Source of the DNA: a virus
Virus record (IMG/VR): IMGVR_UViG_3300022689_000130
Coordinates: 32,001-96,000 of that record
DNA: 64,000 nt
Reading direction: 5' to 3' (one strand)
Below the pieces are notes generated by a model that did no database searches, was not told where the DNA came from, and saw only the letters and a program-made list of their open reading frames with translations. Of this stretch, positions 1 to 64,000 are shown one piece after another. The stretch's first letter is position 1. Each line of letters opens with the position of its first letter. Made by a program: the position numbers and the translations under genes.

Positions 1-436
1 CAGTAGAGCCGCTGTTTTCCGTAAATTCGTGCAGCGGTATAGCAATCTGTATGCCGAGAAGTCGCCGGTCACGATTCCAGGGTGCATGACGATGTGGTGT
101 ATCTACATGAGGGCGTGGGCCGGAACTTAGCGGTGTTAATACGCTGCAATCTGCGTGATAGAAAACAGGGTCGTCCATAAACTCTTCCACAAACTGATCA
201 GTTACTTCTCTAACATTAGAAATTTGATTATGATCATTCAGCGGCAGAGTCCAGTAGTTTGACCACTCAACGTTTTCATGGTATGTGGCATAGTAATTTC
301 CGTCGCGGTCGTGTCCTCGCTGTGGAATGTCCCAGCTAATCTTGGTATGAGAGATGTCATACAATAACATCTGATCGAATTTTTGTCTGAACACTGTAAA
401 CCCTTGTTCGACCATATTTTTGTGATACTCAGCCAT
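1..436 (-). CDS. PhyH/phytanoyl-CoA dioxygenase-like 2OG-Fe(II) oxygenase (3' end runs off the window)
   Basis: Hand-translated from ATG at 436: MAEYHKNMVEQGFTVF...PRPHVDTPHR...LLGIQIAIPLHEFTENSGST; HxD iron ligand and PLxxFTxxNG-like PhyH motif. Absent from the ORF track. Confidence 0.75.
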   Translation of the reverse strand, partial: MAEYHKNMVEQGFTVFRQKFDQMLLYDISHTKISWDIPQRGHDRDGNYYATYHENVEWSNYWTLPLNDHNQISNVREVTDQFVEEFMDDPVFYHADCSVLTPLSSGPRPHVDTPHRHAPWNRDRRLLGIQIAIPLHEFTENSGST

Positions 437-565
437 ATCTTTTGATTTCTTCTAACAATTCATTAACCGTTAATTCGCTATTAGCCCATTTTTACTGTTG
501 CGCAACCTTACGACATTTACGAGCATACGATCGATAATCTTTAGCATCTTTAGCTGTTATTAAAA

Positions 566-1147
566 TCACAAGCTATCGTTTTGTATCTGTTCAACAAGCA
601 AATTCATATGTAATTTCACTGACAATGCATAAGCCGTAGCATGAGAACGTTTGAACGCATAAGTTCCATCTTTTGGCCGTGTCCAAACATGTTGCATCAC
701 ATAGTCCCAATCCTTGCCTATTAAATGTCGTTTGGCTGGGCGAATCATAGCTAGCACGGCTGCTAGCTGTGGCAGGCTTCTTGGCTTCATCTGTTTGCAT
801 ATATCATGATGCCCGCTCATATGAAATACCATGTCACAGAAGTCCTTTTCTTCAAGCAACTCCCAAACAGGCTCGCGCTCTAGCAATTCGTTCTGATGTG
901 CTTCGTCACGAACGCCCTTGTAAATACTTAAGTTGAGCACATCAATCTTAAAGTACCCCATGTCTTCAGCTTCTTGATAGTCGATGGTGCAACGCCCAGT
1001 GAATGGATCAGATGGCACGTCGTGAAAATAGACACCGGTGTTGTGTTTTCGGTCGCCATTCTTAGCGACTACATGCGGGAATAGTTTGAGAACCTGATCT
1101 CTGTCAGGCACGTCAATGTCAATGTCAGTTACTGTCTTCATAGCCAT
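566..1147 (-). CDS. Miniature DNA polymerase III alpha (DnaE/family C) catalytic-core protein
   Basis: DIDID, KHNTGVY, FKIDVLNL, AMIRP and YAFKRSHATAY match DnaE palm/finger motifs (PDIDxD, HAxG, KxDxLGL, RPG, YxFNKSH) in only 193 aa. Confidence 0.85.
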   Translation of the reverse strand: MAMKTVTDIDIDVPDRDQVLKLFPHVVAKNGDRKHNTGVYFHDVPSDPFTGRCTIDYQEAEDMGYFKIDVLNLSIYKGVRDEAHQNELLEREPVWELLEEKDFCDMVFHMSGHHDICKQMKPRSLPQLAAVLAMIRPAKRHLIGKDWDYVMQHVWTRPKDGTYAFKRSHATAYALSVKLHMNLLVEQIQNDSL

Positions 1148-1452
1148 GTTAACTTAAATAGTATGTAAGTTTTTTTGTCCTTAAAAACCAAATATGTATT
1201 ATGCATTTCGACATCATGTTCTTGGCACCAGTTTACCAACTCACAAAAAAACATTGTGCGAGGTAAATGACTCCTAATGAACACCTTAACACTACCGTTT
1301 TCGGTAAGTTCTGGACGAAAAAAAGATGGAGTCTGAGGTAGGTTATAGTAGCTGTTAGGCCTCAACTGGCTTCCACATCCTTGCAAACTTGAGCACGTTG
1401 GGACGTTCGTCGTCATCCATTGGCAACACAACCGCGCAACTCTTTTCAGCAT
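1138..1452 (-). CDS. Hypothetical protein (true start probably TTG near 1365)
   Basis: Fills the gap between neighbours; overlaps the DnaE-like start; ends FKDKKTYILFKLTWL. Confidence 0.5.
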   Translation of the reverse strand: MLKRVARLCCQWMTTNVPTCSSLQGCGSQLRPNSYYNLPQTPSFFRPELTENGSVKVFIRSHLPRTMFFCELVNWCQEHDVEMHNTYLVFKDKKTYILFKLTWL

Positions 1453-1702
1453 TGAGCGTGGTGTTTTCGTGTCCTAACCAACATGGCAGCTCGCTAATCT
1501 TGGCAAACTCCTTGCGATTGACTCGCAGTGTTACCTTTTTGTAGCTGTTCTCGAGCCAGTCTTGATAGTCATCAAATTCGTCAGTGCCTAGCTTTTCTAT
1601 ATCAGCAAAATACATATGAGCATTAATCACACTGTGCGCAACAAGAGTAGGCACTATAAAATCTGGCACCTCGTCTAGCACTGCGATATACATCTTCTTC
1701 AT
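1355..1702 (-). CDS. Peptidyl-tRNA hydrolase type 2 (PTH2)-like protein
   Basis: KMYIAV...LVAHS...WLENSYKKVTLRV layout matches PTH2 (KMxxVV...AQxAHA...W...KxVLxV); 115 aa. Confidence 0.6.
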   Translation of the reverse strand: MKKMYIAVLDEVPDFIVPTLVAHSVINAHMYFADIEKLGTDEFDDYQDWLENSYKKVTLRVNRKEFAKISELPCWLGHENTTLNAEKSCAVVLPMDDDERPNVLKFARMWKPVEA

Positions 1703-2364
1703 CCGCTTGCTCCTAATATCTCTTCTATCCAGTCAACGTCTCTGCGGCTTAATTCAATCTTGCGCTGCCAGTATGAGAGATCAATTGTGTTGGCAATATC
1801 TTCTAATAATTCTATAGGAAGCTCGTCTAACGCCCGTTTGGCTTGACTGTATCCTAAGAATACCCAGGGCGAAATCTTACCCATCTTGATATCATTCACC
1901 AGAGTGTGGGGCTTAGCACCGACCCAATACTCACTCCAGTGATACCCTGTGCGTTGGCTCCATGCGTCTGCATGTATAACGAACCGTTCAAGTGCCCGCT
2001 CGGCTGTTTCTCGCTTGCTCTGCTCGGCTAGATACTGGTTATATACGCTGTCTTTGCACCAACGGTCAACGGGGACTTTTTTCTTGATTAACCAATCAAG
2101 ATAGCGTTCTGGCGCAAGGACGCGGGTCTCTAGCACATACATACCAAAGCGAACGAACGCCCCATAATATTGACTTTTCATGAACTCACGATAGTCACGT
2201 TGCTTACTTGCCCCCATAGCGATGCGATACCAGTCGTTAAAGAATTTATGACCAAGACGAACATGCTTCTCGTCTTTTTGCAGCCACCTTTTCTTGTCAC
2301 GACACATGTGAGCACTCAAAGCACTCTCACGTTTGAATACCTTGTTACAGTATTCACATTTCAT
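1699..2364 (-). CDS. C2H2-type zinc-finger protein, replication cluster
   Basis: N-terminal CEYC...HMC; coupled to neighbours by ATGA overlaps. Confidence 0.7.
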   Translation of the reverse strand: MKCEYCNKVFKRESALSAHMCRDKKRWLQKDEKHVRLGHKFFNDWYRIAMGASKQRDYREFMKSQYYGAFVRFGMYVLETRVLAPERYLDWLIKKKVPVDRWCKDSVYNQYLAEQSKRETAERALERFVIHADAWSQRTGYHWSEYWVGAKPHTLVNDIKMGKISPWVFLGYSQAKRALDELPIELLEDIANTIDLSYWQRKIELSRRDVDWIEEILGASG

Positions 2365-2831
2365 TTGAGCATTTCTTTTATTTGCTTATCGCTCAAACCG
2401 CTGTCTTGCAAGTTCTGCTTGACGGCGTCACGGTCCATGCTGTCTAGCAGCATATCAATCTCATCGTCGTTAAGATGAGGATAGCGTGTCACGAACACAT
2501 CATATAACTTTTGATTGGCTTTGTTTGAGTCGCGCCGACGTTTGCCTGGTTTGATCCAGGCATGGAATTGATTGGTGCCAATGCCTACACATTGCATAAG
2601 GCGCATCTGCAATTCGGGATGATGCCTCAAGTCGTTGAAGTGCACATTGACGAGCTCGTTAGTCATCGTCAAATAGTGGTGGTTGATCTCTTCTACTTTA
2701 CTGCTCGTGCTAGAACAGTATCGCATGAGAACCCACATACTTAGAGACTTTCGCTCCTCGTCAGTGAGTGATGCATACCATCCAAATTTGCGACGATCAA
2801 TCGCAGCCATTTCTTCTTTAATTGTTGGCAT
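2361..2831 (-). CDS. Clamp-loader small subunit (T4 gp62-like)
   Basis: Size and pattern (WVLMRYCSS...NELVN...LQ...FHAWIKPGKR) resemble gp62 family; replication context. Confidence 0.6.
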   Translation of the reverse strand: MPTIKEEMAAIDRRKFGWYASLTDEERKSLSMWVLMRYCSSTSSKVEEINHHYLTMTNELVNVHFNDLRHHPELQMRLMQCVGIGTNQFHAWIKPGKRRRDSNKANQKLYDVFVTRYPHLNDDEIDMLLDSMDRDAVKQNLQDSGLSDKQIKEMLK

Positions 2832-2970
2832 CGTTCTCTCTCGCTGTGTAGTAGACCCGACATGTTCAGTATATACATGAACGGGCGATTATCATAGTAT
2901 GTTGTGCCATCCAAAGTTGGTAGCTGGCCCGGAAATAGTGGCAGGCAGGGTGCGTATACGATTACACCAT

Positions 2971-3471
2971 TTACCATAGCTCGCTTATGTCGAGGACATC
3001 AGGGATCTTGTTTGTCTCCTTGACAAAGAATGCGCAGTGGCTTCTTGGCTCATCGCTTAGCGGGACCGCTAGCAGATGCCCTTGTTTGAGTTTGGGGAAG
3101 TGCCATTTGACTTCGCTGTAGATGTTCGTAATCTCGATCGGTTGATATCTTGGCATATAGCTCGAGATAGGATTGATGGTGAACGCTGAGAACCCTCTGT
3201 CATTGAGTGACGTGATAGGTATAACCTCAGGATCGCCAATCTCGCTGTCGCATATGATAAGGCTCCAGTCGATCGGCATTTTGAATGAATAGTCTCCTAC
3301 TTTCAACACTGCTGCTGGTGCGTTGAAGATCTCAAGGAACACTAGTGGCATGAAGTAATAATCAGGATTACTCTTGTCACTGTAGTCTAAGACGCAATAG
3401 CGAATGTCATCAATCTCTTCAGGTACAAAGTCGAGTTCGTACGGAGTATTGTCAGAAGTCAATATGCGCAT
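2971..3471 (-). CDS. Hypothetical protein downstream of UvsW, possibly a degenerate Hint-fold domain
   Basis: 166-aa beta-rich ORF; motif spacing recalls Hint domains. Confidence 0.7.
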   Translation of the reverse strand: MRILTSDNTPYELDFVPEEIDDIRYCVLDYSDKSNPDYYFMPLVFLEIFNAPAAVLKVGDYSFKMPIDWSLIICDSEIGDPEVIPITSLNDRGFSAFTINPISSYMPRYQPIEITNIYSEVKWHFPKLKQGHLLAVPLSDEPRSHCAFFVKETNKIPDVLDISELW

Positions 3472-4073
3472 AATTCATCCCATTCATTCTCCCAAATCTC
3501 AATTAACTGAAATCCTGCACTTTGTATTTTTTTACGTTTTTGTTGAGTCATTTCATATAATTCCTCGAATAATTTTCCATTCTTTCCATTACGATCATTT
3601 AAATTAAAAATTTTTGGATTACCATGCCAAAAATCTCCCCAAAACTCATATACAACATTCCCAACTAAAGCATCAACTATAAATCTTTGTCCATCAATAT
3701 ATATCACTTTCTGTCTATTTTCAAAACCGACATTCATTGAATCCAGCCAAGAAATTTCTTTCCAAGAACGATTTCCAGAAAAACAATATGGACATCCCCT
3801 TTGGTAGGTAATATGCGATTTAGGAGAAATATGAAATGCTCCATGGATCTTACATTTTACAATCACGTCCGAATAATTATTAATATAATCAACCTTTGTA
3901 TAGTCATACCGATTTTTATGAATGACGTTTGCTTCAGAAATGAATTTATCATTTGATTTTCGTAATGTTTTATAACCACTCTATGTAATTAACGTGTGAA
4001 ACATCCAAGCCTAATTTATCAGGATATTTTTCAATAAATCTTCTAAGAAAAGTTTTAGTATTTAATTTTTCAT
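3459..4073 (-). pseudogene. Decayed homing endonuclease (DUF723-like repeats plus PD-(D/E)XK/Vsr-like domain)
   Basis: C-terminal VDALVGNVVYEFWGDFWHG...LIEIWENEW; in-frame upstream repeat KFISEANVIHKNRYDYTKVDYINN...KCKIHG; the N-terminal part after ATG 4073 is frameshifted and separated by stops; very AT-rich. Confidence 0.75.
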
Positions 4074-4092
4074 TATATTTCCAAATTGTCTA

Positions 4093-5616
4093 CTAAAACC
4101 TATTATCTTTCCAATCTACCTTTTTCATTGAAAATGGATATTGTGCCTTTCGATAATATTTTTTACGTTCAGTTAAATGACGTTTTGAAAATTTAGCATT
4201 GCTACAAAGATCGATAATTCGAACGAAGTCTTTGTCTTTTGCGCGGCGCAAGCCACGCCCTATACTTTGGATCACGCGAACGAAGCTCTTGCCTGGTTCG
4301 ATAAGCATGAGGTTGAAGATACGCGGCACGTTGATGCCCACGGCTGCAACACCGTAGGTAGCGATGATGATCTTGTCGTTATTGCTTGAGATGTCTTTGT
4401 AGTGCTCACGGCGCTCTTCGTTTTTCATCTCACCACTGATGAACACAGTGCGGTCTTCTGGCAGTCGTTCAAGCAAGCCTTTGCCTGACTTAACACGGTC
4501 AACCAACACAAGAGTATTGCCGCTCTCAGCCGCTGCCAAGATCAACTTTGCCATGTAGTCCAATCTATCGCTATCTGTGGTGAGGTATGACAACTCTGTC
4601 TGATAGTTGTCGTAATGGACACTGTCTTGCATCTGTATGATGTCGACGTGGCAGTTTGCAAGTATGCCGTCTGCCTGTAGTGTCTGCGCTGCTAGTTCGC
4701 CCACTGTGGGTCCAACGCCTACCTTGAGGCTAACCGCAGCATGTTCTTCTGGCGGCACTGTTCCTGTTAGACCCCATCTAATTGGTATGTTGCGGAACGG
4801 TCCAATCAGCATTTTGCGCAAAATTTCAGCTTGTGCCCCGTGACACTCATCAACAATCACAGCCATAACACCACGTGTGAAGTCCTCTAGGCTCATGTCG
4901 CTCTTGCCGCTCTTGTGATTCTTCTGGATCACTTCCAAACTTTGCCAAGTGCAGATGGTATGAGTGCGGTCGAGCTCTTTGCGGTCTCCGTAATACACCC
5001 CGACGTCTAGGCCAAGGTTCTTGTAATCGTCTTCTGTCTGTGTGACGAGGCCTTTGTTGGGCACAATGACGATTGTGCGGGCGCCGCCATCCAAGCCAGT
5101 AGCCATCTTATACATCACCAGCTTCTCGTCCGTGAGACTGCGCTGAACAAGGTCGCTCAGCGCAGCCGTTACCAACGTTTTTCCGGCGCCGGTCCCTACC
5201 TCCTGCACACCAACTTGATTTTCAATAAACCGATTTACAATATTCAGCTGGTAGTCTCGCAGTATGATAGGCTCGCCTGCAACAGGATGGCCTTCAGGCC
5301 ATACGCGATCGCTGAAATGATCGACATCGATTGGTTGTAGGTCGATGTCGTATCTTATGCGGTTGTCTGTCAGAGACACTTCATATCCCTCGTCAACTAG
5401 AACAGGGAGAATGTCTTCAAGTAGATTGACGTATGTTTTGCCGCCTATAGCGAAGAAGTTGATCTTGCCGTCCCAACGGCCCATTCGATAAGCGGGTGTG
5501 TGCCTGGCGTATGGCAAAATAAAACTAAACTTGTCATGTAACTTTCTTCTAGTAGATGTGCTGAGACCGTGAATTTTGCAATTCACTTCATCGAGCAGTT
5601 CGATTTTTGCTTGCAT
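4093..5616 (-). CDS. uvsW: UvsW superfamily 2 DNA helicase
   Basis: LRDYQ, GTGAGKT, DECH, GLTGT, QSIGRGLR; start placed at ATG 5616 because the track's TTG at 5652 is the -35 box. Confidence 0.95.
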   Translation of the reverse strand: MQAKIELLDEVNCKIHGLSTSTRRKLHDKFSFILPYARHTPAYRMGRWDGKINFFAIGGKTYVNLLEDILPVLVDEGYEVSLTDNRIRYDIDLQPIDVDHFSDRVWPEGHPVAGEPIILRDYQLNIVNRFIENQVGVQEVGTGAGKTLVTAALSDLVQRSLTDEKLVMYKMATGLDGGARTIVIVPNKGLVTQTEDDYKNLGLDVGVYYGDRKELDRTHTICTWQSLEVIQKNHKSGKSDMSLEDFTRGVMAVIVDECHGAQAEILRKMLIGPFRNIPIRWGLTGTVPPEEHAAVSLKVGVGPTVGELAAQTLQADGILANCHVDIIQMQDSVHYDNYQTELSYLTTDSDRLDYMAKLILAAAESGNTLVLVDRVKSGKGLLERLPEDRTVFISGEMKNEERREHYKDISSNNDKIIIATYGVAAVGINVPRIFNLMLIEPGKSFVRVIQSIGRGLRRAKDKDFVRIIDLCSNAKFSKRHLTERKKYYRKAQYPFSMKKVDWKDNRF

Positions 5617-5652
5617 GTTGATAATAATACACTTTTTGTCTAAGAATGTCAA
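5617..5652 (-). promoter_or_regulatory. Sigma70-type promoter, apparently leaderless, for uvsW
   Basis: TTGACA(5652-5647)-17 bp-TATTAT(5629-5624)-7 nt-ATG. Confidence 0.7.
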
Positions 5653-5669
5653 CTACTTATTCATAGACA

Positions 5670-5700
5670 ATTGCAGGTCGGGCTTAGCCCGACCTGCAAT
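5670..5700. terminator. Perfect 14-bp hairpin, probable terminator
   Basis: ATTGCAGGTCGGGC-TTA-GCCCGACCTGCAAT, intergenic, just upstream of the uvsW promoter; no clear U-tract. Confidence 0.6.
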
Positions 5701-5765
5701 ACCAACCAGGGGTGCAATGATGGAAAGGAGATGATACTGGCTGGTGTTCCTAAACTATAATGGAA

Positions 5766-6059
5766 TTATTCGTTTATGTCAAGAAGATATTTTGGGTCGC
5801 AAAATTCTTCAACTGATACTTCGAGCTTTCCGCATTCGTGGCCGCTCTGACCCCAGTCTTCGTAATAATGGATAAACAAAGTGCTAGCATCGCCACCGAT
5901 GAACTCGACATGATCAAGATACACCTTGGGTGTATACCGCCATGCAGCTTGATGGAAGTTTTTGGGCTTGAGTTCGACACGCTTCTTGATGATGCAGGAG
6001 GCAATATACTCAACCTCCTCCTGCATATCAGCATACGCTTGAATTCGGGAAGGTGTCAT
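5766..6059 (-). CDS. Hypothetical protein
   Basis: ORF from MTPSRIQ with GGAG RBS, directly after the ATPase. Confidence 0.7.
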   Translation of the reverse strand: MTPSRIQAYADMQEEVEYIASCIIKKRVELKPKNFHQAAWRYTPKVYLDHVEFIGGDASTLFIHYYEDWGQSGHECGKLEVSVEEFCDPKYLLDINE

Positions 6060-6060
6060 C

Positions 6061-7092
6061 TTAACTCCCTTTGATGCAGGTTTGATCAGCAAACATTTGC
6101 CAGCCTTTAGGCTTCATCTTGGCAAGGTCAGCGATTTTACTCACCATCCGCAAGCTGAGCTCTCGCAAATTGTGCTTGTTTTCGTCGATGTATGTCAAGA
6201 TTTCGTCTACTTGAGCGTCATCAAAGTTGTAACTATCGAGCATACCGTCATTGACGATTTGCTTACAGCGGAGGAATTTTTCGCGCAGGTCATGGATACC
6301 AACGTCCAGGTAGTGACAGCGACTCACAATGGCCTTCAGGTGTTCGCCAATCTTTCCTCGTGCGTTTTCAAAATCAAGGTTGGTGACAAAGATAATACTG
6401 CCCTCGAAATCGAATTCAGTGTCGATGGCTCGATCTTCAAGCACCTTGCTTTCGGTGCGCCACGAGATCCGGCGCCGCTTGCCGCTATCTGTTGCAGCCT
6501 TGAGCATGTTGATGGTAGTCTCGTCGTAGAGGACAGTGTCGCTATCGTCTAGAACCAGCAGCGAACCAGGATACCTGTATTCCCACAGAAGCTGGTAAAG
6601 TCCGAGCGGACTTGAGTTAGCAATCTTCTCCAAGCTTTTAGGAGCGTCATTGTTTATGTCTATGTCGCCAACGAGGTCAATCTTGCGCATGACTTCCAGA
6701 CTGTTGATCACTTGCTCAATGCCAAAACTTTTGCCGACGCCCGGAGGCCCTGTGACAATCATTGCCCGCACATCGCCGTCGATCGCTGCAAGCGTCATGT
6801 GGTCCAAAATTTGGAACTTTTGACGCATACGATCCATGATCTCTTCATCGGTCTCGGCGGCAACTTCTTCAGTGATTTCCTCCGCGGTGGTGTCCTCGTC
6901 ATGCAAAAACTTGATGTCGTTTTCTTTATCGAGCATGATACGGATCTTGCGATCAGCATAGCCTAGCGGGGCACCCTCAACAGTAACATACAATCCCTTC
7001 TTGCCCATCTGGGGAGGGATAGTCATCTTGAAACGCATGTTACGGACAGCTTTTTTGGCGTAAACGCCCTTCTGAACAACGATATCGGTCAT
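6061..7092 (-). CDS. AAA+ family ATPase
   Basis: Walker A GPPGVGKS, Walker B LLVLDDSD, sensor IIFVTN, arginine finger AIVSRC. Confidence 0.9.
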   Translation of the reverse strand: MTDIVVQKGVYAKKAVRNMRFKMTIPPQMGKKGLYVTVEGAPLGYADRKIRIMLDKENDIKFLHDEDTTAEEITEEVAAETDEEIMDRMRQKFQILDHMTLAAIDGDVRAMIVTGPPGVGKSFGIEQVINSLEVMRKIDLVGDIDINNDAPKSLEKIANSSPLGLYQLLWEYRYPGSLLVLDDSDTVLYDETTINMLKAATDSGKRRRISWRTESKVLEDRAIDTEFDFEGSIIFVTNLDFENARGKIGEHLKAIVSRCHYLDVGIHDLREKFLRCKQIVNDGMLDSYNFDDAQVDEILTYIDENKHNLRELSLRMVSKIADLAKMKPKGWQMFADQTCIKGS

Positions 7093-7148
7093 TGTGTCCT
7101 CTTTGTTGCTTACCCATATAACCTAGCAAAACATCTTGGTATAGTCAA
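7093..7148 (-). promoter_or_regulatory. Early promoter (variant of the shared motif)
   Basis: TTGACT-ATACCAAGATGTTTTGC-TAGGTT...GTAAGCAACAAAGAGGA-ATG. Confidence 0.6.
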
Positions 7149-7149
7149 C

Positions 7150-7175
7150 AAAAAAGACGCCCTTGGGCGCCTTTT
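7150..7175 (-). terminator. Rho-independent terminator
   Basis: Minus strand AAAGGCGCCC-AA-GGGCGTCTTTTTT. Confidence 0.75.
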
Positions 7176-7197
7176 GTTTTTGTTTGAGATCAGTGGT

Positions 7198-7986
7198 TTA
7201 CTCGAACTTAACGCGGTTGAACATAGTCTCTTGGCATTTTGTGTGTTCATTCACTTCCTGCTTCTTGACTGTGCCAATAAACGTGATTTCCTCGCCGTTG
7301 ATTTTTTTGGCGATGTCGCTCAGCTTGTCGTTCATGAAGAATTTGGCGATCCGGCCTTCATCAGTTACAAGCGTTGCAAGGTGGATCGAGTGGCGTGGGA
7401 TAAATTTGACATCCATCACCTTCCCAGTGATTTTGAGACGCTGCCTGATCTCGCCAATGTATCCGTTGTGACGATGGCTCGCGTAGAACTTGTCCATCGC
7501 ATCCCGGTTTTCTGCAATGCGGCGGCTGTTAGGCAGACTAACAATCATTGCAAGGTCGCGGTTGATGTCAACGGTGCCGAGGCCAAAGATGCGAGCCATG
7601 TCCTCGTCAAAACGGTTGACAGAGCCATCCTTGCCGAATTTGACGAGCTCGTCTGCCATCTTGGCCATGAGCAGCTTCTGATCAAAGAAATCATAAATCT
7701 CGCCGGCATCTTTGCGGTCATCTTCCGTGGGACGGAACACTTCGAGCTCATTGCCCTCTTTGTCGACAGATTCAAGCTTTCCGTTGAGAACACGAAGTGT
7801 TTGTAATGCGGCAGTGCGGTTGTCATTTACACTCTTGCCAGATTCATTATCGAAAAAGCCATTCTGACTCTTGATAAAGCCTTGGGCTCGGTCCACTGCA
7901 ACTGCAACAGCCAATGCCTCCAAAAGCGGATATTTCTCCGTGGTAGGACGATAAGTGCCCGGGCGGCCCATTCCAAAAATACTCAT
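7198..7986 (-). CDS. Hypothetical protein with C-terminal OB-fold-like domain
   Basis: Start MSIFGMG overlaps the upstream stop; C-terminal YIGEIRQRLKITGKV...FIGTVKKQ...TMFNRVK. Confidence 0.75.
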   Translation of the reverse strand: MSIFGMGRPGTYRPTTEKYPLLEALAVAVAVDRAQGFIKSQNGFFDNESGKSVNDNRTAALQTLRVLNGKLESVDKEGNELEVFRPTEDDRKDAGEIYDFFDQKLLMAKMADELVKFGKDGSVNRFDEDMARIFGLGTVDINRDLAMIVSLPNSRRIAENRDAMDKFYASHRHNGYIGEIRQRLKITGKVMDVKFIPRHSIHLATLVTDEGRIAKFFMNDKLSDIAKKINGEEITFIGTVKKQEVNEHTKCQETMFNRVKFE

Positions 7987-8267
7987 TGCACTGCCTCGAG
8001 AAGCGAGCCGGCGACTCGCCACAGGCCGCCACCTTCGGCGCGGACGGTTACGGTTTTGCGGTTGACTTTTTCCACGGTGCCGGTGACAACAACGCCACGG
8101 CGGCCAGTGAACTTGACACGAGCGCCACGCCGGAGGGTGGCTGTGTTCATACGCCCGATCGAGTCGCGGCGGGCTTTGAGAAGGTTGACGACAAGAGTGA
8201 GGTCATCGTTGTCGCACTTTTCAAGGACGGTGCGAAGCGACTGGACGTCTTTTGCAGTGAGGGACAT
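7983..8267 (-). CDS. Small early protein with SH3/KOW-like C-terminus
   Basis: LRRGARVKFTGRRG...GTVEKVNRKTVTV...WRV; AAGGAG RBS; TTGACA-16 bp-TATACT promoter upstream. Confidence 0.8.
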   Translation of the reverse strand: MSLTAKDVQSLRTVLEKCDNDDLTLVVNLLKARRDSIGRMNTATLRRGARVKFTGRRGVVVTGTVEKVNRKTVTVRAEGGGLWRVAGSLLEAVQ

Positions 8268-8323
8268 TTCTTACTCCTTGGGTTTCTAACTATGCTATCA
8301 GTATAGCAAGGCAGGTTGCAGTG

Positions 8324-8437
8324 TCAAGTGATTTTGTCGTATTCGGGGCGGTGATGTGCGCCATGGCGGAGAGTATATGCATATCCTATGCCAAAAGCCG
8401 AAAAGATGATGATGACGAGTGTAATGAGAATTTCCAT
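8324..8437 (-). CDS. Small membrane peptide (37 aa)
   Basis: Hand-translated MEILITLVIIIFSAFGIGYAYTLRHGAHHRPEYDKIT with AAGGA RBS. Confidence 0.6.
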   Translation of the reverse strand: MEILITLVIIIFSAFGIGYAYTLRHGAHHRPEYDKIT

Positions 8438-8448
8438 TTTGAGGTCCT

Positions 8449-8691
8449 TTAGTCGTTGAACACAACAGCACTGAGGCCTTGGCCCGGGCTGATGTAGTGG
8501 AAGGCGAGGATGTCTTCGCCGCTTGCGTCACGCTCTATTTTCTGGAGCAGGAAAAGGCGGGTGGCGCCAGTGCGGGCGCTGCGAATGTAAAAGCTACCCA
8601 TGTCACAAATCTGGAGATCGCTGGCTTCGGCACTGAACAGGTTCTGGCTCTTATCAAAGCTGAACTTCTGGCTGCTGATATATGCGGGCAT
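8449..8691 (-). CDS. Hypothetical early protein
   Basis: Follows the conserved early promoter and AAAGGAGA RBS. Confidence 0.8.
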   Translation of the reverse strand: MPAYISSQKFSFDKSQNLFSAEASDLQICDMGSFYIRSARTGATRLFLLQKIERDASGEDILAFHYISPGQGLSAVVFND

Positions 8692-8745
8692 GTCCGTCTC
8701 CTTTGCTTACATGTTCAATATAAGCAAAGTGCTTTGGTTTGTCAA
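8692..8745 (-). promoter_or_regulatory. Early promoter with shared leader
   Basis: TTGACA-AACCAAAGCACTTTGCT-TATATT-N6-GTAAGCAAAGGAGA. Confidence 0.85.
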
Positions 8746-8870
8746 CAACTTTCTTGCCTTATCCAGTAATTTTTTCTAGGATAAGGTAGATCACGAAGCA
8801 AACCGCCACGATAGCGATGATCCAAATAATGAAGTGTAAGAGCAGGATTTATGCTCCATACCTGCCGTTC

Positions 8871-9332
8871 TTAGTCTAAGTGAAGATCATCAAGACCAGC
8901 ACAACGCAATTTTGTGATATTGTTGATTTGAAAGCTTTTGTTATCTAGACCTTTCATGATGGCTAGATATTTGTTGCGGACAAGCGCAAACTCGTTAACC
9001 AGGTGCTCCATGTCAATGTAGTCCTGGTCGCCCTCCGCAAACTTGTCAGCATCGCGGCTGCTGAGTGCTTTGTTGTAGTGCTCAAGATACTTGCGATACT
9101 TGGCACGATGTATCTTGCGCAGTTCGATGTTGAGATACTCAAGGATAGCTTCAACCTCTTGCAGTTGCCCAAAACGATAAGCGACATCGCCTGGAATGCG
9201 CTTGCTGTTCTCTTCGAGGTTGCCCTTCAAGTATGTTTCTTGTCGGGCGGCGCCAAGCTCTTTCTCATAGTAACTGATAGCTGGCACGATGTTTGCCAGG
9301 TTATCTTTTACCTTGTTATACCACCCAGACAT
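8871..9332 (-). CDS. uvsY: UvsY recombination mediator
   Basis: Helical 153 aa, RKYLEHY...DADKFAEGD...KGLDNKSFQINNITKLR; just downstream of uvsX. Confidence 0.85.
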   Translation of the reverse strand: MSGWYNKVKDNLANIVPAISYYEKELGAARQETYLKGNLEENSKRIPGDVAYRFGQLQEVEAILEYLNIELRKIHRAKYRKYLEHYNKALSSRDADKFAEGDQDYIDMEHLVNEFALVRNKYLAIMKGLDNKSFQINNITKLRCAGLDDLHLD

Positions 9333-9581
9333 TTATACCTCAAACATGTCCTCAGTTACTGGTCGCAAAACATAGTCGACACCATATCGTAAGTGTGTCA
9401 GACCTAGTTCTTCATCGCTTTCTAGTTCATCTATCAATGAATCAATATCGGCCTGTGTGGTTGGTTCTGGATATCCGACTATATGCAAACAAACCGCATA
9501 CCCATCTTCTCTTATATTTCCAAATGCGCCTACAAAATGGTTAAATCCATGTTCGCGCAAATAATTTAGTTCATTCAGCAT
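9333..9581 (-). CDS. Hypothetical protein
   Basis: Tightly packed in the uvsX-uvsY operon. Confidence 0.7.
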   Translation of the reverse strand: MLNELNYLREHGFNHFVGAFGNIREDGYAVCLHIVGYPEPTTQADIDSLIDELESDEELGLTHLRYGVDYVLRPVTEDMFEV

Positions 9582-9838
9582 TACTCATCCCAGTCGTCAA
9601 GGTCGTCATCAACTTCATCCAACCCATTCTCCTGGACATATGTGCGCAATGCTTTATCAAACGTATCACATACTCCGTAAAGCTCTGTGCTAGCAATGCT
9701 GAGGTCAACAAGTCCTGCATCGTCAATAGATGTGATGAAGTGTTCTGCTGCGCTGCGCTGGTCCTTGGCAGGTACATAGTTTTTGATGCCCGCCCAGATT
9801 TCAACCAACGCGATTGCTTCATTTGCATGTAGCGTCAT
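9581..9838 (-). CDS. Hypothetical acidic-tailed protein
   Basis: GAGG RBS; operon position. Confidence 0.75.
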   Translation of the reverse strand: MTLHANEAIALVEIWAGIKNYVPAKDQRSAAEHFITSIDDAGLVDLSIASTELYGVCDTFDKALRTYVQENGLDEVDDDLDDWDE

Positions 9839-9847
9839 AGTTACCTC

Positions 9848-10948
9848 TTACTCTGAAGTTTGTTCTTCGGCGTTATTTAGTTCGTCGCCGTCATTTTCGT
9901 CATCTAGCTTGATGTTGTGTTTGTCAAACTCAGCCATGATGGTGTCGAGGCAACCATCTTCGTTGCGTTCCCAATACTTGCGAAACTCTTTAGTGACTTC
10001 GCCAGTGACTGGACTGATGTATTCTAGCTTGTTGCCGGTCTTCTTGAGCAGTTCCTGTGCTTCAAAGAACTCGACAAGACCACTGTATGGGTCCATACCT
10101 GTGTCCCAAGGGATCGCAACCTGAACGCTTTCAAACGGCTTGCTGTAGCGGCTCTTGACGACCTTACATCCTGCACGAATGCCGTGCACTTGTGAGGTCT
10201 TGTTACCATCAGCGTCAACCTTTAGCTTGAGCTTCTTGATAGCGACTACGATACTAGCTGCATAGATCATGCCACTTCCACCTGAGATCTTGTCATCAGG
10301 GTCGAACATGTCTTGGCTTGCATATGTGTGGTTGGTGCACACCATACCAATATTGAGGTCACCAAACATGTTGACGCAGTTGGTGACAAGTGCTTTCAAC
10401 TGACGCGCTTTGCGGCCCATGTCGCCTTTCATGTCACCCTTCTCAAACTGATTGATGTCAGTTGGTGTAAGCAACATTCCCAAACTGTCCACAACGAACA
10501 GAATCTTAGGACGCTCATCTTCGTCTGCGCTGCCATACTCCGCACGGTAGTCTTTGACGAAGTCGCTGATGACTTTTGCAACGTCGTCAATCATTGCCAT
10601 GTTAAGCTTGAGTAGCTTGTTTTCGTCAGTGTCAACACCGAGTGCATGTAACCAGCTTTCGTCCAGTGCATTTTCACTGTCAATAAGCACAACATAGATG
10701 CCTTGCTCTTGAGCGTGGCGCACAAGGTTGCCTGCTGCGATAAAGCTCTTGCCTGCGCCGCTTTCGCCGGCGAGCATGGTAACTTTACCAAGCGGAACGC
10801 CTTTGTGGAAGTCGTTGCTGATGAGTTTGTTGAGTGTGTAGTTACCTGTTGAAATCCAGGTGTCGGGATCACGGAAGCCTACACTTAGTCCCGTGACGCT
10901 TTTTGTAATGCTCTTACGAAATTTGCTGACGTCAAAAGCACGTGCCAT
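9848..10948 (-). CDS. uvsX: RecA-like recombinase UvsX
   Basis: GESGAGKS, LIDSENA, VVDSLG, TNHTY, SGGSG. Confidence 0.95.
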   Translation of the reverse strand: MARAFDVSKFRKSITKSVTGLSVGFRDPDTWISTGNYTLNKLISNDFHKGVPLGKVTMLAGESGAGKSFIAAGNLVRHAQEQGIYVVLIDSENALDESWLHALGVDTDENKLLKLNMAMIDDVAKVISDFVKDYRAEYGSADEDERPKILFVVDSLGMLLTPTDINQFEKGDMKGDMGRKARQLKALVTNCVNMFGDLNIGMVCTNHTYASQDMFDPDDKISGGSGMIYAASIVVAIKKLKLKVDADGNKTSQVHGIRAGCKVVKSRYSKPFESVQVAIPWDTGMDPYSGLVEFFEAQELLKKTGNKLEYISPVTGEVTKEFRKYWERNEDGCLDTIMAEFDKHNIKLDDENDGDELNNAEEQTSE

Positions 10949-11525
10949 TATTCTTTTCCTTTACGTTTGTTCTGCGCATCCCTGCGAGCTTGCGACCAAG
11001 GAATACCTTTTTTAGTTTTACTCATGTTTTCTCGATGTTCGTCTGAAAATTTCATGCCTTTCCTTGCTTCTGATAATTTACGCCGACTATCTGGTCGTTT
11101 CATTGCATTGTTGCGAGACATTTTTAACTTTGTCTCTTCAGTATGCTTCAATCCCAATGTCCATTGGAATTGAATTTGCCCTTTTTAGCCTGAGATACCT
11201 TTGCTGCAACTTCTGGTCTTTTCATTGGATGATCATCGCCTGATAATCTATTACCTTCAAAATTATCTGAAGCTGTATTAATTAGATTGTATGATTTATT
11301 CGATTTGGCTGCATCAAACTCAGTTAAGAGTTTTCTTTCTTCATCCAGATAATTTGGACCTTGGTAGAGAATTTCTCGTTCAAAATTCTCTATGCCATGT
11401 TTTTCAAATGATTGTCGGATTAGAACACCGCTAGCAGTGTAGCCATCATCAGGACTACCTTTGTGTGATCCAATATAACATTTACCGTTTAGTTTATTGG
11501 TCCAGCGATATACAAATCCAGCCAT
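10948..11525 (-). pseudogene. Seg-like GIY-YIG homing endonuclease with NUMOD3 repeats, split by a 1-nt frameshift near 11158
   Basis: GFVYRWTNKLNGKCYIGSH; HPMKRPEVAAKVS; second frame GLKHTEETKLKMS...KFSDEHRENMS. Confidence 0.8.
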
Positions 11526-11542
11526 AATTTCTCCTCACTGCC

Positions 11543-11570
11543 AAAAGGACCGGGCCATTAGGCCCGGTCT
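11543..11570 (-). terminator. Rho-independent terminator after gp32
   Basis: GACCGGGCC-TAAT-GGCCCGGTC followed by CTTTT on the minus strand. Confidence 0.8.
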
Positions 11571-11586
11571 AGGTTTGAGTGTGAAG

Positions 11587-12588
11587 TTAGCCGGCTTCTT
11601 TACGAGCTCGGATTGCTGCAAGAATATCTTTTGCATCCTTGCTGCCCCCAGAAGAGTCAGTTGACGTGTCCACTGGCTGGCTAGCAGTCGTGGTGTCTTC
11701 CTGATCTTCTGAGTCTTCTTCTACGCTTTTAGCCGCGGCAGGTTCAGCCTTGGGGGTGGAATGTACTGAGCGTTCGCTAGCACCTGCATTAGGTGCATCC
11801 ATGCCATATGGACGGTAATAATCTGCAAAACGATCTGGGTCGTAAAGTTCTCCGTCAATGCTTGCTTCAAACATCTGAAAAATAATTTCGAGTTCGTCGG
11901 TCGTAGGTTGCTTTGGTAAGAAGTCGCTAAGTTTGAACAAACCATGTTCGGCAATCGCCTCACGCTCTTCCTGGTCGAGGCTGCGTTCTCTTCGGGCCCA
12001 GGATGAAGTCGTATAATCAGCATACTGTCCCTTTTTGGTCTTTGTGATACGAAAGTCAACACCTTTATCATAATCTGTTGGCATATCATCGCCAAAGTCA
12101 GGATCCATTAATGCATTCTTGATAATGCCATGGATTTGTGTGCTCATTACAAAACGACGAATAGGGTTTTCAGGAGTCTCCTCTTCGGTAAACGCACTGT
12201 TGACAACTAGGCCCTGATAAAGATAGCTGCGCTTCTTCCAGTATTTACGTGCCATATCTTCCATACTTGGATCTTTGAACCAAGGGCGAATTTCTTCGTG
12301 AATCGGACACTTTTGGTTTCCGAACATTTCTATGCAAGGAACCTTAATAGTGATAGGTTTGGATTCATCTCCTCCTTTGATTCCTGAGAAGGATAGATTG
12401 ATCATTTGGCGTTCAACCCAGAAAAAGTCGTTGTTCGGGTCTTCATCTGGAAGGAAACGAACTATTGATGTTTCATTTTCAGGGGTGTTCCAGTGCGGAT
12501 AAATGGCATTATCTTTGGTGTAGTTTTTTCCGCTCTTCCGTTGTTCTTGTTCGAGCAGCTTTGCACGAATTTCTGCGAGTGTTGGCAT
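11587..12588 (-). CDS. gp32: Single-stranded DNA-binding protein (gp32-like)
   Basis: MPTLAEIRAKL, IVRFLPD, C...CPI, YWKKRSY, DFRITK, ADYTTSSW, acidic tail ending ILAAIRARK. Confidence 0.92.
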   Translation of the reverse strand: MPTLAEIRAKLLEQEQRKSGKNYTKDNAIYPHWNTPENETSIVRFLPDEDPNNDFFWVERQMINLSFSGIKGGDESKPITIKVPCIEMFGNQKCPIHEEIRPWFKDPSMEDMARKYWKKRSYLYQGLVVNSAFTEEETPENPIRRFVMSTQIHGIIKNALMDPDFGDDMPTDYDKGVDFRITKTKKGQYADYTTSSWARRERSLDQEEREAIAEHGLFKLSDFLPKQPTTDELEIIFQMFEASIDGELYDPDRFADYYRPYGMDAPNAGASERSVHSTPKAEPAAAKSVEEDSEDQEDTTTASQPVDTSTDSSGGSKDAKDILAAIRARKEAG

Positions 12589-12730
12589 AATTTATCTCCT
12601 ATATTAGTTACTGGATAATCCAGCTCATATTAGCCTATATTAGTTACCGGTAATCCGGTTCATGTTAGTTTTGAGACAAGTAAGCTAAAGCTAACTACTT
12701 GAATATACAAAGGAAACCTCCAAGTGTCAA
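12589..12730 (-). promoter_or_regulatory. gp32 promoter and repeat-containing leader
   Basis: TTGACA(12730-12725)-17 bp-TATATT; leader has repeated AACTAATATAGG units and two small hairpins. Confidence 0.7.
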
Positions 12731-12921
12731 TAACTCATTGATTTCATTGCAATATTATTTATCAATAAGACTCCTTGAACAGCGGATGAATTGTGCCCAT
12801 CGCGATGTTTTTTACACCAAGGTTTTATGGATGTTATCAGCTAGCGGTTGTTCTGTATTTGTTCAATCGCATGTCTAACACGAAGGCTGTGATTCACAGC
12901 CTTCGTGTAAATGCTGATGCT

Positions 12922-15448
12922 TTATATGTCGAAAAGACGTTTGATATTACTATATTGATTAAGGGTTTCGTTGATATTAGTAATTTCTTCTTCATCTATT
13001 CCATTATCTTCGTCAACGGCGTGTTCTTCTGCTACGCGACTCTTCTGACGGATCACGTTGATTGCTGCCGCAGCCATGTTGAGATGCTTTCTACCAACCT
13101 CATGAACGAGGTCGCTGGTCTCCATCATCTTGTTGGCAAGGACGTCATCCTTCATCTTGGGTGCTAGGTAGTTGACCCATGCTGCAATCGCTGTTGCTGG
13201 ATCACGGAATTTACGAGCACCTGGGTTTTCAGGATCGTCTCCGTCGATTGGACGATTAAGAGTGATGTTGTCCTTGTTGTCCATCACATACTTGGCAAAG
13301 TCTATGATGGTTGCTTCCTTGGCTTGTCGTCCGCGCATATTTTCAATTACCCTTGCTACATATGGAAGACTATCTGAGATGCTTTCATCAAAGTAGCTGA
13401 CTGTAACATTGTTTTTCAGTTCGTCAAGCTTTTCTTTATCAACTTGTGCTCTTTCACGGGTGAAAGATTCAAGGTGATGTGCATAGCCTTTGGGACCTGC
13501 AATTTGTTTGAGGTTGGTGCGTAGTTGTGTGACACGGCTGTTAATCTCTTCACCAATCTTTACATCTTCAAAAAAATCGTTGCGGCGATTATGCCGCTGA
13601 AATTTCTTGAGTTCATTTAGCTCGTCCATGGTCTCGTAAATGTATTGACCAAAATCATCATATGGCGTTCCTCCTTCTTTTACGTGACGCGTCATCGCTT
13701 TTGCAGCCGTGATGTTATTAGAAGGAAACTTGAAACGTTCACGATCATGATTTTCGATGTAGATACTCTCGATTTGTCGTGTGCGGGCACCACGCTTTTC
13801 TTCGTCTACGCTGCGTTTGTGACGAACGATCATACGAGCATCTCCTAGTTCGTTAACGCTTTTGCGCTTAGATCCATGCCAGCCCGAAAAACCTTCTTTT
13901 ACTTGCTCAGGGAGTTTTCCAATTGGATATCCTTGGTTGCGCTTCTTATAACGATCCAATGTGTTATACTTATTAGGTTTCACGTGCGGGTGGTTACCTT
14001 TTCGTGATTGCATGGCGTTCTTTCTTTTTTCTCGACTTGCTTGCCCTGCTTTAACACCTTTATCAAAATCGTATTGTGTGCCCATCTGTCTAGGTGATGA
14101 AATAACTTTCTTGGCGCGTTCAATTCCAGATTCTTTATCATGTTGACTAGGGTCAAGACCATAAACCTCTTTATCAATCTTGTCCTGTTTCATCCAGTTT
14201 TTAACATTTTTGGCAGTAGGTTCAGCATTGCCGCGCGCAACCGATGGTTTCGTCATTGCACCCTGTTTCATTGATTTTTGTCTAGGATTTAATTCAGTTA
14301 GTTGCTCATTTTCCCAAATTGATGGAGGATTAGACATACTATAATGGAAAACCATATATCCTGTACCATCAGGCAATTTGCCTTGGTTCACAACATTCCA
14401 ACCGTTTCTTTTCAACATTTTTAATTTATCAAATGCTTCTTGTCCTTTAAGAAGTAACTGATCACCATCTTGTGGCGTTTCTGGAATTTTTCTGAGCATC
14501 CTTGACTCTTTAACCATGATCTGAATCTTCTTTCCATTTGTAGTGTTACGAATCTCACAGTGCTTGCCTGGCTTGACATCCTGATATGCTTCCCACTCGC
14601 CGTCGTTGATCTTTTTCATGATCGCTGCTCGCGTCATCTCTCGTGCTTCATTCATTCCTCTTGATGTGTTACTTCTAATTTCATTACGCATTTGACGAAC
14701 AAATTTTCTTCCTTTATCAGTCAATGAATAGTTTATAAAGTCGTCGAGAGTATTATATGAATCAATTGTTACATATCCATCACGTTCCAAATTATCTACG
14801 ATGTGACGATATTCTGGTTGTGCAGTTCCACCAAATGGATGTGCTGCAAACAATGCATCCAATCTTTTATTGCCGTCTGATGATTCGTTTGTTTTTTGTT
14901 TTCCTGCACCGCGGAAAGGCTTCCCATCGAAGCCAGCATTGTAGAATTTTTTACTAATACCGCCGCCAACTTTAGCTGCATTTCTTTCATATCCACGGGC
15001 AGCGTCTTGTTTACCAATCTTATATGCCCTTTGGTTTTTGCTATCATTATCAGCTAGTGTATTTTCATAATCAGAGGCACTTGATCTTGCTACTGTTTCA
15101 TTTGTTTTTTGTTTTGCCATAAACGCGAAATCCTTTGGTTTTATAGTTTTGCCAAACGTTTTAACCTCAAATTCAATGATGTAACGAGTTGCAACTATGC
15201 GCAATGCGTCAAGCATAGGCTTAATTTCATCAATTTCAGTATTCTTTGATAAGTTAACGATTATTTTGCTGTCAGTCTCATTGACATCAAAATTAACCAT
15301 CATAGAAATATCCTTTACAAAAAAGCGTTGGGCTTCGTCGAGTTTTACTGTCTTTTTTCCTTCGGCAGTAAACAAAACGACAGTATGCCCAAATCCTTTT
15401 AGGATATCGAAAATTTGCTCTGAAACAATTTCAACTGAAGTTACCATA
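12922..15448 (-). CDS. Large modular virion (probably internal head) protein
   Basis: Start MVTSVE after the late promoter AATAAATA; repeated xNE/xKE putative gp21 cleavage sites. Confidence 0.8.
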
Positions 15449-15451
15449 TTA

Positions 15452-15895
15452 CTATTTATTCCATTCGCGTATTTCAACATCAAAATTTTTCGCCTTGATG
15501 CGATCGACTACATGCGACAGGTATTTTTGTCCCATCACAGTTGAACTACTACGCTTAATTGCTTTATTTTGATTTCTAGCATAGTCAACCGCAGCTTGAT
15601 AGAGTTCACTAGCTAATCCGCGATTACGATAATCTTCGTCTACTATAACGTGTTTAAGCCAAAATTCTCTATCGTCATACGGATTCAGCTCTAATGCAAG
15701 ACTAGAAACAACACGCCGTCCATCAAAATGTACCAAATGTATTTCGTTATTCATATCTCCTGGATTCAGATATTGAAGACGATTGAATACATCCGGATTT
15801 GCATCTTCGTTACGATTGATGAACAAATGCAAATCAGCGCCTGCTAGCATGTTCAGACGCAAATCATCATTTTCAAACAGATGGCGATATCTCAT
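15452..15895 (-). CDS. GNAT acetyltransferase with N-terminal capsid-targeting-like tag
   Basis: Motif A VIVDEDYRNRGLASELY; starts MRYRHLFE. Confidence 0.85.
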   Translation of the reverse strand: MRYRHLFENDDLRLNMLAGADLHLFINRNEDANPDVFNRLQYLNPGDMNNEIHLVHFDGRRVVSSLALELNPYDDREFWLKHVIVDEDYRNRGLASELYQAAVDYARNQNKAIKRSSSTVMGQKYLSHVVDRIKAKNFDVEIREWNK

Positions 15896-16983
15896 TACAA
15901 GAATCCTACCGGCATAGGACGTCTTAGATCGGTATCGTCAAAGCTGTCTTTTAAATCATCAAATGCATCCGGATCATAACGTGCTACCTGCATAGCCATT
16001 CGGACTGCTAACAGAGTCGACATAACCAAATCGTCCGTTTCTCCTTCTTTAGCCTTATAGCTATTTCCTTGAGCGACGAATGTTTTAAGTTCACGGGTAA
16101 GATTTTTACTGCGAATTTTCATAGTTCCTTCTTCAACCCATCGTTTTAGTTTTGAGCAGGCAGCAAGCTTTGTTGAATGCGTTGTGTTAAATCCTTTGCG
16201 GAAGCGTCTTACATTACCACGACGTCTTGGTTCGCTAAGAAAGATACCTGGCAAGTTCTCTTCACCCATTTCATCAATAGAAACCAAAGCTGCTTCTCCC
16301 AATGTATTATTTTCTACCGAGTAATAAATTTCACTATTTGGTGCTGCCTCTTCGATTTCTTCCAGTATACTTTTCAAAATTTTAATTTGTCCTTGAATCG
16401 GCGTCTTGTTATGCTGCCACTCACCAATCTGACGCATACTGGGCAGAGCAAAAATTTCGATTGCGGCCGGGTCGCCTCCTGTTCCTAAACTAGGATCAAG
16501 TGCTACCAAATAAGTTTGGTTATCCTGTAGTGTATCATACCATCTAATCTGTCCGGAGCGCCGCATTGGTTCCATTCCCAAATCCATTTCAGAAAGAAAA
16601 ATTGGATTAATAAGCGTTTCATCGAATGCAATGAACTCACAGTTCGAAACAAGAATGTCGTTTCCATAAAATCGATTGCCGTCATCTACTCCAATTAAGT
16701 CGTATACCGGTTCAATTCTTCCTGTATAATCTGCAGATGTAACAGTAAGAGGTTCGCCTAATGCTGAAACTTGATCACCAACAACAAACGTGTCTGCAAA
16801 GCGTTTATTACCATCTACGTCGTAGATTCCATGATTGTCTGTGCATTCAATAAAAGTTCCATTATCAAATTCAATTCGATATATAGGCCGATCACCCATA
16901 GATGCAACACCTTTAAAGTGTTGATATCCATTAGGCGTTAATACTTTTAAATTTTTCTTGTTCTCTTTGAAAATCTGCGTCAT
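15895..16983 (-). CDS. terL: Terminase large subunit C-terminal half (nuclease), fused to split-intein IntC
   Basis: IntC of 114 aa ending ILVSN, then CEFIAFDETLI; ALDPSLGTGGD, VENN, DDLVMS RNase H-like motifs. Confidence 0.92.
   Translation of the reverse strand: MTQIFKENKKNLKVLTPNGYQHFKGVASMGDRPIYRIEFDNGTFIECTDNHGIYDVDGNKRFADTFVVGDQVSALGEPLTVTSADYTGRIEPVYDLIGVDDGNRFYGNDILVSNCEFIAFDETLINPIFLSEMDLGMEPMRRSGQIRWYDTLQDNQTYLVALDPSLGTGGDPAAIEIFALPSMRQIGEWQHNKTPIQGQIKILKSILEEIEEAAPNSEIYYSVENNTLGEAALVSIDEMGEENLPGIFLSEPRRRGNVRRFRKGFNTTHSTKLAACSKLKRWVEEGTMKIRSKNLTRELKTFVAQGNSYKAKEGETDDLVMSTLLAVRMAMQVARYDPDAFDDLKDSFDDTDLRRPMPVGFL
16642..16983 (-). mobile_element. Split intein C-fragment (114 aa)
   Basis: LKVLTPNGYQHFKGV, block B CTDNH, block F VYDL, terminal VSN followed by Cys+1. 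Confidence 0.9.
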
Positions 16984-18010
16984 CTTCTAGTATCCTATAC
17001 GTATATTTATTTTCAAAGAGCCATAATTGAAATCTATAACCTTGATCAATTACTGCATCGCGCTTGCGAAAATTATTGGTTAGTCTTGATTCATATCTCG
17101 GATCTAAGTTGCCATTCCACCACCATACACTTTTCACTTCAATGATTAAGTTTTCAGTTGGAATATAGATGTCTGGGTAATATTTCCATTTGTGTTGATT
17201 GACATTAATATATTCAAATAATGGTAAATTATATTTTGTTTTTCTTTGTCGATTATCAATAATCAATTCATCTTCATTATATTTTTTTAATAATTCATCT
17301 AATACTAGATTTTCATATCCACGAATACCAATTACTTTTCCAGATGGCAGTATGTAATCGCGTCCTTCATTATTTTTCTTTGCTGCTAATTTCTGAGTTT
17401 CTTTGTTAAATGTATTTTCAACTCCATATCGTTTAAAAGTTGTTTTGCGGCGCTTATCATTTATTTCATTCTGCTCTTGAATTGATTTGTTTCGATTCTT
17501 TTCTGCAGATTTTTCCCAACCTGCATAATATTCATTACCATATTTTGCTAATTTCGTTTGTCGCGACTTTTCTTTGTATTCACTTGACTGTGTCGCCCAG
17601 GGCACCCCATATTTTTCTTGAAAAGTTTTTGATGCTTTTTTCTTTTGCCGTTCAATTTGTTCTGGTGTTCGTTTAGCTGCGGCTTTGATCTTATTGATAC
17701 TGTCTTGTTGGCGTTGTTCGTCTGTCCAACCTTGCTTTGTAGCAGCTACAGAAGTGCCTACACATTTGGGATCACCACAGCTATTAGCATATGATTCACT
17801 TTTTTGATAAAATGTCAGAGGCTTCAAACATGAACACAGAGGAGTGATTTGTTTTTCATATATCTCATAATAGTCTTTATATGTGAGATCATGTTTGCGT
17901 AGATGTCTAGTAAATTGTCCGTTTGTTTTGCAGTATGATTGATTGTCAATTTTGCTTGTAATATAGATTGTTTGTTTCATAGTGCTTTCATTTAAATGTT
18001 TCTTCTCCAA
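16931..18010 (-). CDS. Free-standing PD-(D/E)XK homing endonuclease between the intein halves
   Basis: Zn-binding Cys clusters, repeated KYG/RYG motifs, YYPDIYIPTENLIIEVKS; own late promoter GATAAATA overlapping the IntN stop. Confidence 0.8.
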   Translation of the reverse strand: MEKKHLNESTMKQTIYITSKIDNQSYCKTNGQFTRHLRKHDLTYKDYYEIYEKQITPLCSCLKPLTFYQKSESYANSCGDPKCVGTSVAATKQGWTDEQRQQDSINKIKAAAKRTPEQIERQKKKASKTFQEKYGVPWATQSSEYKEKSRQTKLAKYGNEYYAGWEKSAEKNRNKSIQEQNEINDKRRKTTFKRYGVENTFNKETQKLAAKKNNEGRDYILPSGKVIGIRGYENLVLDELLKKYNEDELIIDNRQRKTKYNLPLFEYINVNQHKWKYYPDIYIPTENLIIEVKSVWWWNGNLDPRYESRLTNNFRKRDAVIDQGYRFQLWLFENKYTYRILEDDADFQREQEKFKSINA

Positions 18011-18916
18011 CTATTTATCTATTGTTTCAAACAAATCTCCAATTTCTATTTCATATTCTGTATTTCCGTCACTTATTTTCAAAAGTGTTGCGCTGTTACA
18101 ACACTCGTGCTCACGGCGAAATCTCTCGTCACCAATTTTAGCACGTTCGTTATCAGCCCATTCTTGGTCGCGCTCTGGATGTTGATCCCATTTGACCAAA
18201 TATGGACGAAATCCATTGATGCCTAGTTCTGTTTCATTTCCAAATTCATCAACATTCTTGTTAGCCTGCTTCCAAATCTGAGCAAATTGGTCGTCATCTT
18301 GGTTTGGGGTTGAAGTGATAATACATTTACCACCAGTTGATAATGTTGGTGAAATAGAAGTCCAAAATTCTTGTGCGACACGAGGCGGCACAAATGCAAA
18401 TTCGTCCAAGTAAACTAGTGAAAGCGACAAACCACGGCCAGTATTTTCGGTTGTGGCTTGTGCAACAATTTTGCTGCCGTTATCGAACTCGATGGAGCCT
18501 TTGTTATATGCTGTCACGCCCGCCCTGACATAGTCAGGACAACTCTCATACATATAACGCAGGCGTGTCATGATTTCCTGCGCGCCCTCACGCTTGTGTG
18601 CTGCTACAAGAATTGTGCTGTCTGGCTTGAACATCGCAAACCATAATAGATATGCTGCCGCGCAAGTTGACTTACCTGTCTGACGACTAAGCAAACTGAT
18701 TGAGTATCGATAATCGTTGTAGCTGTTGATCAAGCCTTCTTGATAGTCGAACAGCTTAAAAGGCATGCGACCTTTGGTAGGGTGCTGAATAAAACAGTGG
18801 TTACGGATAAAATGCAGTGGATTAATTGTACAGAGCGCTAACTCCTGCAACTCCGTCTGTGACATCTTTTCCGTTGTATACGGGCGTTTGACTAAGTCTG
18901 TGTTTACAGTATTCAC
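18011..18916 (-). CDS. terL: Terminase large subunit N-terminal half (ATPase), fused to split-intein IntN
   Basis: LFDYQ, SRQTGKST, YLDEFAF, ITSTPN; ends RFRREHE followed by IntN. Confidence 0.93.
   Translation of the reverse strand: MNTVNTDLVKRPYTTEKMSQTELQELALCTINPLHFIRNHCFIQHPTKGRMPFKLFDYQEGLINSYNDYRYSISLLSRQTGKSTCAAAYLLWFAMFKPDSTILVAAHKREGAQEIMTRLRYMYESCPDYVRAGVTAYNKGSIEFDNGSKIVAQATTENTGRGLSLSLVYLDEFAFVPPRVAQEFWTSISPTLSTGGKCIITSTPNQDDDQFAQIWKQANKNVDEFGNETELGINGFRPYLVKWDQHPERDQEWADNERAKIGDERFRREHECCNSATLLKISDGNTEYEIEIGDLFETIDK
18014..18103 (-). mobile_element. Split intein N-fragment (30 aa)
   Basis: CCNSATLLKISDGNTEYEIEIGDLFETIDK then stop; block A-like. Confidence 0.88.
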
Positions 18917-18919
18917 ACC

Positions 18920-19459
18920 TTACTCCTGAGGAAGGTGGACCCTCGCATAATAGTCTGCTTCTTCAAGAGCACGATAAAGATCTTCAAGTGCCTTGCGGAC
19001 TTCATGCAAGCCTGATGGATCTCCACCAATTGACTTGATTGACTTCTCCATAAACCCACCACGCTTGTAGGTATTTTCTAGACGCTCAACCAATTCCATG
19101 TGCTTACCCATATGCTGTTGAATGCCTTCGCCAGTAGCTTCATTTACACGGTTTTCTGGAAATGCCTCTGATACTTTGTGTTGTGGATCATGACGATCTT
19201 CCATACCTGGCTTAAATTCAAATTCATCACCATCGTCACCTACTGCATACCAAGCACCTTCAGTCCAATCACCACTGTCAGTTAGTGGTTTTCCTTCTTC
19301 CCATTCAAGATTCCAACCAAGGCCACGATAGGTAATACTGTCACCTTCAGTGTAAGTGCCATCTGTCCATTTATCATCAACCATTTGTGCTCGAGACATT
19401 TTTTCACAGATTGCTACTCGAGGCAATCCAGCTAGTTCACGTAGACGACGACTTGACAT
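18920..19459 (-). CDS. Putative internal head protein
   Basis: N-terminal LRELAGL; internal VSE/VNE sites. Confidence 0.7.
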   Translation of the reverse strand: MSSRRLRELAGLPRVAICEKMSRAQMVDDKWTDGTYTEGDSITYRGLGWNLEWEEGKPLTDSGDWTEGAWYAVGDDGDEFEFKPGMEDRHDPQHKVSEAFPENRVNEATGEGIQQHMGKHMELVERLENTYKRGGFMEKSIKSIGGDPSGLHEVRKALEDLYRALEEADYYARVHLPQE

Positions 19460-20154
19460 TATTTCTTCCCCTTGAAGTTTTTGTATTCACGGAGCATACT
19501 TTCTTCAGTGTGGTCTTCTTCGATTTTTACTGGCATCGCGTCCGCATCCAAATAACGACGAAGGCTGAGATCTACTGTTTCACCGTCTGGCTGCTCTTGA
19601 TAGTGTCCACGATCATCATATTGCTTATAGATCGAATTGGCCCACTCACGCATTGTCTGTGCTTCAGTATTGCTTGCTTCGTCTGCCTTTTCTTTGTCCT
19701 TAGCAGCTTTTTTCATGCTTTCTTTTTCATCACCATCGCCATCAATGTCAGCAAAATCCGGTTTGCTTTCTTCAAGACTTTGTTCGCTTATCTGCATGAT
19801 CTCTGGCTTTGCATTTGCAGTTGGATCTTTGAACCGACTGAAAATTGCACGAGCAATTGCGCGAGCTTCATTTTTTGAACTGGTAGTAACAATCAGCTCT
19901 TCATTAGCCCAACCAATATCATCATATTTAAATCCCTGGCTTGAAAGGTAATCATAAACCTTGTCACTCACGTCACGCAATGTGCGCATAGTGACTTTCC
20001 ATCCTTCGCTTTCAGTTAATGTGCGATTTGATTCCATAAGACTATTACGAATCTCATACATATTCTTTCGTGATTGGTCTGCAACATATTGCAGAGCAGG
20101 CGCATTACCTGCTAGCTGACGCAGTCTATCTAATGTATTCTTATCCATTGTCAT
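19459..20154 (-). CDS. Putative internal head protein with DxDxDG loop
   Basis: LRQLAG; LME/LTE/LEE sites; PDFADIDGDGDEKE. Confidence 0.7.
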   Translation of the reverse strand: MTMDKNTLDRLRQLAGNAPALQYVADQSRKNMYEIRNSLMESNRTLTESEGWKVTMRTLRDVSDKVYDYLSSQGFKYDDIGWANEELIVTTSSKNEARAIARAIFSRFKDPTANAKPEIMQISEQSLEESKPDFADIDGDGDEKESMKKAAKDKEKADEASNTEAQTMREWANSIYKQYDDRGHYQEQPDGETVDLSLRRYLDADAMPVKIEEDHTEESMLREYKNFKGKK

Positions 20155-20662
20155 CTACCTTTTTCAAGTGCTCTGCACGCTCTTTGGAAATTCCCTTAAG
20201 GAATGAATCCTTGAACTTTTCACCATAATAGTCATCAACGTTTGGCTGATCTACTTCACTATAGTCAGCATCTATTAAGCGCGGTTTGTAATTTTCTTCT
20301 GGCATCTCTTCAGCTTCAGCTTCATCCTCGATGTGTAGAGGCTCTAGCTTGTTGCGAACGATTAGAAAACGTTCGTGAATGCCCATTTTTTGTGATAGTT
20401 CTGCTAGCAACTGTAGTGGGCTGGCTGGCTGGCGTGTCTTGAAGTCAATCATGTAAACCTCTGCTGCACCAATGCTGCGGAAGTCACGTGGGTTGCGCTG
20501 GATGATTGTCTTTTTTGGCGTTGTGATATCAAAGCCGTCATATTTTCTTAGGTGCAACTCCATAGCGTCGAGCTGCTCATCAGTTGGCTCCATTGCAATC
20601 TTTACACGAAACTCGTGGATTGCTTCATTTTCTGCCAAATATTGCCCTAGATTCTTCGTCAT
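20141..20662 (-). CDS. Putative head-associated protein
   Basis: MTKNLGQYLAE resembles the T4 capsid-targeting sequence; late promoter CATAAATA upstream. Confidence 0.7.
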   Translation of the reverse strand: MTKNLGQYLAENEAIHEFRVKIAMEPTDEQLDAMELHLRKYDGFDITTPKKTIIQRNPRDFRSIGAAEVYMIDFKTRQPASPLQLLAELSQKMGIHERFLIVRNKLEPLHIEDEAEAEEMPEENYKPRLIDADYSEVDQPNVDDYYGEKFKDSFLKGISKERAEHLKKVDDNG

Positions 20663-20686
20663 AGGAGTCTCCTGCTTGCTATGTAT

Positions 20687-21211
20687 TTATGAGTTATTGT
20701 CTTTTTTTATGCCGGCAATAATGTCGTTGAGTACATCGTTACGTGTGGCAATAATACGGCCTTCTGTTTCTAACGTGTCTTCGTTTGGTTTTTTAAGGTG
20801 GCGGCGCTTGAGATATTCTAGCTTCTCTTGTTCGTGTTCAAGCTTTGCTTTTTGTATTTGCAGCTTGACCATTTCTAGCTTCTTTTGGGCTTTGTTGGTT
20901 TTAGCGTTAAGAGCATTACTCATCATACTGCTCGCTGCATTGGCGATGTCTGCTGCATGGCGATCTTCAACATTTTTGCTCAGTTCAAATAGATCATCAA
21001 ATGCCTCGATTGCTTTGTCAGCATAATTGTCATAATCAGAATCGATGCGGTCTAGGCCGCTCACTTCTGGTAGAGCAGCATCGATTTTGTCTGCTCGTTC
21101 CATAAGATGGCGCATGTCTTCTGCTGTATATTCTTCTACTTCATTTACCTCTTCGGCTTTTGGCAGATCCATTGAAGGTAAATTAAACGTCTCGCACAAT
21201 TTCTTCGTCAT
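20687..21211 (-). CDS. Probable terminase small subunit
   Basis: Helical 174 aa with coiled coil and C-terminal ATRNDVL; upstream of terL. Confidence 0.55.
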   Translation of the reverse strand: MTKKLCETFNLPSMDLPKAEEVNEVEEYTAEDMRHLMERADKIDAALPEVSGLDRIDSDYDNYADKAIEAFDDLFELSKNVEDRHAADIANAASSMMSNALNAKTNKAQKKLEMVKLQIQKAKLEHEQEKLEYLKRRHLKKPNEDTLETEGRIIATRNDVLNDIIAGIKKDNNS

Positions 21212-21315
21212 TAAGCATCGCCTTTATCGAACCATTTTCTCCTGCCATTTACAAGACGAGAACCATAATAGTGACGCTCAGTAAGAATGTGGTAAAGGTG
21301 ATAGGTATATGGCAT
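21211..21315 (-). pseudogene. Internally deleted GIY-YIG endonuclease remnant (34 aa)
   Basis: Hand-translated MPYTYHLYHILTERHYYGSRLVNGRRKWFDKGDA; late promoter CATAAATA just upstream. Confidence 0.6.
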
Positions 21316-21350
21316 ATGCTTATTTATGACTTCAAGTTTAATAGTCATAG

Positions 21351-21731
21351 TCATTGTGGATCCCAAGAACGAGTGTTAATCACAACCAATTTGATACCAA
21401 ATGATTCAAAATTTAATCCATTGCCAAAGTCCAGTTCGTCCTCGTTGCGCGCTAACAACACACATACTGGTATTTTACCGCTTTCTTGCGCATAAACAAG
21501 GCTCTGTCCGATACACTCGTATGATTTCATTCGTGTAGCCCAGTCAAACTCGATAATTACAAATTCTGTTTGACAATCTGGACGCAAACCTGATGGTAAC
21601 TGTTCCTCATATCCATTGTATCGTTCAGCACAGATGCGATCTGAGTAATAGCTCTCACGTTCTGCTGCAAAACTTGCTACGGCTGCTAACATTCCCAATG
21701 CTAATGAAGCAAAAAAGATCACGGTTTTCAT
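21351..21731 (-). CDS. Signal-peptide protein with restriction-endonuclease-like motifs
   Basis: MKTVIFFASLALGMLAAVASFA-AE signal; RPDC...IIEFDW...IGQSLVYA. Confidence 0.7.
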   Translation of the reverse strand: MKTVIFFASLALGMLAAVASFAAERESYYSDRICAERYNGYEEQLPSGLRPDCQTEFVIIEFDWATRMKSYECIGQSLVYAQESGKIPVCVLLARNEDELDFGNGLNFESFGIKLVVINTRSWDPQ

Positions 21732-21952
21732 ATTCTACTCACCCTATAATTTCCTCGTATATCGCTATGCCAAAATTTACCTTTACTTGGCGCCTGTAAC
21801 CATTGGCGGAATATACCTTCTGGCAACCCAAGTATACGATAACGGCGGCCGTTATTCAGTGTCATAAATGTAACATTGTGGTCACGGTCTAAGTCTGCAA
21901 TCCAGCTAGACATGACTCCAACTTCGTCTAGCTGTAATTCGTCGATTTTCAT
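21728..21952 (-). CDS. KTSC-domain protein
   Basis: SSWIADLD...NGRRYRILGLPEGIFRQWLQAPSKGKFWHSDIRGNY. Confidence 0.85.
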   Translation of the reverse strand: MKIDELQLDEVGVMSSWIADLDRDHNVTFMTLNNGRRYRILGLPEGIFRQWLQAPSKGKFWHSDIRGNYRVSRI

Positions 21953-22416
21953 TTCGTTCTCTTCACTTTACGTGGTCGACGGCTTGTCGGCTTTTGTGGT
22001 CGGTTGAAAATTTCGTTCTCTGTGATAATACGGAACCCTATACCTTGCTGTCTTGCCCATTGCTGAGCATAATCCCACTTGGACTTATTGATTACTGCCA
22101 TCGCTTTATCATATTGTCCTTTTGCATTTCCTATTATTTGAGTGCTCGGCTTGATTTCGACAATCTCGGCATGTTTTTTGCCTTCTTTGTCTACATAGAT
22201 GACAAAGAAGTCTGGCACGTATGTTGAACGCTTGCCTGTAATTGGATGAATGTATGGAATACGGTGGCTTTCGCTAGCCCAGGCTAGCACATTGGGATGG
22301 TTATCACACATTCTACAAAAGCTCAATTCCCATCCACTGCGATAATGCGGAATATGCTTACCAATGTATTTTTCTCGGTTTTTAGGTTGGTATTTGCCCT
22401 GCTGGTATGTTGCCAT
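21949..22416 (-). CDS. gp4: Head completion nuclease (gp4-like)
   Basis: QGKYQPKNREKYIG...YRSGWE...WASE...YVPDF...EIKP. Confidence 0.9.
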   Translation of the reverse strand: MATYQQGKYQPKNREKYIGKHIPHYRSGWELSFCRMCDNHPNVLAWASESHRIPYIHPITGKRSTYVPDFFVIYVDKEGKKHAEIVEIKPSTQIIGNAKGQYDKAMAVINKSKWDYAQQWARQQGIGFRIITENEIFNRPQKPTSRRPRKVKRTK

Positions 22417-22427
22417 ACCGATATTTA

Positions 22428-23078
22428 TTAGTCACGCCAAGGAAGAGGTGGACCATTTGAAGCCCGCTCAATGCCATCTTCTGACGGTGCAGGAATTGCA
22501 TCTAGTCGAATGCTTTCAGGCTGGAATGTAATTGACCATTCAACAGGATTGCTGTCGCTGTAAGCTAAAGTATCTCCTTGAATACTGGTGATAATCGGAT
22601 TGATTAACTGTGTGCTACGAACCGTTCCGTTGTAGTAACCAGCTTGTTCAATAATGATCTGACGGAAGAAGTAACGTCCTGCATTAAGAGTAAACCCTAA
22701 ATCTGTTTCAAAGTTTATGTTTACAGTGCTGTCACCTTCTAATCCCCGCGGGTTCAATACACCACGGCCATCATTGTAGTAAAACGCCAGGTAATTTTGC
22801 ATCAAATTGAACCAAGCATTGTCGTGTGTATCAATGAATACAACTGTAACTGGTTCATAAATGAGCCGAGTTTGCACATAACGCTTTTTGTTATATTGGT
22901 TCATTATTGAACCTTCAACTGAAAAACTTGCGGTAGTTGCACTTCTCACAGTGTTAAAGTATTGCGGCTGTTCTTCTGTCGGATAGACACTCAATGTAAA
23001 ATTGAAGCGTTGTCTCGGGGCGAGGGCGCCGCCACCGCCCGATCCATATACTTCATGTCCAAAGTTTACAATCCCCAT
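22428..23078 (-). CDS. Tail-tube-fold protein (gp19 paralogue / tube initiator-like)
   Basis: NQYNKKRYVQTRLIYEPVTVVFID, LINPIITSIQGDTLAYS. Confidence 0.75.
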   Translation of the reverse strand: MGIVNFGHEVYGSGGGGALAPRQRFNFTLSVYPTEEQPQYFNTVRSATTASFSVEGSIMNQYNKKRYVQTRLIYEPVTVVFIDTHDNAWFNLMQNYLAFYYNDGRGVLNPRGLEGDSTVNINFETDLGFTLNAGRYFFRQIIIEQAGYYNGTVRSTQLINPIITSIQGDTLAYSDSNPVEWSITFQPESIRLDAIPAPSEDGIERASNGPPLPWRD

Positions 23079-23111
23079 TATTTTCCTAACCCATATCCAT
23101 TCTTTATTCGA

Positions 23112-23154
23112 AAAGTTAGCTGAAGTCGGCAGTTAAATTACTTCAGCTAACTTT
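23112..23154. terminator. 15-bp inverted repeat after the tail tube gene
   Basis: AAAGTTAGCTGAAGT-N13-ACTTCAGCTAACTTT. Confidence 0.55.
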
Positions 23155-23162
23155 CAACAAAA

Positions 23163-23768
23163 TTATTCTGTTGCGTTAGATTGCGTGTTTGGATCAACTT
23201 GATAACTTGGACCACTGAGGTTATCAATATTGTTGACTACATGCTGGGCGTTATCGTAACGAACCTGGATGCTAATAGTTTGATATTCACCACCGCTAGC
23301 ATAGTTGGTTTCGTTGTAGGTCAAGTTTGAAATATAACAACCGCTCAGGCGCCATACATCAAGAACACGCGGATCAGGATTGCCGCCGTTGAGGTTTTCA
23401 ATGTCCATTTGAAATTTGTAGCTTACACCGCTGCGAGGTGAGCTTTGGTTAGCCATATCAATTTGCTTTGCAACCTGCTGGTCAAGTAGTGTGCTTGTTC
23501 GTGAATTGATATCATCACGTAGCTCTACGGTAATTGGTTCCCAAGAATGCTTGCCAGCCAAATAAATTCGTGAGTTATATGTATCCACTGTAACTTCTTC
23601 ATGGGTAAGATTTGGACGTGTAACACTGACAACGTTATTTGTTACAACTTTAGTATCCTCAGCACCCAGGTTAATGAAGTTGACGCGAAAGCGAAACTGT
23701 AGCTTGGGCATCAAAGTGCCCTGGCTTTCGCCTTCCACTGGAACACTTAATCTATCAAGAACTGCCAT
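23163..23768 (-). CDS. gp19: Tail tube protein (gp19-like)
   Basis: LMPKLQFRFRV, YLAGKHSWEPITVELRDD, VRYDNA; late promoter GATAAATA. Confidence 0.9.
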   Translation of the reverse strand: MAVLDRLSVPVEGESQGTLMPKLQFRFRVNFINLGAEDTKVVTNNVVSVTRPNLTHEEVTVDTYNSRIYLAGKHSWEPITVELRDDINSRTSTLLDQQVAKQIDMANQSSPRSGVSYKFQMDIENLNGGNPDPRVLDVWRLSGCYISNLTYNETNYASGGEYQTISIQVRYDNAQHVVNNIDNLSGPSYQVDPNTQSNATE

Positions 23769-23883
23769 TCGTTTATCTCCTTATGTGCGATCTCTGCTTA
23801 AAGTATTTATCATTTAGAAATTTTTTTCTTGACTGCTAGAAGGTTGTATTGTATGTTATAGTCGCTATCAAAGGAGATATGAA

Positions 23884-23967
23884 ATGCTAAATCAAGAAAA
23901 CCTTGTCATCATGGTGACTTTGCAGCTTGTTGACTTTGTCAACCTCTACGGTGCTGTATTTTTCTAA
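23884..23967 (+). CDS. Small hydrophobic peptide (27 aa)
   Basis: MLNQENLVIMVTLQLVDFVNLYGAVFF with AAAGGAGA RBS and TTGACT-17 bp-TATGTT promoter. Confidence 0.45.
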   Translation: MLNQENLVIMVTLQLVDFVNLYGAVFF

Positions 23968-23971
23968 GCGC

Positions 23972-24400
23972 CTATGGCTTGAGAAGATTTTGATTAGGGA
24001 CAGTGATCGGCGCTAATTGGTCGCCGTCGCTACGTTCGCCAAAAATCATAATTTGGCCTGGTCTTCCGTCCATAACACCCAGCCGTTGTTCTTCCAACTT
24101 GGCTGCTTCATCTCGATCATAGTCGTAAATATAGATACGGTTTCCTTTTTCACTCGTTGTCCAAATGATAATTTTGGACTCTGGTGTAATCACGTGCCAC
24201 ACATAGCCATGTTCTCCCTCTGGCCGAGATGGTATTGGCGCGCCTAGCTGTTCTACATATACGTTGAACGCGAACATTCCTATTAAAAGAAAACCCAACA
24301 GAGCTGATAGTTTGACAATGTAGTGTGCACGACTCGCATACATCATAAAAGCTATAGTAAGTGCTGTAATAACGCCTGTTAGAATTAATGCTGTTACCAT
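23972..24400 (-). CDS. Two-TM membrane protein, third gene of the stator-like module
   Basis: Two N-terminal hydrophobic helices followed by a soluble domain. Confidence 0.75.
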   Translation of the reverse strand: MVTALILTGVITALTIAFMMYASRAHYIVKLSALLGFLLIGMFAFNVYVEQLGAPIPSRPEGEHGYVWHVITPESKIIIWTTSEKGNRIYIYDYDRDEAAKLEEQRLGVMDGRPGQIMIFGERSDGDQLAPITVPNQNLLKP

Positions 24401-25017
24401 TCTTCTTCCTGTCCTGAAGGCAAGGTTGTTTCGTCAGCACCTAAAGTAACATGTGGTAATTGAATGTCGGTTCTCAAATCAACAACCTGTCCAGTTTCAT
24501 CTACAACGAATGAAACTACTGTAGTTTCTTGGTGTGGCTCTAAATTAACTTTACCAGAAAACAATGTGCTGTAAGGGTCTAGATGCGTGAGCAAGATCTC
24601 AACTTCTTCAGTTGGACCAAGTGAACTAAAATAGTGAACATTAACAAAATACTCGCCTGGTGGCAACACAGTGAAGCGAATATTTTCATAGTTGCGTTTA
24701 ATTGTCACAGGCTCATTGTTAATTTCGATAGTATCGTTCTGTGTGCCTCGATCGTCTCGTTCCAAAACAAAGTAGCTTCCATCTTTACGTCTAAAACCTA
24801 CCCAGTCGCCATCCTTACCACGAACCCAGAGATCAATATCCACACGGCTTTCTGAATCCCAAACCATTTCCACCATAAACTTGATTGGTGGATCTATTTT
24901 TCCACCCTGAGTAGGTGGATTAACCATAAGAAATGCAATGATGAACATTGTTGTGATGCCTAATAACAAATTAAACACAAGGTCCAGAAATGCTAATCTC
25001 ATCGGGCCACTGGTCAT
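24394..25017 (-). CDS. MotB/ExbD-like single-TM protein with YfaP-like beta domain
   Basis: TM AFLDLVFNLLLG with the conserved Asp; W..DIDLWV...LERDDRG...NYENI...PPGEYFVNVHYF. Confidence 0.75.
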   Translation of the reverse strand: MTSGPMRLAFLDLVFNLLLGITTMFIIAFLMVNPPTQGGKIDPPIKFMVEMVWDSESRVDIDLWVRGKDGDWVGFRRKDGSYFVLERDDRGTQNDTIEINNEPVTIKRNYENIRFTVLPPGEYFVNVHYFSSLGPTEEVEILLTHLDPYSTLFSGKVNLEPHQETTVVSFVVDETGQVVDLRTDIQLPHVTLGADETTLPSGQEEEW

Positions 25018-25466
25018 TCTTCAAGCACCACCAATTGAAAACCTATAATTGCTGAAGTCACGATACCACTAAGAGAGGTGAGCAATGCAGCCGCCATTCC
25101 TCCCGCCATGTCTGTAAGTGCTTGAGTCATGACGGTTGTATCTGTTGGATCTAACACAACCCCTGGCCCAAACACACTCCAAAGAACTATCATGAATCCG
25201 ATTAACGTTCCAACAAGACCAATCGCCACGGAAGTTTCTCCCATATAACGAACCATTTGGTGTCTGTTCTCTTCATACTGCCCTTGCCAATGGTACTTGA
25301 ACATCATCAGATGAGATGCTACAAGAATAGCGAGGTTAGCAAAGGTAAGATAGGTCTTGTCGTTGGCTAAAATAAAATCAAATAACCCAAAGTAGACTTG
25401 TCCGGTTATTAGTGCGAAGACAATCATTACCAATATTGTCCAAAACTTCCAAAACTTCATATCCAT
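25014..25466 (-). CDS. MotA/TolQ/ExbB proton-channel family protein
   Basis: Four TMs; IGLVGTLIGF and MAGGMAAALLTSLSG motifs. Confidence 0.85.
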   Translation of the reverse strand: MDMKFWKFWTILVMIVFALITGQVYFGLFDFILANDKTYLTFANLAILVASHLMMFKYHWQGQYEENRHQMVRYMGETSVAIGLVGTLIGFMIVLWSVFGPGVVLDPTDTTVMTQALTDMAGGMAAALLTSLSGIVTSAIIGFQLVVLEE

Positions 25467-25477
25467 ATGACTGCCCT

Positions 25478-27112
25478 TTAATAATGTATGTGGTTATTTA
25501 TCCATACATATTTGGCATTTCCACAGTCCCAGATTCGATTCCATCCTTCTTGGTCTCGTAGTTGAAATTCAGTGAGAATTGAATCAGCTGGCTTTTTCAA
25601 TGAGAACCTATGTCTTCTTTTTGTCGCATCAATATACCAATAGTTTATTGGAGATACTGATTTAAATTTAAATCCAAGAGACTCATAAACTTTTCCGTTG
25701 TTCCATCTCAAATCAGAAAATGTAATTACATTAGATGGATTAAAATCTTTAACAAATCTCTTGAACAATTTTGATGCGCCGCCAACCACCACGACATCAG
25801 TCTGTGAACAAAATCTAGAAAGTTCCCATCCCTTTTGTTTTTTGCTTGCATCTCCATTACGAAAAGTCATGACCGAAACAATCCTGCCTTGATCGAATAA
25901 TCCGTAATTCACACTGGCGTTATGATAACCTTGAATATGAAACTGATCACAGAAACTCCTAGCCTGTGCTGCACTGATTGGTTTACATATGGTTTTTCTG
26001 GCATAGATTTTGTCGCCAATTAGTCCTAATTTATGTAATAATCTAGCCTTTACAATATCACGTTTGTGAAGCCATTCATCTTCAAATATAGTAATCAAGT
26101 CGTATCCGTTTTCTTTGCATTTGGCAAGCTTTTCACTGTGATATTCTCGCGCAACTCTTTTGTCATTATGCCAATATAGTCCACAATACTCGATTGCTAA
26201 CTTACGATCTTTGATTACGATATCAAGTTCTTGAGGTGCAATCAAGGTTCGGTTGTTTCTATCCACATCAACATAATGTTCAAGAAAATCTGCAATTTGG
26301 TTTTCAGCAATGCTACCTTTGTTATTAACGCCCAGACATCTGCTACAAATTTCACCAAATGTACGCAACCTGTATTTGATTGTTTCGGTAGTTAGTATTT
26401 CCTCTTTATGGCATTCCTGGCATCGAATTTCAATACGGCAATTTGGATTTTTATATGCAGCTTGTAAATCCAGGCTTGGAGTATGTATCTTCACAATGTC
26501 AGCATGTGAGTTTACCAGAATCGAAAATGTATTGCATTGCCGTTGTCGTTGTTTTTCTCTCCACTCGTCGCTTTCAAAATAATTGTCAACTCCGTAATTT
26601 TTCCGCAATGTTGCTTTGCATTTCTCCCTATGATTTTCAATTTGACTTGGGTTTGAAACTCCATACCGATTTTGTAATGTTTCCCTCCCTTTTGTATTCA
26701 ACACTAGTGCCCGTTCACGAGCTGATTCAATGGCGGTCGGACTGACTTTTTGCCCATATTTTTTGATATTTGTAGCAATACGTTTTTTTTGAGTTTCCTC
26801 CATTTTAGCTGGATTATCAACTCCATAAAGTTCAATCATTGATTTGCGCATCTTATCAATTGCTGATTCGCCTATTTGTTTCTTTAATTTTTCTCGGCAT
26901 TTTCTTGAACAAGTTGTTTTCCCTCGATCAGGTAAATTGCCACATACAGCACATTTAGGAATTGGATCATCGCTGAGTATAAGATAACATTGATATGAAA
27001 AGTCTTTGTCAGGAAACTGTAATTCAAGCCATTCAATCATTTCTTTAGTTAGATGTTTGCGCCTGCTGTTTCGAGGGCAAGATTGTAGTATTTGTCGTAT
27101 TTGTTGTTTCAT
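25478..27112 (-). CDS. Hef-like homing endonuclease (PD-(D/E)XK) with C-terminal GNAT/Mom-like domain
   Basis: YGVDN repeats; ELDIV...LAIEYCGLYWH; IFEDEW; YARK, WELSRFC, VGGASKL, FSDLRW, IWDCG. Confidence 0.85.
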   Translation of the reverse strand: MKQQIRQILQSCPRNSRRKHLTKEMIEWLELQFPDKDFSYQCYLILSDDPIPKCAVCGNLPDRGKTTCSRKCREKLKKQIGESAIDKMRKSMIELYGVDNPAKMEETQKKRIATNIKKYGQKVSPTAIESARERALVLNTKGRETLQNRYGVSNPSQIENHREKCKATLRKNYGVDNYFESDEWREKQRQRQCNTFSILVNSHADIVKIHTPSLDLQAAYKNPNCRIEIRCQECHKEEILTTETIKYRLRTFGEICSRCLGVNNKGSIAENQIADFLEHYVDVDRNNRTLIAPQELDIVIKDRKLAIEYCGLYWHNDKRVAREYHSEKLAKCKENGYDLITIFEDEWLHKRDIVKARLLHKLGLIGDKIYARKTICKPISAAQARSFCDQFHIQGYHNASVNYGLFDQGRIVSVMTFRNGDASKKQKGWELSRFCSQTDVVVVGGASKLFKRFVKDFNPSNVITFSDLRWNNGKVYESLGFKFKSVSPINYWYIDATKRRHRFSLKKPADSILTEFQLRDQEGWNRIWDCGNAKYVWINNHIHY

Positions 27113-27155
27113 GCTTTTATTTATCACACACTACTGCGAAATTTTTTACATATTC

Positions 27156-27187
27156 AAAAATATAGGCGGCTAACCGCCTATATTTTT
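27156..27187. terminator. Bidirectional terminator after the sheath gene
   Basis: AAAAATATAGGCGG-CTAA-CCGCCTATATTTTT. Confidence 0.85.
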
Positions 27188-27192
27188 ATTAG

Positions 27193-29664
27193 TTAAAGTG
27201 CGCCAGTATTGACAATACGAATTGGTATGTAAATAAATTCCACTGCTTTTGTGGGCGAAATTGCCACATCAATATACAACTCGTTACGATCAATTCGAAT
27301 AGGTGTGTTATTACTTTCGTCACAGACAACTGCGAAATCTGTAAGTGCCCGCTTGCTTAGTAAGTCACTAAGGAAACTATCAAACAACTGAACCGCGCGG
27401 GCTCGTGTTAGCGAATCGTTCTGTTCGAATAGCAACGGGCGCGCAATTTCATCGAATCGCTCACGTAGATAAGCAACAAGACGAACAACGTTTACACGGT
27501 CAAGCGCGCTGGTAAATGGGTGCAATGTTTTTTGACCAAACACAACCACGCCCTCTAGAGGGAATTGTGCAATCGGATTCATTTTGTTCAAATATAGTGA
27601 ATCGCGCTGCCCTTGGCTTAGCGAGACTGCCTTAAACTCTTCTTCAGCTGTGATATAACCAACTGCGCTACCATTCTGCACAACGCCACGTGTCAACCCT
27701 GCTGGAGCGAACCACGGGAAGCTGATGTTGTCGTTGTAAGCGTAGGTGTAAAGAACTACGTGGCTTGCTGGAACGGTGACTGTTTCGCCGTCTGGTGTGG
27801 TTGAACGTGCTGGTGGGTAGTAAACTGCACTGTAGGTGTTCTTTGTAACAAGGCCTTCGTCACCGTTTTCTGATGCCCCAACTCCTTGGACCCACTGTAC
27901 CGCTTCAGTTGGGCTGAGACGCATTGGAGTGTCAATAATAATAAACCCTGTCTCACCACGATCAGAGTTTAGTGTAACCAATTCGTCTGTAAGTTCTGGA
28001 AAGTTCGGTGCTGCTAACAATGTAAAGTTTCGGTTTGGATCTCGAAGATCTTCGTTACCTGCAACCGCTGCCTGCATTGCAGTTGCGATGATTTTACGCT
28101 GAGCAAGTCGACCAAATACGCCACTACCGTTTGCGTTATTAAGAGCGCCGTTAACCCAACCATCAACTGTGCTTGCCCCGTCGTTGACTGACATACCTTC
28201 AGCCCAAACACGAACAGTATTGCTTGATCCGGCCATATTGACCGCTAGCATATCCGTCGGGTATAGTTGAGCATTAGGTGCAGAATCTAGTAGATTAGCA
28301 CCAGTGACTGCACCGCTTGGGAGTGCAGTTCGATCAGCAACTGTAAAATCATCAAAGATAACACCTCGTTCAGTGGTCTGATCAGTGTTGTCGTAGAGCA
28401 ACCAACTTGAGCTACCACTGTCGTAACGGTAGATACGCGGATACTGAGATTCTGTACCATCAGTTTCAACCCAGATGTCATCATCACTTGGAGTGAGTGG
28501 CTCGGTAGTTGAGTAAGTGATATTTGCCTCTTCAACTCGAACCCAATCACTGCCGTCATGCAATAGAATGTCTAAATCGGTCTCAGTTGGATCAAACCAA
28601 TAAGATCCAACTACTGGCGTACCTGTTGGTTCATCATTCTGTGCATAGACCACTTCGTTGATTGCAGTTGGTGAACTACTTTCAATACGTTCAAGTTCAA
28701 ACCCGGCGTTTGCCGCAGTTATGTTGATAGCTACATTATTATCGTCCATATCTGCGACAATGTCAGTAACACTTGTTCCATCCTGAGCCACATAAGTTGT
28801 ACCGCCATCGTTTGAAACACCTTCTACTTCAAGAAGCGTGAACACGCCCAAGCTATTTGATTGATAGACTACAAGGTTAAGGCCATTACCTGGTCGCGTT
28901 GTTTTAACCCAAATATCTCCGTCAGCAGGAGCGGTCGGGCTTGCATAATGTGGTGCATATGTAACGGTGGTTGCTAGTAGATTGGCTACATTTGCTTGAT
29001 CAACACTCTGCCATGCTGCGCCATCGCTTTCAAAATAACCAATCGCGACACCTGTTGGACTTGCAACGCCATCATTTAAGATAGCGACTAGATAGCTGCC
29101 TGCTGCGCCAACTGGTTCAGATGGAACATAAGTCTTAGGATCTGCAACTTCACCTGCTGTTGCTTCAAGTGCAACTTCAACGGTGACTGTTTGAAGTACC
29201 CAGGCTGCGCTTGCTGCTACGTAACGATGAAGACCGAATGAACTTGCATCAGTGTCAATCCAGATCTGGTTTCCGTTTGCTGGACCTGCTGGCGCTGTTT
29301 CACTTGATACTAATTCATCTAGGTCAATGTCTGCTCTTACAATGTAAGCCTGTGATCCCTGTCCAAGATAACTGTATGCTGCTAATAACCCATACTCGCT
29401 TGTTTCTGCGCCTTGGACGCCGGTTACAAACTGCGGGTCTCCGAAGAATTGTGTAATCTCTCGCTGTGATGTTACTGGAACAACCAAGCCAGCATTGCTT
29501 GGCTTAGTAAACCGCGCAATCCCATCAGTTTCGGTACCTGTTGGGTCGATTTTATTTGCAGCGGTTGCAACAATAATGAGAGGAATAGTGCCAGCACCAG
29601 GGCTAGCATATGCGCTTTCGTCAATGACTGTAACGTCAACGCCTGGTGATACTAAAGTAGCCAT
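27193..29664 (-). CDS. gp18: Tail sheath protein (gp18-like)
   Basis: LVSPGV, PWFAPAGLTRG, RDSLY, FGQKT, DRVNVVRL, CDESNN, KAVEFIYIP. Confidence 0.95.
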   Translation of the reverse strand: MATLVSPGVDVTVIDESAYASPGAGTIPLIIVATAANKIDPTGTETDGIARFTKPSNAGLVVPVTSQREITQFFGDPQFVTGVQGAETSEYGLLAAYSYLGQGSQAYIVRADIDLDELVSSETAPAGPANGNQIWIDTDASSFGLHRYVAASAAWVLQTVTVEVALEATAGEVADPKTYVPSEPVGAAGSYLVAILNDGVASPTGVAIGYFESDGAAWQSVDQANVANLLATTVTYAPHYASPTAPADGDIWVKTTRPGNGLNLVVYQSNSLGVFTLLEVEGVSNDGGTTYVAQDGTSVTDIVADMDDNNVAINITAANAGFELERIESSSPTAINEVVYAQNDEPTGTPVVGSYWFDPTETDLDILLHDGSDWVRVEEANITYSTTEPLTPSDDDIWVETDGTESQYPRIYRYDSGSSSWLLYDNTDQTTERGVIFDDFTVADRTALPSGAVTGANLLDSAPNAQLYPTDMLAVNMAGSSNTVRVWAEGMSVNDGASTVDGWVNGALNNANGSGVFGRLAQRKIIATAMQAAVAGNEDLRDPNRNFTLLAAPNFPELTDELVTLNSDRGETGFIIIDTPMRLSPTEAVQWVQGVGASENGDEGLVTKNTYSAVYYPPARSTTPDGETVTVPASHVVLYTYAYNDNISFPWFAPAGLTRGVVQNGSAVGYITAEEEFKAVSLSQGQRDSLYLNKMNPIAQFPLEGVVVFGQKTLHPFTSALDRVNVVRLVAYLRERFDEIARPLLFEQNDSLTRARAVQLFDSFLSDLLSKRALTDFAVVCDESNNTPIRIDRNELYIDVAISPTKAVEFIYIPIRIVNTGAL

Positions 29665-29756
29665 GTATAATCTCCTGTCAAAGCTTATTAAAAATGCTCT
29701 AACAGTATTTAGCGAAAAGCTACTTATCTGGTGTGGTTATAGGGATAACTACGCGG

Positions 29757-30383
29757 TTAATCTTTCATGATGCGATCTACATGAAAACGCAGATTATCAA
29801 TGCTATCATCATTTAAAATAGTTCTATCAAATTCAGTAGGATAGTCAAGCCAGCGCCATTCGCTTTCATGTATTTCAGGATGTTCTTTCATCCATTGAGT
29901 GTCGTAACGATTATCTGAGATTGCCTTTTGTGTCCACTCTGGGTCTGAGCCTTTCTTGACTCGCCATACTTCTCCACCCATGTTACGCAAAAGATCTCGC
30001 TCGTTGAAAAAACGAACGTCAGGAATTACAAACTTGGTATCAGGATTGTCTTCCAGCTGCTTTTTGACAATTAAGACCCAAACGTTGTCGTCCAGACCTT
30101 GTCTCATGCAGTCTGTTCCTACACGCTGCATTGCTAGTCTTGGAGTAAAGTCATAACCGAGTTCTTCGCTCCACCACTCGTCAGGAGTTTCTCGCCATGC
30201 TCTGCTCGCAGGTTTATTGCCTTCAATCATGCCGCGGTCCCAGTTGAATATGGTTGCAACAGTATCTTTAAGTCGATCTGAGTAGCTGATTTTTGTGTAA
30301 CCGTATTCTTCGACAAGGATATCACCTACTGTGTCTTTACCACAGCCGATAAACCCACAGATTCCAATTATTCTTTTCTCCAT
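29757..30383 (-). CDS. gp1: Deoxynucleoside monophosphate kinase (gp1-like)
   Basis: IIGICGFIGCGKDT, TPRLAMQRVGTD, DVRFFNE, HESE. Confidence 0.92.
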   Translation of the reverse strand: MEKRIIGICGFIGCGKDTVGDILVEEYGYTKISYSDRLKDTVATIFNWDRGMIEGNKPASRAWRETPDEWWSEELGYDFTPRLAMQRVGTDCMRQGLDDNVWVLIVKKQLEDNPDTKFVIPDVRFFNERDLLRNMGGEVWRVKKGSDPEWTQKAISDNRYDTQWMKEHPEIHESEWRWLDYPTEFDRTILNDDSIDNLRFHVDRIMKD

Positions 30384-30436
30384 AATTACTCCAACGCTCC
30401 ACAATCATAACATGAAACGTCAACAATATCAAGTAG

Positions 30437-30688
30437 TTATTGCTCTAACTTTTTGAGGAGTGCTTTTTGATTATATTCGTCAAATTTACCAATCAAATAG
30501 TCGACTTCGCTTTCGGTACCAGACCGAATGTCGCGGCGCAATCCCATAAAAACAATCTGATCATCAACTTTCATGCTCCCCGATGACTGTTGATGCCAAC
30601 TTTTAAACTGGTCAAGCAACTTGTAAGCGTGGCCACGCTTACGATTCATACGTTCAAGATCGATGCTATTTTGTTCTTCTTGATTCAT
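30437..30688 (-). CDS. Hypothetical protein
   Basis: ATGA-coupled small ORF. Confidence 0.7.
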   Translation of the reverse strand: MNQEEQNSIDLERMNRKRGHAYKLLDQFKSWHQQSSGSMKVDDQIVFMGLRRDIRSGTESEVDYLIGKFDEYNQKALLKKLEQ

Positions 30689-31035
30689 ACGTCTGTCAAT
30701 TTCCTCAAGAGCTTCATTTCAAGTGCAATACTATAATAGAAGTTGGGTTCAAATTCACTACAAGGAGGGTCTACAGGCTGTCTCCCGATCATGACACGGT
30801 CTCCGGATCGTCTCCCGATCGTGACACGATCAGTGCATCTATCTCGGCATATGCGGTATTCATCTGGATGTATACACAAGGATAGGTCATATTCTTTTGG
30901 GCATATACCTCTCTTCATCCATTTACTGCATTTAGCGCATCGACGATCAGAAATGAAGGCGTCAAGCTTACGATCTGGCCATGAAGAAAGAAGGTCGATA
31001 TATTTATCCCGCTCCTTTTGCATGTCTTTCTTCAT
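30685..31035 (-). CDS. Cys-rich hypothetical protein with an internal 30-bp duplication
   Basis: CAKC...CP...C; DRVTIGRRSG/DRVMIGRQP repeat at 30781-30831. Confidence 0.7.
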   Translation of the reverse strand: MKKDMQKERDKYIDLLSSWPDRKLDAFISDRRCAKCSKWMKRGICPKEYDLSLCIHPDEYRICRDRCTDRVTIGRRSGDRVMIGRQPVDPPCSEFEPNFYYSIALEMKLLRKLTDV

Positions 31036-31289
31036 GATTCCAACTTCAACATTACTTCTTTTTCACCGATTTCTTCGATCATACGTTCCAATGCCTCAGG
31101 AAAGTGATCAACAAGCATAGAGTCGTCTGGCAGACTGGTATAGAGTGAGTTAAGGAAGTAATGCACGAACCCATCACGCATTGCTCCAGCAAAAACATCT
31201 GGAGAACGCTCGTTGACCATCTTGACTTCTTCGTGCAACCGGCCAATCAGGTTGCGAACGCGAACAGCACGGGGATCAAGATAGTCCAT
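31032..31289 (-). CDS. Hypothetical protein
   Basis: Probable start MDYLDPR. Confidence 0.65.
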   Translation of the reverse strand: MDYLDPRAVRVRNLIGRLHEEVKMVNERSPDVFAGAMRDGFVHYFLNSLYTSLPDDSMLVDHFPEALERMIEEIGEKEVMLKLES

Positions 31290-31422
31290 CGAGAGGTTTT
31301 CCTTTGTATTTACGCTTGCGGTCAAGCTTTTGGACTTGTTTGCCAGGAATCGTCCTCTGGATAAATCCGCTGCTAGGATCGCGCAAAATGGCCGCAACTT
31401 TTGAATGCGGATAATTTGCCAT
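31276..31422 (-). CDS. Small basic protein, ArfA-like
   Basis: MANYPHSKVAAILRDPSSGFIQRTIPGKQVQKLDRKRKYKGK. Confidence 0.5.
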   Translation of the reverse strand: MANYPHSKVAAILRDPSSGFIQRTIPGKQVQKLDRKRKYKGKPLDGLS

Positions 31423-31633
31423 GTTTGAGTGTTGCGATTGCTTGATTTTTCGCAAATTCGAAGTCTTTGGCAGTGACACTGAACATAGCCACTCTATTTG
31501 TGTAACCAACATGATACCACTCGTCAATCAATGCGATAATACTGATTACCACTGCCCCGTTAACAACGTGAACATCGTATTCTAAACGATACGTATTAGA
31601 ACACCAATTCCGAGAACCAGATACTCTTGTCAT
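31373..31633 (-). CDS. Hypothetical protein
   Basis: GAGG RBS after the upstream stop. Confidence 0.55.
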   Translation of the reverse strand: MTRVSGSRNWCSNTYRLEYDVHVVNGAVVISIIALIDEWYHVGYTNRVAMFSVTAKDFEFAKNQAIATLKHGKLSAFKSCGHFARS

Positions 31634-31641
31634 TATCTACC

Positions 31642-32037
31642 TCACATATAAAGCGGGCCTGTCCAACGGATGGTATAACCACCAGTGAGGATGTTGCCAC
31701 GACTGTGGTTCTTTGCGGGCGCAGACCAGCTAGCAGCTTTGAGGATCGTGCCTTTGGGGAACTTGCCGCCGTCTTCAGCAACAATGAAACCCCAAACCGA
31801 ACGGTTCGAGATGATCTTGATATACTTCTTGCCCTTGCGGACTTCGAAGCCGCCGTTGAACTCAGCAACCATCTTCTGGTTGATCTCACTCAATCCTTCA
31901 AGATCAAAATTGCGGCTACTACCCTTGCGTGTTGCGTCACGCTGACGAGCGGCGGCTCCTTGCAGAGTGTAGGTCAAGTAGTCGTCCTTGATGGCTTCAA
32001 TCAGGGCTTCAACTGCGGCGTCGAGCGTCATTTCCAT
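31642..32037 (-). CDS. Conserved phage early protein
   Basis: KYIKI...VWGFI...GTILKAASWSAPAKN..RGNI...WTGPLYM; shared early promoter. Confidence 0.85.
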   Translation of the reverse strand: MEMTLDAAVEALIEAIKDDYLTYTLQGAAARQRDATRKGSSRNFDLEGLSEINQKMVAEFNGGFEVRKGKKYIKIISNRSVWGFIVAEDGGKFPKGTILKAASWSAPAKNHSRGNILTGGYTIRWTGPLYM

Positions 32038-32092
32038 CGTGTATCTCCTTTGCTTACTCTTATAATATAAACAATATGTCTTGGTTTGTCTA
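32038..32092 (-). promoter_or_regulatory. Early promoter with shared leader
   Basis: TAGACA-AACCAAGACATATTGTT-TATATT-N6-GTAAGCAAAGGAGA. Confidence 0.8.
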
Positions 32093-32139
32093 CTAGAAAA
32101 GTAAACAAAGTTTCCTTGATTGTCAATGAGTTGTAATTT

Positions 32140-32517
32140 TTATCCGCCGTTGAGCCACTCGTATTCACCGTTATTTGTAGTGATTTTCTTACCAGCTGCG
32201 AGCTGGGCATACATCGCCCTGACGTCTAGACGTGCTTGATCAGGAACCATGAACTTTTCTTGCTTGACGCTATATTGCTCATAGTTCTCGTCATCATAGT
32301 CACCATTGAGGTGACGCCATCTGAGGTGGCGGGCAAGTTTGAAAGCTTGTTTGGTCCATGGCTTGCTTCTTTCCAGATGTAACCACAGCTCAAGCGCAAC
32401 AGGATCCAGCTTTGGTCCAAAGGCCAGTAGTAGAGCCATGTCGGTGCAACTTGGCGAGTTTTGTAAGCTCATGAATCCCGTTTGGTCTTGTTTTAGGATG
32501 TCTCTGATTGAATGCAT
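32140..32517 (-). CDS. Hypothetical protein
   Basis: TAATG coupling to the upstream gene. Confidence 0.7.
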   Translation of the reverse strand: MHSIRDILKQDQTGFMSLQNSPSCTDMALLLAFGPKLDPVALELWLHLERSKPWTKQAFKLARHLRWRHLNGDYDDENYEQYSVKQEKFMVPDQARLDVRAMYAQLAAGKKITTNNGEYEWLNGG

Positions 32518-32969
32518 TAATGTTTCCTTGCACAAACAGGACCAAGGCCGGTCTCGATGCTCTCAGGCACCGTCAGCGTCCGGCCGCAAGCGCCACACTT
32601 TCCGCTGTGATAAAATTCCACGGTGTCATGCAGGACACCGCGATCGAGATTGTGGAGCAGCCAGTTGAGCCCTTTGAAGCTCACTGCATCAGGACGACCT
32701 TTGCGTCCAGCGTTGAGGCGCGATTTGTTGTGGCTGTTCATGTGGCCCAGGTAACCATATGCGGTCTCGTTGCAAGGTCCTTGCAGCACCTTAACAAACA
32801 GAATAGGCGCGTCAGTGCGTCCTTCACGCGGCTTGCTATTGCTGACTTTGTAGGTGAAGCGGGTTCCAGTGCGCTTGTTCTGGATGGTGAACAGGGCGCG
32901 ACCAGCAAAGATGAACCGCCGGATGGCTGCGGGGTCGGTCATGCGTCCTTCAAAAAGATCTTCTTTCAT
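32517..32969 (-). CDS. DUF6011-like zinc-ribbon protein
   Basis: CGACGRTLTVPESIETGLGPVC. Confidence 0.8.
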   Translation of the reverse strand: MKEDLFEGRMTDPAAIRRFIFAGRALFTIQNKRTGTRFTYKVSNSKPREGRTDAPILFVKVLQGPCNETAYGYLGHMNSHNKSRLNAGRKGRPDAVSFKGLNWLLHNLDRGVLHDTVEFYHSGKCGACGRTLTVPESIETGLGPVCARKH

Positions 32970-32978
32970 GGCGTCCTC

Positions 32979-33290
32979 TTAGCGCAAGGTGGTATAAAAG
33001 CCGGTTTCGGCCGTGAACAGCTCTTGTAGCATGTCAGCGTAAATGCCTTCATGGCGGCTGACAGTTTGCCATTCCAGCTTGCGGATACGGCCAAACTCAA
33101 CGTTGTAGGTGTCCGAGCCATGGTCGTATTCAACACGCAAGCGGTTAGCTCGGTTTTTGGCACCAGTGCCAAATTGGAGAGAAAGTCCACCGTCGCCGTT
33201 GAGCGCAACCATGTTCTTACCACCTACAAGCAACAAAAACTGGCGGCCGCCAAGCTGGTCGAGAATTGTTTCAGCTACTTGCTGTGCCAT
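32979..33290 (-). CDS. Conserved hypothetical early protein
   Basis: ILDQLGG...DTYNVEF...GIYADMLQELFTAETG. Confidence 0.85.
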   Translation of the reverse strand: MAQQVAETILDQLGGRQFLLLVGGKNMVALNGDGGLSLQFGTGAKNRANRLRVEYDHGSDTYNVEFGRIRKLEWQTVSRHEGIYADMLQELFTAETGFYTTLR

Positions 33291-33344
33291 GTGTATCTCC
33301 TTTGCTTACTCTTATAATATAAGTAATAAGTCTTGGTTTGTCAA
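33291..33344 (-). promoter_or_regulatory. Early promoter with shared leader
   Basis: TTGACA-AACCAAGACTTATTACT-TATATT-N6-GTAAGCAAAGGAGA. Confidence 0.85.
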
Positions 33345-33434
33345 GCCTTAAATTTTATACCAAAGTTGTAATGTCAGGTATTTGATGTAGAGAGACACGG
33401 ATTTCTGTGTCACAACGTCTTTGTATCTCATCAG

Positions 33435-34160
33435 CTATCTGTTCGGTATTTTTGTTGGATCTAAGACTCTTCGGTCAGAAGCAGATGTTGATGGTTTGAC
33501 CCATCCTAAGGATTGCATTTTTTCCCATGCTGCTTTTGCTTCAGGCTGTTGCAGCCCGCTGGCATGAAGGTAAAGTCCTTGCTTTTGTAACCACTTTGCG
33601 GCTTTTTGATACATCGCTAATGCAATATGTTGGCGTTGAAAACCATCATAGACACGAATATAATCAACGAGCGGTTTGTCGACATGGTATTTCTTGAATT
33701 TTTCAAATTCTGTTGCGTGATGCTTGTTTAACCTTGGACTGTCAATCATCGACAGGTAATGATCTAATGTCTTTGTGTCCATATTTTTGATGTCATCTTG
33801 ATTTGACCATCCCAAGTCCCAGTACTTTGCCGGCGGGCGATGTCGGCTAAGGACTGCATATAGGAGCAATTTCTTCTTTACATCATCAGGCATATCTCGC
33901 CAATTTGTTCTGGCAAATTCATTCGGAATATACTGCTTTAACAGATAATTAACAAGTGATGGATATTTGGTATCAAATCGTTCTTTTGGAATGTATGATA
34001 TTTTAAGATATCCGGCCTCTTCGCCATTGACTTTAGCGACTAGTTTGTGAATTATCCATTCATTATTGATTTTTCTATCAGCCTCTGAATCCTGATGCAA
34101 CTCAAACTCAATTTCGTTGCCTGATTTAGTTTCATATTCTAGTATTTCAGATACTCGCAT
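33435..34160 (-). CDS. GNAT-like acetyltransferase with capsid-targeting-like tag
   Basis: VDYIRVYDGFQRQHIALAMY...ASGLQQPEAKAAW; starts MRVSEILE. Confidence 0.7.
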   Translation of the reverse strand: MRVSEILEYETKSGNEIEFELHQDSEADRKINNEWIIHKLVAKVNGEEAGYLKISYIPKERFDTKYPSLVNYLLKQYIPNEFARTNWRDMPDDVKKKLLLYAVLSRHRPPAKYWDLGWSNQDDIKNMDTKTLDHYLSMIDSPRLNKHHATEFEKFKKYHVDKPLVDYIRVYDGFQRQHIALAMYQKAAKWLQKQGLYLHASGLQQPEAKAAWEKMQSLGWVKPSTSASDRRVLDPTKIPNR

Positions 34161-34162
34161 CT

Positions 34163-34906
34163 TTATCCAACTATAATTCCCAGTCCTGTGCTGCCTTCTT
34201 TGTATAGTTTGATGTCTTCTTCTAACTGCGCCATGGTTTCTGTTGCATCTGCTTTAAGTTGATCGCCATTTAACGTTGTGCCTCCCTGTGGACCAGCCAC
34301 TGTGGCAAACTTTCCTCGTGCTTCTCCAAGCATGAACTTGCTCATAGCCAGTGCATACTCTTTGAGCCACGGCAAGGCATAGTGATCAGCAAACAAGTCA
34401 GATTCTTCACGATATGCGTATGCGTGTAGGTAAACCACTACCTCTGAGCGTGGACGACGGTGAAGGAATAGCTGGTGCTTGGTGCGGTTCCAAGTATACT
34501 GGAATTCGTAACCGAACATTTTACCGATTAACTCTAGGTGCTGCTGAAGTATTTCATAAGTGGCCAAGCTTCCGCCGCGACCACTAGCAAGGGGTCCTAA
34601 ATACGTGTTGATATACTGCGCTCCAAAAGGCTCAAATTCAACACCCTGGTTAAACACGCCGCCAGTCGAACGCTGGTAGATGTCCTTGATGTCGATAATT
34701 TCTTCTGGTAATGTGTAGGTTGCTACGTCAACTTCAAGTTGGAGGTCATAAAACTTCTCTTCAACAGCGTTCTCACTTCGTTGTCTAAATTTTTCTAATG
34801 CCTTATCGATCGCTAGTTCATAGTGTTCAGGGTCTAACTCTACATCAACCATTTGCCCACCTAAACGTAGTTCAATCTCTTTAGTAATACTTGCTCGACT
34901 TGTCAT
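34163..34906 (-). CDS. gp13: Neck protein (gp13-like)
   Basis: LRLGGQMVDVELD...WLKEYALA...GEARGKF...GPQGGTTLNG. Confidence 0.88.
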   Translation of the reverse strand: MTSRASITKEIELRLGGQMVDVELDPEHYELAIDKALEKFRQRSENAVEEKFYDLQLEVDVATYTLPEEIIDIKDIYQRSTGGVFNQGVEFEPFGAQYINTYLGPLASGRGGSLATYEILQQHLELIGKMFGYEFQYTWNRTKHQLFLHRRPRSEVVVYLHAYAYREESDLFADHYALPWLKEYALAMSKFMLGEARGKFATVAGPQGGTTLNGDQLKADATETMAQLEEDIKLYKEGSTGLGIIVG

Positions 34907-34926
34907 ATAGTTTGCTCCCTCTCAGT

Positions 34927-34953
34927 GATATTTATCGTGACACGATAAATATC
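34927..34953. promoter_or_regulatory. Back-to-back late promoters forming a 13-bp palindrome
   Basis: GATATTTATCGTG-A-CACGATAAATATC between divergent genes. Confidence 0.8.
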
Positions 34954-34967
34954 TGAAAGGAATCTAT

Positions 34968-35585
34968 ATGCGTTATTACAATCTGCTTGAAGGCAGAAAT
35001 TCACGATGTATTGTAATTGATGTCCAGCCTGAATACACTGGAGTTAACGATGGGTCTGAATTACCTTGGATTGATGACATGATGGCATGGCTAAACCGTC
35101 AAGGTCCTGTTTTGATGTTTGTTAATGCTGAAGATACAGGAATAACAATGGATACAATTCCTGACATTCAAGAATATTGGAATGACAGCGGGTATGACCC
35201 AAGTAAATGGAATCAAACCACTATCGTTGACAAAGGATATGGTTATATGCGTGCCTGGATGGATCAAGGCGTGAGTGATGCAGCTATCATCAAAACCATT
35301 CGCGAACTGTATAACCAAAAGAAAACAGATACGAGAGAGCTATTCAGCGGTGATGATAGTGAAACTTATCAGGACGAGATGTCTAACTTTTTGGGTTATG
35401 AGTGGCATGAATGGATGGCTGATGACAGTCTAATAGTTGAATGGACTAGCATCGGTCAGCTAAAACAGTTTAACGGAGCATATTTGATGGGAGGCGGTCG
35501 TGAAGAATGCCTCAGAGAGGTAACATTATTGATGAATGCATTCAACATCAAATACAAACTTGTTCAGGAATTTATCTATGGATAA
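34968..35585 (+). CDS. Isochorismatase/cysteine-hydrolase-like protein with capsid-targeting-like tag
   Basis: IVIDVQ, DKGY, GGGREECLREV (Asp-Lys-Cys triad); starts MRYYNLLE. Confidence 0.7.
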   Translation: MRYYNLLEGRNSRCIVIDVQPEYTGVNDGSELPWIDDMMAWLNRQGPVLMFVNAEDTGITMDTIPDIQEYWNDSGYDPSKWNQTTIVDKGYGYMRAWMDQGVSDAAIIKTIRELYNQKKTDTRELFSGDDSETYQDEMSNFLGYEWHEWMADDSLIVEWTSIGQLKQFNGAYLMGGGREECLREVTLLMNAFNIKYKLVQEFIYG

Positions 35586-35597
35586 GGAGAAAAGATA

Positions 35598-36656
35598 ATG
35601 CCACGCCTGTCGATGTGGAGTCCACAGAAGACTAACGATTACAATTTTTTTGACCGTCAAATACGTGAACAATTTCATGTAGGTGGTACTGGTGCGATTG
35701 TGCACAAGTATATTGGTCCAGAAGATGGACAGATACAAAATGATCCTACTCAGCCTGATTATCAAAACGACGGACTGATCAACGAGACTACTATTCAAGA
35801 CTTGCTGCTCCTCGAAAATCGTGACCGCAAGTATGATAAAGACCTATATGAACTGCGCGGCGTCTACAACGTCAGCGACAATGATTTTGACCTTACTCAG
35901 TTTGGCTTGTTTCTTACCAACGATGTTCTCTATATGACATTTCATATGAACGAAATGGTTGAAGTTCTTGGACGTAAGCTTATGAGTGGTGACGTGATTG
36001 AACTGCCGCATTTGATTGAAGAATATGCATTAGATGCAGACACATCGCCTATTCCCAAGTTCTACCAAGTAGAGGATGGCAACAGAGGTGGCGAAGGGTT
36101 TAGTGCGACTTGGTGGCCTCATATTTGGCGCTGTAAGCTTGCACCAATTACGGACAGTCAAGAGTTTGATGATATTCTAGGCAACGCAGAACAAGATGAC
36201 AGTATGAAAAATCTATTCAGCACATTTCAAACTGAGCGTGACATCACAGATGCAGTATTAGAAAGCGCACAACAAAATGATCCCATTGGTAGCCCGACAT
36301 ATCTCTTAAATCACCTATTCAATTATGTAGACGAAAACGATGATGCTAGCTTCTTCAATAGCAGCACAGTTGCCATTGGCGATATCTTTCCAAGCAACCC
36401 CAATCAAGGTGATTTCTTTATTCGGGATGATTTTTTGCCAAATCGTTTATTTCAATATAGAGAAAGCCGCTGGATAAGACTTTACGATGAAATTGAAGGT
36501 GGCACATGGAGTGACAGGACGTTTAACGCTAGCACATTTATCAATGAACGCGGAACAGACGTTAATGATAGAGGCACGTATAAACGCCGTCAGTCTATTA
36601 CTGATGCAATCAAGCCGAGACCTGATTATGACGGCAATACAAACAGTGACGACTAA
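35598..36656 (+). CDS. gp14: Neck protein (gp14-like)
   Basis: IQDLLLLENRDRKYD...FDLTQFGLFL...GDVIELPH; position between gp13 and gp15. Confidence 0.75.
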   Translation: MPRLSMWSPQKTNDYNFFDRQIREQFHVGGTGAIVHKYIGPEDGQIQNDPTQPDYQNDGLINETTIQDLLLLENRDRKYDKDLYELRGVYNVSDNDFDLTQFGLFLTNDVLYMTFHMNEMVEVLGRKLMSGDVIELPHLIEEYALDADTSPIPKFYQVEDGNRGGEGFSATWWPHIWRCKLAPITDSQEFDDILGNAEQDDSMKNLFSTFQTERDITDAVLESAQQNDPIGSPTYLLNHLFNYVDENDDASFFNSSTVAIGDIFPSNPNQGDFFIRDDFLPNRLFQYRESRWIRLYDEIEGGTWSDRTFNASTFINERGTDVNDRGTYKRRQSITDAIKPRPDYDGNTNSDD

Positions 36657-36676
36657 TACTCAATAGGAAATGTAAA

Positions 36677-38029
36677 ATGAACTATTTTTACGACGCTCAA
36701 CTTCGCAAATACCTTCTTCAGTTTGTTCGGATATTTGGTAATTTCACAGTGCAAAAAGGCTACGATGAACAAAACAATCCCATCTATGAGACCGTTCCTG
36801 CACGTTATGGTGACATGAGCCGTCAAGTTGGGCACATCATCAAAGATAACAGTGAAAACACTATTAATACTGTGCCTTTCATTAGCTGCTATGTTAACAG
36901 CCTTGATATGAACCCAGACTTACGTCGTTATCCTCAATTTGAAGAAACGCTTCATGTAATCGAAAAAGAGTTTGATGAAGAAAATCATAATTATGTAGAC
37001 AGACCAGGCCAAGCTTATAATGTTACACGCTATCAGCCTGTGCCTTACATGCTTACAATGAACGTAGATATCTGGACGAGCAACACCGATCAAAAGCTTC
37101 AGCTTTTGGAACAGATTCTCGTGCTATTCAATCCTAGCATTAATTTACATACTAATGATAATGTTCTTGATTGGACTTCTCTTGCATATTGTGAACTGAC
37201 TAATACCAACTGGTCAAGCAGATCCCTGCCTACTGGAACCGACACAATTATCGACGTGGCGACATTAACATTCGAAATACCTATTTTTATCAATCCTTCG
37301 GCTCGTGTACAGCGTATGAATATTATTCAAACCATACTTACTCAAGTTCATACGTTGGATCAAACTGACTTTGAAAATTGGACGGTTAATGATATCACTG
37401 GTCCGAATAGCAGTTTTGTCGTTACCACATTAGAAGACTATTGGATTCGTGTTCAAGACGGCACTGCGACACTTCTACAACGCACTGGTGACGATGAAGG
37501 CGGTGGCGGTCGAGTGCTTACCTGGCAGGAAAACGTATTTGCAGTATATGGTGAATTAAGACCAGGAATTAGTCAACTACGACTACGACAGGGAGATGAC
37601 ATAACTGATCCTGCTAATGATGTTATCGGAACAATCGATTACGATCCAAGCGATGCGCAACGTTTGATCATAACAATTGATACAGACACGCTTGCAAGCG
37701 ACACTCAATCTCCTGTTAATAACATCATCAATCCGCAGAGCAGCTATCCAGGCGACGGAAATTTGCCCGTCTCGGCCGTTGGCCAAAGATATCTTGTTTT
37801 GGATGATGTTCCTAGTAATGGAGCATGGGGTGTAATAGACGCTGATGCAAATGATATCGTGCAATATAATGGATCAACCTGGACCGTTGTGTTTGACGCT
37901 AGCGCCAATGGTGGAACCGAATATGTGACCAACCTCGCCACAAGTGATCAGTTTGAATGGACTGGCGAATACTGGCAAAATAGCTATGAGGGCGTTTATA
38001 GAGAAGGATGGTGGCGCTTATACGTTTAG
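36677..38029 (+). CDS. gp15: Tail sheath stabiliser/terminator (gp15-like)
   Basis: YFYDAQLRKYLLQF..F, VPARYG, PVPY, QLLEQILVLFNP. Confidence 0.85.
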   Translation: MNYFYDAQLRKYLLQFVRIFGNFTVQKGYDEQNNPIYETVPARYGDMSRQVGHIIKDNSENTINTVPFISCYVNSLDMNPDLRRYPQFEETLHVIEKEFDEENHNYVDRPGQAYNVTRYQPVPYMLTMNVDIWTSNTDQKLQLLEQILVLFNPSINLHTNDNVLDWTSLAYCELTNTNWSSRSLPTGTDTIIDVATLTFEIPIFINPSARVQRMNIIQTILTQVHTLDQTDFENWTVNDITGPNSSFVVTTLEDYWIRVQDGTATLLQRTGDDEGGGGRVLTWQENVFAVYGELRPGISQLRLRQGDDITDPANDVIGTIDYDPSDAQRLIITIDTDTLASDTQSPVNNIINPQSSYPGDGNLPVSAVGQRYLVLDDVPSNGAWGVIDADANDIVQYNGSTWTVVFDASANGGTEYVTNLATSDQFEWTGEYWQNSYEGVYREGWWRLYV

Positions 38030-38041
38030 ATAAATAAACGT

Positions 38042-38494
38042 ATGAAAAGTATATCAGAGCTTTACCACAAACGATCAAGTGAGATCGCGCATTTAGATAC
38101 AACCGATGAACCGTTTGGTAGAGAGCTTGCGCGGATATCTGGGCGATATCGTGTTCCAATGCGCCAACTTGAGATCTTAAACGACACCGCAAGCGAACTT
38201 CCCGCTTTGAAAGCGATTTCGCCAAGTAGTTGAGGGCCTTCATTTGGCTCAAAAGATGGGTGCATTTACCAGGATGTTCTTCCCAGGTTGTTTAGTAAAA
38301 CGTTTAAATTTGTTCGTAACACTATTGATTTTGACCGTGTTATTACATTTTCAGACAATAGATGGTTTACTGGTAATCTATATAACAAGACTGGATTTAC
38401 CCAAGTTAAAAACCATCCTCCAAACTACCAATACCGTAAGGCTACTGAACCTTTAAATATTTTACGAACTTGGGATTGTGATAAAATTGAATGA
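38042..38494 (+). pseudogene. Remnant of a Hef-like endonuclease/GNAT gene
   Basis: One frame broken by TGA at 38231; LFSKTF...ITFSDNRWFTGNLY..TGF...PPNYQY...RTWDC parallels the C-terminus of 25478-27112. Confidence 0.7.
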
Positions 38495-38949
38495 GAATGG
38501 AGAAAATGAATATAAAAGCAAGCGGCTGTATCTTACTAAGTGAAGATACTAAACGCATACTTTTGCAATTACGAATACCAGACCGCAAGAGTAAAAACTA
38601 TTGGGGTTTTTGGGGCGGTAAAAGTGAAATTAATGAATTACCTGTCCAAACAATTGAGCGCGAACTCAAGGAAGAGTTAGGCTTCTTGCCTGAAATAAAC
38701 AAATTCTATCCACTGCACAAAATGGTTAGTAATGATGAATCTTTTGAATATGACACATTTCTTGCAACTGTTTCCAGTGAGTTTATTCCTATACTGAATG
38801 ATGAAAGTGAAGGATACGCTTGGGTTAACTATAATCGTTACCCTGTGCCCCTTCACCCAGGTGTCAAATTAGTTCTTCAGAATCCGCGTATTCTTAGTAA
38901 GATTCGTACCATTGTTGATCAAATCGATCATCAAGATCGATCATCTTGA
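38491..38949 (+). CDS. NUDIX hydrolase
   Basis: WGFWGGKSEINELPVQTIERELKEELG Nudix box; LHPG. Confidence 0.92.
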   Translation: MRMEKMNIKASGCILLSEDTKRILLQLRIPDRKSKNYWGFWGGKSEINELPVQTIERELKEELGFLPEINKFYPLHKMVSNDESFEYDTFLATVSSEFIPILNDESEGYAWVNYNRYPVPLHPGVKLVLQNPRILSKIRTIVDQIDHQDRSS

Positions 38950-39121
38950 AAAAGTGGTTGACTTTTTGATTCTTTCCGCTTATATGTAAGATAAAAAGGC
39001 GCAATAAGGCATGTAACCGAGCTAGAGCCCTTACGAAATCAATCAAGATTAAATATTAAACTAGCTGCTCAATTAGTTGTGTTATGGTCGGGCTTTATTA
39101 ATGAGTATTTTTGTCAAGAGT

Positions 39122-39150
39122 GGACCGGCTCCATTGGAGCCGGTCCTTTT
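39122..39150 (+). terminator. Rho-independent terminator
   Basis: GGACCGGCTCC-ATT-GGAGCCGGTCC-TTTT; 20 nt from the capsid gene stop on the opposite strand. Confidence 0.85.
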
Positions 39151-39169
39151 GTTTTTGCTAGTCCTAAAC

Positions 39170-40333
39170 TTAGGTGAAGCTTAGGTTTCCGCTGGTGACG
39201 TCGATGCGGTTGAGGTAGTCTGCAGCGTTACCAAGTGATGAAGCCTGGTTGCTGAGTTCTACATAACCATAGCGTGTCATGAAGGACACGACTGGTTCGA
39301 ACGTCTGAGGGTCAAGCACAGTGCCTGAGCTCATTAGAGGAATGTACGGGCAATAGAACGCCGCAGCATCGGTCTCGTTTGAGCCTTTGTAGCCGATAAG
39401 GATGTTATCGTCAGTTGCATACTGGTTCACATATACACGCATTGATCCGTTAAGTGTGCCGACAAACTTGGTGTTTGTTGGTGCTTCAAATGGACCTTCA
39501 GTTGTGCGAGCGAACGCAGAAGTTGTAGCTGCCTGGAGAACAGTTAGAACAGTTGGTGAAATAACCATCCAGTTACCAGCGCCACGACGTGTGCGAGCCG
39601 CAATATCGTTTGCTGCTTTGTTGATGAGCACTGCTAGTGCAGCATGTTCATCACCAACGAAAGTTGCTGTGCCGCTAACTGCATTCTGGTCGTATGTACC
39701 AGTTGCAGGGCCAGCAAGGCTACGTAGAGATGCTAGGATCTCCTGGTCGATTTCTGCGGTAATTTCCTGCGCTAGTGCAGCCATGATTTCCGCTTCAACA
39801 TCTAGACCATGCATTGCTTGTGCATCCTGCGCTGCCTCGAAAGTCCAACGTGCGCTGAGCTTACGAGTTTTTGCTTCAACAGTCTGTCTAAGGACTTGGA
39901 TGTTGAGTCGACGCCCGGCCTGACCTTCAAGCACAGAAGTTGCTTCTGCACGGTCAGTTGTTGCGTTACCAGAATAACCGTTAGCAATCTGGAATGGGCT
40001 TAGTGCTTCGTCACCAGCTACTGCTGAGTCGAATGTTTCTGCGTAGCGAACACGAAGAGTGTGAATTTGACCAACTGGGCCGGTCATTGGTTGCACACCA
40101 ACTAGTTCGTTTGCAATTACGGTTGGCATAACACGGCGGATAACTGGTAGGATCACTTTGTTAAGTGTCGCAATGTTACCTGCTGATGTTGCGCCGACAG
40201 TTGCAGATTCACGTAGCATGTGATTTTTCGTGTTTTCTAACACGCTTTCCATAACTGCCTTTTTATTACCGGCCAGACCGTCAACAAGTGCGTTTTTGGT
40301 TGCTGACCAGTTTTCGAATAGAACGTCTGCCAT
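39170..40333 (-). CDS. gp23: Major capsid protein (gp23-like)
   Basis: VIRRVMPTVIANELVGVQPMTGPVGQI, RKLSARWTFEAAQD, FYCPYIPL, MTRYG. Confidence 0.97.
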   Translation of the reverse strand: MADVLFENWSATKNALVDGLAGNKKAVMESVLENTKNHMLRESATVGATSAGNIATLNKVILPVIRRVMPTVIANELVGVQPMTGPVGQIHTLRVRYAETFDSAVAGDEALSPFQIANGYSGNATTDRAEATSVLEGQAGRRLNIQVLRQTVEAKTRKLSARWTFEAAQDAQAMHGLDVEAEIMAALAQEITAEIDQEILASLRSLAGPATGTYDQNAVSGTATFVGDEHAALAVLINKAANDIAARTRRGAGNWMVISPTVLTVLQAATTSAFARTTEGPFEAPTNTKFVGTLNGSMRVYVNQYATDDNILIGYKGSNETDAAAFYCPYIPLMSSGTVLDPQTFEPVVSFMTRYGYVELSNQASSLGNAADYLNRIDVTSGNLSFT

Positions 40334-40345
40334 TTGTTTTCTCCT

Positions 40346-41470
40346 TTAGCTTAGTCCTGCTAATTTCTTGAGTTCAATGATATCAGCTGAGCCACCATCG
40401 TCTTGATGGTTGCTCTTGACCTTGTCACCGTTTACTTCGCGGATTGGCTTGCGCTGGCCACGGCTCTCAGTGAGTTTAGCCTTTTTTGCTTGTGTCTTAA
40501 CTGTAGAGTCTTCGGAAAGAACACTTGGCAGATACTTCTTGTATGCAGTCTTCAACTGTGAAGTTTTGACTGATTCAAGTAGTGTAGCCATTAGTTCTTT
40601 CTGACCCTTGTTTAGTGGACCAAGCATTTCGCTCATGATTTGCTTACGCTCGCTCATATCTTCTGCGATGCGGGCGGTGCGTTTAGCTTCTGTGAGCTGT
40701 TGATCCTTAGCTTTCATTACTTCGTTAGCCTCTGCAATGTTCTGCTTAAGTTTCATAATTTCTTTTGCAAGTTTTGCTACCTGTGTGCTTTCGCTCAAGG
40801 TGCTTGTCATATACTCGCTTGCGAATGTTTCGAAGATTTTACGCCCAAACTCGTTTTCCTTAGCTGTCTGGATGTCTTCGCGCAGAGATACAAGCTCTTT
40901 ACGCAAGACACTTTCAACAACGGTTTCGATTTTCGCTGCGCTTTTCTTAATGAAGTTTGCTTTTGCTTCTTCAATAACCTTCTTACCTTCGCGAACCATT
41001 TTGACTTTCTGCTCTGCGAGAGCCCGCTTGTCATCATGGAATTCGTTAAGTTCTTTGGTTAGCTGTTTGAGAACGAACTCTTCTAGCTTGCCAAAGTTTG
41101 CCTTTTGTTTTTGACGATCCTCACGTAATTCAGTGACTTCCTTTGCTAGGACTTCCTGAACGAAGCGTTCAAGCATTTTAGCATGTTCTTTCATCGCTTT
41201 CTTATAACGAACGCGATCTTCTGCTACCTTGGATTTGTCTGTTGCAAACTCTTCCAATTCAGTCTTGATTGCTTCTTTCAGCATTGCGTCCATTGCTTCA
41301 ACAATCTGCGACTTGTCATTTTCATAACGAGATGCAAACTCTTCACGCAACTCTGCAGTGACTTCTTCACGCTGCTCAGCAATTCTCTGTTCGAATGCTT
41401 CAGAGAGTTCAGTCTTGATATCTTCAGTTAGGATATCACTGTTGAGGATTTCTTTAATTGACTTAGGCAT
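40346..41470 (-). CDS. gp22: Prohead core scaffold protein (gp22-like)
   Basis: Coiled coil, FGRKIFETF, position between protease and capsid; C-terminal LKKLAGL. Confidence 0.88.
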   Translation of the reverse strand: MPKSIKEILNSDILTEDIKTELSEAFEQRIAEQREEVTAELREEFASRYENDKSQIVEAMDAMLKEAIKTELEEFATDKSKVAEDRVRYKKAMKEHAKMLERFVQEVLAKEVTELREDRQKQKANFGKLEEFVLKQLTKELNEFHDDKRALAEQKVKMVREGKKVIEEAKANFIKKSAAKIETVVESVLRKELVSLREDIQTAKENEFGRKIFETFASEYMTSTLSESTQVAKLAKEIMKLKQNIAEANEVMKAKDQQLTEAKRTARIAEDMSERKQIMSEMLGPLNKGQKELMATLLESVKTSQLKTAYKKYLPSVLSEDSTVKTQAKKAKLTESRGQRKPIREVNGDKVKSNHQDDGGSADIIELKKLAGLS

Positions 41471-41472
41471 AG

Positions 41473-42108
41473 TTATTTTCTCCCTAGGTCTTGGATAAAT
41501 CGAACCATCTCTTCTTTGAGATACTTCTGTGCTTTTGGATCATGTGTAACGTTTGATGCTACGTCCCAAATGCTGCCTTGACGGCGGTAATTCATGATTT
41601 GCTCATAAATTGGATCCGGATATGCATCCGGTGCACTGGGGTTAGCTACAATGTCAACTGTAATAATTTCAAATTCTGATACATTACCAGAACCGTCAAC
41701 ATTACCGCTACCGCGTGAACTGACCCCTAGTTTTACACCGCTTTCCAACAGTGTTTTACAGATGTTGCCCATCGGAGTGGGCAACATTTTTAGTTTACCA
41801 ATGCCGTCTGAGCCTTTCATGTTCATATCGACAATCATGTGACTCACACGGTCAAGGTTGATGTTAAGATCATCTGGGTGATCTGCTTCACCAAGGACTG
41901 TATATCCACCAGCGATCTTTTCTTTGAGCGTCTTAACGGCTTTGGAGATTTCATCGACTGGGTATATTCTTTCATTTTGATTGCGTTTATCACCTTGGAT
42001 GAAGATACCTTGCATGAACAGATCCTTACCACCAGAACCATTGTCATGAGTCTCAGTGGTAATAGATGCTGCACTCGGTGCAATAACTTCTCTAAGTGGT
42101 GTAAACAT
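41473..42108 (-). CDS. gp21: Prohead protease (gp21-like)
   Basis: GIFIQ..RNQNERIY, GEADHP, VSH, GVSSRG, DIVANPSAPDA. Confidence 0.95.
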   Translation of the reverse strand: MFTPLREVIAPSAASITTETHDNGSGGKDLFMQGIFIQGDKRNQNERIYPVDEISKAVKTLKEKIAGGYTVLGEADHPDDLNINLDRVSHMIVDMNMKGSDGIGKLKMLPTPMGNICKTLLESGVKLGVSSRGSGNVDGSGNVSEFEIITVDIVANPSAPDAYPDPIYEQIMNYRRQGSIWDVASNVTHDPKAQKYLKEEMVRFIQDLGRK

Positions 42109-42122
42109 CAGTTATCTTGCCC

Positions 42123-42962
42123 TTAGTTTGACTTCTTGTGGAAGACTGAATTAGCTTTTTCGCTTGAGTTGGACGGTGCTGCCACTTTCTTGTCCATCTT
42201 GCCTTTTTGCTCTTGTGGACCGGTTACGCTCATTTTCTTTGCTGAGTCGCCTTTGCCGCCTTTTTCATCTCCGCCGAACTTGTTAACTGGCTTAGCGTGT
42301 CCGCCGCTCATGTCGCTTGCGTTTTGTGGGATCGGTGAAGCTTTGCCGTCTTCGTCGCCCGCCATAGTTACATTACCGTGCTTGTGCAGTTTTGCGGCTT
42401 CTTCAAGATCGTCGTCTTCAAGATCGTCGTCTTCATCTGACACTTCAAATTCATCGGCAAATTCATCAGCCATGTCATCTTCTGTTTCATCAGCATCCAT
42501 CAAATCAGCAAATGCTGCGCGAAGTTCGTCGATTGCGTCAAGAACGTTGAGTTCATCAGAGCTGTCGTCGCTCATGTCATCATCCATGTCAGCATCCATG
42601 TCAGCATCCATGTCAGCATCCATGTCGGCATCCATGTCAGCATCCATGTCCATTTCGCTGGACAGATCGTCAATTGCTTCATCATTATCGTCATCTTCAC
42701 CGAAATATTCTTCGGCTTCGATCTCGTCTTCTAATGAATCAAGATCATGTTCAAAGTCGCCGCTTTCGTCACTGTCGTCGAAGTCTTCATCTTCGTCGAG
42801 TTCTAATTCATCTTCAAATGAATCGTCCTCTTCTGCAAGATCAGCATAAATTTCACGCGCCGTCTCGATAAAATGTTCGTGCAGCATTTCATTGGCCAAC
42901 TCGTTTTCACCGTTGACCATGAATTCTAACACTTTTTCCAGTTTGGTTTTTGTCATTATCAC
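42123..42962 (-). CDS. Acidic prohead core protein
   Basis: Extremely D/E-rich; lies between portal and protease. Confidence 0.75.
   Translation of the reverse strand: MIMTKTKLEKVLEFMVNGENELANEMLHEHFIETAREIYADLAEEDDSFEDELELDEDEDFDDSDESGDFEHDLDSLEDEIEAEEYFGEDDDNDEAIDDLSSEMDMDADMDADMDADMDADMDADMDDDMSDDSSDELNVLDAIDELRAAFADLMDADETEDDMADEFADEFEVSDEDDDLEDDDLEEAAKLHKHGNVTMAGDEDGKASPIPQNASDMSGGHAKPVNKFGGDEKGGKGDSAKKMSVTGPQEQKGKMDKKVAAPSNSSEKANSVFHKKSN
42581..42650. repeat. 12-bp tandem repeat (CATCCATGTCAG, about 6 copies) encoding MDAD
   Basis: Directly visible in the sequence. Confidence 0.9.
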
Positions 42963-43098
42963 ACTCCTAAGCCTCTCTTGAAGCTTTATTTTGTATTACT
43001 TCAAATAGTATTTACAGAACAAAGCGTTTTACTTGCTAAAAAGGCAAGATTTCGGGTAAAAAGTGTGTTTTAATTTAGTGAGTTACCTGACTAAGTAA

Positions 43099-43305
43099 TC
43101 ACTCTTCGGAATTTGCACTCCCGTAGATATAGGCCACATCATCAATTCTCTGCTTTTGCTCCAGTTCTTCAATGTTTCGAGTCTTGCGCAGCTTTTGCAA
43201 GTGTCTTAGTGTAATACGAGGCCGGCGTTTGTGGTCGATGTTAACCACGGTGTATTTGTCGTCCATCTCATCATAATATTCTCTTAAAAATTCTTTACTT
43301 CTCAT
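43099..43305 (-). CDS. Small head-module protein
   Basis: MRSKEFLRE...RRPRITLRHLQKLRK; coupled to the portal gene. Confidence 0.8.
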   Translation of the reverse strand: MRSKEFLREYYDEMDDKYTVVNIDHKRRPRITLRHLQKLRKTRNIEELEQKQRIDDVAYIYGSANSEE

Positions 43306-45020
43306 GTTTGTTCCTCCTCCTCGTCGCCGCCGGTGATTGGGCTTTCATCTCCGCTATCAATTGGGCTTTCATCGCCCTCAAGATCAAAATCGTCTTCGTC
43401 AGTTTCAAAATCATCAAGACTTCCATCTGCACCACCTTGCACACCAACGTTTCCGAGATCGCTGAAGCTATCTTCGTCTTGTAGGCTGTCTTCTTGACCT
43501 TTAATCGGATTTTCCTGCTTCCACAATTTTTCGTTTTCAAGAATTTCGTCTTCGCTAAGTTGTAGATATTTCTTGAGTATAAAACGCTTGCTGAGGTAAT
43601 CAGTACCTTCAATTTGGCCAAATACGCCAGCACGAGCACTATTGATTTCAATTTCACGATAGTCGCTGAAGCTTTGTGGCTCGACGAAGTCTAGTTCAAA
43701 CTGACTTGAGTCAATCTCGTATCCTCTATGCTTGAGGAACATCTTAAACTCTTTGTCAAACATTGGCTGAATAATACGCTGCAACCGCTGACAATATTGC
43801 GTAAATCGATATTCTTGGATGAATGCTGTACCTACACGGCCATCATTGTAAGTAGCAGTGCCGTCATCTGGACCTGTGGGTAGATAGCTCGAAGGGACAC
43901 GTAAACCACGTGCCAATTTGTTATTGAAGAATTTGAGATCGTCAATGTCACCCAGGTTATCACCACCAGGTAGTGTATCAACTTTACTCCCGCGTCCTTC
44001 GGCTGTTTGAGCGAAGAAGTAATCTTCCATAATTGATAGAGGATTGTATTGAGCGTCCATCATGTTGCTACCACCGCCTGTTCGAGTCGGAATACGACGC
44101 TGGTGAATCTCGTTCTTAACACGCTCAACGTGAGCCATAGCTTGGTGGCTTGGCATGTCACCTACGTCAATATAAAAGATACGACGTTCTGGTGCACGTT
44201 GTACACGATAAATGATGATTGAGTCTTCAAGTAGCTCTTTTTGCTTGTAGGTTTTGAATACTGCATCTAAAATAGAGTTACCAAATGGCCAACTTATATC
44301 CATGCCATCAGTTAGTGCAAAATGAATCACATGCTTGGCATCAATTGTTGATTCAATTTCTGCTCCTTGCCCAGCCGCGTTGTTTATGTGCCCTGCATTG
44401 CGTTGCTGTTGTGTATTCAACATTGATGTTGGATTCACGCTAGCACCAGCATAGTTTCCAGGGTTATTGTCAGAAGTTGCTGTGAGTGTTTGAAAGTTGG
44501 GGTCTAAATTCTTAATTACATACTGCGCTGGCTTTTTGCCACGGCTTTCATCAACAACCACACGTAATACATCTCCTGGGTTAACATAGAAAAGTTTCCA
44601 TGTTTCAGGATCACGCACAAATGGCTGGTCACCATATTTGATAGTGTTGCGGAATGTATTGAATAGTCTACGATTCCAGTCATTTACACGACACCATTGC
44701 TTGAGAACTGTCTCTAAAACATCACTTTCAGTTTCAGTAGGACTGTCATGCCAATTGATAACAAACGGTACCGTTGTTTCTTCGTCTTTTTGTGTTGAAA
44801 ACTCAGCAATTGTGTCTAAGGCAGTGTTAATTTCACTATCCATATCCATTTGATCATACTGAATGTAACGCTCAAGACGATTTGGCTGTCCAACGTACAC
44901 TTCAGGTAGCCAACTTTGGAACCGGCTCGCATCTGTTTTGTTGGCGGTGCGGTTTTTACCACCACTTATTGGGCTGGCGTTGCTGTTATAAGTCTGAAAA
45001 TGCTTTTTCCATCCAGCCAT
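43302..45020 (-). CDS. gp20: Portal protein (gp20-like)
   Basis: LEDSIIIYRVQRAPERRIFYIDVG, EDYFF, TLPGG, LRVPSSYL. Confidence 0.97.
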   Translation of the reverse strand: MAGWKKHFQTYNSNASPISGGKNRTANKTDASRFQSWLPEVYVGQPNRLERYIQYDQMDMDSEINTALDTIAEFSTQKDEETTVPFVINWHDSPTETESDVLETVLKQWCRVNDWNRRLFNTFRNTIKYGDQPFVRDPETWKLFYVNPGDVLRVVVDESRGKKPAQYVIKNLDPNFQTLTATSDNNPGNYAGASVNPTSMLNTQQQRNAGHINNAAGQGAEIESTIDAKHVIHFALTDGMDISWPFGNSILDAVFKTYKQKELLEDSIIIYRVQRAPERRIFYIDVGDMPSHQAMAHVERVKNEIHQRRIPTRTGGGSNMMDAQYNPLSIMEDYFFAQTAEGRGSKVDTLPGGDNLGDIDDLKFFNNKLARGLRVPSSYLPTGPDDGTATYNDGRVGTAFIQEYRFTQYCQRLQRIIQPMFDKEFKMFLKHRGYEIDSSQFELDFVEPQSFSDYREIEINSARAGVFGQIEGTDYLSKRFILKKYLQLSEDEILENEKLWKQENPIKGQEDSLQDEDSFSDLGNVGVQGGADGSLDDFETDEDDFDLEGDESPIDSGDESPITGGDEEEEQT

Positions 45021-45090
45021 TAATATCTATCCTCGTGTGATTGCTTATCATTATAGAATTCTGTCATAATATTATCCTAATTGCCGGTAT

Positions 45091-54734: not shown

Positions 54735-55021
54735 TGGCATTTAAAAGAACTAGCAATTTGCGAGCAACTCCAGTAATTGATGGATATTTGGATATCTACA
54801 ATCCTCCGATTATACCAGATTTTAATCAAACTGAAATTGTGGAAATTACACAAAAATATAACCGCCGCCCAGATCTTTTAGCTTACGATTTGTATGGCGA
54901 AGCACGTCTTTGGTGGTTATTCGCGCTCTACAATAAAAATGCAATTGTCGATCCAATAAATGATTTTACAACTGGGACTAGCATTGTGGTCCCACTGCGT
55001 AGCTTCGTGACAGGAATCTAA
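54734..55021 (+). CDS. gp53: Baseplate wedge protein (gp53-like, LysM-like)
   Basis: RPDLLAYDLYGEARLWWLFA..N. Confidence 0.85.
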   Translation: MAFKRTSNLRATPVIDGYLDIYNPPIIPDFNQTEIVEITQKYNRRPDLLAYDLYGEARLWWLFALYNKNAIVDPINDFTTGTSIVVPLRSFVTGI

Positions 55022-57081
55022 TGACCAATTTTCTTTCAAATGCTCTCAATGAATATGAGACGTACACTTACAATATCAAACTTTGGCAAGTAGACCCAAG
55101 AGATTTTGGCCAAGGCGACAATTTAATCAAAACCGAACGAGCGATTTTGATTGCTGATAATGCGCGGCTCGCTGAATACAACATCGTTGATATGGAGCAA
55201 GTATTTACAGTCGGACACGGCCAGGTGCGCGAAGCCTTTGGTAACACTTTTCGTTTAACAGTCAATGAACCCAACGGTGTCACATTGCTCAGCACAATAA
55301 AAGGTGCAAGCATTAACTTAGGAATCAATAATCATTTACAGGCTGGTTATTTAATTGAGGTCGAGTTCAATGGACGGGTTGCAGACGGTACAGCTAAAAA
55401 ATTTCCACAAAAGTTCTACTACACTGGTAAAATTACTGATTTTACATTTCGCATTGATGAAGGTGGCAGCACATACACCATTGAAATTGTCGAACAAAGC
55501 GCAATTGGCTACCAGTATCTTAAAAATCGTGTGCCTGGACAAGTAACCGTGGTGGCGCAAACGGTTGGTGAATTTTTTTCAGAGTTTGAAAGATTGATCA
55601 ACGAAACAATGATTGACCTTTGGGTTGCGAATCCCACTGCCCAGCAATATCCGACACAATATCGATTTGAATTTGATGAAACGACTGAAAGCTGGCGGGA
55701 TTGGCGTTTTCAAGTCTTAGATGAAGCACTCACTGTCAGCGGGATTGAGTTCGTTGGTGCACCAGGGCAAGACCCATCATTGCAGATTAGTGTTCCTAAT
55801 GGCACACAAATGACCACGGTGTTTAGCTATGTATTGCAGCTTACAGAAGAATATAAACGGATACTAGTTGAACAACGGGGATTCAGTCGCGAAGTCTATG
55901 CCCGTAGTCAGCCTAATTCGCGAGTAGATGATGTTGAGTTAGATAGCTTGCCTGTATTCATGAAAGTGCTCAGTAACATTGAGTATGGCGAGTTTGATCT
56001 TTTCGCGCAAGACTACGCTCATAACATTGTATACCGGCTTAAAGCATATACTGTAACTGATCTGGTTCTCGATGCAGACGTTTATTCACGAGGTATTACA
56101 AGTCAAAGCATTCAGAGCCGACGAGTAAGCAATATTGTAGCTGGTGGCTATCTGCGTAAGCGTTATGATTATACGTTTACTGGCCGTAACACAGAAATTC
56201 TCAATTTGGATATGGATTTTAATTATGCTTACTACCAGATTTTGCCGTTCGGAGAAGGTTATTTTGGTGATCCAAGGGTGCAAGGCCCGCGGTTATTGCA
56301 AGACCAGCCAGAAATTCAAGGACGACTGGAGGCTATTGCCAGAGACACGCAAGCCGTTGCAGACGCTCAGCGACAGCTAAACACGTTTCGTAATGAAGGA
56401 CAACCAGAAAATATTATCCAAGCATCTGCAGGAGAACTAGCCAACTTACGGCTCTCCCTTAATCAGACAATTGAAAACGAAACAGCACAATTGCGTGAAC
56501 AATACGGACTCACTGATCAGCAAATCGCAATGCCACTTCGCTGGGTTCAAGATGTTATCGGTGGTCAAGAAACCAATAGTAGTGACAACGATGAAAATAG
56601 TGGTGCATTAAAATTCGGCGGGGTGAGAGTCAACTTGGAAAGCTCGGCCGATTTCCACACAATCGAAATGGAGATACGCGGAGATCCATATTGGATGGGG
56701 AAGCCAAATAGTTTTCGTCAAGCCGAAAATAACGTTGAAGACTTAGCAGATTACGAAGCTGGTTCAATCAATTTCTTCTTGGTCATTAATTTCCCCACGG
56801 CCGAAGAAGACAGTTCAGGAAGGCGAGCGCCCAATCCAGATTATCAACTCAGCGGACTTTATCGCGTCATCAGTGTGATTAATCGTTTTCGTAACGGTCA
56901 GTTCGTGCAATATCTAGAAGCAACACGTGATCTAGGAACAAATATTCAGTCTGCCTGGGAAGCGTTGGCTGGTGATGATAACGTCGCCCGCGCCACGGAA
57001 GATTCAAGGCGGAGAGCTAATCAGCGTGATCTGGCCCAAGAACAGGACGAAAGTTATCGAAGAGCAGCAGGAATTGAATAA
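55021..57081 (+). CDS. Baseplate hub protein (gp27-like)
   Basis: EIRGDPYW, SGLYRVISVINRF..GQFVQYL; precedes gp5. Confidence 0.75.
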   Translation: MTNFLSNALNEYETYTYNIKLWQVDPRDFGQGDNLIKTERAILIADNARLAEYNIVDMEQVFTVGHGQVREAFGNTFRLTVNEPNGVTLLSTIKGASINLGINNHLQAGYLIEVEFNGRVADGTAKKFPQKFYYTGKITDFTFRIDEGGSTYTIEIVEQSAIGYQYLKNRVPGQVTVVAQTVGEFFSEFERLINETMIDLWVANPTAQQYPTQYRFEFDETTESWRDWRFQVLDEALTVSGIEFVGAPGQDPSLQISVPNGTQMTTVFSYVLQLTEEYKRILVEQRGFSREVYARSQPNSRVDDVELDSLPVFMKVLSNIEYGEFDLFAQDYAHNIVYRLKAYTVTDLVLDADVYSRGITSQSIQSRRVSNIVAGGYLRKRYDYTFTGRNTEILNLDMDFNYAYYQILPFGEGYFGDPRVQGPRLLQDQPEIQGRLEAIARDTQAVADAQRQLNTFRNEGQPENIIQASAGELANLRLSLNQTIENETAQLREQYGLTDQQIAMPLRWVQDVIGGQETNSSDNDENSGALKFGGVRVNLESSADFHTIEMEIRGDPYWMGKPNSFRQAENNVEDLADYEAGSINFFLVINFPTAEEDSSGRRAPNPDYQLSGLYRVISVINRFRNGQFVQYLEATRDLGTNIQSAWEALAGDDNVARATEDSRRRANQRDLAQEQDESYRRAAGIE

Positions 57082-58832
57082 TGGCACTTAATCGTAATAT
57101 TGACAAATATACTAAACAAGTACGCCCAGCCTATAATCAAAATGAAATAGACGGCGGACTTAAGATTCCTACTGGTGTTTACCGTGGCACTGTTGTTGAC
57201 ACAAATGATCCAAACCGTGAGGGACGGGTCAAAGTGCAGGTTGCCCGGTTCTACGGCACATTCACGCCTGGTCAATCAACAGGAACAAATGTGGACCCAG
57301 AAAGCTACAAGGGCGCGATGTGGTGCCGAACGTTGCTATCACAAGGCGGAACCACTCCACCAGCAGAAGGACCAAACGGCACAGTTAGCCAAAACTCATA
57401 TGGTATAACTGGTCAACCTCCTAGTCTTAACAACGAAGTCTTGGTGGCATTTGGAGAAGACTTACACAGTGGTATTGTGCTGGGTGTGCTACCCGACCCA
57501 CAAAAGATTAGAGGCATTAATGGTGCTGGTGTAACTCGGCAAACGGCAAGCGGTGAGACAACTATTGGCCAAGAAATTTCTAGAACTAATTCATCACTTG
57601 ACGATTTACCAGATGAGCACCCGCAAGCAGAAGCCTTGCGTAATCAAGGACTAGATCGTGACCGTATTCGTGGTCAAAATTTTTCAAGTCCTACGCGAGA
57701 TCCTAGTTCGCGTACTATGGGTATGTCTACTCCAGCCGGCCACGCTATTACACTAGACGACGGTAGTCTTGAAGATGGCGATCAGTTAGGTATGCGTCTT
57801 CGCACTGCAGGCGGCGCACAAATACTCATGGATGATACAAATGGTCTTACATATATTATCAACCGCGAGGGTAATGTATGGATCGAAATGAACCGTAACG
57901 GTGATCTTGACATTTACGCTGGCAATTCTATTAATATGCATACACAAGGAGACTTCAACCTTCACTGTGGCGGCAGTTTCAACCTACAAACAGGTAACGA
58001 TATCAATATGAGAGCGTTGGGTGGTATTAAATATCAAGCGGTAGCTGGCCCCTTTGACATCACCAGCGGCGCCAACTTAAACCTCACCGCCGACGGCAAT
58101 GGTAATGTTAGTGTTGCTGGAAATTATCGAGAAACTGCGGCACGTATTGACATGAATGGTCCTGCAGCTGAAGTTGCCGCGCAACCTCAGACAACTCAAC
58201 TTACTGGGAATACCAACGTGACAGAAAGCGTGAGCCGTCGCGTTCCTGAATCAGAGCCATGGGCTGGGCATTTAGATGTTAGTGTGCTTGATACTTCTTC
58301 AGCGAGTGGTGCTGTGGCTCAAGGTGAAAGTGACAGTTACTATTATGGTAGCCCGACCGATTTCAGCAGCTACAATGACCAAACTGGCAGCTTTGACCTT
58401 AACAATTTCCCTCCAAGCACAGGTGGTAATTTTATAAGCTTTACAGGAAATGTAGACCGCCGTATTGATCCAGATTTGCTGAGCAAAGTAGAAGAAGTTG
58501 CTCGGCGATTTGGCAGACCTCTTACAATTACAAGTGGATTTCGTTCACCAAGTTACAACGCAAGGGTTGGCGGGGCTAGACGTAGCCAACACCAATTAGG
58601 CCGCGCTGTAGACATTTCGGGTAGTGGCTTGACGAATCAGGACCGCTTGGATCTTATAGCAATTGCTAGTTCTATTGGCATAAAAGGAATCGGTGTTTAC
58701 AATGGAGGCAGCTTGCATTTTGATAATCGTGATGGGGCAAGAGCAGGATGGGGTAGCGATTACACCAGTCGCAGTATTCCTAGCTATGCAGTCGCCACTC
58801 TCAATAAACATCGAAGTGGAGGATTTGCATGA
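57081..58832 (+). CDS. gp5: Baseplate central spike (gp5-like) with C-terminal M15 Zn-peptidase
   Basis: OB-fold DPNREGRVKV, beta-helix repeats, RVPESEPWAGH, ITSGFRS...SQH..GRAVDI...LHFD. Confidence 0.88.
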   Translation: MALNRNIDKYTKQVRPAYNQNEIDGGLKIPTGVYRGTVVDTNDPNREGRVKVQVARFYGTFTPGQSTGTNVDPESYKGAMWCRTLLSQGGTTPPAEGPNGTVSQNSYGITGQPPSLNNEVLVAFGEDLHSGIVLGVLPDPQKIRGINGAGVTRQTASGETTIGQEISRTNSSLDDLPDEHPQAEALRNQGLDRDRIRGQNFSSPTRDPSSRTMGMSTPAGHAITLDDGSLEDGDQLGMRLRTAGGAQILMDDTNGLTYIINREGNVWIEMNRNGDLDIYAGNSINMHTQGDFNLHCGGSFNLQTGNDINMRALGGIKYQAVAGPFDITSGANLNLTADGNGNVSVAGNYRETAARIDMNGPAAEVAAQPQTTQLTGNTNVTESVSRRVPESEPWAGHLDVSVLDTSSASGAVAQGESDSYYYGSPTDFSSYNDQTGSFDLNNFPPSTGGNFISFTGNVDRRIDPDLLSKVEEVARRFGRPLTITSGFRSPSYNARVGGARRSQHQLGRAVDISGSGLTNQDRLDLIAIASSIGIKGIGVYNGGSLHFDNRDGARAGWGSDYTSRSIPSYAVATLNKHRSGGFA

Positions 58833-59545
58833 CGCAATTACGTTTGGTGGAAGCTGGCCGCCGTATCCAATGGGATACATTTCAAGTTCAAGACGAGTAT
58901 GCAACTCAGTTTCGTATCAATGTGGGTATTGCAATTGTAAGCGAAAGCATGACCGACCTCATGTTAAGTTACAAGACATGGTCGGGTATTCGGTATCTTA
59001 ACGAAGATGGAGAATATGAGATAGGATATGGTGTAGGAGATCCAGATAGTCGTCAAGGCTACACTGAAGAGCAAGCATATGGAGAATGGATTAGTTTTGT
59101 GCGAAATCGACAGCAAAGCCTTCGCAACCAGCTTCCTGTTGTAGCAATCACCCAGGCAGCGTATGACGCATTACTCAGCCTTTACATTGATACTGGCACT
59201 TGGAGAACAGTAGTGGCTGAAGAAGGCACATATGATCTCGCGGATGCTGTAAAAAATTCTAACTGGTTACTTGTTGCAGACATAATTTCACGTGGAATCG
59301 TCAATCCTGATCTGCGCCGCGCCGAAGCAGGCGTTGTGCAGCTTGGCGCTTATCCTACATTCAAAACAAGACGTCAGCAGCGCACACAAGGCGTGCAAGA
59401 ACTGCGTAAGCGTTACATCAACGGACTAACTAACGAATTTGAACGGACTCAGGCTGAGTTCGTTTATTACCGCCAATTGGGAATTTTCTTGCCAGGCATG
59501 AGTCAACTTCGTCAGCGCCGTGTCGTGGCTCAAGCTTTGACTTGA
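58829..59545 (+). CDS. Lysozyme-fold baseplate protein (degenerate)
   Basis: IGYG, ITQAAYDALLSL, LRRAEA motifs of GH24; catalytic Glu not evident. Confidence 0.6.
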   Translation: MTQLRLVEAGRRIQWDTFQVQDEYATQFRINVGIAIVSESMTDLMLSYKTWSGIRYLNEDGEYEIGYGVGDPDSRQGYTEEQAYGEWISFVRNRQQSLRNQLPVVAITQAAYDALLSLYIDTGTWRTVVAEEGTYDLADAVKNSNWLLVADIISRGIVNPDLRRAEAGVVQLGAYPTFKTRRQQRTQGVQELRKRYINGLTNEFERTQAEFVYYRQLGIFLPGMSQLRQRRVVAQALT

Positions 59546-59546
59546 A

Positions 59547-59719
59547 TTATGACACAATCTTTGCTTTGGGGGCAACTGCGGCGACCTCTGCAAGCAGGCT
59601 TTTTTCGTTTTGAAGTTGGAAATCCAGCTACGGAACAGAACGCCGTCCAGCTCAAGGTCAGCAGTCCAAGGCCGGCTCGAAGTCCAGTTGTCTTTGCGAA
59701 TGTGAATGCAAACTTTCAT
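59547..59719 (-). pseudogene. Small early gene on the opposite strand inside the baseplate operon, with an apparent 1-nt frameshift
   Basis: MKVCIHIRK...NFKTKK continues in the -1 frame as LLAEVAAVAPKAKIVS-stop; shared early promoter. Confidence 0.6.
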
Positions 59720-59776
59720 ATGTCTTGTCTCCTTTGCTTACAATACCAATATAAGCAAAATGCCTTGGTTTGTCAA
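59720..59776 (-). promoter_or_regulatory. Early promoter with shared leader
   Basis: TTGACA-AACCAAGGCATTTTGCT-TATATT-N6-GTAAGCAAAGGAGA. Confidence 0.85.
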
Positions 59777-59823
59777 CAACTATTTTCAAAAATACGTAGT
59801 TTTTCTAGGACATAAATATTATT

Positions 59824-60189
59824 ATGGCAACTTTCGTAGGATTTTCCACATTTGGTAAACGCACTGGTACTCGTAATTTAGAGGATAAGGAGTTGGCCAA
59901 GCGTGATCTGCTTAATAATTTTTATACCCGTCGGGGAGAACGTCTGGGTGAACCAGAGTTTGGTAGTATACTCCCAGAGCTAGTATTTGAGCAATTTGAC
60001 CAACTTGTGATTGATGCAGCAGATGAAGATGTTCGTCGGATTATTGATCTAGACCCTCGGTGGAGGCTCATTGATTATCAAATTGATACTGGTGAAAATG
60101 AACTCACCATTGAAGTTCAACTTCAATATGTTCCAGACCTAAGTAACGATACGTTGCTTCTTGAATACACAGGCACAGAAGAGATTTAA
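59824..60189 (+). CDS. gp25: Baseplate wedge subunit (gp25-like)
   Basis: DLLNNFYTRRGERLGEPEFGS...FEQ...DPR. Confidence 0.92.
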   Translation: MATFVGFSTFGKRTGTRNLEDKELAKRDLLNNFYTRRGERLGEPEFGSILPELVFEQFDQLVIDAADEDVRRIIDLDPRWRLIDYQIDTGENELTIEVQLQYVPDLSNDTLLLEYTGTEEI

Positions 60190-60190
60190 C

Positions 60191-63100
60191 ATGGCCCAAA
60201 GCGTAAGACAAAGAAATCTATTTTCAGCTGAAGATTTCCGATTGATTTATGACAGCTTCAAACAGGCAAACTTCCAAGCTTATGACTACGATTCAATACG
60301 TGGTGCATTGGTTGATTACGTCAAGCAACAATATCCAGAAAATTTCAACGACTGGATTCAATCAAGTGAGTTTGTTGCATTAATCGAGACCTTAGCATTC
60401 CTCGCACACAGTTTAGCATTTCGTATTGATCAGGCTGGACGAGAGAACTTTCTAAGTACCGCTGAGCGCCGCGCGAGTATTTTGCGCATTGCAGACTTTC
60501 TAGGCTACACACCAACACGTCATCAGCCAGCGCGCGGCGAGCTAAAAGTTGTCAGTATTCGCACGACTCAAGACGTCTTTGATATAAACGGCAACTCACT
60601 TAAGAATAAGAGCGTGGATTTTGAAGATGATTTCCAGAACTTCTTGCTAGTTATGAACTCAGTACTCAGTGAAAATAACAAGTTTGGTCGCCCAACTAGC
60701 AGTATTCGGATTGGAAATATCAAGAATGATATCTATGCGACAAATATCGCACCAGGCCGTGATGTAGTGTTTTCATTTAATGGCGAAGTTAATGGTGCTC
60801 GTAGACCATTTGAAGTGCATGGTTTAGAGATCAATCAAGCCACTAAATCATTGCAAGAAAGTGAACCTAACCCAGAAGACAGTTTTGATCTTGTCTATAA
60901 AAATGACGGGCAAGGTTTAGGAAGTAACAATACCGGGTTTTTTGTGGGCTTCAAACAAGGCTCTTTACAGTTCAACGATGTAAATGCTGATAGCGCGATT
61001 AGTAACCTAATAATCGATATTGGCACAACCAATGTCAATAACAATGATGTTTGGGTTCAAGAAATCAATAATGATGGACAAGTGCAAGAAACCTGGACCA
61101 AGGTTGACAGTAGTTTTGGTGCCAACACCGTGTTTAACAATATTCGCCAAGACAATCGTAAGCTTTACACAGTTAAAACTGTTGAAGATGATAATATCAA
61201 CGTGGTATTTGGTGATGGCGTATTTAGCGACATACCGAACGGCCTAATAAGAATCTGGTATCGCAATGGATTGAATCAGACATACACACTCGATCCAGAA
61301 GACATTGGCACTGCAACGTTTGGATTCAAATACAATGCTGCCGATAATAACACGTATACAGTAACATTTACCTTAGAATTGCAAGAGCCTGTCACAAATG
61401 CAGCGGCGCAGGAATCAGTCACTAGTATCAAAAATAATGCCGGCAGAGTTTTTGCAGCGCAGGACCGTCTGATTACTGCCGAAGATTACTCTGCATACCC
61501 TCTAAGTGTTAGTGAAAATGTTAAAAAAATCAAAGCTATCAATCGCACTTATGCAGGCCATAGTCGCTTTATCAAACCACAGGATCCAACCGGCCAATAC
61601 CAAAGTGTTGATATGTTGGCTGATGACGGTTATATCTACAGTGAGCCTGTCAATTATCGAACAACCCTGCGTCTACCAAGCACACTTAACGCAGAACAAA
61701 TTTACGAACGTTATGTTGCTGATGTTATCAAGAATCCGGAAGTTATCAATTTATTTTACGACAAATTTGTAGAAACAGACATAGACTTTGAATTAGAATC
61801 TACTAGCTTTGAATGGCAGCAAATCACCAGTGGCTATCGCGGTTCAACTGGTTATTTTACACAGGACGGCGTGATCAAAAAAATTGGCAGCAACGCAACA
61901 ACAGATATGAATATTGCCCGGCCCGGTAGCATTGTTGAGTTTATTGAAACTCCGTATAACAACGGCACAATCGGCACAATCGGGCAAACTCTGCAGATTA
62001 TAAATGCAGGTAGCGGATACACTGCAACACCATTGGTCGAAATTTTAGGGACAGGCAATGGTGCAACAGCAGAAGCAACCATTGCCGGCGGTCAACTCTC
62101 GGCAGTTACAATCACAAATGGAGGCACTGGATATCAGAATCCAGTTGCAGTGAGAATTGTTGGCGGGGGCGGGACAGGTGCTGAAGTGGCAGCAACGGCT
62201 AGCAGTGCAACTCGAACTTGGGCTCGAGTGGTAGATGTTGTTCTCGACGGACAAGGAATCATTGATAGCAACGGTAATCCAACTGGACTTACAACCAGAG
62301 GCCAAGGAGCAGTTGTTCTGAATAAAGCAATTCCGAATACTGCAAGAGTTACTCGAGTTTTCCCAGCATATGCGACCCAATTTTCATTAGACGAGCGTGA
62401 CGCTATTATCACAGAAATTGAAGGACGTAATACATTTGGTTTACGTTTTGATGCTTTTGCAAGTGAATGGAAGATTGTCCGCGCGGGCGATCTTGCACCG
62501 ACAAACGAAAATAGTCCAAACTTCTTTAGCTTTGATAATGCAGGCAATACATCAAGCAGTAACCTTGATAATAGCTGGATAGTTCGCGTTGAATACACTG
62601 CAGACGCTTGGACAATTGTCACACGTCGCACACGTTATGTATTTGGTAGCGACGAACGCATTCGTTTCTACAATCAGAATGGCAACATGAGATTCAATAT
62701 TGAAACCAACAAACCAGAGCGTGATCGTATAATTGTTAAAGGAGTCAATACACGACCGAATGGCAACGGATTTTCAATTGGTAATGATCAGACATTTTTT
62801 GTTTACAAATATTACACTGAGCCTGACGGATACACAGATGGTCGTAAAGTAATCATTACAGTAGCCGATGTTGACAACGACAATTATCCAGACGATCCGT
62901 TAGCATTTAAGGATATAACTGGTGCAGATACAATCAATTTGAATACAATTTTCGAAGACGGATTCGCATATACTGTCCGTTCAGATACAGGAACGGCTGT
63001 GCCGGGCAGAGAATTTTTGGATTTCAAATGGAAACGAGTAAGCGCAAGCAATTATCGTATCGACCCGAGCCTCAGCAATATTATTGATGTATTCGTGCTC

Positions 63101-63619
63101 AATCAAAATTATGATAACAACTTTCGCAAGTGGATCGCTGATAGCCGCCAGGCAGCAACTCGTCCAGAACCGCCAGATGCAGTTGATCTTGAACGTCAGT
63201 TTGCCAGCTTGAATACTAAAAAAGCAATAAGTGATAGCATTGTATATCGGGCTGCGGAATATAAAGTTTTGTTTGGTGAACTCGCAGATGTTGAACTGCA
63301 AGGAAAATTTAGGGTGGTTAAGGTAGCAGGCACAACACTTACTGACAACGAAATCAAATCACGTATTCTAGCAATTATCAAAGATTTCTTCAATATCGAA
63401 AATTGGGATTTTGGTGAAATATTCTATTTTACTGAGTTGAGTGCATATATTCATCAGCAGATGCCAGGGGTAATAAGTAGCGTAGTAATCACCCCAATAC
63501 AATCTAATAGCAAATTCGGTGATTTATTCCAGGTCATTCCAGAAAGTAACGAGTTGTTCATCCCGGACGTAACACTACAAGACATTGAAATTGTCAACTC
63601 ATTAAATACATTAAGGTAA
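60191..63619 (+). CDS. gp6: Baseplate wedge subunit (gp6-like)
   Basis: YDYDSIR, ENFLSTAERR, FGDGVF, QDRLITAEDY, WDFGE. Confidence 0.9.
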   Translation: MAQSVRQRNLFSAEDFRLIYDSFKQANFQAYDYDSIRGALVDYVKQQYPENFNDWIQSSEFVALIETLAFLAHSLAFRIDQAGRENFLSTAERRASILRIADFLGYTPTRHQPARGELKVVSIRTTQDVFDINGNSLKNKSVDFEDDFQNFLLVMNSVLSENNKFGRPTSSIRIGNIKNDIYATNIAPGRDVVFSFNGEVNGARRPFEVHGLEINQATKSLQESEPNPEDSFDLVYKNDGQGLGSNNTGFFVGFKQGSLQFNDVNADSAISNLIIDIGTTNVNNNDVWVQEINNDGQVQETWTKVDSSFGANTVFNNIRQDNRKLYTVKTVEDDNINVVFGDGVFSDIPNGLIRIWYRNGLNQTYTLDPEDIGTATFGFKYNAADNNTYTVTFTLELQEPVTNAAAQESVTSIKNNAGRVFAAQDRLITAEDYSAYPLSVSENVKKIKAINRTYAGHSRFIKPQDPTGQYQSVDMLADDGYIYSEPVNYRTTLRLPSTLNAEQIYERYVADVIKNPEVINLFYDKFVETDIDFELESTSFEWQQITSGYRGSTGYFTQDGVIKKIGSNATTDMNIARPGSIVEFIETPYNNGTIGTIGQTLQIINAGSGYTATPLVEILGTGNGATAEATIAGGQLSAVTITNGGTGYQNPVAVRIVGGGGTGAEVAATASSATRTWARVVDVVLDGQGIIDSNGNPTGLTTRGQGAVVLNKAIPNTARVTRVFPAYATQFSLDERDAIITEIEGRNTFGLRFDAFASEWKIVRAGDLAPTNENSPNFFSFDNAGNTSSSNLDNSWIVRVEYTADAWTIVTRRTRYVFGSDERIRFYNQNGNMRFNIETNKPERDRIIVKGVNTRPNGNGFSIGNDQTFFVYKYYTEPDGYTDGRKVIITVADVDNDNYPDDPLAFKDITGADTINLNTIFEDGFAYTVRSDTGTAVPGREFLDFKWKRVSASNYRIDPSLSNIIDVFVLNQNYDNNFRKWIADSRQAATRPEPPDAVDLERQFASLNTKKAISDSIVYRAAEYKVLFGELADVELQGKFRVVKVAGTTLTDNEIKSRILAIIKDFFNIENWDFGEIFYFTELSAYIHQQMPGVISSVVITPIQSNSKFGDLFQVIPESNELFIPDVTLQDIEIVNSLNTLR

Positions 63620-63627
63620 ATTAATAA

Positions 63628-64000
63628 ATGGCAAACAAATATCGAGCCAATCCAAAAGACGTAAAAAACTTTACTCAGAGCTCTGAAATAAAGCTGTCAC
63701 AAGACTTTCAAGACTACAGTGAGTTTCTGCCGAATGTCAATCGCAGTGAATCATTGCAGAGATTCTTTGGTGCAACTGTCAATCAATTACTCAGCAGTGG
63801 ATCGACACAAAGCATTGATACCTATTGGGGGCGTCTCGCCGGCCGCAATTATAATCCAAACAGTGAGCTATTCAATCCAGAAACAGATGCTATACGCCTC
63901 AATTATCAATTTCAGCCTGGCACAGTGAGTAAGTCGGAAGGCGAAACACAACAAACTGTGAGCTATATCAATTGGCTTAAAAGACTTGAAAGCTTGGGGT
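63628..64000 (+). CDS. Large baseplate wedge protein (gp7-like), partial
   Basis: Open from ATG 63628 to the window end: SEFLPNVNRSESLQRFFGATVNQL...RLNYQFQPG. Confidence 0.7.
   Translation, partial: MANKYRANPKDVKNFTQSSEIKLSQDFQDYSEFLPNVNRSESLQRFFGATVNQLLSSGSTQSIDTYWGRLAGRNYNPNSELFNPETDAIRLNYQFQPGTVSKSEGETQQTVSYINWLKRLESLG

Follow-up and report, generated by a model that had tools for sequence, protein, structure and literature searches.

Several unrelated genes in the late region of the genome of an uncultured, T4-related phage begin with much the same short peptide, which raises the question of what this peptide does. Within the window (a stretch of 64,000 nucleotides belonging to a 144.7-kb contig with 179 genes) the initial annotation had reported six such N-termini, and had read the proteins as a packaged and injected set of effectors. 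We found the six ORFs where they had been placed, each peptide being read from the first possible start codon, an ATG. A single common tag, M-[RK]-x-x-x-[LIF]-x(1-3)-E, holds for five of the six ORFs but not for MTKNLGQYLAE (20141–20662), which lies outside the pattern. The looser rule of hydrophobic-x-Glu within the first 12 or so residues shows a mild enrichment (37 of the 179 genes of the contig, versus 24.3 ± 4.5 expected). A tight fixed pattern, ^M[RK]..[EDNQHKRST][LIFMV].{1,3}E, which was drawn up after inspection of the data, matched 8 of the 179 genes where 0.6 were expected (approximately 13-fold; the highest count in 1000 controls was 4–5); five of the eight lie inside the window, and five of the six reported ORFs were recovered. 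The tags in the window end in LFE, LLE, ILE, LRE and LDE, matching the motif of the T4 protease gp21.

In four families the tag is conserved among metagenomic homologues, and relatives that do not carry it begin precisely at the start of the domain. Two homologues have acquired an extra domain inserted after the tag, which stays N-terminal. The tags differ in their Arg and Leu codons, and the DNA upstream of them shows no conservation. Because the tag is kept in homologues, is cleanly absent from untagged relatives and varies in its codons, it is under selection as a peptide. AF2 models of two of the proteins (the hydrolase and GNAT2, described below) place the tag outside the folded domain.

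The work of Mullaney and Black (1996) and Repoila et al. (1994) is said to be the source on the capsid-targeting sequence (CTS) of T4 and the ip loci of T-even phages. The T4 record gives MKTYQEFIAE as the start of IPII and IPIII, MELITELFDE as that of Alt and MAKINELLRE as that of gp24. The CTS is present on IPI, IPII and IPIII, and the ip loci are polymorphic among T-even phages (PMC9026906, PMC3012670, PMC12373910); for the CTS rules we followed PMC9026906. As in T4, the sole feature common to otherwise unrelated proteins is an N-terminal leader of approximately 10 residues that ends in [LI]-x-E, the gp21 site, on genes that are accessory and probably late, and the genome also has homologues of the portal, protease, scaffold and capsid genes. 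The tag described here, known from sequence, differs from the CTS in being 1–2 residues shorter and in preferring Arg over Lys, and the phage belongs to a very distant clade with head genes of the PA5oct/RaK2 type.

Two of the tagged proteins had been called acetyltransferases. The smaller, GNAT1 (147 aa, tag MRYRHLFE; 15452–15895, minus strand), is firmly assigned as a GNAT by its Pfam matches to PF00583 (39.3 bits, cut-off 20.7; 9e-10) and PF14542 (38.1 bits, cut-off 30; 1.8e-9), and its 220 remote homologues include a tagged subset alongside untagged members. GNAT2 (241 aa, tag MRVSEILE; 33435–34160, minus strand) is a GNAT-like protein at the level of its family, in which 23 of 35 members match PF00583, its own score (17.5; 0.005) being below the cut-off of 20.7. 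The AF2 model of GNAT2 (pLDDT 92.5, residues 1–3 unconfident) gave Foldseek matches that were nearly all to GNATs and were weak (E ≥ 0.01), and in the family alignment the tag forms an N-terminal extension, which about 10 relatives, one of them bacterial, lack. Motif A (R/Q-x-x-G-x-G/A) reads R-Q-H-I-A in GNAT2, with His replacing the usual Gly, so the protein may be inactive.

The description of a third protein (205 aa, tag MRYYNLLE; 34968–35585, plus strand) as an isochorismatase/nicotinamidase-like hydrolase stands as a call from fold, there being no Pfam match, no PDB sequence match and no sequence membership of PF00857. For its AF2 model (pLDDT 87.6, residues 1–7 unconfident) the top 28 VIA matches all fall in the isochorismatase superfamily (isochorismatase, nicotinamidase, cysteine hydrolase), with Z of 10.2–7.8 and 118–133 residues aligned at an rmsd of 3.0–4.2; Foldseek alone returned no significant match for the model. 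D18, K89 and C181 are invariant in the family alignment and occur in the order of an Asp-Lys-Cys triad, making them a candidate triad. Homologues number 673; among the best 120 of these, approximately 115 are tagged. The fourth protein (74 aa, tag MKIDELQLDE; 21728–21952, minus strand) has a KTSC domain, a call that is firm (PF13619, 35.2 bits versus a cut-off of 25; 1e-8; 20 of 22 homologues annotated PF13619), but the earlier description of the domain as nucleic-acid-binding was a guess. In about 20 of the 22 homologues a leader of the form M[RK]..[ED][IL]...[IL]xE precedes the conserved start of the domain.

The same kind of tag recurs in related phages. Across 54 related viral loci we found 100 tagged ORFs in 47 unrelated families that share the tag and nothing else, organised in co-oriented arrays (98 run with the array strand, 2 against it). 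The consensus of the arrays, MRAxEF[IL]xE (M-[RK]-A-x-E-F-[IL]-x-E, with P3 being L or I in 58 of 81 tags), is close to the MKTYQEFIAE of T4. The arrays of relatives hold up to 11 tagged genes, whereas the tagged genes here are scattered among structural genes. The tags of the present contig are also more heterogeneous than those of the metagenomic arrays. For the related isolate PA5oct, proteins tagged at the annotated start, of which there are just 10, were positive by ESI-MS/MS of virions in 6 cases, compared with 93 of 461 proteins (20%) overall (p = 0.006). One of the six, RNR beta, probably matches by chance, and the PA5oct list also holds obvious non-structural enzymes, for instance RNR and thymidylate synthase.

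The remaining two ORFs do not fit the original view of a set of effectors, as both specify conserved structural proteins of the head or virion. One is a small basic head protein of 68 aa in the gp67 position (43099–43305, minus strand; tag MRSKEFLRE; phrog_13986, 4e-12) that has no BLAST similarity to T4 gp67. Its PA5oct homologue, gp150, starts MKINDIITEG, is annotated as "structural protein, ESI-MS/MS" and is among the six virion-positive tagged proteins. The other (173 aa; 20141–20662, minus strand; phrog_14802, 6e-24), which starts MTKNLGQYLAE, lacks a class-1 tag and keeps [IL]-x-E near residue 10; its homologue CBB_210 starts MNKLQKILTE and is annotated as a structural protein.

The genome encodes a T4-type scaffold, portal and capsid protein together with a gp21-family (S77) prohead maturation protease (41473–42108, minus strand; PF03420, 8e-22; phrog_207, 9e-57), which is 35% identical to T4 gp21 (E 1e-20) and has the catalytic His (…DHP) and Ser (GVSSRG) motifs aligned. 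The scaffold, in the gp22 position (374 aa; 40346–41470, minus strand; phrog_10922, 5e-86), contains 24 [LI]-x-E sites and has the C-terminus …KKLAGLS; its PA5oct counterpart, gp153, is not among the virion proteins detected. A very acidic protein (pI 4.05) occupies the gp68 position (42123–42956, minus strand) with no similarity to T4 gp68, and its PA5oct counterpart, gp151, was detected in virions. The portal protein is gp20-like (43302–45020, minus strand; phrog_213, 3e-113). The major capsid protein (39170–40333, minus strand; phrog_138, 1e-101) is 29% identical to T4 gp23 (2e-43) and likely has its maturation site at residue 42 in the sequence …MLRE/S. This segment aligns to the N-terminal …LLRE/S of T4 gp24, which has S after MAKINELLRE and which we take to be cut after the Glu at residue 10.

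As had been noted, the tagged genes sit among head and neck genes, all candidates being within the late structural block and each either lying directly behind an ATAAATA motif or being joined by start/stop overlap to the TerL, gp4-like, neck or portal gene. Specifically, the start of the GNAT1 gene overlaps the stop of the C-terminal exon of TerL (TAATG), ATGA overlaps join the starts of the KTSC gene and of 43099–43305 to the stops of the gp4-like head-closure gene and the portal gene, respectively, and the GNAT2 gene follows the neck (Ad2-like) gene by 2 nt. ATAAATA is found 28 nt upstream of 20141–20662, and the hydrolase gene has a motif of its own, as part of a divergent, late-promoter-like pair (34929–34951) located between the neck and hydrolase genes, with one copy on the minus strand (34929–34935) and one on the plus strand (34945–34951). 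Further motifs on the minus strand at 17004–17010, 20684–20690, 22422–22428 and 45088–45094 each head a unit with a tagged gene. Across the contig all 8 tagged genes are in ATAAATA-headed units, compared with 45 of the 171 other genes (26%; Fisher p = 4e-5). From its position and by analogy with T4 we regard ATAAATA as a putative late promoter, and the presence of a gp55-like late sigma factor (53071–53964, minus strand; phrog_12791, 1e-82; phrog_234, 1e-20) supports promoters of the T4 style.

We think it likely that these peptides are T4-type leaders that target proteins to the capsid. That they resemble the CTS in function, directing proteins to the prohead and making them substrates of a gp21-type protease, is supported, though indirectly, by the enrichment of the tag, its conservation across families that also have untagged relatives, the arrays, the protease and its site-rich scaffold, and the excess of tagged proteins in PA5oct virions. 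Late in infection the tagged proteins would be produced together with head, neck and packaging proteins, and a leader of 8–10 residues (Met and a basic residue, later an acidic or polar residue with a hydrophobic pair behind it, and a final Glu) would attach the cargo to the scaffolding core of the prohead. The gp21-type protease would then cleave behind the Glu of [LIF]-x-E, just as it would process the scaffold and the capsid protein, leaving the mature enzyme free within the head. The cargo encoded in the window would comprise the small GNAT, the second GNAT-like protein, the isochorismatase-fold hydrolase with its putative Asp-Lys-Cys triad and the KTSC domain, and the conserved small basic head protein beside the portal gene bears the same leader. 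Finished enzymes are thus probably carried within the particles of this phage. Packaging is well supported by this evidence, albeit indirectly; we infer that the cargo binds the core and is cleaved, in how many copies it is present, that it leaves through the tail along with the DNA and that it acts in the next host. By analogy with the T4 internal proteins and Alt, the enzymes may be delivered with the DNA and have a role in anti-defence or host takeover.

An unlikely alternative retains the leader as a prohead address that is clipped but makes the cargo a set of head-internal components that serve in assembly or inside the particle, perhaps by condensing DNA, by modifying proteins of the core or capsid or by acting on polyamines, rather than effectors sent into the next host. 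Such a role would suit 43099–43305 and its PA5oct homologue, which are conserved core-module proteins, as well as the precedent of T4 gp67 and gp68, core proteins that are not effectors (PMC9026906), and the inner-body-like material reported for phage 121Q of the same clade (PMC7247149). However, the cargo varies greatly and lacks synteny (47 families, with the hydrolase gene beside neck genes in 2 of the 54 loci), which points to accessory arms-race genes rather than assembly parts, and CTS cargo in T4, foreign enzymes included, reaches the host (PMC9026906).

Instead of being a capsid address, the shared N-terminus could be recognised by other phage machinery, for example a modifying enzyme (radical-SAM or another), an unfoldase of the Clp type or a secretion route. 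We consider this very improbable, despite the large radical-SAM island in the same genome, given that at most 2 of the 54 tag-array loci contain homologues of the island's genes, that PA5oct has tagged virion proteins and no such island, that a signal peptide would be longer and less polar than the tag, and that the tag fits both the T4 CTS and the cutting rule of gp21. We attach almost no weight to the notion that the resemblance reflects chance or a constraint on translation initiation (A-rich codons after the ATG). Although chance alone would place the loose motif in about 24 of the 179 genes, and Lys or Arg at position 2 is frequent among bacterial and phage genes, this notion is contradicted by the enrichment of the tight pattern, by the retention of the tag over hundreds of homologues despite codon variation, by its restriction to putatively late units and by the strand bias of the arrays.

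Returning to capsid-targeting leaders, a wider reading that we regard as possible but doubtful is that T4-related jumbo phages of the PA5oct/RaK2 lineage and many uncultured relatives possess a large modular system of capsid delivery, in which one short N-terminal address loads dozens of exchangeable enzymes (acetyltransferases, cysteine hydrolases, amidoligases and many of unknown fold) that are fired into the host before gene expression begins, there to chemically disarm defence or signalling molecules. Were this so, virion delivery of enzyme effectors from these classes would be seen here for the first time, in the GNATs and the nicotinamidase-like hydrolase. If the tag does what its T4 counterpart does, pre-expression cargo could be listed from sequence alone for a whole clade of mostly uncultured giant phages. 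Such a cargo set would greatly exceed, in size and in its share of enzymes, the few internal proteins of T-even phages, which to our knowledge have so far all proved to inhibit restriction. The tag would also single out the two GNATs and the putative Asp-Lys-Cys hydrolase as concrete candidates for immediate-early modification of the host or its defences, and the tags would constitute a natural set for loading foreign proteins into jumbo-phage heads. PA5oct, which is cultured and has both a virion proteome and tagged genes, makes the idea directly testable.

Other systems resemble the one proposed here in part. Phages phiKZ, 201phi2-1 and SPN3US, with their inner-body and ejection proteins, also load many proteins into the head, enzymes (vRNAP) among them, and a distant homologue of gp21 (gp175, gp245) clips off the propeptides behind a Glu, but these phages belong to a separate lineage (Chimalliviridae and relatives), and their propeptides are long, share no common short tag and are cut at S/A/G-x-E. 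The cargo-loading peptides of encapsulins are likewise short terminal peptides that send diverse enzymes inside an HK97-fold shell; they differ in being usually C-terminal, in being retained and in binding the shell protein directly, and neither DNA nor delivery is involved. The Dar (defence against restriction) proteins of phage P1 are reported to be accessory anti-defence head proteins injected with the DNA (PMC12810830, PMC9024508). Their incorporation follows a hierarchy of protein-protein dependencies with no common short leader. The precedent for enzymatic cargo is T4 Alt, a packaged and injected head enzyme with a short N-terminal leader ending in Glu. Alt, however, is an ADP-ribosyltransferase of approximately 70 kDa that gp21 also cuts at the C-terminus; the enzyme classes found here are different, with no ADP-ribosyltransferase among them. 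The T4 internal proteins are small basic inhibitors of GmrSD, whereas the cargo here consists of enzyme-sized folded domains (GNAT, cysteine-hydrolase fold, KTSC). Unlike the T4 internal proteins, neither the hydrolase (pI 4.3) nor GNAT1 (pI 6.3) is basic.

Six late ORFs of this phage had been described in the initial annotation as bearing short N-terminal tags like those of the T4 internal proteins (IPs), and their products as packaged and injected effectors. We confirmed all six ORFs and their N-terminal residues, and every tag begins at the first available start codon: MRYRHLFE on an acetyltransferase-like protein (GNAT1, 15452-15895), MTKNLGQYLAE on the product of 20141-20662, MKIDELQLDE on a KTSC-domain protein (21728-21952), MRVSEILE on a second GNAT (GNAT2, 33435-34160), MRYYNLLE on a hydrolase-like protein (34968-35585) and MRSKEFLRE on a small head protein (43099-43305). 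The rule proposed to unite them, a hydrophobic residue followed by x-Glu close to the N-terminus, discriminates weakly (37 of 179 genes versus 24.3 +/- 4.5 in composition-preserving shuffles), and we dropped it for a tighter pattern that requires Met, then Arg/Lys, any two residues, one polar or acidic residue and one hydrophobic residue, with a Glu one to three residues beyond the last of these. Among the 179 gene calls this pattern finds 8 genes versus 0.6 expected, with a maximum of 5 in 1000 shuffled or internal-window controls, an enrichment whose p-value is only indicative because the pattern was written after homologues had been seen. It recovers five of the six ORFs, for which we regard the tag as real, together with three genes upstream of the window. 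The ORF that does not fit, 20141-20662, is a member of a family with a virion structural annotation and keeps only [IL]-x-E near residue 10; its homologue in phage CBB is annotated 'structural protein', an annotation that probably comes from virion mass spectrometry.

The region upstream of the window (genome 3226-27966) holds tagged genes encoding proteins of 112, 94 and 367 aa, of which the longest is a DUF6267 protein (1.8e-28), as well as a 461-aa protein starting MRAQEFLHLDE; most proteins of this set have no Pfam match. Within the window, a basic 150-aa protein encoded on the minus strand (32517-32969; phrog_20259) starts with the borderline tag MKEDLFEG and ends in a zinc-ribbon-like motif of the DUF6011 kind (7.7e-15), which makes it a possible additional cargo protein.

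The window comprises bases 32001-96000 of a single contig of 144,664 bp (43% G+C), possibly an incomplete sequence, from a phage that is probably uncultured. The head module, T4-type by its Pfam and phrog matches, contains genes for the portal (43302-45020), the small 68-aa protein, a very acidic protein of 277 aa, an S77 prohead protease (41473-42108), a scaffold of 374 aa (40346-41470) and a major capsid protein of 387 aa. Because the capsid protein shares 68-70% identity with its counterparts in the jumbo phages PA5oct, GAP32, CBB and Vibrio phage 2.275.O, we place the phage, by sequence, as a distant T4 relative in the PA5oct/RaK2 lineage. The late genes span ~12.9-47.3 kb of the window and include those for a split large terminase, a gp4-like head-closure protein, the tail tube and tail sheath, neck proteins and a sheath stabiliser; the gene for a late sigma factor resembling gp55 is at 53071-53964.

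The contig contains 39 copies of the motif ATAAATA, the putative late promoter, and 27 genes are preceded by one at a distance of 80 nt or less. All eight tagged genes lie in ATAAATA-headed units, as compared with 45 of the 171 other genes (Fisher p = 4e-5), so that the tag is, as had been predicted, more frequent in late-type units. Specifically, the hydrolase gene has its own ATAAATA, divergent from that of the neck gene (34929-34951), and the others are packed against late genes: the start of GNAT1 overlaps the stop codon of the C-terminal terminase exon, the genes for the KTSC protein and the small head protein overlap those of the gp4-like and portal genes, respectively, and GNAT2 begins 2 nt behind the neck gene.

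Comparison with homologues indicated that the tag is a discrete element placed ahead of unrelated domains. For the hydrolase we found 673 metagenomic homologues, and in ~115 of the best 120 a similar leader directly precedes the conserved first strand. In the KTSC family ~20 of 22 members have a leader with [IL]-x-E at its end, and in both GNAT families the untagged members, which include a bacterial chromosomal homologue, begin precisely at the conserved domain when aligned with the tagged ones. In AF2 models the first 3-7 residues are unconfident and lie outside the fold. Since the Arg and Leu codons vary among the tags and the upstream DNA is unrelated, both in the window and in related arrays, the tag is conserved at the level of the peptide and does not derive from a mobile DNA cassette. 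The same lack of conserved upstream DNA rules out a promoter-bearing recombination cassette of the kind proposed for the T-even ip loci. We note that two hydrolase homologues of 303-309 aa (P0009 and P0013) have the leader at the N-terminus and an extra segment or domain of ~100 residues before the hydrolase domain, which suggests cargo fusion behind a fixed leader.

The identities proposed for the tagged proteins held to differing degrees. GNAT1 and the KTSC domain score above Pfam thresholds. GNAT2 falls below threshold on its own, although its family is GNAT, with 23 of 35 members matching PF00583, and its confident AF2 model retrieves almost only GNATs, weakly; it may be inactive because motif A has His at a position that is usually Gly. 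By sequence the hydrolase matches no Pfam family and no PDB chain, a search of PDB sequences with an HMM of its family found nothing, and a Foldseek search of the PDB with its AF2 model gave no significant match. An exhaustive structural aligner, the only source of the isochorismatase assignment, retrieved with the same model (pLDDT 87.6) 28 isochorismatase, nicotinamidase or cysteine-hydrolase structures (Z 10.2-7.8) before any other fold, and Asp18, Lys89 and Cys181, invariant in 42 homologues, occur in the order of the isochorismatase-family triad. On these grounds 'cysteine hydrolase' is a reasonable description of the predicted fold, and family membership is putative. By tblastn against 50,697 isolate phage records neither GNAT1 nor the hydrolase was found, and both genes thus appear to be absent from cultured relatives in that set; a scan of IMG/VR for GNAT1 likewise returned nothing.

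To place the hydrolase gene in context we inspected 54 IMG/VR loci around its homologues, each taken with as much as 10 kb of flanking sequence in either direction. Synteny with neck genes was not seen across these loci, ruling out that the hydrolase is a conserved neck or morphogenesis protein. Instead, its homologues lie in co-oriented, tightly packed arrays of genes with nearly identical leaders, up to 10-11 genes per locus. Of 100 tagged ORFs, 98 run in the direction of the array and 2 against it, with similar numbers of ORFs per strand, and once the first 12 residues are removed the tagged ORFs fall into 47 unrelated sequence clusters. The consensus of the array tags is M, R/K, A, x, E/D, F/L/I, I/L, x, E, and P3 is Leu or Ile in 58 of 81; the consensus varies slightly between phages, as expected if the tag co-evolves with a receptor in each phage. 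Pfam searches with 10 large tagged ORFs of these loci and nine upstream contig genes matched only two Amidoligase_2 domains and one DUF6267. The two ORFs with Amidoligase_2 domains (L024:13497-15401, 2.7e-11; L023:3620-5809, 2e-5) represent another enzyme class behind the same leader.

The tag amounts to the capsid-targeting sequence (CTS) of T4 less one or two residues. In the T4 record IPII and IPIII start with MKTYQEFIAE, Alt with MELITELFDE, gp24 with MAKINELLRE, gp22 with MLKEQLIAE and gp21 with MNEPQLLIE, and IPI has a related, longer leader. When the Glu of the T4 leader is replaced by Asp, cleavage is prevented and targeting persists. The processing machinery has counterparts here: the prohead protease is 35% identical to T4 gp21 and aligns with it at the catalytic His and Ser motifs, and the 374 residues of the scaffold include 24 [LI]-x-E sites. 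An LRE-S site at residue 42 of the capsid protein aligns with the N-terminus of T4 gp24, where LLRE is followed by S and where gp24 is cut after residue 10. The proteins in the positions of T4 gp67 and gp68 have no sequence similarity to them and share only position and tag. In T4, the first 10 residues of IPIII are enough for loading, targeting is sensitive to residues 4 and 7 of the CTS and cutting to residues 8 and 10, and fusion to the CTS leads to packaging and delivery of foreign enzymes (PMC9026906).

As a surrogate for virion proteomics of this phage we used PA5oct, whose annotation flags 93 of 461 proteins as virion proteins by ESI-MS/MS (PMC7318152), and scanned the whole record with the same tag pattern. 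Ten annotated starts match, and six of the ten are virion proteins versus 20% overall (p = 0.006), a result in the predicted direction from a small sample (n = 10) and an MS list that is not clean. The six are gp150, which is the homologue of the small head protein, gp175, gp238, the adjacent pair gp380 and gp381, and RNR beta, whose tag is probably a chance match. The four undetected proteins include the 64-aa gp382 beside gp380 and gp381. These three genes are adjacent and co-oriented (MK797984.1, 260677-262300), with products starting MRLNEINLIE, MKILEFNLTE and MKLSEICILE, and form a small tag array in a cultured phage that is suitable for experiments, two of its three products having been detected in virions. 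The scaffold homologue gp153 was not detected in virions, as expected for a degraded core. Neither the PA5oct paper (PMC7318152) nor a 2026 jumbo-phage review discusses a targeting tag; inner-body-like bubblegrams are described for 121Q, of the same clade, in the phAPEC6 paper (PMC7247149).

The best reading of these observations is that the tag is a T4-type capsid-targeting leader, clipped by the protease, and that it brings into the head a variable assortment of proteins, most of them enzymes in this phage. Several independent lines support packaging indirectly; cleavage, injection and an anti-defence function would follow by analogy with T4. The enzymatic cargo and the scale of the tag system in uncultured relatives are its notable features. 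An origin of the tag in chance or in a translation-start effect is contradicted by the leader in ~115 of 120 hydrolase homologues, the enrichment of 8 versus 0.6, the strand split of 98 versus 2, and the 8/8 tagged genes in ATAAATA-headed units. The leader might alternatively serve another enzyme, such as a radical-SAM enzyme, and not the capsid, but homologues of the large radical-SAM island of this genome are present in at most two of the 54 loci with tag arrays and PA5oct has tagged virion proteins and no such island, so that we judge this unlikely. A further reading, less likely than the main one but likelier than these two, is that the tagged proteins are head-internal parts and not injected effectors: the conserved 68-aa protein fits such a role, but the way in which cargo families turn over points to accessory genes driven by conflict.

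Several further features of the late region deserve mention. The large terminase is split on the minus strand (15895-18916) into ATPase (18011-18916) and nuclease (15895-16983) portions by an ORF of 359 aa (16931-18010; DUF7487, 3.5e-31), probably inserted in the manner of a homing endonuclease or an intron. A large homing/HNH endonuclease gene (25478-27040; phrog_3339, 2e-110), also on the minus strand, is inserted between the genes for the tail tube and the tail sheath, and between it and the tail tube lies a three-gene membrane module on the same strand (23972-25466), one member of which matches MotA/ExbB right at the Pfam cut-off (22.9 bits); this is an unusual location for an ion-channel-like protein. 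Finally, two minus-strand genes just upstream of the terminase (18920-19459 and 19459-20154) encode a different leader with R-L-R-[EQ]-L-A-G, which resembles the scaffold end KKLAGLS (40346-40375) and the PA5oct scaffold end RRLAGIK, the C-terminus of T4 gp68 being KALGLS; one possibility is that this leader imitates the tail of the scaffold and serves as a second targeting signal.
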